Assembly: GCA_964016885.1 (NCBI GenBank)
Contig: OZ024762.1
Location: forward strand, 3,906,001-3,970,000
Reading direction: 5' to 3'
DNA: 64,000 bases
DNA from: Eledone cirrhosa
Taxonomy: Eukaryota
Numbering within the stretch: position 1 is the stretch's first letter; every line of letters starts with the position of its first letter. This document shows, one piece after another, positions 1 to 64,000 of the stretch. The notes under the pieces were generated by a model. The model worked only from the letters and a program-made list of their open reading frames with translations, searched no databases and was not told where the DNA came from. Both the position numbers and the translations under genes were made by a program.

Positions 1-118
1 TATCTATGTATATATATATGTATGTATTTATATATCTATGTGTATATATGTATGTATATATATCATCATCATCATCATTTCATTTTACGTCCGCTTTTTC
101 CCTGCTTGCATGTATTTA

Positions 119-172
<54 letters not shown>

Positions 173-410
173 TATGTGTATGTATGTATATATCTATCTA
201 TGTATGTATGTATGTGTATGTATGTAAATATCTATCTATATATCTATGTATATGTATGTATATTTATATGTATATATGTATATATATTTGTGTATACATG
301 TTTGTATGTATATATGTATGTATATATATTTGTATATATGTATGTATATTTGTATATATATATCATCATCATCATCATTTAACGTCCATCTTCCACGCTA
401 GCATGGGTTT

Positions 411-456
<46 letters not shown>

Positions 457-483
457 ATGTATAAATATTTGTATGTATATTTC

Positions 484-526
<43 letters not shown>

Positions 527-540
527 TTATCAGATAGGGT

Positions 541-632
541 GTGGTAGTTCCACAACAGTTAATTCACCATTTCTGAGAACAATTGTTTCCCTTTAGTCGG
601 AAATGATGAATTAACTGTTGTGGAACTACTAC
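541..632. repeat. Hairpin-forming inverted repeat (36-bp arms) in a putative Penelope-like terminal repeat fragment
   Basis: GTGGTAGTTCCACAACAGTTAATTCACCATTTCTGA (541-576) pairs with TCGGAAATGATGAATTAACTGTTGTGGAACTACTAC (597-632). The adjacent AACTCGTCCCATGGACTGAGTGCTCTAC recurs inverted at ~33627-33656. Confidence 0.6.
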
Positions 633-939
633 CAAACTCGTCCCATGGACTGAGTGCTCTACTACGGACATAGCCCACTAGTGTTCTACTATTATATATA
701 TATATATATGACCAGAGACTTCAAACATTACAAGTTTCAAAATAAGAATATCTTTCTCTCCTGTGTGTATTTAGTGTATGTAACTAAATATGTACATACA
801 CATATACACTACTGAATGGTCGTTGTCTCTCATGAGTTCCCCCAGCCATTGACAAATTATATATTTCATCATCTCAGGCGACAAAATGTCACCCTCACCA
901 AGTAGGCTTGATGAAATTGCGGATGATGAAATATGCTGT

Positions 940-1170
940 ACTGTGTTACATGTAACCAGGAGCACCCATAAACTACCTCTAAAAGTCTCTCTCTTGAGCT
1001 CAGAGGCTCATCGGGCAACTGAGAAAGCAACACCATCAGCCCCAGGACAAGATGCCAGTCCATTACAGGGTTAAACTCCCAGCTATTGCTGGTACTCATT
1101 TTCAACTGAGTATACTGGAGCAATGTGAAATGAAGTGTTTTGCTCAAGAACACAACACACCACCCAGCCA
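940..1170 (-). mobile_element. SINE fragment with CORE-like domain
   Basis: Minus strand reads GTGTTGTGTTCTTGAGCAAAACACTTCATTTCACATTGCTCCAG, the block also seen at ~33250-33300 and ~30000-30060. Confidence 0.6.
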
Positions 1171-3289
1171 TAGAAACAAAGCCAAAACAAAGTATATGAG
1201 CAGGACCTAGTCACCTGACCAGTTTGGCCTCAGCACCTGACATCTGTCTAACCCATGCAAGCATGGAAAATAGATTTTAATAGATAATGATTAGGATGAT
1301 GTCAACTGTCTATCCATGCTTATGATAGTTTCATAGTCATTGTTGTGGTAGAATCGCTCTGTCTAATCTGTAATTTCCTGTTGTCTACACCTATCACTGT
1401 TGTTCATTTTCCATAGATACTTCTGTCAGATTGTGACAGAGTTAGTCTTTAAGTCATAAAGTTATGTCACTTGCTCTCTTTTTCCTTCTTTCTGTTATGT
1501 CAGACAATAAAAATGACATTGGCTGTTGCCCTGTTTCATCTAAAATCTACTTCATTCTCTCATGTCACTTCTTCAGTGTTCTTCTCTTGCTATTGATAAC
1601 AGAGAAATTACCCAGCAATTTTTAGGTTTTGTTTATCGCTCTTAATAAGTGTTAGGGTTAGGGTAGTGGTTTAGTAGAATTGGTGGACACTATCAGATAA
1701 AATACCATTGCAGTGCTTGTTCTGTTCTCTGTGTTCTGAGTTCAAATCCCACTGAGGTTAACTGTACTTTTCATCTTTCTAGGGCCAATAAAATAAAGCA
1801 ACAGTCAAGTAATGTGGTTGGTTTAATCAACTTTGCCCTTCCCCCAAAGTTGCTCGTTTTGTGTCTAAATTAGAAATTGATATTATCCTACTGAGTTCAA
1901 CTTTGCCCTTCATCCTTCTGAGGTCAATAAAATAAAGTACCAGTCAAGTACTGAGGTTAGTTTAATCAACTTTGGCCTTGTGACTAAATTAGAAATAAGT
2001 AATTTAGTTTCCAGCATAAAGGTCATGGATTTTTTTTGTGTGTTTTTCTCTGTCACTGTAAATGTAGTTGGCGTTAGGGAGGGCATCCAGCTGTAGAAAC
2101 CTAGCCAGAAACAGTTCTATATGAGCAAGACACGGTCACCTGACCTAACTAGCCTTAAACGGGATAACTTATCTAACCCATTCTAGCGGGGAAAATGGAA
2201 GATAAACAATGATGATGATTTTACATCAAATATTGTGTGGCATATTAACAATGTGCTTTCTGTTTTCCATATAATAGTTAATGCTGTTCTGAGTTCAAAT
2301 CCTGCCCAGGTCAGCTTTGCCTTTCATCCTTTCCAGAGTTGATAAAATAAAGCACCAGTTAAATTGGCCATATCTGGCCAGAATTCTCTCACCTCTTTCT
2401 GTTCAAACCGGCTGTGACCAGCCACTCATACTGATGTTAAGATATTATTTTCAAAATAAATAACATCAAAATCTCGCAGATTTGATATTATGTGAGATAA
2501 AGTGTTTATTATGAAAATATAATAATAAACATAGAGTAATGTAAATGCTAAAGGGTTAATCAACTTTGCCCTTCCTCCAGATTTGTTGGCTTTGTCCCTG
2601 AATTAGAAATGAGTAATGTATCAGTGTTGCCAGCATAGAGGTCAAGGTTCTTTTGTGTCATTTTCTGTTTTTCACCTTACATTGAATATTGTCTCATATA
2701 TCAATTATGTGCCCCCCTCTTGTATTATTTCAGCACTGATGTTCTCTATAGTTGGTAGACTTCCAGTCTTATTGGGTTTTTTTTCTATTTCTTCTTTGTT
2801 TTTGTTTCTGTGTGACAATCCACATGAGGTGGACCATCCAAGACTTCTAATATTGTTTCTGGGTTTACCAGGTAATTAGGGTGAAGATGTTAAGTAAGTT
2901 TTTTTTTTTTTTTGAAACAGCAAGTGAAGTTTGAAATATAAATATAAGCTTTCACCATATTTTTTTTACTAAAGAAATTTTAGCCTGATAGTGGGGTTTA
3001 GAGCCCTCTGAGAAATGGGAAAAGATGAGCATTGACGTAATGAGATGTTGTTTCAAATCATCTTTCTCACATTGAAGTATCCTCACATCTCTTTCTCTGT
3101 GAGTTGCAGTCTTTTATTTTTCATTAGTGAGGCTGCATGGCTTTAGTGGTTACGGAGTTGGACTCACAATCGTGAGGTTGTGAGTTTGATTCTCGGGAAT
3201 CGAATGTAGCAGGGAACTTTCTAGGTACAAATTCCATGGTCATTTGTGACCAAAGAGGGTATTTACCTCTTCAACCTTGATATATATAT

Positions 3290-3470
3290 CATCATTTTAC
3301 ATCCACTTTTCCTGCTTGCAAGGGTGGAATGGGTTCTCTTCAGCACAGCATCTTTCCATTTGTCACGATCCTTCGTCATCTCCTCTGTGAGCTTCAGTGA
3401 TCTAGGGTCAGCTCTTACCACCTCCTGCCATGTTTTCTGTGGTCTTCCTCTACTATGTCTTCCTTCCACT
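3290..3470 (-). mobile_element. RTE-clade LINE 3' end fragment
   Basis: Translates to GRHSRGRPQKTWQEVVRADPRSLKLTEEMTKDRDKWKDAV, the typical RTE ORF C-terminus, followed by a short (ATG)n tail. Confidence 0.75.
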
Positions 3471-3476
3471 GGGATT

Positions 3477-3529
<53 letters not shown>

Positions 3530-5011
3530 GCGCTATGGATAATAGTTTGTTGCTGAGCTGCAAAATTGGTTGATATCAAATGACTGTTAGCAGAACTGGA
3601 TGTATATTGGGCAGAATATACCACACTGTACATACTTATCTCCCTTTTTATTCTCACTTTCCCTTTCATCCTTCCTAGAGTCTATAAAATATTTTCCTGT
3701 CTAACCCTAGAACGGTTAAATTGGCTGTTCCCTCCCCCACATCCACTCAACTTTTCAGCATCTTTTTGCCTTTGTTTCGTACCAGTATTTTCATTTGATA
3801 TATGGAAGGGGAGGAAGTATGCATAAAATATACATTACACATGTGAGGGAAGGGGAGTTATTTGAAAACTCTGATACTTATATCTTTTTTACTCTTTACA
3901 TACATACGCACACACTCACTTCACATACACAAATATACAGTGGGCTTCCACACATTTTCAGTCTAGCAAATTTGAAGGCATATGTCTATAGTAGAAGGTA
4001 CTTTGCCCAGGGTGCCACACAATGGCACTGAAACATGAAACCAAAATATATACTAATATATATATTTTAACCCTTTTGAGTGATAAGAAACTCTTAGGAG
4101 AGCTGGAGAACAGAAGCTTTTCAGAGAAGAAACTCCACTCTCATGCATGTGTTTCAGCCCTTAACTCCTTTCACTCTAAGGGAGCTGGGCTGCATCCAGG
4201 TCATTACTTCTGGGTGCCCTTTGGATATCAGAGACTTGTGTATTTAAACCACATGAAGATTTTGACAAGATCTAACCTCTCTGTTGCCTCTGCTTTCAAA
4301 CTTTTCTTGAGTTTGGTAAAATAAGATTGGTAGTCATGTAGTCATGGTAGCAGTGAGACATCAACAGTGTCACTGCTGCCTGAAACCACACTTAATATAA
4401 AACCGTTTATTTTAAAGTGTTTATATTTATCTAAAATCGTCCCATCGTAATTTTATGTAAGAATCTTTAAGTTATGTTCCAAATAGCAACTTAATGATTA
4501 TTACTGATTATTTTCAAAGTTATAAAAATAATAGAAATACGATAATGAAAAGTGTTAAATCAATATTTTTGAAATCATTTCTCTATATTTTAATATGTTA
4601 AATTAACTCTTAATGTCCTGCACCACATGAAACCACATTAGCAAGACAGAACTACAACTTCATCGCATTGAATATTAAAGTCTTTACTTTATTTTACTGC
4701 AAATTTTTATAGCAATCTGTCCACTAGTAAAGATACTATAAACAGTTGAATTAACAAACTACATGACACATTAGCAAGACCTTCTTGAAAAGTTGAAAAC
4801 AGCACTATGACTACATCACATTCAAAATTGAAGTCTTTACTGTAATACAGCAAATTTTTACAACAATCTGTCCACTAGTAAAAATATTATAAACTTCTGA
4901 ATTAAAAAAACACATTAGGGAGACATTCTTGAAAAATTCAGAAAAACACAATGACTTTGTCGCATTAAATATTAACATTTTTGCTTTAATACTGCAAATT
5001 CATCAGATTAA

Positions 5012-5232
5012 CCCTTTAGCATTTACATTATTCTATACTTACTATTGTATTTTCATAGTAAAGGCTTTATACTACATAATTATCTCACACAATATCGAAT
5101 CTAAGAGATTTTGATATTATTTATTTTGAGAACAATACCTTAACATCAGTATGAGCGGCCAGTTACAGCCGGTTTGAACAGAGTGAGGTGAGAGAATTCT
5201 GGCTGGATATGGCCAGTTTAAATGCTAAAGAG
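5012..5232. mobile_element. piggyBac-type MITE (TTAA-flanked)
   Basis: TTAA|CCCTTTAGCATTTA ... TAAATGCTAAAGAG|TTAA. Related copies at ~2360-2555, ~5385-5602, 8947-9611 and ~30110-30320. Confidence 0.75.
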
Positions 5233-6659
5233 TTAAATATTAAAATCTTTACTCTAATATTGCAAATTTTTCCCAACAATCTGTCAACTAGTAAAGATAC
5301 TATAAACGTTTGAATTAAAAAAAAACACATTAGCAAAACATTCTTGAAAAAAAGAATTCCGAACATGATGACTTCATCCCATTTAACTTTTTAGCATTTA
5401 AACCGGCCGTATCTGACCAGAATTCTCTCACCTCTTTCTGTTCAAACCAGCCATTATCAGCTCCTCTTACTGATGTTAAAGTATTCTTCTCAAAATAAAT
5501 AACATGAAAATCTCATAGATTTGATATTATGTGAGATAATTATGTAAGGTAAAGCCTTTACCACAAAATTTCAATAATTTATAAAGTAATGTAAATGCTA
5601 AAAGTCTGCTGGTAAAGATACTATAAAATTCTGAATTTTAAAAACACATAAACAAGACATTCTTGAAAAATACAGACAAACACAATGACTTAATCACATT
5701 AAATATGAAAATCTTTTACTCTAATACTGCAAATTTTTCCCAACAATATGTCTGCTGATAAAGATACTATAAACAATTAAATTAATAAACCGGTTTTTAG
5801 ATATTTTCTATGAAATTGTTGCAGGAAGTTAAGAGTTAATTTTATGTTGTTTTTCTTCTTTCCTTTTTTAAAAAATATATATATATTTTTTAAATTTGTT
5901 TTGTTATGGTAACTGTTTGTTGTGCTAAAATAAACTTCTGCCTAACAATAGTTAATGAATGCAGTTGACATTGGAAGATTTGAAGGACATGTGATCATTA
6001 CACCTGTGCTCAGACCTGGTCATGTGACTGCTGCTGTTGCTGTTTGCATATCTTGCCCTCTTCATTATTGCTGTTTATTTTTTTCTCTCTTTGTTTTGTG
6101 TGTTAAAATGTCATTAAAATCATGTGATTTATGTTTAACAACCACCTCCTCCCCTGCCTCCTCCACTCCAATGCACTTTCTACTTTCAATTATAAATGTG
6201 AACATGCACATACATACATATATACACACACATACTGCATACATACATACACACATAAATGCATACATATATAAATGCATACACACACATACATACACAC
6301 ATACATACATATATACACACATGCACACATACACATACATACATACATACAACCGCAGTCACATATATGCATAATTCTTTACTGATTATATTCATGCCAT
6401 ACATGCATACACGCATACACATATGCATACATATGGCAGGAATATAATTAATATATAATTATGTATATATGTGATGTCATACACACATACATAATACATT
6501 ATCATCATCACCATTTAACGTCCATTTTTCCACACTAGCATGGGTATACATACACTCATACATACATACTTACACAAAACCCATCACATACATAATTATA
6601 TAATTGCTGTAGACACATACATATATGTATACATACACTCATACATACATGCATGCATG

Positions 6660-6960
6660 CATACACACACAAAGCCAGTCACATAAATTATTATATAACT
6701 GGTGTACACACACACATACATTTATACATACACTCATACATACATGCATGCATACATACATACATACACACACAAAGCCAGTCACATAAATTATTATATA
6801 ACTGGTGTACACACACACATACATTTATACATACACTCATACATACATGCATGCATACATACATACATACACACACAAAGCCAGTCACATAAATTATTAT
6901 ATAACTGGTGTACACACACACATACATTTATACATACACTCATGCATACATACATGCATA
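6660..6960. repeat. ~103-bp tandem repeat (about 3 copies) in CA/CATA microsatellite
   Basis: CACAAAGCCAGTCACATAAATTATTATATAACTGGTGTACAC recurs with a 103-bp period. Confidence 0.8.
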
Positions 6961-8366
6961 AATACATACATACTCATACATATATGCATACACACATGCC
7001 TAAAACCAGTCCCATATATACATGATGGCTGCAAACTCTGCTAAGAGTACTGCAACCGCTTGTCAGAGTTTGGTGCACTTTTAGGCAACAGCCCGCAACA
7101 CAAACCTGTAACATATCCTGAACAAGCAATGTCTGTGCTTTGAAGGTTTTTTTAAGTGGGGAAGGCCTTACACTCGACCAATCCCACTCTCTGAGCATCG
7201 AAAACACTACCTTCCGAAGCAGCAGGTTTTTTTTCAGAGTTTCCCTCTCCTAGAAAGGTGTTGTGACTCTGCTGAGTTCTTCCGCCCTTTGCCGGGGTCT
7301 TGTATTTCAGCCCACAGAGTGTCCAAATAACGCCCTCCTCACCGAGCTAGCTTGGTGGGGTTGCCAGTTTAGTCACCGATGACCCGACCATGAGACAGAT
7401 TGTAGTGGGTTACATGTTACCAGTAGCACTAGAGAGCTACCTGACATACCCATATATACATAATTATATACTAACATACTTACATACATTTTCCCTGCTA
7501 ACAAGAGTTGGATGGATCAGTACTCAAGTCGTGCTACTGACCAACGTCTCGCTATCTTAGTTTCCTACTCTCTGTTGATGAAGAAGCCTGCATCTCAATT
7601 ACATATGCCCCTGCATCCTACCATGTGTATTTTATCATGGACCCAGCGCTAGAGAGATTGTCGTCTCTTTGACATCACTGAAGAGGCATACACATACACA
7701 TATACGCAGAGAGACACACCCATATACACGCAGAAACACACAGGCATACGCATTTACACACAGAAACACACAGGCATACGCATTTACACACAGAAACACA
7801 CAGACATACGCATATACACACAGAAACACACAGAGACATACACATATACACACAGAAGTATACACATATACCCCCAGACACACGCATATACACGCAGAAA
7901 CACACACAGACATACACATAAGCATACAGATATACCCGCAGACACACGCATATACATGCATACAGACACACACATATGTACAAAGAGATACACAGACACA
8001 TGCATATACACACGTTTCAGCTGCTGTAGACAAAATGGCGAAGGTTTTGCCCCGGACAACAACACCGAAATATTTGGTTATTTAAAAAATTAATTGTAAC
8101 ATATAGGCAGTATATTTCATTAAATATACAATAATGAAAAGGAAAGGTTAAATTTTAGTTTGGTTTCAGAGCCAATTTTGAGGGTTTAGGGGTTAAAGGA
8201 CTTTGATATGGTATCCAACTTGGTTAAAGTTGTTCAATATTTACAATATAATATCATATGATATGACAACTTGATGGGTCAGTGTTTATCATACATGAGA
8301 TATTGGTGCTGTAATGTGTGTGTTAGTGTGTGTGTGTGTGTGTATACATATATATACATACATATG

Positions 8367-8449
<83 letters not shown>

Positions 8450-8456
8450 GATAAGT

Positions 8457-8488
<32 letters not shown>

Positions 8489-8650
8489 CCATGCTAGCGT
8501 GGAAGATGGACGTTAAACGATGATGATGATGATATATATATATATATATCACCATCCAACCGGAAATTTATAAATTTAATTTATAATAAATTGGAGTGAA
8601 AGCAACTGGTGCGTGTGTTTCTTATTGGCAACATGACCCACCCAAAGTAT

Positions 8651-8701
<51 letters not shown>

Positions 8702-8946
8702 CATATATCTTCATTTCCGCACTCACAAATCTTGAAATTTTTGGCATGTTTTCGTTTGTGGTATATTGTATACCAGTTGTTTTCAGTTGGCTTGGACATT
8801 TGTCTCTCTCCTCACTCAACCTTGCTTTCCTTACCTAACCAAACATCATGATAGTCACATCTCTAGGGTTTCAGTACTCTTGGTCTCTCTGAAAAACTTT
8901 ACTACAAACACACATATTCACACATAACTATTAACATTTTCATTAA

Positions 8947-9611
8947 CCCTTTAGCATTTACATTTTGTGTTAAAGGCTTTATCCTCACATAATTATCTCA
9001 CATAATATCGAATCTATGAGATTTTGATATTATTTATTTTTAGAACAATGCAGTACTCACTGTAAATGAGGTTGGTGTTAGGAAATCAAGCCAAAATCAC
9101 TTCCGTATGAGCAAGCCATGGTCACCCGACCTAACATTGCCCACAACAGGACAACTTGTCTTACGCAAGCTAGTGTGGAAGAATGGACGTAAAACGGTGA
9201 TAATGAGGATACCTTAACATCAGTTTGAGTGGTTGGTTATGGCTGGTTTAAAAAGAAAAAGGTGAGAGAATTCTGGCCAGATACAGCCGGTTTGTAAAGA
9301 AAGATATGAGAGAATTCTGGCCAGATACAGCCAGTTTGTAAAGAAAGATGTGAGAGAATTCTGGCCAGATACAGCCGGTTTGTAAAGAAAGATATGAGAG
9401 AATTCTGGCCAGATACAGCCAGTTTGTAAAGAAAGATGTGAGAGAATTCTGGCCAGATACAGCCGGTTTGTAAAGAAAGATAGAGAATTCTGGCCAGATA
9501 CAGCCGGTTTGTAAAGAAAGATATGAGAGAATTCTGGCCAGATACAGCCGGTTTGTAAAGAAAGATGTGAGAGAATTCTGGCCAGATACAGCCAGTTTAA
9601 ATGCTAAAGGG
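8947..9611. mobile_element. piggyBac-type MITE with an inserted fragment and an internal 44-bp tandem array
   Basis: TTAA at 8943-8946 and 9612-9615; TIR CCCTTTAGCATTTA/TAAATGCTAAAGGG. Confidence 0.75.
9264..9598. repeat. 44-bp minisatellite (~7.5 copies) derived from MITE subterminal sequence
   Basis: Unit GAGAGAATTCTGGCCAGATACAGCCGGTTTGTAAAGAAAGAT(A/G)T starts at 9264, 9308, 9352 and onward. Confidence 0.9.
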
Positions 9612-10116
9612 TTAACTCTTTTGACATCAAACTGCCCTCAAGAAAAAATCAAACGCACGGCCTTATGATTGTGAGCAAAACACACAATCCACAAAGCTAC
9701 CCGCCTCTACAATGACGTCATAATGTTAGACAAAGAGCTGTCTAGAGTGTTGTTCATATAATTACATGCATTTGGTACATGAAGTGTTTGCAAATTTATT
9801 AGTGGATTAAAAAGACAATGTTACACACACACACACACACACACACCAATTCATGTGCACACATAATGCAGCTTTGTTTATGAAAATCAGGCTGGCTTCT
9901 GGCTTTCCACTGTGGAAATTTCCACAGTGGAAATCAACATTTGTTTTTAATAGTCAGTAAATTGTCTTTTTCAGACAATGGTGGACAGCAATCCAGAGTG
10001 TGTGTGTGTTTGTGTGTATCTATATATATGTGTGTGTATATATATTTATACATGTATATATGTGTTTATATATATATATATGTGTGTATATATGTATGTG
10101 TGTGTGTATATATGTA

Positions 10117-10170
<54 letters not shown>

Positions 10171-10311
10171 TGTGTGTGCATATATATATCTGTGTATGTA
10201 TGTGTAAATACATACACACACTCGTTACAGCACCAATATCTCATGTATATATGATAAACACTGACCTATCAAGTTGTCATATCATATGATATTATATTGT
10301 AAATATTATTC

Positions 10312-10500
10312 GGTGGATTGGCAGTATCGGTAGAGGGTCGGACGCCATGCTTTGACGTAAAGAGTTACGGCCCTTGCCATTCTGAGTTCAAATCTCGCCG
10401 AGGTTAACTTTGTCTTTCATCCTTACGGGGTCGATAAAATAAAGTACCAGTAATGCACTGGGTAATTTCTGTCCTTGTGCCAAACGTAGAAACAATTATT
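10312..10500 (+). mobile_element. tRNA-derived SINE with Meta-SINE-like core (representative copy)
   Basis: GGTGGATTGGCAGTATCGGTAGAG (A box), GAGTTCAAATC (B box), CTTTCATCCTTACGGGGTCGATAAAATAAAGTACCAG core and (ATT)n tail. Many further copies, e.g. ~1675-1880, 16270-16465(-), 16555-16750, 24560-24875, 28800-29100, 36400-36490. Confidence 0.8.
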
Positions 10501-10573
10501 TATTATCATTAATAAAGACTTTTCTTGAGTCAACCTCAGCTACTGAGTTAGATATATTTATCTATATATAGAC

Positions 10574-10619
<46 letters not shown>

Positions 10620-10621
<2 letters not shown>

Positions 10622-11090
10622 GGTGTTGGATGCTTAAAGCGTCTGTATGCGGTAGGCCGTATGAGCACTCGATGCCCTCATAGAGCAGAGTATGATATCA
10701 CAGAAAATAGGAAAATCTGCTTCGTAGAATCGAGACGTATCCGAGGACCGCGCAATTTCAGAGTCAGGTTTGATCACCACATCGATCGTGCCTCGAGCTG
10801 GTTGCCCAGACTCTCAACCACACCTAAAACTAATAAGGGTTTCGATAGAAACCTATTAGAAATAGAAAGAACAGTGAAGGCTGCGTGCTCAGAAGTAAAT
10901 CACGTGCTCTAGGAAACGAGGGAGCAAAAGCTGTTAGCTGGGCCCGAGTGGCGGAAGCGAAAAGTGGCAACAATTCTACGATTCGGTCTTTGAAAGACCA
11001 AAACGGACGTGTGCTACTTGACTCCAGGCAGATGTGCGCGGCCTTTCAGCAGCACTTTGCGCAACTGTTTGAGCAGAACGATGGTGCACC
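10620..11090 (+). mobile_element. Degenerate non-LTR retrotransposon (L1/Tx1-like) ORF2 fragment
   Basis: ARVAEAKSGNNSTIRSLKDQNGRVLLDSRQMCAAFQQHFAQLF resembles the endonuclease-RT linker. Broken by stops and frameshifts. Confidence 0.55.
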
Positions 11091-11159
11091 AGCATGTGTC
11101 TTTGTATTGTCCCCTTTTCTTGTGCGCCCTTGTGGCAAATAAAGAAATATATCTATATA

Positions 11160-11275
11160 GGAAAAGAGTCAGGACCCCGACGGCTGAGCTCCGGCCATTT
11201 CAACAGCTAGATCTGAGTTCGGATCTAGCTGTTGAGACAACTGGAGCTCAGCCGTCGGGGTCCTGACTCCTTTCC
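11160..11275. repeat. Near-perfect 116-bp GC-rich hairpin
   Basis: GGAAAAGAGTCAGGACCCCGACGGCTGAGCTCC..TCAACAGCTAGATCTG, loop AGTT, CGGATCTAGCTGTTGA..GGAGCTCAGCCGTCGGGGTCCTGACTCCTTTCC. Confidence 0.9.
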
Positions 11276-11409
11276 TGTTACCCACTCTACTACCCTAAGT
11301 ATTGAGTACTCTGGTGCGTTATGGTCCACCTGGTATCTTACCACACCTTCTTTATTACATATATACACACATATAGCCAGCAATCCACTATTGCAGCAAA
11401 CACAACCAA

Positions 11410-12130
11410 CACCTCAATTACAGCCATTACTACCAACACTACAACCACAACTACCACTACTATAGCCAGCACAACCACTGACAACTACAACCACAACTAC
11501 CACTACTATAGCCAGCACAACCACAACTACCACTACAACCACAACTACCACTATAACCACAACTACCACTACAACCACAACTAACACTACAACCACAACT
11601 ACCACTACTATAGCCAGCACAACCACAACTACCACTATAACCACAACTACCACTACAACCACAACTACCACTACAACCACAACTACCACTACTATAGCCA
11701 GCACAACCACTGACAACTACAACCACAACTACCACTACTATAGCCAGCACAACCACAACTACCACTATAACCACAACTACCACTACAACCACAACTACCA
11801 CTACAACCACAACTACCACTACTATAGCCAGCACAACCACTGACAACTACAACCACAACTACCACTACTATAGCCAGCACAACCACAACTACCACTATAA
11901 CCACAACTAACACTACAACCACAACTACCACTACAACCACAACTACCACTACTATAGCCAGCACAACCACTGACAACTACAACCACAACTACCACTACTA
12001 TAGCCAGCACAACCACAACTACCACTACAACCACAACTACCACTACAACCACAACTAACACTACAACCACAACTACCACTACAACCACAACTACCACTAC
12101 TATAGCCAGCACAACCACTGACAACTACAA
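11410..12130. repeat. (ACN)n cryptic trinucleotide array with ~130-bp higher-order period
   Basis: TATAGCCAGCACAACCACTGACAACTAC recurs at ~130-bp spacing among ACC/ACT/ACA triplets. Confidence 0.85.
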
Positions 12131-12381
12131 CAGCTTTAACCACCACTTATCAATACCTCAACCATCAATACCATATAACCCGCCCACTCCCTACAACCAT
12201 TACCCCACCCCCATATGTATATTATTATTATATTATATATGTGTATATATCATATATGTGTATATATTATATATATTATATATGTATATATTATATATGT
12301 ATATATTATATATGTGTATATATCATATATGTGTATATATTATATATGTATATATTATATATGATATATATATATTATATA

Positions 12382-12424
<43 letters not shown>

Positions 12425-13228
12425 GTATATATATATATATATTATATATGATATATATATATATATTATATATGATATATATATATATTATATATGATAT
12501 ATATATATATATATTATATATATTTATATATATATACACACACATGCACTCAGCTAAACTCAAAATCTCATATATTTGTTGTATATATATTGTTATATAT
12601 TTGTTTATATATATAAATATATTTAAACTCCACATTATTACCCTCTTTCCTTTTTTCATTGTTTATCTATCTGTATATCTATCCATCCACCACCCAACCA
12701 AACGCTACTCCCCGCCCCCCTCCCTCTCTCTCATATTTATATATATATATTAATGAATTTCTGAAACTCCAGATTTCCCCCTTCTCTCCCACTGGTTCAA
12801 TTTTTTTCATCCATCTTGTTTATCTATCTACCTCTCTGTATCTATTTATATCTTACTATCTGTCTATCTCTGTTTCTACCTTTCTATCTACGTTGCTACA
12901 TTGCTACTCTCTCACTCTCTCTTTTTTCGCCCCTCTTCCATATTTATATAGAACTTAAACTCCCTATTTCCCCTCTCTTCTCACTTCTACCTGTTCACCT
13001 TTCGTGTTTATAATCTATCTATCTCTCTATTTACACTCCTACACTCTAGCATCCAAACCACCTCCTTTTTGGTCCCCTCACATTTATCTATACATCTACA
13101 CTTAAACTTCAAATTCTTCTCTTCTATTCTCCCCTTAATTTCTCTCTCATTCACTCACTCTCTCTCTCTCACTCTCTCTCATATATATATATATATATAT
13201 GGATATGTATATATTTGATTCTTCTGCA

Positions 13229-13486
13229 AAACATTTATCATGCTACCTTAGGTTTCAAGGCATTGGCGTAGAATGCATCTGCAGACCGTAAAACCAAGTC
13301 TTAGAATGAATATATAGATTAGTGGTCCCTAATCTTTTGTTGAGCAAAGTTCAAACATTTTGTTATCTTGTCCAACAAAAGAAAGGGTCTGTTGGTCTAC
13401 ATACTTATTCTAATTCTTGCTTTTACAATTTGCAGATGCATTCCATGCATATGCATTGAAACCTGTGGTAGCATGATAAAGGTTTC
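13229..13486. mobile_element. Foldback/MITE-like imperfect palindrome (~260 bp)
   Basis: AAACATTTATCATGCTACCTTAGGTTTCAAGGCAT... is mirrored by ...ATGCATTGAAACCTGTGGTAGCATGATAAAGGTTT. Pairing continues inward (GAATGCATCTGCA/TGCAGATGCATTC; CTTTTGTTG/CAACAAAAG). Confidence 0.65.
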
Positions 13487-14861
13487 ATATACGAATCATA
13501 ATAAATTAGCTTTCTTTCATTATATCGAGCACTGATATTATTTTTTGCTTCTTATGGACCCTCTTACTGTATATACACACAACCACAAATATCTATCTAT
13601 CATATCTATCTATCTATCTATCTATATATATTTATATAGCCATCTATCTTTATAGGTAGCTAGCTCGCTATCTTCTACTCTTAACATCAATTCACCCCCC
13701 TCCCTCTCTCTCTCTCTCTTCCCCCACCCCCCTCATTTCACATGTATTTACACTGTTACACTCCTCTCCCAGAAACCACCACCACCACCACCACAACAAC
13801 AACAACAACAATGCCATTGTGTAAAGGCGGCGTGTGAACTGTTGTCTATTAAACACTGCAAAAGAGAGCGCAGTGTGCGATATTGTTTCTGATTGACAGG
13901 TTTTAACTGTCAGGTTAAAAAGCACCACCAGTGAGTGTGTGTGGCAATGTGCAGTAAAGAGTGATGGTGCAGGAGTATTACAACACACTCCAGGTACGTA
14001 TTTATATGAATACATAGTTATATATGTATGTACGTATATATATATATATATATACATACATATATACTTACATAAACTATATATTGTATATACATAAACT
14101 ATATATTATATATACATATATATATTTATATATATGTATATATATATTTATATATATATGTATATATATATATAATGTATAATGTATATATATGTGTGTA
14201 TATTCTCATGATTTACCAATTCCGCCCTTTCAATGCATTAACTCTGTGTGTTTATTTTATTTAAAAAAAATTTTTTTTTTTACCTTAAAAAAATAACAAA
14301 TTATTAACAATAATAACAATAATAATAATGATTTCTTTTATTGATTTTGGCCACAAGGGCCAGAGACTTTGGGGACAGTTCAATGACGAACTAGAAACAT
14401 CAGATCTGAAACATCAGTGAGCAGGTGTGGGTGGGGGTACATTGAGTTTTCCATTGTTTGGTTAAGACTGACAAAACAATGAAAACACATTGATGATGAT
14501 GATGATGGTGGTGATGATGATGATGTTTATTATGATGACGACGACGACGACGATGATGATGATGATGATGATTATGAGAAGGAGGATGATGATGATGATG
14601 ATGATGATGACAATGATGATGATGATGATGATTTCTTTTATTGGCCACAAGGGGCCCAACACATTAGGGGCCAAATACAAGGCTGAAAAACAAGTTAGTG
14701 GGGTTTCACATTTATGAAAGGAAAGGGGAGGGGAACATTAAGCAAAGGAAAGGGACATGAAGGAGAGGGGGGACATTAAGGAAAGGAAAACAGTAGGAAT
14801 AACAATAATAATAATTGTAATTCATTTTCATCAATCTCACCCATGTTTAAGTAATGGGAAA

Positions 14862-15205
14862 TGCTGAAGTCCTCGTGGTAAACCCCCAAATACTGAGGTC
14901 CTGGTGATAAACCCCCAAATACTGAGGTCCTGGTAGTAATCCCCAATGCTGAAGTCCTGGCAGTAACCCACCCAATGCTGAAGTCCTGGTGGTAAACCCC
15001 TACTGCTGAAGTCCTGGTAGTAAGGCTCCAATTCTGAATCCTTCCTTGTGGGAAAGCCTCAAATCATGAAATCCTTGTTGTAAGGCCCCAATACTGAAGT
15101 CCTAGTGGCAAAACCCCCAATACTGAAGTCCTAGTGGCAAAACCCCCAATGCTGAAGTCCTGGTGGTAAAACCCCCAATTCTGAAGTCCTGGTGGTAAAA
15201 CCCTC
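14862..15205. repeat. ~29-30-bp minisatellite
   Basis: Unit AAACCCCCAATACTGAAGTCCTGGTGGT repeated about 10 times with variants. Confidence 0.85.
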
Positions 15206-17671
15206 TATGTGAAACATATTAAAATAAGGGCAAGTGCCAAACTGTTGTGGTGAAGTTTCAAGTTAAAGGAACCTTTCACAATAGGTTTGAGTCTCCTGCA
15301 GCCGACATTCTTCTGTTTTGTCTCTTACCCCTACTCCCTGCTACCACCACTGGACTCATGCCACCTCCAATTAAGGATGCTAATGGGGAAAAGGCATGAA
15401 AGTCACAATCTTTCTTCCTTCTCTATCTCCCCACACCTTTTCTTTATCTTTTTTTAATTTTTGCTCCGCTTTTCATTGTCAGTAGAGTTGAGATCATACT
15501 TGGAGCAATACTCCTTCTCACTCTGTCTCTCTTTCTCATCAGAGGGTCACGTTGATGAACCCTATTTTTCATTAAGTGGATTAATTATCGATCTTGATTA
15601 AATCAATCATAGTTTTCATCCTGTTTTTTTTTTTTTATCATATTTTGCTTCCTAATAAAATAAAATGGAAAAAAAATGGCTAAAGTTGACAAATTTGCAG
15701 AATTGTTTGAACTTCAGATAAAAAAATTCAGTCATTGTTCGAGTTCCTTGTGTTCTTGAATTAAAATCCTGCCAATGTCAACTTTGCCTTTCATACTTTT
15801 GGGGGTTGACTAAGTAAAATTAACAACCATGAACCGGTGACCAGTCACAAACCACGAATTCAGAATAATGAGTTGTTGGAACTGTAGGAGAGGGGTTGGG
15901 GGTTGGGGTGTTCTTTCAGTCTTCAGTTCTAATTCTCCCCTTCCATCCCATCCTACCCTCTTTACTGGTGGAGTCTCTTCCTGCCCATGAAACTCCAGAG
16001 AGCTCACAAAACTGATGTGGTGAGTCTTTCATAGAAGTTCCTAACCCATCTTGGGGTACAAAAAAAAAATAAAAGAAAGACATTAGCTACATTTAAAAGA
16101 CTGGATTAGCATTTGGTATTCTTTCAATTTTTTTAGGGAGGTGAGGAATGGGATGGGAGTTGGTGTGGAATATTTGGGACTTGGGAGGGAGGATGGAGGG
16201 AATTTTGTTTTATCTTAACCCTTTCTATACCAAACTGCCTAAGATTTCCCCTTGTTGATTAATGCTTTCTGATTTAGGCACAAGCAAGGCCAACAATTTT
16301 TGGGGTAGAGAAAAGCGATTAAATCGACCCCAGTGTGTTATTGGTCCTTTATTTTATCAACCCCGTAAGGATAAAAGGCAAAGCTAACCTCAGTGAGATT
16401 TGAACTCAGAACGTAAAGGGCTGTAACTCTGTGCTGCTTAGCTTGTTGTCCGATACTCTACTGATATTACCAACCTACTTCCTTTTGTTATATAATGCTA
16501 AGCTGTTTTTATTTATATAACAACCTTCCTTTATAATTTATACAAACACGGAAGATTGGCAGTATCGGGACACCATACTTTGTAGCATACAGTTACGACC
16601 CTTTACATTCTGCATTGATACCCCACTGAGCTTAACTTGCCTTTCATCCTTACAGGGTTGATAAAATAAAGTACCAGTAATGCACTGGGGTCAATTTAAT
16701 TGACTTTCCTCTTCTCTTCAAATTTCTAACCTGCTAAAAGTAGAAACAATTATAATTTTTTTAGAAGAAACTAAGTTATGTTTGAAACATCAGCTTAACC
16801 TTCAATATGCTGTGGGCAACACACGGCACCATAAGAGTAATTTCCCTTGAATAGATAATGCATTGTCAAGGGAAAAACTTCATGAAAATTACTAGTGTGC
16901 TAAAGGTTAATAAAAGTAAAGTTAGTTATATTACTAAATCACTCCAAATTCTTGATTATTTTCAAAACTGCCGTATATATTCGTATATAAGCCAAGAGAT
17001 ATGTTAATCAATGAAAAAAAAATGGGAGAAGATCAATAATTTGATGATTTTCACCTTTAGATTTAGAAAATAAAAAAAAATGTTCACAGCTTCATATTAA
17101 AGCTGAGGAAAGCAAATAATTTGGAACAAGTTTTCTAAGGCATGCATTTCATCTGATTTGTATTTTTAATTAAAACCTGTTACATTCAGAAGATGGTGCT
17201 AATGTTGTCTGTAAAAATGAGCTAAAACAAAATTTCAACAAACTTGCTAAAACTTTATAAAATGGATGAAGTAGTAAAAAAAAAAATCAAAAATCATTAT
17301 GTAATGGAGTTTTGAAACAAAAACTATTCTCTAAACGACACTTAAAATACTTTAAATATCAAAATATTCATAAAAACTTCATAATCAATACTCTCCACTT
17401 GTGGGAATTTATAAAACCGTACCATCTGAATAGAATGTATTAATTAGCTGACTTGTCTTATACACAGGGTTTCGGTTTTTACCAATTTGTCAGGCATAAA
17501 ATTAATGGGCGGGAGCATTGTTCATACACGAGATGGCTTTATGCGCGAGTATATACAGCATTTGAAAATCAAAGGCAGTGTCTTTCATTAACATTGTGGT
17601 AATGAAAGGATTAAAGTTATCAGTTGTAAATTATCTTTTTATTATTAATAGTGGTAATTCTCACCTTCTCT

Positions 17672-17978
17672 TTATATATATATGTACATATATATATATA
17701 TGTACATATATATATATGTACATATATATATATGTATACATACATATATATATATGTACATATATATATATATATGTATACATACATATATATATATATG
17801 TATACATACATATATATATATATGTATACATACATATATATATATATATCTACATGTATATATATGTACATATATATGTATACATACATATATATATATA
17901 TGTACATATATATATATATATATGTATACATACATATATATATATATATGTACATGTATATATATGTACATATATATA

Positions 17979-18010
<32 letters not shown>

Positions 18011-18384
18011 CATGTATATATATGTACATATATATATATATGTATATATACATATATATATATATGTATACATACATATATATATATGTATATATATATA
18101 TGTATACATACATATATATATATATGTATACATACATATATATATATATGTATACATACATATATATATATATATGTATACATACATATATATATATATA
18201 TGTATACATACATATATATATATATATGTATACATACATATATATATATATGTATATGTATACATACATATATATATGTATGTATACATATATATGTATG
18301 TATACATATATATGTATGTATACATATATATATATGTATACATATATATATATGTATACATATATATATATGTATACATACATA

Positions 18385-18421
<37 letters not shown>

Positions 18422-18535
18422 GCATACATATATATGTATATGCATATATATATATATATAACTATATATGTATACATATATATATATACACACATACACA
18501 CGTGTGTGTGTGTATATATATATATAAATATATAT
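17672..18535. repeat. (TA)n/TACA compound microsatellite
   Basis: Almost pure TA/TG/CA dinucleotides; source of spurious long YI-rich ORFs. Confidence 0.95.
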
Positions 18536-18927
18536 TGACATGCAAGTGTCTGAGCATTCCACAGACATGTGAATCTTGAATGCATCATTACCAACCTTTT
18601 GAAATTAAAGCAAAACAATTTCAAAATACCGTCTTTCTATACTGGAAACAGAGTTATCTAATCTTGAAAGTGGAAATAAATGATTTGAAGACATTTTATT
18701 TCAATGCCAGGCGTACCCTCTCCATCATTTGAAATAGCATTATCTCAAAACTGGATTGTTCAGCTAAATAGAATACTTTGATGTCTGGCAATAGTTATCT
18801 TTAGGGATGGACAGGTACACTAGCTCTCACCTGACTTACACTTTTGGCTCCAGGATATTTCTCACCCACACTTGGAGAGGAGATAAGCACCGGCATGCAT
18901 CTCTAAGGCCCATTGGCATGTCCTGAT

Positions 18928-19296
18928 GGACACACAGTCACACATCTGGAGTGGCACCCCAGTGACTGGCTACATCTGGACACAGTCATACATCTAGAGA
19001 GGCATACCAGTGACTGGCTACATCTGGACACACAGTCATACATCTAGAGTGGCATCCCAGTGACTGGCTACATCTGGACACACAGTCATACATGTAGATA
19101 GGAATCCCAGTGAAAGTTACATCTGGACACACAGTCATACATCTAGAGAGGCATCCCAGTGACTAGTTACATCTGGACACACAGTCACACATCTAGAGTG
19201 GCACCCCAGTGACTGGCTGCATCTGGACACACAGTCACACATCTAGAGTGGCATCCCAGTGACTGGCTACATCTGGACACACAGTCACACATCTGG
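18928..19296. repeat. 50-bp minisatellite (~7 copies)
   Basis: Unit GGACACACAGTCACACATCTAGAGTGGCATCCCAGTGACTGGCTACATCT at 19026, 19076 and onward. Confidence 0.9.
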
Positions 19297-19309
19297 AGCA
19301 GACCTATTG

Positions 19310-19730
19310 GCAGGAGAGTAACTTGGTGGTGGAACAGTAAGGTAGAAGAGACAATCAAGGCCAAAAAGCAGGCTTGGAAAGTATGGCAGGATGGGGGAAA
19401 ATAGAGAACACTATCAAGTGGCCAGGAGAGAAGCTAGGAGACAAGTGTACCTTGCAAAAAGGGAAGCAGAGGAAAGAAAGTTCAAGCATGTTCTACAACG
19501 TGAGGACCAAAAACGCGAGGTGTTCGGGATTGCTAGACAATATGTGTCAAGGAAAACCGTGATATTGTCGGGGAGAAGTGTGTCCGTAATGATAACGGTG
19601 TACTTGCCCTCACTGAGGCTGATAAGAAGATAGCCTGGAAGTGTCACTACGAGAGACTATTAAATGAGGAGAATAAGTGGGAAAAAGATAGTCTGCCCCA
19701 AATCGATCCAATAGAAGGACCAGTCCACAA
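19310..19730 (+). mobile_element. RTE-clade LINE internal fragment (frameshifted)
   Basis: TWWWNSKVEETIKAKKQAWKVW / YQVARREARRQVYLAKREAEERKF / DIVGEKCVRNDNGVLALTEADKKIAWKCHYERLLNEENKW match the RTE endonuclease-RT linker. Confidence 0.8.
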
Positions 19731-20950
19731 TCCAAACAAAATACTTGAGCCATTTGGGTGCCTGGAAATTCAATTTATTTCATTTGATTTAATTATGTTA
19801 TATTTTATTCACTACAGAACTTGAGAATTTAAGATATTTTGATGCTTTACGAGAAGTGAGCATAAAAAACAAACATGGGCAGATTATTGTAGCTTGTTTA
19901 CCAAATAAGGAAATAATTAAACAATTTTGGGCAGAGTTATTGTAGCTTGTTTACCAAATAAGGAAATAAAATGATTTTGGGTGGAGTTATAGTTTTATTT
20001 GGTAAACAAGCTACAATAACTTTGCCTCAAATTGTTTCATTATTTCCATTACCAGTAATGCACTGGGTAATTGCTGGCCTTGTGCCTAAAGTAGAAACAA
20101 TTATTTCCATATTTGGTAAACAAGCTACAATGACTCCTCCCAAAACTGTTTCATTATTTCCATTTCAAATCCTGCCGAGGTTAACTTTGCCTTTCATCCT
20201 GACGGGGTCAATAAAATAAAGTACCAGTAATACACTGGAATAATTGCTGGCCTTGTGCCAAAAGTAGAAACAATTATTTCCATATTTGGTAAACAAGGTA
20301 CAATAACTCCGCCCAAAATTATTACATTATTTCCTTATTTGGTAAACAATAACTCCGCCCCAAATTATTTTATACTTGCTAACTTCTAGTATAATACCGA
20401 AATAGTTTGAATTTTCAACATTCATTTGATAGTAACCAAATTTTGAAACCTGACTGAAGTTTTGTAGTGAATTAAACTGTTCCAAATAAAGTACGATATA
20501 TATATATTAACGATAAAATGGTGTATATATATATATATATAACTGGTAAAATGTTGTGTGTGTATATATTGCAAATAAATATATATATATATTACCGATA
20601 GAATGATATGTGTATATATATTGCAAATAAAGTGATATATATATAACGGATAAAATGATATATATAACGGATAGAATGATATGTGTATATATATTACAAA
20701 TAAAGTAATATATATATAAAACCGATAAAATTGTGTGTATATATATATATAGCAAATAAAGTTATATATATATATATATATAACAGATAAAACAATATGT
20801 GTATATATATATTACAAATAAAGTAATATATGTATATATAACCGATAAAATGATATATGTATATTGCAAATAAAGTGATATGTATATGTACGGTACAGAT
20901 AAAATGATGTGTGTATATATGTTACAAATAAAGTAATATATATATATATA

Positions 20951-21235
20951 TTTCTTTAAGTCATTTGGAAGCCTCGACAATGCAGATGGGTAAATCTCCG
21001 GGTAACAAGATCCGGTGGTGGAGAGAGAGAGATGTAAGTGCGTGGCGTGTATAAGACTGTAGCGTGTAGAGGAATGAAGGAAAGTGCGTAAAGGATAAAA
21101 ATATCCTTTACGCTCTTTTCTTCATTCCTCTACACGCTACAGTCTTATCCCCACTTACATCTCTCTCTCCACCACCAGATCTACCCGGAGATTTACCCAT
21201 TTGCATTGTCGAGGCTTCCAAACGACTTAAAGAAA
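20951..21235. repeat. ~285-bp foldback hairpin (arms ~140 bp)
   Basis: TTTCTTTAAGTCATTTGGAAGCCTCGACAATGCA...GCGTAAAGGATA, loop AAAA, TATCCTTTACGC...TGCATTGTCGAGGCTTCCAAACGACTTAAAGAAA. Confidence 0.9.
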
Positions 21236-21745
21236 TTTACCTTATTATTCCACAATGCTTCAAGCAAACTTCAGTACTCTCTTATATATATATATGTTCC
21301 AGATGAAATGATGTGTACATATATATATTGCAAATAAAGTGATATATTTATATGTTACAGATAAAATGTGTGTGTATATATATATATATATATACATATG
21401 GATGGATAAGATGTTGCCAGTAAAATCCCTGTCTGGCAATCAAAATAGTTTAAGATTATATATATTATATGATAGGGCATCCTATCATATAATATATATA
21501 TATATATATAATGAAAAACAAAGAAAGAAGGAAAAGAAATGCTCTTCTGAACTTTTTTTTTTTTTAAATAACCCTTTTTTTTATAGATTTAGAAAACTTA
21601 ATTCTTTAAATTTTTTTTTTCATCGTCTTTTATTAAATTGTTTAAGACAATATTTTTCATTTCTTTACGAAATTCTAACAATTTTTTTCTTTCTTTTTCC
21701 ACCTTTTTTTCTTTTCCCTACCATTATTGCTGGTGTCTGGCATAG

Positions 21746-21889
21746 GAATTCTAACTGGTCTCCTTATCAACCGATATCCCTGTGGGTTGATCATAGTTTT
21801 TGGTTCCATCATGATGGGTGGTGGAATCATTGCGAGTTCCTTTGCATCTAATGTGATCTTTCTCGTCGTTACCCTTGGCATATTTTCTG
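21746..21889 (+). CDS. SLC16/monocarboxylate transporter-like MFS protein, internal exon (144 bp, phase 1-1)
   Basis: catag|GA ATT ... TCT G|gtaagt encodes GILTGLLINRYPCGLIIVFGSIMMGGGIIASSFASNVIFLVVTLGIFS, similar to the SLC16 TM2-TM4 segment (LxNRYGCR motif). Confidence 0.88.
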
Positions 21890-22135
21890 GTAAGTAAGAA
21901 TTTCTCTTGTGCTTTTATCTCACTCTCTTTAACCTTTAGCATGCGAGTAATTTTTAAGAGTTTTTTCCCTTGACACAGCATTATCTATTAAGGGGATATT
22001 TGTGTGTGTATATATATGTGTGTGTGTGTGTATATATGTTTGTATGTGTATATATAACGAAACAAAGTAATTCCCAATCCTAAGTTTTTACCAATCTAAT
22101 GCAAGCCTTTTACTTTTTAAAAATCTTTTAACCAG

Positions 22136-22936
22136 GAATTGGTGGCAGTTTTATCTTCATTTCATCATTTATCGGTACCGGCTTATATTTTGGTCAGAGA
22201 GGAGAGTACGCAATTGCCATTGTGTCTGTATCTGTCCCTCTTGGATTTCTGCTCTACCCACTGCTAGCCACAACACTGATTTCAGAATTCACATGGCGCG
22301 GTGCCATGCTCATCCTCGGAGCTATTTCACTGAACAGCATACCTTTTGGAATCATTATTTGGAGGGCAAAACTGCGACTAAAGCAAGAAGATCTTGTCAT
22401 CGACATTAAAGATATCTCACCTACAACCTTTGGCAGTGTCATCTCCATAAGCAGGAATGATCTCACAGTGAAATCATGCAAAGACATTTTCTCAAAGAAG
22501 AAATTCTGGGTGTTTCTATTCGCTATCACAATGTTATTTTCTCTGGTGACACTTATCTTCAATCAACTGACCGATTTCTGCATAGAACTGGGCCACGAGT
22601 CGGTTGCACGGACAGCCCTGACGCTGTTCAATATCCCAGCATTCTTTGGCCGTGTCGGCTGCAGTCTGTTGCTCCGTTTCACAAAACTCACTTCATCCAC
22701 CGTGTTTGCTGTCTTTCTCACACTGTTTGGCTTGACAATGTCGTTAGTGCCTATTGCACACAGTTTCGACAGCATACTTACTATAATCGTCATAGCAGGC
22801 TTCTTCCAATCACCAGCCAGTGGCATCTATACATGTGTAATTATCGAAATATTAGGATTTCAAAGATCTGCAACAGCCCAAGGTATAACCGATACTATAT
22901 ATGGAATTATGACAATTATCGCTGGATATGTAGCAG
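22136..22936 (+). CDS. SLC16/monocarboxylate transporter-like MFS protein, large exon
   Basis: accag|GA ATT GGT ... GCA G|gtgagc; open frame GIGGSFIFISSFIGTGLYFGQRGEYAIAI...EFTWRGAMLILGAISLN...AFFGRVG...EILGFQRSATAQG...AGYVA, with SLC16 motifs (YFxxR, WRG, G-R in TM8). Confidence 0.92.
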
Positions 22937-22996
22937 GTGAGCATATTTTGACACATCAAACCATATTCCTTCACCACACATCATTTAACCCTAATT

Positions 22997-23665
22997 GCAC
23001 ACCACCTAACACTAAACACACCAGCTAACACTAAACACACCAGCTAATACTAAGCACACCACCTAACACTAAACACACCAGCTAATACTAAACACACCAC
23101 CTAACACTAAACACACCACCTAACACTAAACACACCAGCTAACACTAAACACACCAGCTAACACTAAACACACCACCTAACACTAAACACACCACCTAAC
23201 ACTAAACACACCAGCTAACACTAAACACACCAGCTAACACTAAACACACCACCTAACACTAAACACACCAGCTAACACTAAACACACCTCCTAACACTAA
23301 ACACACCAGCTAACACTAAACACACCAGCTAACACTAAACACACCTCCTAACACTAAACACACGAGCTAACACTAAACACACCTCCTAACACTAAACACA
23401 CTACCTAACACTAAACACACCACCTAACACTAAACACACCACCTAACACTAAACATACTACCTAACACTAAACACACCTCCTAACACTAAACACACCAGC
23501 TAACACTAAACACACCTCCTAACACTAAACACACCACCTAACACTAAACACACTACCTAACACTAAACACACTACCTAACACTAAACTCACTACCTAACA
23601 CTAAACACACCACCTAACACTAAACACACCACCTAACACTAAACACGCTACCTAACGCTAAACAC
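22997..23665. repeat. 19-bp intronic minisatellite (~34 copies)
   Basis: Unit ACACCA(C/G)CTAACACTAAAC fills nearly the whole last intron of the transporter gene. Confidence 0.95.
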
Positions 23666-23716
23666 ATGTATATGTCCTTATCGTATCTCTCATCTCTCTT
23701 CCAATTTTCTCCCCAG

Positions 23717-23943
23717 GTCTGATTAGTGAGGTGACAAAATCTTACAAGAATGGTTTCATTATCTTCAGCATCTTGGCAACCATCAGTGGTGTGATAATGT
23801 GTCTGTATTTGCTGTTTGAGAAACATCCGTGCCATAGCCCTTGTGGAGCTGACCAGGATGAAGGACGGGGCTCACAACCAGCTACAACAACAGTAACAAC
23901 AACAACAGTGAAAGACAGCAAAGTAAAACCTACTTATGTCTAA
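23717..23943 (+). CDS. SLC16/monocarboxylate transporter-like MFS protein, last coding exon
   Basis: ccccag|GT CTG ATT AGT GAG GTG ACA AAA TCT TAC gives GLISEVTKSYKNGFIIFSILATISGVIMCL...PTYV*, matching the SLC16 GxLxDxTGSY + TM12 region. Phase fits the previous exon. Confidence 0.88.
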
Positions 23944-26310
23944 TGAATGCTTGGCTTGTCTAAAAACAGCATAAAACATTTGTTACACAACACGGCAAAG
24001 AAGGGCACTTATCTTTCTTTCCTTCTTCTCTGATCCCTCCCTTCATGACCATACTAACCCCCACCCCTGACCCTCACTATCACCGACCCCAACCTTCACT
24101 CCTGCAAAATCGCACTCCAATATCCATATTCCCATATCTCTGTCCCTCAGGGCAACCGCCAACCCCTCATTCACCCCCCCCCCTCACTCGCACAACCCCC
24201 TCCCCCACATTTTCTCAGACACCCCATCCTCACTCAGCCTAACTCACACAACCCCCACCCTCACTCACACAACTCCCTTACCTTCCCTCAGACAACCCCC
24301 ACCTCCACTCACCCCTACATTCCCCCAGACACCCCCTCCACTCACCATCAGTAATTGCCAGCCATACTAAATACTCATATCCTCACTTTTCTATCAAATT
24401 CATATATTTTTATCCTTTTTTTTTTGTTCCCCGTTTTTTTTTGGAAAAAATTTTTTTTTTACCGTTCTATTATTATTATTATTATTATTATTATTACAAT
24501 CCCCAATTGCTGGCCTTGTGCAAAGATCAGAAAGAATTATTATTATTAGAGTTATGGCCCTTTACGTTCTGAATTCAAACCCAGCCGAGGTTAACTTTGC
24601 CTTTCATCCTTACAGGGTCGATAAAATTAAGTACCAGTAATGCACTGGGGTAATTACTGGCCTTGTGCCAAAAGTAGAAACATTATTATTATTATATATC
24701 ATAGTGGTGGATTGGCAGTAATCGGTAGAGCATTGGATAACATGCTTTACGGCATAGAGTTACCGCCCTTTACATTCTGATTTCAAATCCTGCCGAGGTT
24801 AGCTTTGCCTTTCATCCTTACGGGAATCGATAAAATAAAGTACCAGTAATGCACTGGGGTCAATTTAATCGACTTTGGAGCCTTGGACAAATGCGTAGCA
24901 GTATTTGTGCGAGATCTTTATGTTCTGAGTTTAATCTTTAACACGCTGAATTTATTTTACGAATTACTTCCCATGACACTATATTATTTATTAAGGGGAG
25001 ATAACTCTATTGTTGAAATTTGTCGGTGACAGAACGTTAAAGTTTAACCTTGCCTATCATCCTTTCGGGGGTCGATAAAATAAAGTACCAGTCAAATACT
25101 GGAGTCGATTTGATTGACTTTCCCCCAAAACAATTGCTGGCCTTGTGCCTAAATCAGAACCCATTATTATATTATATTTTAACCTGATTTTTTTTGTCTG
25201 TAGTATCAATTACTCTTCAATATACAATCAATGTTCTCTTTGAATATCTCCGAAGATTGCAGAAAACAATTTTATTTCAAATTAATCTTTAGGACGCTGA
25301 ATTTTTTTTTTTAATGAATTGCTTCCCTTGACATTGTGTTATATATTAAGGGGAAATTACTCTCTCGTTGCAATTTGTCACCGACAGCGTTCTGAAGGTT
25401 AATAGTAATTTGTAACAAGACTTGACCGTGGTTCAATAGAGCCAGACAAAATTAACTCCAAAATTTAGTTCCGTGAATTTTTTTTTTTTTTTTTTTGTAT
25501 TTTTTGGTATTTTTTTCATCCGTTCTGAGCTGAAATCTCGCTGAGATTTATCTTTAGACATTTGCCTTACCTTTCACCCTTTCAATCTGTGTGGGGTAGA
25601 TAAAATATGTACCAGTTAACTACTGTGGTGTATATATATATTTATATATACTAATTTTAAGTTTAATCAATCTATATATAAATTTGAGGAAGAAAGGGGT
25701 GATGACGTCACACACAAGAGATGACTGAGGAAGGAAGGGGTGATGACAAACTACAGAAAGCAGCGTCTCACATTCACTACACCTGTGTGTACAATCTACA
25801 TACACACACACATATACACATACGCGTCAAGTGTGTTTAAAATAATTCTATTACATATACAATACATATCAATTATGTTTCTCAATAAAAAAGCTCCATG
25901 AACATCAGTTGAGAGAATCAATTAAACATGAAGTATAAATGATATATAACAGGATAGCCATTGATAAACTACTAGTATTTTGTAAATATAAACGGTCCTA
26001 CATCGGCGAGACACGGTCACCCGATCAATCTTGCCTCAAGTTGGACAATTCCCGTCTAACCCATGCTAGCATGGAAGATAGACGTTAAACGATGATGATG
26101 ATATAGAACAATTAATATGTAAGTAAATATAGTTATTTCAAGATGATAAAATAGCCTATAGTTCCTTAGGCAGATCTATTTTTCAGAAATGACAACAAAA
26201 AAAAGCACAAACCATCAAACTTAGTAATTAGTATTAATCACAAATTATTGATTTTGATAATAAACATCTTAAGACCATGATTTCTATCAACAGTAAGGTT
26301 AAGTATTGAT

Positions 26311-26372
<62 letters not shown>

Positions 26373-26377
26373 TTAAT

Positions 26378-26451
<74 letters not shown>

Positions 26452-26473
26452 ATATATATATATATATATATAT

Positions 26474-26553
<80 letters not shown>

Positions 26554-26876
26554 ATCCGGGGAGTGTAAGGTGAAGTTACTGTAGGTTTACCCAGGTGACC
26601 ACTCAATGCTTAGGTTCCGTCAGTGGCGAGGTGTAGAGCTAGACAGAGTCTGATATAATAATAATACAAGGATGATTTGTTAAGCCTTCATTACGTTTAT
26701 TGGTTGGTGACACACGTTCTGCTATTGATCAGCTCGAGGGCCGATCTGTATTGATCTGGTCCAACTCTGGAATCAAAAGCTCGTTGGACCTCAACTGTTG
26801 TAATATATATATATCTGACACTGCACAAAATTACTAGTCATCTGCCTAGACCCTGTTATATATTGTTTAAAACTGT

Positions 26877-26908
<32 letters not shown>

Positions 26909-27249
26909 ATCAACTATATCTTCACATAGAGCAGTGCTGCAGTATGACCACAGTTTGTTGAGTGAAACTAGTGAAAGAATAAAACAAAAACAGAAAGAAA
27001 AGAGCTTCTCATATATGATCATATACTGGTGCTCCAGCATGGTCTCGGCTGCAGTGGCTTCTAATCTACAGAACTGAAGAACTAGATCTAGCATATCTAC
27101 ATTTACATATGTCGCTCTGCCCTTTAACTGTTGCTAGAGCCCTAGGGGCACCATAGTAATGTATAGCATGTCTTAGTCATTTAAACCCGGGGAAGCTGAC
27201 AGAATATATCCCTTTGCAGGTCTGGTCACGGTTGATTTATTTCCTGAGA

Positions 27250-27441
27250 GATAGGGAGAGAAGGAGACAGACAGACAAAGAGAGAGAGGGGGAGGGTAAC
27301 AAAGAGAGAGGGAGAGAGACAGACAAAGAGAGGGGGGGGGCAACAAAGAAAGAAACAGAGACAAAGAGAGAGGGAGAGAGACAGACAAAGAAAGAGAGAG
27401 AGAGAGGGCAACAAAGAAAGAGAAACAGGGAGAGAGACAGA

Positions 27442-27476
<35 letters not shown>

Positions 27477-27509
27477 CAACAAAGAAAGAGAAACAGGGAG
27501 AGAGACAGA

Positions 27510-27542
<33 letters not shown>

Positions 27543-27782
27543 CAACAAAGAAAGAGAAACAGGGAGAGAGAGAGAGAGAGGGCAACAAAGAAAGAGACAG
27601 ACAAAGAGAGAGAGAGGGCAACAAAGAAAGAGAAACAGAGAGAGAGAGGGCAACAAAGAAAGAGAAACAGGGAGAGAGACAGACAAAGAGAGAGAGAGGG
27701 CAACAAAGAAAGAGAAACAGGGAGAGAGACAGACAAAGAGAGAGAGAGGGCAACAAAGAATGAGAAACAGACAGAGAGAGAG
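27250..27782. repeat. Purine-rich GA/GACA compound repeat
   Basis: GGCAACAAAGAAAGAGAAACAGGGAGAGAGACAGACAAAGAGAGAG units. Confidence 0.9.
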
Positions 27783-27939
27783 TGTTTGAGAAAGAGAATT
27801 CTTCCCCCTACTAAACTAATCTTGTATTTACTCAACCCTGAAAGGATGAAAGGCAAAGTTAACCTCGGTGGGATTTGAACTCAGACTACAGACTGACGGA
27901 ACAAATACCACTTGCATATATGTAAATGTTCTTAAGGTA

Positions 27940-28500
27940 CACATACCTACACCTTCATATACATACACACATACTTCCATATACATACACAGGTATACAC
28001 CTTCATATACATACATACACACACATACATACATATGCACTCACATATACACAGGTATATACCTTCATATACATACACACATACCTACACCTTCATATAC
28101 ATACACACATACTTCCATATACATACACATGTATACACCTTCATATACATACACACACATACATACATATGCACTCACATATACACAGGTATATACCTTC
28201 ATATACATACACACATACCTACACCTTCATATACATACACACATACTTCCATATACATACACATGTATACACCTTCATATACATACACACACATACATAC
28301 ATATGCACTCACATATACACAGGTATATACCTTCATATACATACACACACATACATATGCACTCACATATACACAGGTATATATCTTCATATACATACAC
28401 ACACATACATATGCACTCACATATACACAGGTATATACCTTCATATACATACACACACATACATATGCACTCACATACTCACACATACACATCTCCATAC
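27940..28500. repeat. CA/TA-rich higher-order tandem repeat
   Basis: Recurrent ACATATGCACTCACATATACACAGGTATATACCTTCATATACATACAC blocks. Confidence 0.85.
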
Positions 28501-29789
28501 ACACTCAAAACTAGATCTCGTGAGTGCTGGGTACCAGGATGAAGGGGGGGGGGTATTTGTTGAAGGTGGAGGGTAGTAAGGACTTCTTGGGCTATCAAAC
28601 AGGGTCTGTAAGTTGGTAAAGAAGAAGATTGCTAACTAAGAGGATATGAGTTAAACATCACCATCACCACCACCACCTCCACCACCATCACCATCACCAC
28701 CACCACCACCACCATCATCACCACCACCACCACCACAATCATCACCACCACCACCACCACAATCATCATTGTTATTTTTATTATTACTATTATAACAACT
28801 TTGCCTTTCATCCTTACGGGGTTGATAAAATAAAGTACCAGTAATACACTGGGATAATTGCTGGCCTTGTGCCAAAAGTAGAAACAATTATTATTATTAT
28901 TATAGTTAAGGGCGGTGGATTGGCAGTATCGGTAGAGGGTCGGACGCCATGCTTTCCAGCGTGTTACGTCCCTTTACGAACTGAGTTCAAATCCCGCCGA
29001 GGTTGACTTTGCCTTTCATCCTTACGGGGTCGATAAAATAAAGTACCAGTAATGCACTGGGTAATTGCTGGCCTTGTGCCTAAAGTAGAAACAATTATTA
29101 TTATTATTATAGTTAAGATTAGAAACTTCCTTTAAATTCTGCTTCTTTCCCATATCTTGCCAAGTGTCAACCTGACACCTGAGGAGGCAATATTTGATAA
29201 GAGACACAGTTTACAATCAATTGTCATACAAATTATGCCACAAGGAGGGCACGAATATATTGTTATTATTATTTGGCATAAGGATTGGCACCACCACCAC
29301 CACCACCATCACTACTACCACCACCACCACCATCACCACTACTACCACCACCATCACTACTACCACCAACACTAACACCACTACCACGACAACCACTGCC
29401 ACCAACACAACTACTACTAATACTACTTCAACAACCACTACCACCACCAACATCACTACCACAACAATCACCCCCACCAACACCACCTAACCATCATCAG
29501 CCCCACCACTATTACTACCAACACCACCAGTACTACCTCTACTACTATCAGCAGACCCACCACCACAACAGCAACATTACCATCAATACCAGCACAACCA
29601 CCAACACTACCTCTACCATCATCAGTACACCCACCACCACTATCAACATATACATATACATATATATATACACACACACATGCAACATAGCTCACAAAGA
29701 CGCAATACCACACACCTCATACACACACAATCACAGATACCATACAACACATACTGCACACAAAACATACACACGCAGACACTACATAC

Positions 29790-30075
29790 ACACACTATGG
29801 AATGAAAGACACTCCGTCGGTTATGACAACGAGTGTTCCAGTTGATCCAATCAACGGAACAGCCTGCTCATGAAATTAATGTGAAAGTGGCTGAGCATTC
29901 CACAAACGCACGTACCCTTAATGTAGTTCTCAGGGAGATTCGGTGTGACACAAGGTGACTAGACTGCTCCTTCGAATTACAGGTACAACTCATTTTTGCC
30001 AGCTGAGTGAACTGGAGCAACATGAAATAAAGTGTCTTGCTCAAGGACACAGCGCGCTGCTGGGAATCGAACTCA
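29790..30075 (-). mobile_element. CORE-like SINE
   Basis: Minus strand GAGTTCGATTCCCAGCAGCGCGCTGTGTCCTTGAGCAAGACACTTTATTTCATGTTGCTCCAG (B box plus core) and a long 3' part. Related copy at ~33171-33350(+). Confidence 0.7.
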
Positions 30076-31193
30076 TATGAACTAAAGCCTTTACCGTGAA
30101 ACTGCAAAAGTAAATATAGAGTAAGGTAAATGCTAAAAAGTTCAACCGGCCATATCCAGCCAGAATTCTCTCACCTCTGTCTGTAACCGGCTGCTTATAC
30201 TGATGTTAAGGTATTATTCTCAAAATAAATAACATGAAAATCTCAGATTTGATATTGTGTGAGACAAATCCTTAACTGTAAAAATACAACAGTAAATATA
30301 AAGCAATGTAAATGCTAATCGGTTATGGCCATTTTTACCTTCTTAAATCAGGAGTTACCTTTATAGGTGTATTCACAGGCATCTCCATTCTCTCCTATTG
30401 TCTGTATCCCCCTTCACCAACTCCTGGCATTTATTTTTTTCTTCATTTTATCCTTTATTTTATCCTTCATCATCGTTAGCCATATCTTTTTTGATCTTTA
30501 CCTTTCTCCCACTTCTCATCCAGTTACTTTCATCCTTCCTCCACACATCACCCAACCATCTCATTCCATTTCTCTTCACAACAATCACCACTGACTCTAT
30601 TCCTCTTACCCAGTCATTCTTCCTCAACACCTGACCTAGCCATCTCATTTTAATAGGCAAATAAATATGTAAATTTCAGTAAGTCTAAATCTTGTTCCAG
30701 GTAGTAAAATGGGAAGGGGGGGGGGGATTGTATACCTTGAAAGAAGGGCCTGAGGGGGGGGGGGGTAATTTCAAGGAAGATGTTCAGGAAATTAATGATT
30801 TTTCTATTGTTTTTTCTTTTTAATCTTGATATTCAAACTCGGTACTGATCAGTATTTCAAATATTTGTCGATAACATTCACATTCATTAGATAATGTGTA
30901 CACGTATATGTGTATGTATCTAGCATTGTGTGTATGGGTGTGAAGGGGGAGTTGAAAGGTTCTGTAACACGATTGCTGTATATCAACCAATTGAATCAAT
31001 CATATTTACAATCTATATATTCATATAGTTGCACCAAAACCTCATTTCAAACCAAACACCTCTATGGAATACAGCATATAGATACTACATGTTAGATAGA
31101 AAATATCTGTGTATCACTCACTCACATATATATATACAAATATATATACATACATTTATATACAAATACATACATATATATATACATACACGC

Positions 31194-31256
<63 letters not shown>

Positions 31257-32044
31257 TTGAAGCACGAGTGTATTAGAATTCATAGAATAATGGGAAAAAT
31301 CTCAATGCAAGGAAGCTATTTAAACAGTGTGTGTGTGTACGCACACACACACAATTTAGCTGGTTGAAACCAACATAAGCAACTAGAGACAGTATATATG
31401 TGTGAGTACCAAACTATTATGTTATTTACTAAAACAAACTTCAAAGCCATATTAACATTATTCAGTTCCATTGTTCAACACAGGCATTGAGACGAGAGCT
31501 TCATATGCGTACGGCAAGGGAATTAACTCTCGAATAATCAAGTTTACAAGGGAAGTAAATCGGTATTATGAACACTGCATCAAAATTAATGATATTGTTT
31601 TGTTTGCTGGGGGATTCTAGGGTGTGGGCTTATAGCATGGATATTACATTGCCCGCACACACACACACATATATATTCAGATGCACAAATATATACATTA
31701 ATGCACACACACATATATATATAAAATTTAAAATGATATATATAAATAATCATTGAATGTCTGAAATTTAAAATTTTTGTTAAATTTAAATATGCCGCCT
31801 TTTGTAACTATATAGTCCTAAATTCTTTGCAAAATATATCCAGTTAATATATACACATATATATATATACACACACACATTTACACCATTTCCCACATTC
31901 AAAATTTATAAATAATTATTGAATGTCAGGTGTTTATAATTAAAATTTTTGTTAAATTTAAATATGCCAATGTAATTATATGTTCTTACATTTTTTGCAA
32001 ATTATCTCCTGTTAATATTTGATATATATATACACACACACATA

Positions 32045-32356
32045 CAGTTGTCCCCTGGTATTCACAGGGTTGCGTTCCTAGAGCACCTGTGAAGAGTGAA
32101 AAACTGCGAATGTTGGACGTGGTCCATAAAAGTACCCCAAAAAGTCAAAATATAATAACAAAAGGAGTGTCCAATAGACTGGCAAATACATTATATTGTT
32201 ATTAATAATTTAGCGTTAAAAAGTATATATTGCAACGAAAAAAAGCCACAAAAAGAATCGCGAAAAATATTTACGATTCCAGGAATATGCTGTGGTTTCC
32301 ACGAACAATTATTAGTTAGGTTCTAAGGAAAATTCTGTGAATGCCGGGGTACACTA
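32045..32356. mobile_element. pogo/Tigger-like MITE remnant
   Basis: TA|CAGTTGTCCCCTGGTATTCACAGGG ... TCTGTGAATGCCGGGGTACACT(A): imperfect TIRs. Confidence 0.45.
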
Positions 32357-32387
<31 letters not shown>

Positions 32388-34608
32388 CTAATACACAAAG
32401 TTGTCATGGTAACAATACCTGTAAAGTTTGTTTAATTTTATTCCCACATAAAAACATGGCTTTCTTAGAAGGAACCTGATGTGTAGTGAACTATAAAGTG
32501 ATTTAAGATGAAATTAGGATATTTAGTAAGAAATAAAATATCAACGTATTCTATCATTCATCACAACCATATGAGTGTTTATGGGGCAAAACAAATATCT
32601 GTGGAAGATATGAGTGACTGGTTTGTTTATATAGGAATGTAAACTATGGAGAAAACGTGATGCCAGACAAACTATGTGAGAAAGAAAGTATGAAAGCATT
32701 CAAGGAGAGAATGTGATGGGGGAAAGAACTTCTCTGAAAAACGAAGAAAATATTGATAATGTATTGATAACCAATGTTTATTGATAAATTTTTTTATACA
32801 TTTTGTAAATCAATTTTGAAATAAAATATTAGAAAATATAAATAATTTAATGTTTGGATTTTTATAATTGTATATTTTATTTTTTTTGTGTGTTAATACC
32901 ACGTGAATGTGGGAAATGGTGTGAGTAAATGTGTGTTGGTGTGTGTATATGGATATTATATATACATTATATAATATATATTTTATATAACATAATATAT
33001 ATGTTATATATATTAAATATTTATATAATACATATATTACATAGTATATATATATACTCACATATTATACATAATATACAATATATATTATTTATATAAT
33101 ATATATATGCACACACACATATACATATATATATATATATTATATATATAATATATATATGATATAATGAAGGTGCATAGCTTAGGGTTTAGAGCATTGG
33201 GCTTACAATGGTGAGGTTGTGACTTTGATTCTCAGACCGAGCTTTACATTGTGTTCTTGAGCAAGACACTTTATTTCACATTGCTCCAGTTTACTCAGCT
33301 GTAGAAATGAGTTGCAACGTCACTGGTGCCAAGCTGTATCGACCATTGCCATCGGCCAACCACACCCCTGCGACCAAGCAGTAATGTCGGGATGATCTGA
33401 AAATTAGAAGGAGCGGACACTCGGAGAAAATACACACATTTTTTTAGTCCACTCCCCCTACCACCTATGGAAATGTTACCTTTTAATCAATTTTTGCTGT
33501 CTGAAGAAATCACGATATCTACCATCATTGAAATATGTATAACGGCTCAATTAATGAACGACCCTAACATCTTCAACTTCGCATTTCCTCTTTATATATA
33601 CACTGGAAGGTAATATCCGTAGTGGTAGAGCACTCAGTCCATGGGACGAGTTAGATAGAAGTGGTTACACAACAGTTAGTTCACTGTACCGAGAACAATT
33701 GTTTCACCTTAGCGGATCCTCAGCTTGCAATGGACATGGTTATACAGAACAGGAAGGACAACCATACAAATGCGCATGCGCAGAAACGATCTCTTTACAC
33801 AGGCAATACTAAATTGCGTGCGAGAGGTGTAAGCGAGATAACTGCGAAAGTCCAAAGGTTTCTAGATGATAAGAAAATTAGGATGTTGTAATACAATCCG
33901 GAGCTTTGTAGTTATGTAAGAGGTGTTTCCAGACGTGTGGACAACGTGTGAAGAATTCATTTCTCGTGTGTTTAGGCAATCACTATTGCGTAATCTCTTT
34001 ACAATATTTCTTCGTTCATCAATACATCATCATCATCATCATCATTTTACGTCCGCTCTTCCCTGCTTGCAAGGGTGGGGCGGGTCTTATTCAGGACAGC
34101 ATCTCCTCCAAGTATATACCTATATATACATATATATATATATCTATATATATACCTATATATATATATATATACTTATATATACATATATATACCTATA
34201 TATATATATCTATATAGGTATATATATAGGTATATATGTATATATATATGTGTGTATATATATAGGTATATATATAGTTATATATATATATACATAGGTA
34301 TATATATATAGGTATATATATATATATAGGTATATATATATAGGTATATATATATATATAGGTATATATATATATATAGGTATATATAGGTATATATATA
34401 TATATATATAGGTATATATATATATACCTATATATATACCTATATATATATACCTAATTAGTAAATTTGAATTCCAATGTTACTAAGTAGTTGCATTGGA
34501 TGGAGTCAACCGACGTCAGAGATTGCTCAACGTATAATAAAGTGTGTTTTAAAATTTCATAAACTTCTTCTCTATATATATACCTATATATATATGTATC
34601 TATATACC

Positions 34609-34646
<38 letters not shown>

Positions 34647-35944
34647 CCTATATATGTATATATATACCTATATATATATATATATACAATATATTGAGAA
34701 ACACACAGATACATGCGAACACATACATACACATGAATATATCCACATCCATCCTTGAGTTAATGGTGTTAGTCAACCTTAACCGATGTTGCTCTATGAA
34801 TAACTGGGACAAACCAATCCGAATGGATTAGACTGAACCAGTATCAGAGCTAAAAGTACATTATGAAGAGAGAAGAAACATTTAGATATACTTAGTAATA
34901 AGATGTATCATACCTAAACTGCTTCTAGATTCCTCGACTACATGTTTCTACTAAATGTTTCTTCTCTCTTCATAATGTACTATATATATATATATATATA
35001 CCTATATATATATATATACCTATATATATATATATATACCTATATATATATATATAGAAGAGGTATATATAAATGTACCTTTATATGTGTGTGTAGAGAG
35101 AAGATGTTTTGTTTAATAGACAAAGTAAGTATGTCTATATGAATGTAACAGAATGCCTTCAGTTCTCTGAATTAAAATCCTGCTGAGGTCAACTTTGCCT
35201 TTCATCCATTTGAGGTTGATAAAACAAAGTACCAGTCTAGTATTGAGGTTGATTCTTCTGTTTCTCTGGAAGAAATCTGCTGTATTCAGACCTGGAGAGG
35301 AGATGGGTCTGCCAGGTTTTAAAAAGTGCCCTAGAAATACTGTATGTCAATGTGTGGCCTGTATGACTCCCTTAGGAGTTGCAGGTCCATGCATGCATGT
35401 AACTCTCACAGTTTGGAAGTTCTGCATTCATCACATTGCTCCAGTACTCACAGCTGAGGAGTTAGTCCTGTGGTAGACCAGCGTACTATCCAGGGAGAGT
35501 CTTGTACTCTCAGACACTTAACACCAAGCAAACTGGTCATAAGCTGAGAACAGTCTTTATATATTATACTAAATTTTGGTCTAATCACATATCGATGAAG
35601 GAAATCATGGTCTTAAGATGCTTATTACCAAAATAGATAATTAGTGATTGATACTAATTACTAAGATCGATGGTTTGTATTTTTTATTTTCTGTATTAAC
35701 ATAAACATTACTATCTTGAAGTAAATATACTTATTGTTCTGTATATATATATGTATTAAATACTAGTAGTTTAAACTTATTACATATAGAAACGGGATGA
35801 AAGTAAGGTAACACGGTCGTGAAAAAGTAATTTCTTTCTGAAAATATTTCGGAGACGAAGTATAATATTGATAATCATTCGGTAGAGATCTCAACTCTCA
35901 CCATACGAAGTATATTCAGAAAGAGATATTTCTCCACGCCCTCA

Positions 35945-36009
35945 GTTATCTCGTCTTCATTCCGTTTCTATATATATATTTTTTTAATAAATAAAATTCT
36001 AACTATAAG
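35945..36009 (+). promoter_or_regulatory. Putative promoter of cassette A: upstream 25-bp motif plus TATAAG
   Basis: GTTATCTCGTCTTCATTCCGTTTCT (35945-35969) and TATAAG (36004-36009) are both conserved with near-identical spacing in paralog B (37741-37765; 37798-37803). Confidence 0.6.
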
Positions 36010-36034
36010 TATGACTAATTTACTCAGTAGAGTT

Positions 36035-36182
36035 GCGCTCTTGCGTGGCGCTGCACGTAACTTTTCGTACTTCGCTGTCGTATTTCGGTATGGCATGACC
36101 ATTCTATGTGTCTGAAGATCGAATCGTAGCGGGGGCAGCCCGGCTTTATGCTGGCCTGCGTCCCCGCCTCGCATTGAGTTTT
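36035..36182 (+). ncRNA. Unassigned structured RNA candidate, type A copy 1
   Basis: Starts 31 nt after TATAAG. Hairpins TGTCGTAT-TTCG-GTATGGCA and GCGGGG.GCAGCCCGGC-TTTAT-GCTGGCCTGC..CCCCGC; B-box-like GATCGAATC; ends in TTTT. Confidence 0.55.
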
Positions 36183-37239
36183 ACTAAAAAATTCACTGCG
36201 AGTTATCGTTTGAATTACTTGCCCCTGATTGGAACTCTTCTCGTTTGTTGTCATTCTTCTTTATTGAATTAAACTGTTAACATCGTTTGGATTTACTCGT
36301 GTAATTTGATAGAATCAGTCTGGATATTATACTAATGGTGAGAGGTATGTAATGTTTTATTTGCCGTATATACACTCACAGACATACATTATTCTATATG
36401 CCTTTCATCCTTATGGGGTCGATAAAATAAAGTACCAGTAATGCACTGGATAATTGCTGGCCTTGTGCCAAAAGTAGAAACAATTATTCTATATACAGAA
36501 AGATTCTAGAGACGTACATATTGTTTTATTTAAACCTAAATACACACACAAAACTAGATTTATATATATATAAATGTTCTTTAGCTGAGGTAAAATACCC
36601 TCTAATTTACCTAAACGAACGCTTTATTTGCCATGTATATTTTAATTCATTGCTAAACACTCGAAAATACAGTCTTAGATATATATTAACATTCTTTAGT
36701 GTATGCATTCACCTCTCTAATCCATACACTGGAAGAAACGTTTCCTATCTAGATCAATATACACATATAAAGCTACATTTATATATACACCTTCATTCTT
36801 CTAAAGAGGTATGTAATGTTTTAGTTGTCCCTATTCATCGATAAACACGTAGTTATTCCTGAGACACAAGAATATATTTCGCTACCCTTCATATACAGGA
36901 GGAATGTTAGAGACGTATATGTATAATATAACCGTCTTTTTACTAAGAATAATAACTAAAACCCCTTCATACTCAGGAAAAGTAAACATTCTATCGACAT
37001 ACACCGCCTTCTGTCTTATTCATAGTGGTACATTGTTAGAAGTAACTAACTAAGCCTTCTCTCGACACTATCATTGCATATTTTAAGATCCACTTCTTTA
37101 TATACTATATTTAGGTTTAATCAATACATATATTGATGATTGGAATCATGGTCTTAAGATTACCCAAATCGATACTAACTATTACAAATACAGATCTGTC
37201 TAAGGCTATGTTACCTACATATTAATTGTTTTGAAAAGA

Positions 37240-37325
37240 TGCATCAGTCTTCTCCTCTATGGAGCCGAAACGTGGCCCCTCACAAAGACGATTGACAGCA
37301 GAGCCCTGAGGACCATCTAAATCAT
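37240..37325 (+). mobile_element. Short RTE LINE RT C-terminal fragment (also at ~44855-44930(-) and ~58195-58270(+))
   Basis: CTTCTCCTCTATGGAGCCGAAACGTGGCCCCTCACAAAG translates to LLYGAETWPLTK. Confidence 0.65.
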
Positions 37326-37699
37326 CAGCCCACAGCCTTACTCTCGTTCAACACAGTAGCACCTGGTAGGCTCTACCCATGATGATGCCGGTCTAGATGT
37401 ACAAAATACTCGAATATAAGGTGACCCTCCTCCCTATCTTATGTCTAAGAAGTGGGCAAAAATGCGAACCTTATTTACGTAGAATTTGAAGTTGGCGAAA
37501 ATGGTCCTTGCTACAAAACTATTGACTCCCTATATAAGTCAACCCCTTACTACATATTCCCTGGCTTCTATTCGTGTATATCCCGTTATATATGTACCAA
37601 ATACTAGTATTTCCTTAATGGCTATATATCCCGTTATATATGTACCAAATACTAGTATTTCCTTAATGGCTATATATCCCGTTATATTTATATATAGAG

Positions 37700-37803
37700 A
37701 GAAACGGAAAGAAAACGAGATAACACTCGGAATATGTCGTGTTATCTCGCTTTCTTTCCGTTTCTTTTTTTTTTTAAAAAAGAAGGAAAATGTTAGCTAT
37801 AAG
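37700..37803 (+). promoter_or_regulatory. Putative promoter of cassette B: inverted pair of the upstream motif plus TATAAG
   Basis: AGAAACGGAAAGAAAACGAGATAAC (37700-37724), GTTATCTCGCTTTCTTTCCGTTTCT (37741-37765) and TATAAG (37798-37803). Confidence 0.6.
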
Positions 37804-37828
37804 TATGACTATTTGACTCTGTAGAATT

Positions 37829-37993
37829 GCGGCTTGTGCGTGGCGCTGCACGTAGCGTTTCTGGCTTCGATGTCGTACTTCGGTATGGCATGACCACTCG
37901 ATCGTGTCTGAAGTTCGAATCGTTGCGGGGTCGGCCGGGACCGTTGCAGGCCGGCTTTATGCTGGCCTGCTCTCCCGCCTCGCATGAGTTTTT
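37829..37993 (+). ncRNA. Unassigned structured RNA candidate, type B copy 1 (165 nt)
   Basis: Starts 31 nt after TATAAG. GTGCG-TGGCGC-TGCAC hairpin; ATGTCGTAC-TTCG-GTATGGCAT (cUUCGg); B box GTTCGAATC; GCAGGCCGGC-TTTAT-GCTGGCCTGC enclosed by GCGGGG/TCCCGC; ends in TTTTT. Confidence 0.62.
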
Positions 37994-39689
37994 GCCAAAC
38001 AATTTGACGAGAGTTATCTCCCTTTGATTTGAGTTATTTGCCCTTTGTTGACATTGAACTACTTCCGGTTTGTGGAACTCTTCTTCCTTTGTTGTCATTT
38101 CTTTTCAGTGTATTGAAGCTGTAACATTATTCTATTTACTCTGGGACTATTAACGATATCTGTTTGGATTTTACGTTCGTGTAAAGAGGTATGTAAAGTT
38201 TTATTCACACTCACGGATATTATTGAGACACAAAAATACATTTCACTATCTTGGAAATATACATACATTTAATTCTTCAATATAAATACATTCTTGTAGT
38301 GTTTTAGTTGCCATGTCTTTTAAATTTATTCTAAACACTCTTCACAGAACTAAACCTCCTTCCGAGAAACAATATATACACGCAGCTACCTCTTCTAACT
38401 AAACATACATGTTACTTTCCTCTCTATACCTTATACCATCGTAATTTCTACGTCGAGTTACCTCGTCATCACCACCTTTACTCCAACTCAGCATTCTCTC
38501 TTGCACACATCATATCAACTATATATTTATATTATAATCGTATCTCTATTACACCTTCTCTGCATATACTTACTTAGAAGAAAGGTATATCTCCTCATTA
38601 TACACAGTATCCGGAGCTATATAAGAAACTGTAGTATATAGAATACAGACCCTCTCTCTATACATAAACACACTTCGAAGTATTGTATATATGCAGCATC
38701 TATATACACACAAGGCAAAGTTAAAACCCTCTTCTCTACTACTTTTCCCGAGGATACTTACATAAAACTCAGGATATTTTATCAAGGCATCTATTGTTTG
38801 TATGTAGAAGACATTATATTCAGTATCCTTCTCAATAGAGGAAAAAAACTCCCCATACATACAGTTTTTTATAGAATACACTGCCTTGTTATATAAATAT
38901 TGTACACATGTGGGTATATAATACACTTCTATATATATATAGAAACTTACTACTAGATATTGTGTGTACACAGCAAAGAATCTACTTTTTGTATGTAGAG
39001 ACTCCTCTGTAACATCTAGAAGGCTTATATTTACTATCCTTCTCTATAATAAAAAAAAAACCCATATATACAGTAATACCTTATCTAGAGGCATATAAGA
39101 AACTGTATTTCACAGCCCTATACCCACTCTCCTAAGAAACTAAACTGTTCATGATAAAGAGGTTTAATTTCTGCCTCTAGAAAAGTATTGGTGTTAGAGC
39201 TGTGTAATCTGGATTGTTTTTATTAATACCCTCTGCTTCTTTCCAGGTATGTTGAAGATCTCCGCCAGCTCACCTGAGTGTGTAAATACACACAGTCGTC
39301 TCAACAAATAAAATAACTCCAACAACAAAATGTAGTTTATTTATTGATCTTTATTTCACATTTTCATTTCTTATATATATACACAGGTAGTATCTTACGT
39401 GTAGATCGTTTAACTTTCATTCATATTAAATATATAGGAATTAACAGCTGTGTATATATAACTAGTGGATTGTTAAACACATGCCTAGAGATAAAAAGGT
39501 ATTAACATGCGAGAGAATTCAATTATTATGTAATTAGTGAGAAACATCCTTCTTGAAAGAAGTGTATATATAGAATAGATTAATTAATGTGTATGTACAC
39601 TATAGAATCCCAGTAAGAAACAAGTGTGGTGCTATAGAAAAGTTTCTTTGAGAATGGAAACTGTCTAAGGCGGGTAAAATTCCCGAGAT

Positions 39690-39832
39690 CCATGGACGAG
39701 TTCTCTCCAGCGGTCTCTGTCCCTCATTATCGCTGCCATGTCCTGCATCTCCAACAGACCAGTGTCTGTCCTTAGGGCATCAACATACGTTAACCTTGGT
39801 CTTCCTCTTCTAGTGTGTCCATGTAGGGGCTC
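39690..39832 (-). mobile_element. RTE LINE 3' end fragment (mirror at ~63420-63562 +)
   Basis: HGHTRRGRPRLTYVDALRTDTGLLEMQDMAAIMRDRDRWRELVHGSRE. Confidence 0.7.
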
Positions 39833-40343
39833 CCAAACAGTATATAATACAGTAATCCTAGCAAGTTTATGTGTATATAGATATTCTATATCTCCTGTAA
39901 GATATCTATACAGGGTTATGTGGATATTCTATATCTCTCTCATACTTACCAGTAAGTATATAGGTATTAATAAAGAAGTTTCATATTATAAACATTTATA
40001 ATGTGTATATATACAGTATTCTAGTAAGTTTATTTCCTTCTGTATATAGAATAAATTTGTATTCTATATCTCTCCCAGTATGTATATAGGAATAGAAGTA
40101 TGAACTCAGTTCGAAACATCCTTCATGAAAGAAATGTATCTAATGCAGTATTCTAGTGAGGCCATTTCTTTCTGTATGTATACATATGCCTAGAGATAGA
40201 AGGGTGTTAATATGTATGGATTCTATAGAAGTAAGTGTATATATATATATACACACAGTTTTAAGGTAATAGTATCCTATAGAATACACATACTTATATA
40301 CATCTAGAGAAGAAAGTTTAACTCCTTAGCTATATTTATATAA

Positions 40344-42452
40344 ACATACATATATGTGTATATATACATATACATATGTATGTATATATACATACATATG
40401 TATATATACATACATATGTATGTATATATACATATGTATGTATATATACATATGTATGTATACATACGTATGTATATACGTATGTATATATACATATGTA
40501 TGTATATATACATACGTATGTATATATACGTATGTATATATACATATGTATGTATATATACATACGTATGTATGTATACATACGTATGTATATAAACATA
40601 CGTATGTATATATACACATACGTATGTATGTTTATATACATACGTATATATGTACATACATACGTATGTAAATACATACATATGTATGTACATATACATA
40701 CATATGTATGTACATATACATACGTATGTAAATACATACGTATGTATTATACATACGTATGTATGTGTACATACATACGTATGTATGTACATACGTATGT
40801 ATGTATGTAAATACATACATATGTATGTATGTATACATACGTACGTATGTATACATACATACGTACGTATGTATATATACATACGTACGTATGTATACAT
40901 ACATACGTACGTATGTATATATACATACGTACGTATGTATACATACATACGTATGTATGTATACATACGTATGTATATAAACATACGTATGTATTTATGT
41001 ACGTATACATACGTACGTATGTTTATATACATACGTATGTATATGTACATACGTATGTATGTACATATACATACGTATGTAAATACATACGTATGTATGT
41101 ATACATACGTATGTAAATACATACGTATGTATAATACATACGTATGTATGTACATACATATGTATGTATACGTACATAAATACATACGTATGTATATAAA
41201 CATATGTACGTATACATACGTACGTATGTTTATATACATACGTATGTTTATATACATACGTATGTATATGTACATACGTATGTATATGTACATACATACG
41301 TATGTATGTATACATACGTACGTAAATACATACGTATGTATATGTACATACATACGTATGTATGTATACATACGTATGTATGTAAATACATACGTATGTA
41401 CATACATACGTATGTATGTATACATACGTATGTATATGTACATACATACGTATGTATATATACATACGTATGTATACATACATACGTATGTATGTACATA
41501 TACATACGTATGTATACATACATACGTATGTATGTACATATACATACGTATGTACATATACATACGTATGTATATAAACATACGTACGTATGTATACGTA
41601 CATAAATACATACGTATGTATTTATGTACGTATACATACGTACGTATGTATATATACATACATATGTATGTACATATACATACGTATGTAAATACATACG
41701 TATGTATTATACATACGTATGTATTTACATACGTACATATACATACATACGTATGTATATGTACATACATACGTTTGTATGTACATATACATACGTATGT
41801 ATGTATATGTACATACATACGTATGTATGTACATATACATACGTATGTATATAAACATACGTACATAAATACATACGTATACATACGTATGTTTATATAC
41901 ATACGTATGTATATGTACATACATAAACATACGTATGTATGTACATATACATACGTATGTATATGTACATACATATACGTATGTATGTATACATACGTAT
42001 GTATATATATATACATACATATGTATATAAACATACGTATGTACATACATACGTATGTATGTATATAAACATACGTATGTAAATACATACGTATGTATAT
42101 ATACATATGTATATAAACATACGTATGTATACATACGTATGTATATATATACACGTATGTATATACATACGTATGTATATATACATACGTATGTATATAA
42201 ACATACGTATGTAGTATACGTATCTATATATATACATATGTATGTATATATATATACGTATATATATACATACATATATGTATATATATGTATGTATATA
42301 CACATACATATATGTATGTATATATATATGTATATATATATACATACATGTGTATGTATATATATATACGTATGTATACATACATATGTATGTATATATA
42401 CATATATATGTATGTATATATACATACATATGTATGTATATATACATACATC
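40344..42452. repeat. Self-complementary TACATACGTATG(TA) satellite
   Basis: ~2.1 kb built from the palindromic core ATACATACGTATGTAT, with CpG in most units; flanked by a 27-bp direct repeat. Confidence 0.95.
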
Positions 42453-44327
42453 TTTAATTCCTTAGCTATATTTATATAATACAGTAGTCTAGAGATATAA
42501 GGGTATTAATATGTCTGTAGGTTGTTGTCTTTATATCTGTGTAGTGTAACTTCTAAATTTACAATGAAGATATGATTTATATACACAAAAGTGTTTATAT
42601 GGAGTATGCCTGTCTAGAGGAGAATAGGGTATTGATGTATCCTTTAAAGAAAAGGGTAACTGTGTACATAGGGTTCTACATACTGTACTCTATTGAACCC
42701 AACTTCACTATATAATGGAGGTACTTCTTCCAATATAGAGAAGAAGGTGTATTATAGACATGAAGTAAGCTTTGTGTGTCATATTAAATACAGTTTTTCT
42801 ATATATGTGTGTATGTAAAGAACATTAAGTTTCTTTGTATTTATACAGTTAGCTCTCTTGCTTCTTAGGAAGCATGTACACATTCTACTATGAGATGCTT
42901 ATACACAACTAGAAGAACAATAGTAGTAGTTTCCTAAGAGACGTATGTGTAGTATCTAGCGAGGATGTATTGATATGTATGTACAGATCAAAACCTCTTA
43001 TATATGTATGATGTTCACTTCCAGGTTTCTACATACATGTGTATAATATAAAGAGACACACACAATGTGGGTTTAGATATATTCTATAGAATACAGTTTC
43101 TTATATACAGACATGTCTACATTGATGTTATTTACCTGTATATAGAGATGGCTTGTTTCTAATAGGTGTATATCAAGGAAATAATTTATATAATATGAAT
43201 CTAGTATACAGTGACAGAAGGTTTTTGTCTTCCTACAGTGTAAGAGGTGTCTAGTGTGTGTATATATACAGGGAGTAAATAATAAGGCAACAAAGGAAAA
43301 TACTGGTTTATTCTTTTATTTCACAATTTATTTACCTTTCTTCTTGAGATAGGGTTGTAGTAGTCTCCAGGTCTGGTGCTGTTCCTTAGGAATATAAAAT
43401 AGGTTAGTTGTGTATATATAAAGATTTAGTTTTGTATCTAGTGAAGAACGTTTATATATGGATGATGTAGCTATCAAGCAGGTGAGGATGCTAGAAGTAG
43501 TAGTAGTGAGTCTTACGGCAGAGTAATGGAGCTACCATGCTTCGTTAGATATAACTGTATGGTTTAGCTTCTATATTAATATGTCTAGAGGAGGTTTAGT
43601 TTCATGTCTATTATTCCAGTATGAACAAGTTTGTATATTGCGCCTCATAAGTATCTGTTATGATAGAAGGGAGACCGTTTATATATGAATATAGCTTCAT
43701 GTGTACGTATGTCCCCAGGATTCTTCCTCTACAAGGTTTAGAATAAATTTACGGCTAATACATAAATATGCCTGAAGTGTTTGTGTATTTACGTGAAAAA
43801 GTGTCTTCTTGTATATAGAATATCTGTGTGTGTATTCAGGTATAAGGTTTATATACAGAAGATAAAATGTGTATAGAGAGGAAGCTTGGTTATATTTCCT
43901 TACAAGTATGTATATAGTATCGAGAGAAGATTTAGTTGTAACATGTTAGAAGAGGTGTGTATATACAGATCATGGTTAGTTTTGTTTCATAATAGAAGAG
44001 GGTAACATGTATGTTTAGTTAGAAGAGGTAGCTGCGTGTATATATTTAGTTTTGTTTCTTTAAAAGACATGGCAACTTACTTTTGTGTCTCAATAATGTG
44101 TGTATATATACGGCAAATAAAACTTTACATACCTCTTTACACGAACGTAATATCCAAACCGGTATCGTTAATAGTCCCAGAGTAAATAGAATAATGTTAC
44201 AGCTTCAATACACTGAAAAGAAATGACAACAAAGGAAGAAGAGTTCCACAAACCGGAAGTAGTTCAATGTAAACAAAGGGCAAATAATTCAAATTAAGGG
44301 GAGATAACTCTCGTCAAATTGTTTGGC

Positions 44328-44492
44328 AAAAACTCATGCGAGGCGGGAGAGCAGGCCAGCATAAAGCCGGCCTGCAACGGTCCCGGCCGACCCCGCAACG
44401 ATTCGAACTTCAGACACGATCGAGTGGTCATGCCATACCGAAGTACGACATCGAAGCCAGAAACGCTACGTGCAGCGCCACGCACAAGCCGC
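44328..44492 (-). ncRNA. Unassigned structured RNA candidate, type B copy 2
   Basis: Reverse complement of 37829-37993; CTTATA at 44518-44523. Confidence 0.62.
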
Positions 44493-45989
44493 AATTCTAC
44501 AGAGTCAAATAGTCATACTTATAGCTAACATTTTCCTTCTTTTTTTAAAAAAAAAGAAACGGAAAGAAAGCAAGATAACACGACATATTCCGAGTGTTCT
44601 CTCGTTTTCTTTCCGTTTCTCTCTATATATAAATATAACGGGATATACACGAATAGAAGCCAGGGAATATGTAGTAAGGGGTTGACTTATATAGGGAGTC
44701 AATAGTTTGACCATTTTTGCCAACTTCTCAGACATAAGATAGGGAGGAGGGTCACCTTATATTCGAGTACATCTATTCTTGTTAGACTAGACCGGCATCA
44801 TCATGGGTAGAGCCGACCAGGTGCTACTGCGTTGAACGAGACTAAGGCTGTGATGGTCCTCAGGGCTCTGCTGTCAATCGTCTTTGTGAGGGGCCACGTT
44901 TCGGCTCCATAGAGGAGAAGACTGATGCATCTTTTCAAAACAATTAATATGTAGGTAACATAGCCTTAGACAGATCTGTATTTGTAATAGTTAGTATCGA
45001 TTTGGGTAATCTTAAGACCATGATTCCAATCATCAATATATGTATTGATTAAACCTAAATATAGTATATAAAGTAGTGGATCTTAAAATATGCAATGATA
45101 GTGTCGAGAGAAGGCTTAGTTAGTTACTTCTAACAATGTACCACTATGAATAAGACAGAAGGCGGTGTATGTAGATAGAATGTTTACTTTTCCTGAGTAT
45201 GAAGGGGTTTTAGTTATTATTCTTAGTAAAAAGACGGTTATATTATACATATACGTCTCTAACATTCCTCCTGTATATGAAGAGTAGCGAAATGTATTCT
45301 TGTGTCTCAGGAATAACTACGTGTTTATCGATGAATTTAAGGGACAACTAAAACATTACATACCTCTTTAGAAGAATGAAGGTGTATATATAAATGTAGC
45401 TTTATATGTGTATATTGATCTAGATAGGAAACGTTTCTTCCAGTGTATGGATTAGAGAGGTGAATGCATACACTAAAGAATGTTAATATATATCTAAGAC
45501 TGTATTTTCTAGTGTTTAGCAATGAATTAAAATATACATGGCAAATAAAGCGTTCGTTTAGGTAAATTAGAGGGTATTTTACCTCAGCTAAAGAACATTT
45601 ATATATATATAAATCTAGTTTTGTGTGTGTATTTAGGTTTAAATAAAACAATATGTACGTCTCTAGAATCTTTCTGTATATAGAATAATTGTTTCTACTT
45701 TTGGCACAAGGCCAGCAATTATCCAGTGCATTACTGGTACTTTATTTTATCGACCCTATAAGGATGAAAGGCATATAGAATAATGTATGTCTGTGAGTGG
45801 ATATACGGAAAATAAAACATTACATACCTCTCACCATTAGTATAATATCCAGACTGATTCTATCAAATTACACGAGTAAATCCAAACGATGTTAACAGTT
45901 TAATTCAATAAAGAAGAATGACAACAAACAAGAATAGTTCCAATCAGGGGCAAGTAATTCAAACGATAACTCTCGGCGAATTTTTTAGT

Positions 45990-46139
45990 AAAACTCAATG
46001 CGAGGCGGGGACGCAGGCCAGCATAAAGCCGGGGCTGCCGCCGCAACGATTCGATCTTCAGACACATAGAATGGTCATGCCATACCGAAGTACGACAGCG
46101 AAGCCCGAAACGTTACGTGCAGCGCCATGCACAGAGCGC
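45990..46139 (-). ncRNA. Unassigned structured RNA candidate, type A copy 2
   Basis: Reverse-complement homolog of 36035-36182 with GTGCA/TGCAC and cUUCGg hairpins intact. Confidence 0.58.
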
Positions 46140-47825
46140 AACTCTACTGAGTAAATTAGTCATACTTATAGTTAGAATTTTATTTATTAAAAAAATATAT
46201 ATATAGAAACGGAATGAAGACGAGATAACTGAGGGCGTGGAGAAATATCTCTTTCTGAATATACTTCGTATGGTGAGAGTTGAGATCTCTACCGAATAAT
46301 TATCAATATTATACTTCGTCTCCGAAATATTTTTAGAAAGAAATTACTTTTTCACGACCGTGTTACCTTACTTCCATCCCGTTTCTATATGTAATAAGTT
46401 TAAACTACTAGTATTTAATACATATATATATACAGAATAATAAGTATATTTACTTCAAGATAGTAATGTTTATGTTAATACAGAAAATAAAAAATGCAAA
46501 CCATCGATCTTAGTAATTAGTATCAATCACTAATTATCTATTTTGGTAATAAGCATCTTAAGACCATGATTTCCTTCATCGATATGTGATTAGACCAAAA
46601 TTTAGTATAATATATAAAGACTGTTCTCAGCTTATGACCAGTTTGCTTGGTGTTAAGTGTCTGAGAGTACAAGACTCTCCCTGGATAGTACGCTGGTCTA
46701 CCACAGGACTAACTCCTCAGCTGTGAGTACTGGAGCAATGTGATGAATGCAGAACTTCCAAATTGTGAGAGTTACATGTATGCATGGACCTGCAACTCCT
46801 AAGGGAGTCATACAGGCCACACATTGACATACAGTATTTCTAGGGCACTTTTTAAAACCTGGCAGACCCATCTCCTCTCCAGGTCTGAATACAGCAGATT
46901 TCTTCCAGAGAAACAGAAGAATCAACCTCAATACTAGACTGGTACTTTGTTTTATCAACCTCAAATGGATGAAAAGCAAAGTTGACCTCAGCAGGATTTT
47001 AATTCAGAGAACTGAAGGCATTCTGTTACATTCATATATACATACTTACTTTGTCTAATAAACAAAACATCTTTTCTCTCTACACACATAACATATAAAG
47101 CTACATTTATATAAACCTCTTCTAAGAAATTAAACCTACTCTAGACTTACACATAGATACAGTTATATATAAATACTTACCTTGTCAAATAAACACAACT
47201 AAATCTTCTCTAGTCAGACACACAAAGCTACATTTATATAAACATTCTTCTCTACAAAAGAGGATCAGCTGAAAAGCTCATAGGCTGGCTTTGAAGAAGT
47301 GATGCTAGAACTGCGAGATATTGTGGTTAGGTTCATTATCATAGGACTTGGTGGAGCAATCAAAATTCACTGCCAACTCATGTACAACTTTATGATGTTC
47401 TTGATTCATCGGTGAAAAAGAATGACTCTGATAGTTCTGTTTCATGTGAGGAAGACAAAAGGAAACCTTCAGAGTGTGCATTGAGCGATATGGGATATTT
47501 CTAGAATGTAACTAATGCCAACTTGAATCATCCTTGGACATCATCATACATAGTATATATATATATAGTGTGTTTAGTACAGTGTAGTTGTAGCTAACTA
47601 GGTATTTGGTTTTATGAAATGAAAGGGACAAAAAAACAAACTATATATATACACTGATACTTCAATGTGTTATAAGCAATCCAATACCACTGTTGGATAG
47701 ATAGAGTGCTTAATCCTGCTTACACTAAAGTTTATGGATTAAGGTGGTGCAAACACAACACTTAAATAAAGGAAACAATATATGTCCATAGTACAGAAAA
47801 TTCTTATAATATATATATATATATA

Positions 47826-48240
47826 AACATCTCGGGCTGGATTCTGTTGAGGGTCTTTGCCACAAGTGACATCAATGAGATTCCCCTGTAGTTGTTCATG
47901 TTAGAAAGATCTCCCTTCTTTGGTACTGAGATGATGTTAGTGATCAAGGGCAACTTTCTCCAGTGCCTGGTTATAGAACTCCAGGATGATATCATCAAAA
48001 TCACACCTCTTCATCACTTTTGATGCCTCTCCATAGGTCTTGATCTTCTTGGTTCGCTGAAGCCCCTCTCTGGCGAAGGTCCTGTCTCAATATCCAGTTC
48101 CTCAAACGGCTGTCTGATCTCCCTGGTATTCTGGGCTGTCGAAGGTGGCTCTCCTAGTAGGGTCTTAAAATTGTCCAGCCTCTTCTTATCCCCAGATCTA
48201 ACTCAAACTCCCTCTCTTCCTTCCTGTAATCTCGTTGATC
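47826..48240 (-). mobile_element. LINE (RTE-like) RT N-terminal fragment (mirror at ~54880-55293 +)
   Basis: NIISVPKKGDLSNMNNYRGISLMSLVAKTLNRIQP matches the conserved PKKGD...NYRxISL RT motif. Confidence 0.8.
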
Positions 48241-48929
48241 ATCATCCAGCTCTCTTTACACTTACATATATATATATATACACTGACCTCCTACAAGGTT
48301 ACATCTCAAAGGAGGTTTACACCAGTTCTTTTATCCCGAAACTTTTTCAGGAACTGTGGACAAGGAGTTTCTTATGGTTGTAGGTTTTTTGAAAGGGGAA
48401 AAATAACAGAAGGCAACACAGAAGGTGATTGTCGTGTGAAGGAGGAAGATTGGTAGAGCAATGGACTCCACAGACACTGGTAAGGGTAACTTAGAACAGG
48501 ATGGAAAGGTATCCATGGTGAGTGAAAAATCTAACCATTGTTTCAGCTACAGCAGCAGAGGAATTAAGTTATGGTCAGTTTGAAGAAAACAGAGTTGGAT
48601 GTCTTCAATGTAGTGACTATATAGACCAGAGGCTTTCAACATAACTGATGAGTGTTTCAGTGGAGACCAGCAACCTCTGAGGAGCAGGGACTGCAGTAGT
48701 AGAGATAGAATAGGCAGAGGGAACGGCATATTTAGGGGCTGGGGAGAAGCAGAGACCACTGTAGTAGCGGTAGAGAGGGAACAGCATATTTAGGGTTGGG
48801 GAGGAGCAGAGACCATTGTAGTAGAGGTAGAGAGGGAACATCATTTTTATGGGCTGGGGAGGAGCAGAGACCATTGTAGTAGAGGTATAATGTGCAGAAG
48901 GAGGAGAGACAATAATTGTGGACCAGAGC

Positions 48930-49215
48930 CTGTTGAATTGTTGATAAAGCTGGAGTGTCATCCCTTAATGTAGCAACCTTGTCAACATGAATGTCCTTGG
49001 GGGATAAACCCCTTTTCTACAGGGACTTGATAATACCACGATGCCAAATGCTGTCCATTTTCAAGAGGTCATTACTAATTACATTTGAAGTCCTCTTTCA
49101 ACAGTCAGATGTCAGTTTACTTGAAAAGAAACAATGCAGTTATTAATAAGAAGAGTTGAAATTAATTCATGCAAGATTTCCCAGCTCTAGCATCAGTCCT
49201 TCATAGTCAGCCAAC
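48930..49215 (-). mobile_element. mariner transposon 5' fragment (mirror of 53905-54190)
   Basis: Reverse complement of the mariner leader and transposase start at 53905-54190. Confidence 0.75.
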
Positions 49216-50282
49216 CTTCGTACTTCTGCTGGGTCAAGCCCGACGGGGGCTGACGTCTTAAACAAGCCCCAACAAATAAGAAAGATTTAGAAGAGAATAT
49301 ACTAATTACTAGATATTCACACAAAAGTGACATTAGAATTGTTGCTGGAAATAGCAGCCAAATATTTATCGCTCGCCACGTTTTAAAATAATGAAGGACA
49401 CATTAGAAGATGTAGTTTTAGATAGTCATATATACACATATTGGTCAACGCTGGAATCTCATTGATTCTATATACATAAGTCGGTTCTCAGAGGACCTAT
49501 TCAGGTTATGGGAACCGTTTGTCCCCCGTGTAAAAATTTGGCGTATATATATATAATTTCGAGTATATATATATATATATATATACACTTATATATGTCT
49601 GTATGCATTTTGTTGGGGTTTAAATGGTGAAAATTTCATAAGGTAGCTGTTGTTTACTTTCATCGACAAGTCAGACCTGAGCGATCAAGACATATATTTA
49701 CATATACATAATCAAAAGTAAAAACATTGTTAATATCTTCCTACACAGATAAAATATAAAAGATTGTATTTACATGTGTCACAGCTAATTCACCTCCGTA
49801 ATTCTTAGGAAACCTGGCTTCTATTTCTAGCAAGTGGAGCGTAGACGTAGAGACGTGTTGCTGTTGTTTACTTTTATTCACAGGTCTTGAACGAGCAAGA
49901 CAAGATGACCCGACATGTGTGTAATCGATGGTATACCTGCCGTGACCATCCTGTGTTTATATGATTATCAAGGTACCCACATCTACATCGTTGAATGCAC
50001 CTTTCATTGTTTTAAAAGGGGTTGTAGAAGACAGAACATCTGAGGGTGAGAGGCCGGAGATCGTCAGTGAGTGGCTTTAAATTAATTAGCCATGATTCTA
50101 TGAAATAAAGAAGCGAAATCACTTTATATATACATGTATATATATATATATAAATGTATATATATCTATATCTATATGTATGAATGTATATATATATATA
50201 TATATATATAATGATGTGTTCACCTATTAAAAATCCACAAAATTCTTTTAATATTGTCGTTTTCGTCCATAGCAAGTGTTTC

Positions 50283-50729
50283 TTCGAAATAATTTTTGCA
50301 CCCAATTTTGCGATTAAGTAAAGACGGAGTTATCGTTCTTGAGATTTCGGCTCTGCGAAATTTGAGGAACTGATGTCGCTAAATCGCTAAATCGCCAAAT
50401 CATTTACCTGCCCCGTTGCCTCATGGGAGGGTAATGGCTGCCTTTTATTTTTTAAACGATGGCAGATTCTTTAGTTTCTTTCGCAACATCTTGTTCCTTG
50501 TTTCATGTAAGTAAATAATTAAAACATTTTGGCGAGAAAGATATTAAAAAGACTGCCATGGTTTTCGAAAAATAAAAGGCAGCCATTACCCTCCCATGAT
50601 GCAACAGGGCAGGTAAATGATTTGGCGATTTAGCGACATCAGTTCCTCAAATTTCCCCGAGCCGAAATCTCAAGAACGATAACTCCGTCTTTACTTAATC
50701 GCAAAAATGGGTGCAAAAATTATTTCGAA
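50283..50729. mobile_element. Foldback/MITE-like element with ~165-bp terminal inverted repeats
   Basis: TTCGAAATAATTTTTGCACCC...GGCTGCCTTTTATTTTT (50283-50452) is mirrored at 50568-50729. A diverged direct partial copy lies at ~52540-52770. Confidence 0.75.
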
Positions 50730-50800
50730 TTTCTTAGTAATTATTTGTATATACTTACATTGTTTGCATATAAGGTAGGCTTAAAAGTTCATAGGCTCAC

Positions 50801-52138
50801 TATGAAGGAGTGATGCTAAGGCTGTGCAATCTTGCATGTGGAAAAATAAACCTCATTTGGTCATTCCATGAGAGTATCTTGGTCAGCTTATAAAGGAGTG
50901 ATGCTAGAGCTGTGCAATAGTGCATGTGGAAAAATAAACCTCATTTGGTCATTCCATGAGAGTATCTTGGTCAGCCTATGAAGGAGTGATGCTAGAGCTG
51001 TGCAATCTTGCATGTGGAAAAATAAACATCATTTGTTCATTCCATGAGAGTATCTTGGTCAGCCTATGAAGGAGTGATGCTAGAGCTGTGCAATCTTGCA
51101 TGTGGAAAAATAAACATCATTTGTTCATTCCATGAGAGTATCTTGGTCAGCCTATGAAGGAGTGATGCTAGAGCTGTGCAATCTTGCATGTGGAAAAATA
51201 AACATCATTTGTTCATTCCATGAGAGTATCTTGGTCAGCCTATGAAGGAGTGATGCTAGATCTGTGCAATCTTGCATGTGGAAAAATAAACCTCATTTGG
51301 TCATTCCATGAGAGTATCTTGGTCAGCCTATGAAGGATTGATGCTAGAGCTGTGCAATCTTGCATGTTGAAAAATAAACCTCATTTGGTCATTCCATGAG
51401 AGTATCTTGGTCAGCCTATGAAGGAGTGATGCTAGAGCTGTGAAATCTTGCATGTTGAAAAATAAACCTCATTTGGTCATTCCATGAGAGTATCTTGGTC
51501 AGCTTATGAAGGAATGATGCTAGGGCTGTGCAATCTTGTATGTTGAAAAATAAACCTCATTTGGTCATTCCATGAGAGTATCTTGGTCAGCCTATGAAGG
51601 AGTGACGCTAGGGCTGTGAAATCTTGCATGTTGAAAAATAAACCTCATTTGGTCATTCCATGAGAGTATCTTGGTCAGCTTATGAAGGAGTGATGCTAGA
51701 GCTGTGCAATCTTGCATGTTGAAAAATAAACCTCATTTGGTCATTCCATGAGAGTATCTTGGTCAGCCTATGAAGGAGTGATGCTAGAGCTGTGAAATCT
51801 TGAATGTTGAAAAATAAACCTCATTTGGTCATTCCATGAGAGTATCTTGGTCAGCTTATAAAGGAGTGATGCTAGAGCTGTGCAATCTTGCATGTGCAAA
51901 AATAAACCTCATTTGGTCATTCCATGAGAGTATCTTGGTCAGCTTATGAAGGAGTGATGCTAGAGCTGTGCAATCTTGCATGTTGAAAAATAAACCTCAT
52001 TTGGTCATTCCATGAGAGTATCTTGGTCAGCCTATGAAGGAGTGATGCTAGAGCTGTGCAATCTTGCATGTTGAAAAATAAACCTCATTTGGTCATTCCA
52101 TGAGAGTATCTTGGTCAGCCTATGAAGGAGTGATGCTA
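50801..52138 (+). repeat. 88-bp tandem array (15 full units plus a partial) derived from mariner ends
   Basis: Unit TATGAAGGAGTGATGCTAGAGCTGTGCAATCTTGCATGTTGAAAAATAAACCTCATTTGGTCATTCCATGAGAGTATCTTGGTCAGCC at 50801, 50889, 50977 ... 52121. Confidence 0.95.
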
Positions 52139-52179
52139 TATATATATACATGTATATATACACATGTATATATATACAT

Positions 52180-52330
52180 GCATGACGTGGAGGTGGATGT
52201 CTTCAAGAAACATCTCGACACCTTGTTATCCAGGATCCCGGATGAGCCCACAGCAAGTCACGAGGGAAACCTAAGGGCAGCAGCAACAAACTCCCTCTTA
52301 CACCAGTGGCCAACCTATACAGGCTGGAGA
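52180..52330 (+). mobile_element. CR1/L2-like LINE 3' end fragment
   Basis: [24 protein letters not shown]...[11 protein letters not shown]. Confidence 0.65.
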
Positions 52331-52504
52331 TAAAATGTCTAGCAACAAGGGCGGTGCCCCAGCATGGCCTCAGCCGGATGGCTGAAACAGGTAAAAGAGT
52401 ATATGTGTATATATATATATACATGTATATATATGGATATATACATGTATATTTATATATATATAAATGTATATATATATATATATATCTATATATCTAT
52501 ATAA

Positions 52505-52551
<47 letters not shown>

Positions 52552-53904
52552 GATGTGTTCACCTATTAAAAATCCACAAAATTCTTTTAATATTGTCGTT
52601 TTCGTCCATAGCAAGTGTTGTTTCGAAATAATTTTTGCACCCATTTTTGCGATTAAGTAAAGACAGAGTTATCGTTCTTGAGATTTCCTCCTGGTGAAAT
52701 TTAAGGAACTGATGTCGCTAGAGCGTCAACTTTTTTACCTGCCCCGTTGCATCATGGGAGACGTTAGGGTTGATTTTTTTTAAAAATAAAAAGCGAGTTT
52801 TTTAATTTACTCCTTGCCACCGTGGTTGTTGTTTGATATAAGTAAATAAATAAAAGAATTAATTCCATCCCACACCTCCCTGTAGTCGGAATATCTAATT
52901 ACCATGGTGTCGGGAGTGGTTAATCTAAACAAAGGGCAATATGTAATCGCTACACCGGCCTCATAATAATTACTATTGTTCTCCTATTTTTCTTCAAAGT
53001 GATTTCGCTTCTTTATTTCATAGAATCATGGCTAATTAATTTAAAGCCACTCACTGACGATCTCCGGCCTCTCACCCTCAGATGTTCTGTCTTCTACAAC
53101 CCCTTTTAAAACAATGAAAGGTGCATTCAACGATGTAGATGTGGGTACCTTGATAATCATATAAACACAGGATGGTCACGGCAGGTATACCATCGATTAC
53201 ACACATGTCGGGTCATCTTGTCTTGCTCGTTCAAGACCTGTGAATAAAAGTAAACAACAGCAACACGTCTCTACGTCTACGCTCCACTTGCTAGAAATAG
53301 AAGCCAGGTTTCCTAAGAATTACGGAGGTGAATTAGCTGTGACACATGTAAATACAATCTTTTATATTTTATCTGTGTAGGAAGATATTAACAATGTTTT
53401 TACTTTTGATTATGTATATGTAAATATATGTCTTGATCGCTCATGTCTGACTTGTCAATGAAAGTAAACAACAGCTACCTTATGGAATTTTCACCATTTA
53501 AACCCCAACAAAATGCATACAGACATATATAAGTGTATATATATATATATATATACTCGAAATTATATATATATACGCCAAATTTTTACACGGGGGACAA
53601 ACGGTTCCCATAACCTGAATAGGTCCTCTGAGAACCGACTTATGTATATAGAATCAATGAGATTCCAGCGTTGACCAATATGTGTATATATGACTATCTA
53701 AAACTACATCTTCTAATGTGTCCTTCATTATTTTAAAACGTGGCGAGCGATAAATATTTGGCTGCTATTTCCAGCAACAATTCTAATGTCACTTTTGTGT
53801 GAATATCTAGTAATTAGTATATTCTCTTCTAAATCTTTCTTATTTGTTGGGGCTTGTTTAAGACGTCAGCCCCCGTCGGGCTTGACCCAGCAGAAGTACG
53901 AAGG

Positions 53905-54190
53905 TTGGCTGACTATGAAGGACTGATGCTAGAGCTGGGAAATCTTGCATGAATTAATTTCAACTCTTCTTATTAATAACTGCATTGTTTCTTTTCAAGT
54001 AAACTGACATCTGACTGTTGAAAGAGGACTTCAAATGTAATTAGTAATGACCTCTTGAAAATGGACAGCATTTGGCATCGTGGTATTATCAAGTCCCTGT
54101 AGAAAAGGGGTTTATCCCCCAAGGACATTCATGTTGACAAGGTTGCTACATTAAGGGATGACACTCCAGCTTTATCAACAATTCAACAGG
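53905..54190 (+). mobile_element. mariner transposon 5' fragment with degenerate transposase N-terminus
   Basis: ATG at 54061 gives MDSIWHRGIIKSL*KRGLSPKDIHVDKVATLRDDTPALSTIQ, resembling the mariner HTH start (RxVIKFL..KGLSPKDIHxDM..TLGDxAPxxSTV). Confidence 0.75.
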
Positions 54191-54231
54191 CTCTGGTCCA
54201 CAATTATTGTCTCTCCTCCTTCTGCACATTA

Positions 54232-54425
54232 TACCTCTACTACAATGGTCTCTGCTCCTCCCCAGCCCATAAATATGATGTTCCCTCTCTACCTCTACTA
54301 CAATGGTCTCTGCTCCTCCCCAACCCTAAATATGCTGTTCCCTCTCTACCTCTACTACAGTGGTCTCTGCTTCTCCCCAGCCCCTAAATATGCCGTTCCC
54401 TCTGCCTATTCTATCTCTACTACTG
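54232..54425. repeat. 59-bp tandem repeat (~3 copies; mirror at ~48695-48887)
   Basis: ACCTCTACTACAATGGTCTCTGCTCCTCCCCA.CCC.TAAATATG..GTTCCCTCT at 54232, 54291 and ~54349. Confidence 0.8.
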
Positions 54426-56979
54426 CAGTCCCTGCTCCTCAGAGGTTGCTGGTCTCCACTGAAACACTCATCAGTTATGTTGAAAGCCTCTGGTCTATAT
54501 AGTCACTACATTGAAGACATCCAACTCTGTTTTCTTCAAACTGACCATAACTTAATTCCTCTGCTGCTGTAGCTGAAACAATGGTTAGATTTTTCACTCA
54601 CCATGGATACCTTTCCATCCTGTTCTAAGTTACCCTTACCAGTGTCTGTGGAGTCCATTGCTCTACCAATCTTCCTCCTTCACACGACAATCACCTTCTG
54701 TGTTGCCTTCTGTTATTTTTCCCCTTTCAAAAAACCTACAACCATAAGAAACTCCTTGTCCACAGTTCCTGAAAAAGTTTCGGGATAAAAGAACTGGTGT
54801 AAACCTCCTTTGAGATGTAACCTTGTAGGAGGTCAGTGTATATATATATATATGTAAGTGTAAAGAGAGCTGGATGATGATCAACGAGATTACAGGAAGG
54901 AAGAGAGGGAGTTTGAGTTAGATCTGGGGATAAGAAGAGGCTGGACAATTTTAAGACCCTACTAGGAGAGCCACCTTCGACAGCCCAGAATACCAGGGAG
55001 ATCAGACAGCCGTTTGAGGAACTGGATATTGAGACAGGACCTTCGCCAGAGAGGGGCTTCAGCGAACCAAGAAGATCAAGACCTATGGAGAGGCATCAAA
55101 AGTGATGAAGAGGTGTGATTTTGATGATATCATCCTGGAGTTCTATAACCAGGCACTGGAGAAAGTTGCCCTTGATCACTAACATCATCTCAGTACCAAA
55201 GAAGGGAGATCTTTCTAACATGAACAACTACAGGGGAATCTCATTGATGTCACTTGTGGCAAAGACCCTCAACAGAATCCAGCCCGAGATGTTTATATAT
55301 ATATATATATTATAAGAATTTTCTGTACTATGGACATATATTGTTTCCTTTATTTAAGTGTTGTGTTTGCACCACCTTAATCCATAAACTTTAGTGTAAG
55401 CAGGATTAAGCACTCTATCTATCCAACAGTGGTATTGGATTGCTTATAACACATTGAAGTATCAGTGTATATATATAGTTTGTTTTTTTGTCCCTTTCAT
55501 TTCATAAAACCAAATACCTAGTTAGCTACAACTACACTGTACTAAACACACTATATATATATATACTATGTATGATGATGTCCAAGGATGATTCAAGTTG
55601 GCATTAGTTACATTCTAGAAATATCCCATATCGCTCAATGCACACTCTGAAGGTTTCCTTTTGTCTTCCTCACATGAAACAGAACTATCAGAGTCATTCT
55701 TTTTCACCGATGAATCAAGAACATCATAAAGTTGTACATGAGTTGGCAGTGAATTTTGATTGCTCCACCAAGTCCTATGATAATGAACCTAACCACAATA
55801 TCTCGCAGTTCTAGCATCACTTCTTCAAAGCCAGCCTATGAGCTTTTCAGCTGATCCTCTTTTGTAGAGAAGAATGTTTATATAAATGTAGCTTTGTGTG
55901 TCTGACTAGAGAAGATTTAGTTGTGTTTATTTGACAAGGTAAGTATTTATATATAACTGTATCTATGTGTAAGTCTAGAGTAGGTTTAATTTCTTAGAAG
56001 AGGTTTATATAAATGTAGCTTTATATGTTATGTGTGTAGAGAGAAAAGATGTTTTGTTTATTAGACAAAGTAAGTATGTATATATGAATGTAACAGAATG
56101 CCTTCAGTTCTCTGAATTAAAATCCTGCTGAGGTCAACTTTGCTTTTCATCCATTTGAGGTTGATAAAACAAAGTACCAGTCTAGTATTGAGGTTGATTC
56201 TTCTGTTTCTCTGGAAGAAATCTGCTGTATTCAGACCTGGAGAGGAGATGGGTCTGCCAGGTTTTAAAAAGTGCCCTAGAAATACTGTATGTCAATGTGT
56301 GGCCTGTATGACTCCCTTAGGAGTTGCAGGTCCATGCATACATGTAACTCTCACAATTTGGAAGTTCTGCATTCATCACATTGCTCCAGTACTCACAGCT
56401 GAGGAGTTAGTCCTGTGGTAGACCAGCGTACTATCCAGGGAGAGTCTTGTACTCTCAGACACTTAACACCAAGCAAACTGGTCATAAGCTGAGAACAGTC
56501 TTTATATATTATACTAAATTTTGGTCTAATCACATATAGATGAAGGAAATCATGGTCTTAAGATGCTTATTACCAAAATAGATAATTAGTGATTGATACT
56601 AATTACTAAGATCGATGGTTTGCATTTTTTATTTTCTGTATTAACATAAACATTACTATCTTGAAGTAAATATACTTATTATTCTGTATATATATATGTA
56701 TTAAATACTAGTAGTTTAAACTTATTACATATAGAAACGGGATGGAAGTAAGGTAACACGGTCGTGAAAAAGTAATTTCTTTCTAAAAATATTTCGGAGA
56801 CGAAGTATAATATTGATAATTATTCGGTAGAGATCTCAACTCTCACCATACGAAGTATATTCAGAAAGAGATATTTCTCCACGCCCTCAGTTATCTCGTC
56901 TTCATTCCGTTTCTATATATATATTTTTTTAATAAATAAAATTCTAACTATAAGTATGACTAATTTACTCAGTAGAGTT

Positions 56980-57129
56980 GCGCTCTGTGCATGGCGCTGC
57001 ACGTAACGTTTCGGGCTTCGCTGTCGTACTTCGGTATGGCATGACCATTCTATGTGTCTGAAGGTCGAATCGTTGCGGCGGCAGCCCCGGCTTTATGCTG
57101 GCCTGCGTCCCCGCCTCGCATTGAGTTTT
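56980..57129 (+). ncRNA. Unassigned structured RNA candidate, type A copy 3
   Basis: TATAAG at 56949-56954; GTGCA-TGGCGC-TGCAC; TGTCGTAC-TTCG-GTATGGCA; GGTCGAATC; ends in TTTT. Confidence 0.58.
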
Positions 57130-58626
57130 ACTAAAAAATTCGCCGAGAGTTATCGTTTGAATTACTTGCCCCTGATTGGAACTATTCTTGTTTGTTGTCA
57201 TTCTTCTTTATTGAATTAAACTGTTAACATCGTTTGGATTTACTCGTGTAATTTGATAGAATCAGTCTGGATATTATACTAATGGTGAGAGGTATGTAAT
57301 GTTTTATTTTCCGTATATCCACTCACAGACATACATTATTCTATATGCCTTTCATCCTTATAGGGTCGATAAAATAAAGTACCAGTAATGCACTGGATAA
57401 TTGCTGGCCTTGTGCCAAAAGTAGAAACAATTATTCTATATACAGAAAGATTCTAGAGACGTACATATTGTTTTATTTAAACCTAAATACACACACAAAA
57501 CTAGATTTATATATATATAAATGTTCTTTAGCTGAGGTAAAATACCCTCTAATTTACCTAAACGAACGCTTTATTTGCCATGTATATTTTAATTCATTGC
57601 TAAACACTAGAAAATACAGTCTTAGATATATATTAACATTCTTTAGTGTATGCATTCACCTCTCTAATCCATACACTGGAAGAAACGTTTCCTATCTAGA
57701 TCAATATACACATATAAAGCTACATTTATATATACACCTTCATTCTTCTAAAGAGGTATGTAATGTTTTAGTTGTCCCTTAAATTCATCGATAAACACGT
57801 AGTTATTCCTGAGACACAAGAATACATTTCGCTACCCTTCATATACAGGAGGAATGTTAGAGACGTATATGTATAATATAACCGTCTTTTTACTAAGAAT
57901 AATAACTAAAACCCCTTCATACTCAGGAAAAGTAAACATTCTATCTACATACACCGCCTTCTGTCTTATTCATAGTGGTACATTGTTAGAAGTAACTAAC
58001 TAAGCCTTCTCTCGACACTATCATTGCATATTTTAAGATCCACTTCTTTATATACTATATTTAGGTTTAATCAATACATATATTGATGATTGGAATCATG
58101 GTCTTAAGATTACCCAAATCGATACTAACTATTACAAATACAGATCTGTCTAAGGCTATGTTACCTACATATTAATTGTTTTGAAAAGATGCATCAGTCT
58201 TCTCCTCTATGGAGCCGAAACGTGGCCCCTCACAAAGACGATTGACAGCAGAGCCCTGAGGACCATCACAGCCTTAGTCTCGTTCAACGCAGTAGCACCT
58301 GGTCGGCTCTACCCATGATGATGCCGGTCTAGTCTAACAAGAATAGATGTACTCGAATATAAGGTGACCCTCCTCCCTATCTTATGTCTGAGAAGTTGGC
58401 AAAAATGGTCAAACTATTGACTCCCTATATAAGTCAACCCCTTACTACATATTCCCTGGCTTCTATTCGTGTATATCCCGTTATATTTATATATAGAGAG
58501 AAACGGAAAGAAAACGAGAGAACACTCGGAATATGTCGTGTTATCTTGCTTTCTTTCCGTTTCTTTTTTTTTAAAAAAAGAAGGAAAATGTTAGCTATAA
58601 GTATGACTATTTGACTCTGTAGAATT

Positions 58627-58791
58627 GCGGCTTGTGCGTGGCGCTGCACGTAGCGTTTCTGGCTTCGATGTCGTACTTCGGTATGGCATGACCACTCGAT
58701 CGTGTCTGAAGTTCGAATCGTTGCGGGGTCGGCCGGGACCGTTGCAGGCCGGCTTTATGCTGGCCTGCTCTCCCGCCTCGCATGAGTTTTT
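58627..58791 (+). ncRNA. Unassigned structured RNA candidate, type B copy 3
   Basis: Same sequence as 37829-37993 by eye, with the same upstream motif and TATAAG. Confidence 0.62.
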
Positions 58792-60667
58792 GCCAAACAA
58801 TTTGACGAGAGTTATCTCCCCTTAATTTGAATTATTTGCCCTTTGTTTACATTGAACTACTTCCGGTTTGTGGAACTCTTCTTCCTTTGTTGTCATTTCT
58901 TTTCAGTGTATTGAAGCTGTAACATTATTCTATTTACTCTGGGACTATTAACGATACCGGTTTGGATATTACGTTCGTGTAAAGAGGTATGTAAAGTTTT
59001 ATTTGCCGTATATATACACACATTATTGAGACACAAAAGTAAGTTGCCATGTCTTTTAAAGAAACAAAACTAAATATATACACGCAGCTACCTCTTCTAA
59101 CTAAACATACATGTTACCCTCCTCTATTATGAAACAAAACTAACCATGATCTGTATATACACACCTCTTCTAACATGTTACAACTAAATCTTCTCTCGAT
59201 ACTATATACATACTTGTAAGGAAATATAACCAAGCTTCCTCTCTATACACATTTTATCTTCTGTATATAAACCTTATACCTGAATACACACACAGATATT
59301 CTATATACAAGAAGACACTTTTTCACGTAAATACACAAACACTTCAGGCATATTTATGTATTAGCCGTAAATTTATTCTAAACCTTGTAGAGGAAGAATC
59401 CTGGGGACATACGTACACATGAAGCTATATTCATATATAAACGGTCTCCCTTCTATCATAACAGATACTTATGAGGCGCAATATACAAACTTGTTCATAC
59501 TGGAATAATAGACATGAAACTAAACCTCCTCTAGACATATTAATATAGAAGCTAAACCATACAGTTATATCTAACGAAGCATGGTAGCTCCATTACTCTG
59601 CCGTAAGACTCACTACTACTACTTCTAGCATCCTCACCTGCTTGATAGCTACATCATCCATATATAAACGTTCTTCACTAGATACAAAACTAAATCTTTA
59701 TATATACACAACTAACCTATTTTATATTCCTAAGGAACAGCACCAGACCTGGAGACTACTACAACCCTATCTCAAGAAGAAAGGTAAATAAATTGTGAAA
59801 TAAAAGAATAAACCAGTATTTTCCTTTGTTGCCTTATTATCTACTCCCTGTATATATACACACACTAGACACCTCTTACACTGTAGGAAGACAAAAACCT
59901 TCTGTCACTGTATACTAGATTCATATTATATAAATTATTTCCTTGATATACACCTATTAGAAACAAGCCATCTCTATATACAGGTAAATAACATCAATGT
60001 AGACATGTCTGTATATAAGAAACTGTATTCTATAGAATATATCTAAACCCACATTGTGTGTGTCTCTTTATATTATACACATGTATGTAGAAACCTGGAA
60101 GTGAACATCATACATATATAAGAGGTTTTGATCTGTACATACATATCAATACATCCTCGCTAGATACTACACATACGTCTCTTAGGAAACTACTACTATT
60201 GTTCTTCTAGTTGTGTATAAGCATCTCATAGTAGAATGTGTACATGCTTCCTAAGAAGCAAGAGAGCTAACTGTATAAATACAAAGAAACTTAATGTTCT
60301 TTACATACACACATATATAGAAAAACTGTATTTAATATGACACACAAAGCTTACTTCATGTCTATAATACACCTTCTTCTCTATATTGGAAGAAGTACCT
60401 CCATTATATATTGAAGTTGGGTTCAATAGAGTACAGTATGTAGAACCCTATGTACACAGTTACCCTTTTCTTTAAAGGATACATCAATACCCTGTTCTCC
60501 TCTAGACAGGCATACTCCATATAAACACTTTTGTGTATATAAATCATATCTTCATTGTAAATTTAGAAGTTACACTACACAGATATAAAGACAACAACCT
60601 ACAGACATATTAATACCCTTATATCTCTAGACTACTGTATTATATAAATATAGCTAAGGAATTAAAG

Positions 60668-62910
60668 ATGTATGTATATATACATACATATGTATATATA
60701 CATACATATATATGTATATATACATACATATATATGTATATATACATACATATATATGTATATATACATACATATGTATGTATACATACGTATATATACA
60801 TATGTATATATATACATACACATATAAATGTATATATATACATACACATGTATGTATATATATATACATATATATATGTATGTGTATATACATACATATA
60901 TATACATATATGTATGTATATATATATACATACATATGTATATATATAGATACGTATACTACATACGTATGTTTATATACATACGTATGTATATATACAT
61001 ACGTATGTATATATACATACGTATGTATATATACATACGTATGTATATACATACGTGTATATATATACATATGTATACATACGTATGTATGTATGTATAT
61101 ATATATACATACGTATGTATACATACGTATGTTTATATACATACGTATGTATATATACATACGTATGTATACATACGTATGTATTTACATACGTATGTTT
61201 ATGTACATACATACGTATGTTTATGTATGTACATATACATACGTATGTATATAAACATACGTATGTATTTATGTACGTATGTTTATATACATACGTATGT
61301 AAATACATACGTATGTATAATACATACGTATGTATATGTACATACATATGTATGTAAATATACATACGTACATAAATACATACGTATGTATTTATGTACG
61401 TATGTTTATATACATACGTATGTACATACATACGTATGTATGTACATATACATACGTATGTAAATACATACGTATGTATAATACATACGTATGTATATGT
61501 ACATACATATGTATGTAAATATACATACGTACGTATGTATACGTACATAAATACATACGTATGTATTTATGTACGTATACATACGTACGTATGTATACGT
61601 ACATACGTATGTATATGTACATACGTATGTATATGTACATACATACGTATGTATGTATACATACGTATGTATACATACATACGTATGTATAATACATACG
61701 TATGTATGTACATACGTATGTATTTACATACATACGTATGTATACATACATACGTATGTATTATACATACGTATGTATATAAACATACGTATGTTTATAT
61801 ACATACGTACGTATGTATATATACATACATATGTATGTACATATACATACGTATGTATTTACATACATACGTATGTAAATACATACGTATGTATTTACAT
61901 ACATACGTATGTATACATACATACGTATGTATATGTACATACATACGTATGTATGTACATATACATACGTATGTATTTACATACATACGTATGTAAATAC
62001 ATACGTATGTATTTACATACATACGTATGTATACATACATACGTATGTATATGTACATACATACGTATGTATGTACATATACATACGTACATAAATACAT
62101 ATACATACGTATGTATTTACATACGTATGTATATGTACATACATACGTATGTATGTACATATACATACGTATGTATACGTACATAAATACATATGTATGT
62201 ACATATACATACGTATGTATTTACATACATACGTATGTAAATACATACGTATGTATTTACATACATACGTATGTATTTACATACGTATGTATACATACAT
62301 ACGTATGTATATGTACATACATACGTATGTATGTACATATACATACGTATGTATACGTACATAAATACATATGTATGTACATATACATACGTATGTATTT
62401 ACATACGTATGTATATGTACATACATATGTATTTATGTACATATACATACGTATGTATTTACATACGTATGTATACATACATACGTATGTATTTACATAC
62501 GTATGTATATGTACATACATACGTATGTATGTACATATACATACGTATGTATATAAACATACGTACGTATGTATACGTACATAAATACATACGTATGTTT
62601 ATATACATACATACGTATACATACATACGTACGTATGTATACATACGTATGTATTTACATACGTATGTATGTATATGTACATACATATGTATGTATTTAC
62701 ATACGTATGTATGTACATATATACGTATGTGTATATATACATACGTATGTTTATATACATACGTATGTATACATACATACGTATGTATATATACATACGT
62801 ATGTATACATACGTATGTATATATACATACATACATACATATGTATGTATATATACATACATATGTATATATATATAGATATGTATATATACATACACAT
62901 ATATGTATGT
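60668..62910. repeat. TACATACGTATG satellite, right-arm copy
   Basis: Same core as 40344-42452 but ~133 bp longer (mirror sum shifts from 103119 to 103252) and with a different unit order. Confidence 0.95.
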
Positions 62911-64000
62911 TTATATAAATATAGCTAAGGAGTTAAACTTTCTTCTCTAGATGTATATAAGTATGTGTATTCTATAGGATACTATTACCTTAAAACTGTG
63001 TGTATATATATATACACTTACTTCTATAGAATCCATACATATTAACACCCTTCTATCTCTAGGCATATGTATACATACAGAAAGAAATGGCCTCACTAGA
63101 ATACTGCATTAGATACATTTCTTTCATGAAGGATGTTTCGAACTGAGTTCATACTTCTATTCCTATATACATACTGGGAGAGATATAGAATACAAATTTA
63201 TTCTATATACAGAAGGAAATAAACTTACTAGAATACTGTCTATATACACATTATAAATGTTTATAATATGAAACTTCTTTATTAATACCTATATACTTAC
63301 TGGTAAGTATGAGAGAGATATAGAATATCCACATAACCCTGTATAGATATCTTACAGGAGATATAGAATATCTATATACACATAAACTTGCTAGGATTAC
63401 TGTATTATATACTGTTTGGGAGCCCCTACATGGACACACTAGAAGAGGAAGACCAAGGTTAACGTATGTTGATGCCCTAAGGACAGACACTGGTCTGTTG
63501 GAGATGCAGGACATGGCAGCGATAATGAGGGACAGAGACCGCTGGAGAGAACTCGTCCATGGATCTCGGGAATTTTACCCGCCTTAGACAGTTTCCATTC
63601 TCAAAGAAACTTTTCTATAGCACCACACTTGTTTCTTACTGGGATTCTATAGTGTACATACACATTAATTAATCTATTCTATATATACACTTCTTTCAAG
63701 AAGGATGTTTCTCACTAATTACATAATAATTGAATTCTCTCGCATGTTAATACCTTTTTATCTCTAGGCATGTGTTTAACAATCCACTAGTTATATATAC
63801 ACAGCTGTTAATTCCTATATATTTAATATGAATGAAAGTTAAACGATCTACACGTAAGATACTACCTGTGTATATATATAAGAAATGAAAATGTGAAATA
63901 AAGATCAATAAATAAACTACATTTTGTTGTTGGAGTTATTTTATTTGTTGAGACGACTGTGTGTATTTACACACTCAGGTGAGCTGGCGGAGATCTTCAA

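What the first reader, a model, noticed from the sequence alone, without database searches (positions are those of the whole stretch)
35055..64000. Palindrome within a palindrome amplifying the RNA cassettes
Seen: module M (35055-38415) and inverted M' (44002-47124) flank a satellite-containing spacer. From 39252 at the latest, the region is mirrored across a 2870-bp spacer (50126-52995), giving M'' (55995-59117). M' and M'' differ by only scattered substitutions (e.g. GAAGATCG vs GAAGGTCG in the type-A B box), while M has extra indels, so the two inversions differ in age. Inference: if the right arm continues, a fourth module lies at about 64.8-68.2 kb, giving 8 cassettes. The layout resembles ampliconic palindromes maintained by arm-to-arm gene conversion, yet here it holds no evident protein gene.
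Basis: partly seen in the sequence, partly recalled or inferred. Interest (0 to 1): 0.75.

Follow-up and report, generated by a model that had tools for sequence, protein, structure and literature searches.

The report
Self-mirroring repeat family carrying small-RNA genes
This nested mirror-image stretch is one of dozens of copies of a non-coding repeat family on a few small chromosomes of an animal genome; its arms were likely re-copied from each other by folding back at a central DNA hairpin, and it carries predicted small-RNA genes that match no catalogued family.

Summary
The nested palindrome is real in the assembly, but it is not a one-off amplicon. The right arm ends about 2.9 kb beyond the window and adds one cassette, so there are 7, not 8. 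The unit is a dispersed family: 121 cassettes in 38 clusters on three ~30-Mb chromosomes and three scaffolds, 30 clusters with a face-to-face pair. Six loci are full 20-45-kb palindromes; five have a 447-bp hairpin plus an 88-bp satellite at the axis. Both inversions are inherited family architecture. What is local is arm identity: 77 of 82 locus-private substitutions are shared by both arms in four palindromes, and kb-size insertions and deletions are mirrored. One older palindrome has drifted evenly to 2.2%, and no GC bias was found. That fits episodic whole-arm re-copying at the hairpin better than steady gene conversion. No target-site duplication and no protein gene of its own were found. 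The ~165-nt polymerase III-type cassette is conserved against its flanks (96% vs 74-79%), is not vault, SRP or 7SK RNA, and has no expression data.

The parts
35055..38415 (+). Module M: chimeric outer-left module (inner-type part 35055-37107 joined to the mirror of the outer right arm from 37108); begins at a (TA)n tract
36003..36182 (+). Cassette type A, copy 1: TATA box, putative A box, B box at 36114, T-run; predicted polymerase III unit
   Evidence: fold z -1.85; expression untested
37797..37992 (+). Cassette type B, copy 1: TATA box, putative A box, B box at 37910, UUCG hairpin, terminal stem, T-run; preceded by a ~70-bp DNA hairpin (37699-37766) and a 48-bp tandem repeat
   Evidence: (z -4.92)
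38416..44001 (.). Inner spacer: s1, self-complementary TATA-type satellite (40331-42451), s2
   Evidence: 91% of satellite 12-mers have their reverse complement in the array
39667..39841 (.). ~175-bp high-copy repeat fragment present in both arms of this locus and missing at the two other loci printed (RTE-like label recalled, not tested)
44002..47124 (-). Module M' with cassette B (44329-44524) and cassette A (45990-46171)
47125..50125 (.). Inner arm segments i1 and i2; single diverged copies of the 88-bp satellite motif at 47293 and 49186
50283..50729 (.). 447-bp MITE-like hairpin: the symmetry axis of the family
   Evidence: predicted DNA fold -201 kcal/mol
50800..52138 (+). 88-bp satellite, 15.2 copies; its mirror partner and adjacent segments are deleted on the left side of this locus
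52181..52995 (+). Segments e2 and e (e starts with an older copy of the hairpin's left half), set between (TA)n tracts
52996..64000 (-). Outer right arm, mirror of 50125 back to 39252; continues past the window to 66883 with a seventh cassette (type B, TATA at 65445, minus strand)
55995..59117 (+). Module M'' with cassette A (56948-57129) and cassette B (58595-58790)

Best explanation
This is one copy of a dispersed, non-coding palindrome family whose arms meet at a 447-bp hairpin and an 88-bp satellite and are likely re-copied whole from each other by a strand folding back at that hairpin, multiplying a predicted polymerase III small-RNA gene as a by-product. Shown: the family, both axes, per-locus arm identity, mirrored insertions and deletions, ragged ends without target-site duplication. 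Inferred: a break or stalled fork at the hairpin lets the new strand fold back and copy one arm into the other (foldback or template switching as in ODIRA); the self-complementary TATA and (TA)n tracts act as the second turning point; spread to new loci is by recombination of such two-ended products with related repeats, not by a transposase. The inner face-to-face cassette pair is the older layer; the doubled A+B module and the hairpin core were added later in one lineage.
For: Family: 84 exact 17-mer hits on C22, C23, C25 and two scaffolds, 0 in the control; 121 cassettes in 38 clusters, 30 with a convergent pair 2.5-16 kb apart, in 1.65 Mb fetched around hits. Axis: 5 of 6 full palindromes have the hairpin in the centre; in 7 of the 17 hairpin copies printed the left flank mirrors the right flank up to the hairpin edge; a 28-mer spanning hairpin end and flank gives 87 hits on C22, C23, C24, C26, by my count 27 as a pair on both sides of one hairpin. 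The same core without cassettes forms arrays that flip strand at the hairpin and at (TA)n tracts or satellite joints; in 3 of 6 stretches checked other flank sequence is mirrored around it (370-480 bp, 94-98.5%). Arm copying: arms are sisters at 5 of 6 loci; locus-private substitutions shared by both arms are 24 of 28 here, 14 of 14, 20 of 21 and 19 of 19 at three other loci; one LINE insertion (RVT_1) sits at the same base in both arms of two loci, with a 1.1-kb deletion in both arms of one, and is absent from both arms here. Whole-arm pattern: locus 14380 has 137 substitutions spread evenly, longest identical run 298 bp, P=0.16 against random; no GC bias, 31:38 against 85:144, p=0.26. No direct repeat at 14 of 14 mirror ends; no element-encoded ORF. 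Foldback at inverted repeats is an established route (PMC10622511 abstract; PMC10766186 passages).
Against: Locus 7350 is patchy (longest identical run 443 bp, P=0.0005; arms not sisters), which looks like conversion tracts or ectopic exchange. Locus 17580 has identical arms but no hairpin at its centre, and this window's centre is asymmetric, so the last copying here may not have started at the hairpin. Two long hairpin arrays show little or no mirrored flank (185 bp; 500 bp at 87%). The GC-bias test is weak and leans slightly the way conversion predicts (odds 1.38). At three loci identity is confined to ~0.5-1.5 kb around the cassettes, which foldback at the hairpin does not explain. No read spans an arm-axis-arm junction, and no extrachromosomal form was seen.
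Confidence: 0.55

Rival explanations
1. The palindromes were copied to new loci as whole segmental duplications and their arms are kept alike by steady arm-to-arm gene conversion, as in mammalian X and Y palindromes.
For: Within-locus divergence is far below between-locus divergence (0-0.13% against medians of 1.5-2.9% for the four young loci); patchy identity at locus 7350; cassette-limited identity at three loci; a flipped inner spacer at C22:12.32 Mb shows crossing over between inverted cassettes.
Against: Even 2.2% drift with no identical tracts at locus 14380; kb-size indels mirrored; no significant GC bias; a fixed hairpin axis and strand-flipping arrays are not predicted.
Confidence: 0.25
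2. It is a giant non-autonomous foldback transposon: long modular inverted ends with internal tandem repeats, moved by a transposase encoded elsewhere.
For: Architecture like foldback elements (PMC4079207 passages): inverted modular arms, internal tandem repeats, non-coding middle, many rearranged forms; dispersed copies 92-98% alike.
Against: No target-site duplication at 14 of 14 mirror ends; outer ends are ragged; hits are confined to five small chromosomes and a few scaffolds; no transposase ORF seen in the fetched loci.
Confidence: 0.1
3. The near-identical arms are assembly or amplification artefacts made at the hairpin.
For: Three loci have 0.0% arm divergence over ~6 kb; one has a 200-N gap; hairpins can seed chimeric reads (own knowledge); no spanning read was available.
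Against: Arms here differ at 20 scattered sites and in satellite length, the centre is asymmetric and both flanks are unrelated; two loci have arms 2-3.5% apart; satellite arrays differ in length between arms at the identical-arm loci; contigs of two samples and raw reads of a third study lie on the module, though this shows presence, not arrangement.
Confidence: 0.1

Closest known systems
Large palindromes of mammalian X and Y chromosomes (PMC8327919, passages read)
   Same: Arms of 8 kb or more, >99% arm identity within a locus, unstable and invertible spacers.
   Different: Those are single loci mostly holding protein genes on sex chromosomes; this is one non-coding family repeated at dozens of loci on several chromosomes with a shared hairpin axis.
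Tribolium macro-dyad satellites (PMC13081366, passages read)
   Same: Satellite arrays that flip strand at conserved inversion sites with hairpin potential, spanning kb to tens of kb.
   Different: Here the inversion site is a separate 447-bp hairpin and the mirror extends for 10-20 kb into non-satellite arms that carry RNA cassettes; no link to centromeres was tested.
Foldback transposons such as Tetris (PMC4079207, passages read)
   Same: Long modular inverted arms with internal tandem repeats that also grow into satellite arrays; non-coding middle.
   Different: No target-site duplications, no fixed outer ends, arms ten times longer.
ODIRA and foldback inverted duplications (PMC10766186 passages; PMC10622511 abstract and outline)
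   Same: Alternating orientation of copies, junctions at inverted repeats, secondary deletion of the centre.
   Different: Those are sporadic events at short chance repeats; here one hairpin is reused in a heritable family.
Primate snaR genes (PMC3337139, passages read)
   Same: Structured polymerase III small-RNA unit spread with its flanks by DNA-level duplication, partly inverted, with two subtypes.
   Different: snaR derives from Alu, is shown to be expressed, and evolves faster than its flanks; this cassette has no known ancestor, is better kept than its flanks, and is not shown to be expressed.

Membership tests
Ampliconic sex-chromosome palindrome | Arms >=8 kb and >99% alike | tested here: met
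   ~13-kb arms, 99.4-100% masked
Ampliconic sex-chromosome palindrome | Confined to a sex chromosome | tested here: not met
   Copies on C22, C23, C25; which contig is sex-linked is unknown
Ampliconic sex-chromosome palindrome | Protein-coding gene in arms or spacer (usual, not universal) | tested here: not met
   No element ORF
Ampliconic sex-chromosome palindrome | Ongoing GC-biased conversion | tested here: inconclusive
   p=0.26; one locus patchy, one even
Foldback transposon | Long modular inverted repeats with internal tandem repeats | tested here: met
Foldback transposon | 8-10-bp target-site duplication | tested here: not met
   0 of 14 mirror ends
Foldback transposon | Fixed termini shared with an autonomous partner | tested here: not met
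   Ragged outer ends; no genome-wide transposase search was run
Macro-dyad satellite | Strand flips at conserved inversion sites | tested here: met
   (for the 88-bp core only)
Macro-dyad satellite | Megabase (peri)centromeric arrays on all chromosomes | tested here: not met
   Arrays of 1-65 kb on four chromosomes
Vault RNA | Rfam RF00006 match; box A followed by the conserved motif; 80-150 nt (PMC8824774 passages) | tested here: not met
   No hit at E<=10; canonical cluster on C3; best local alignment p=0.02 uncorrected, 1 of 12 tests
Vault RNA | Stem joining 5' and 3' ends, internal A and B boxes | tested here: inconclusive
   Predicted; no compensatory change
SRP (7SL) or 7SK RNA | Rfam match or sequence similarity to the genome's own genes | tested here: not met
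   Canonical genes on C12 and C2; no similarity
tRNA or SINE | Cloverleaf; or copies without upstream flank and with target duplications | tested here: not met
   ARAGORN 0; copies keep the TATA box and upstream flank
Polymerase III type-2 small RNA with upstream TATA (snaR-like) | Transcript made by polymerase III | not testable with these tools
   Motifs only

The most novel reading that the evidence does not exclude
The family is a protein-free, hairpin-ended DNA element that copies itself through a two-ended foldback (dog-bone) intermediate, re-mirrors whatever lies next to its hairpin, re-enters the genome without a transposase, and carries at its inverted ends a conserved, uncatalogued ~165-nt polymerase III RNA whose face-to-face transcription helps trigger the process.
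Probability: 0.12. Interest if true: 0.85.

Novelty: new variant of a known kind. Interest (0 to 1): 0.52.

Why it matters
It gives six natural replicates of one 20-45-kb palindrome at different ages (0 to 3.5% arm divergence) in one genome. That makes an open question testable: are large palindromes kept by steady conversion or remade in single foldback events at a fixed axis? It also points to a structured small-RNA gene candidate that is absent from Rfam, kept better than its flanks, present in a second species, and amplified to over 120 copies.

Tried and rejected
Eight cassettes: rejected, 7. tRNA or Rfam family: none. Vault, SRP, 7SK identity: rejected; a likeness of the 5' end to the SRP Alu domain was my recalled lead and failed (p>=0.33). 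Covariation: 0 of 34 pairs with a change on both sides, no better than shuffles; the 35 rows were picked from 76 distinct bodies, are closely related and are poorly aligned at the 3' end for type A. Hidden transposase, integrase or virus gene: no ORF other than inserted LINE pieces and host genes. Target-site duplications: none. Fixed outer end at 66883: rejected, other copies run on. Expression: no RNA holder listed. Read depth as copy number: contig depth was ~200-220 on single-per-module segments (32 copies fetched), but the tool states it is no copy number and a single-copy baseline was not obtained, because the flank chosen proved repetitive. Organism B's contigs leave most of the module uncovered; this shows nothing about absence. 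Logan contigs drop rare alleles, so arm-specific sites could not be tested. The covariance model could not be run on the genome; a DNA search scored only 40 of 222 candidates, so counts are lower bounds. The bacterial promoter scan does not apply. Literature: ten searches found no description of this family; one search returned mostly papers on mites; an Octopus vulgaris repeat annotation had 0 occurrences of 'palindrom', 'foldback' or 'satellite' in its main text (supplements not seen and may list the repeat).
Full report
Observation. The outer mirror runs 39252-50125 against 64000-52996 and module M matches M' and M'' at 95%. Masked, the outer arms are 99.4-100% alike. Control sequence of 272 kb has nothing comparable. 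The window is G000:C23:3906001-3970000 in a 3.0-Gb genome. That it is an octopus is my inference from recalled features (the SINE, TA-rich repeats, zinc-finger ORFs); no call names it.

Beyond the window. The right arm continues to extended position 66883 but holds one cassette only. Seven TATA boxes are found: 36003, 37797, 56948, 58595 on plus; 44514, 46161, 65445 on minus. The usual outer end of the family is a single-cassette module; the full M at the left is the exception. Its part from 37108 mirrors the right arm, while 35055-37107 is of the inner type and starts at a (TA)n tract. M is 2.21% from M' and 2.19% from a copy at 17.6 Mb, so it is best read as a recombinant, not as an older local inversion.

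The family. A 2.4-kb query hit dozens of places on C22, C23 and C25 (40 of 8301 candidates scored). A 17-mer from the cassette gave 84 exact hits. In 1.65 Mb fetched around hits there are 121 cassettes in 38 clusters; 30 clusters hold a plus-then-minus pair 2.5-16 kb apart. Painting the loci with window segments shows one order of parts throughout: outer B cassette, spacer with TATA satellite, inverted B and A cassettes, inner arm, 88-bp satellite, hairpin. Six loci carry this twice as a full palindrome (this one and C23 at 7.36, 9.37, 11.78, 14.38 and 17.59 Mb); many carry one arm or fragments. Older clusters on C22 and at C23:0.86-1.74 Mb share only the cassette region, yet are also face-to-face pairs. 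Outer ends are ragged and none of 14 mirror ends has a direct repeat. Long ORFs in the loci are inserted LINE pieces, host exons or repeat read-through.

The axis. At four other palindromes the centre is satellite-minus, hairpin, satellite-plus; this window has lost the left satellite, and the 17.59-Mb locus has no hairpin. In 7 of 17 printed hairpin copies the left flank is the mirror of the right flank up to the hairpin edge. The core also exists without cassettes as arrays that reverse strand at each hairpin and again at (TA)n tracts or satellite joints. A junction 28-mer has 87 hits on C22, C23, C24 and C26 only. Three of six such stretches have other flank sequence mirrored around them; two long arrays show little of this. 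The left end of the 9.37-Mb palindrome lies inside a relative of the hairpin's left end.

How arms stay alike. Arms are sisters at 5 of 6 loci. In a 24-row alignment of the ~6-kb inner block, substitutions private to a locus are shared by both arms in 24 of 28, 14 of 14, 20 of 21 and 19 of 19 cases at four loci, but 10 of 64 and 6 of 61 at the two older ones (sites near gaps or clustered changes were dropped). A LINE sits at the same base in both arms at 9.37 Mb (2944 bp each) and 11.78 Mb (1825 and 1827 bp) and in neither arm here. So arms were copied from each other after the loci split. The 14.38-Mb arms have drifted evenly (P=0.16), the 7.36-Mb arms are patchy (P=0.0005), and GC bias is not significant. 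I read this as episodic whole-arm copying started at the hairpin, with some conversion and ectopic exchange on top. The foldback step is inferred from yeast and human work (PMC10622511, abstract and outline; PMC10766186, passages), not shown.

The cassette. Each has a TATA box, a putative A box, a B box and a T-run (motif labels from own knowledge). Type B folds well (z -4.92), type A weakly (z -1.85). Against two old C22 copies the RNA part is 96% identical while downstream flanks are 74-79% with many gaps; the 150 bp upstream are 87-92% (a third comparison gave 91%, a fourth was mis-anchored and is ignored). One 275-base contig of a second organism lies on cassette B with 9 other letters and 3 gaps at depth 3.3; a single low-depth contig is weak support. 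There is no covariation. It is not tRNA, vault, SRP or 7SK RNA: those have their own loci on C3, C12 and C2. Conservation could reflect selection or conversion centred on the cassette. Expression is untested.

Comparison and verdict. It works like a foldback or ODIRA product and looks like a foldback transposon or a Tribolium macro-dyad satellite (PMC4079207 and PMC13081366, passages), but fails the target-site and fixed-end tests for the former. It shares arm identity with X and Y palindromes (PMC8327919, passages) but is neither single-locus nor coding. The cargo is closest to snaR in its mode of spread (PMC3337139, passages). An earlier AI note on the 11.78-Mb locus reached the same hairpin reading; it is not independent evidence. 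Other unchecked notes report face-to-face polymerase III units of other families in this genome. New variant of a known kind; interest 0.52.

Noticed in passing
G000:C3:221.18-221.25 Mb (L161-L166): Tandem cluster of at least 14 vault RNA genes over the Rfam cut-off, in two sequence types.
   Followed up: partly
G000:C12:42.10-42.13 Mb (L187-L189): Tandem array of at least 20 SRP RNA genes about 1.3 kb apart; a single 7SK hit on C2.
   Followed up: partly
G000:C23:22.127-22.186 Mb; C26:19.92-19.96 Mb; C24:4.38 and 5.92 Mb: Arrays of the 88-bp satellite that reverse strand at each hairpin and again at (TA)n tracts or satellite joints.
   Followed up: yes
L011:2674-2849 (and its mirror at C23:11.807 Mb): A B cassette with an internal fold-back inversion of its own middle, present in both arms of that palindrome.
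   Followed up: partly
G000:C23:10.37-10.53 Mb: At least four direct copies of a ~28-kb block that each include a truncated arm of the family; two compared at 97-99.9%.
   Followed up: partly
window 22132-23025 (+): 298-aa open frame matching MFS_1 (E 5e-17): a host transporter exon 12 kb left of the element.
   Followed up: partly
L003:106-870 (-): Leucine-rich-repeat open frame about 17 kb right of the element's end.
   Followed up: no
window 33330-34030: Unique GC-richer stretch with a TGCGCATGCGCA palindrome near 33770, possibly a host promoter about 1.3 kb from the element (seen; motif reading recalled).
   Followed up: no
L064:2198-2398; G000:C23:5207776 and 5607996: A third, more diverged cassette type outside the main arms.
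   Followed up: partly
window 11159-11276, 13216-13498, 16307-16712, 20950-21236: Small self-inverted elements in the left half of the window.
   Followed up: no
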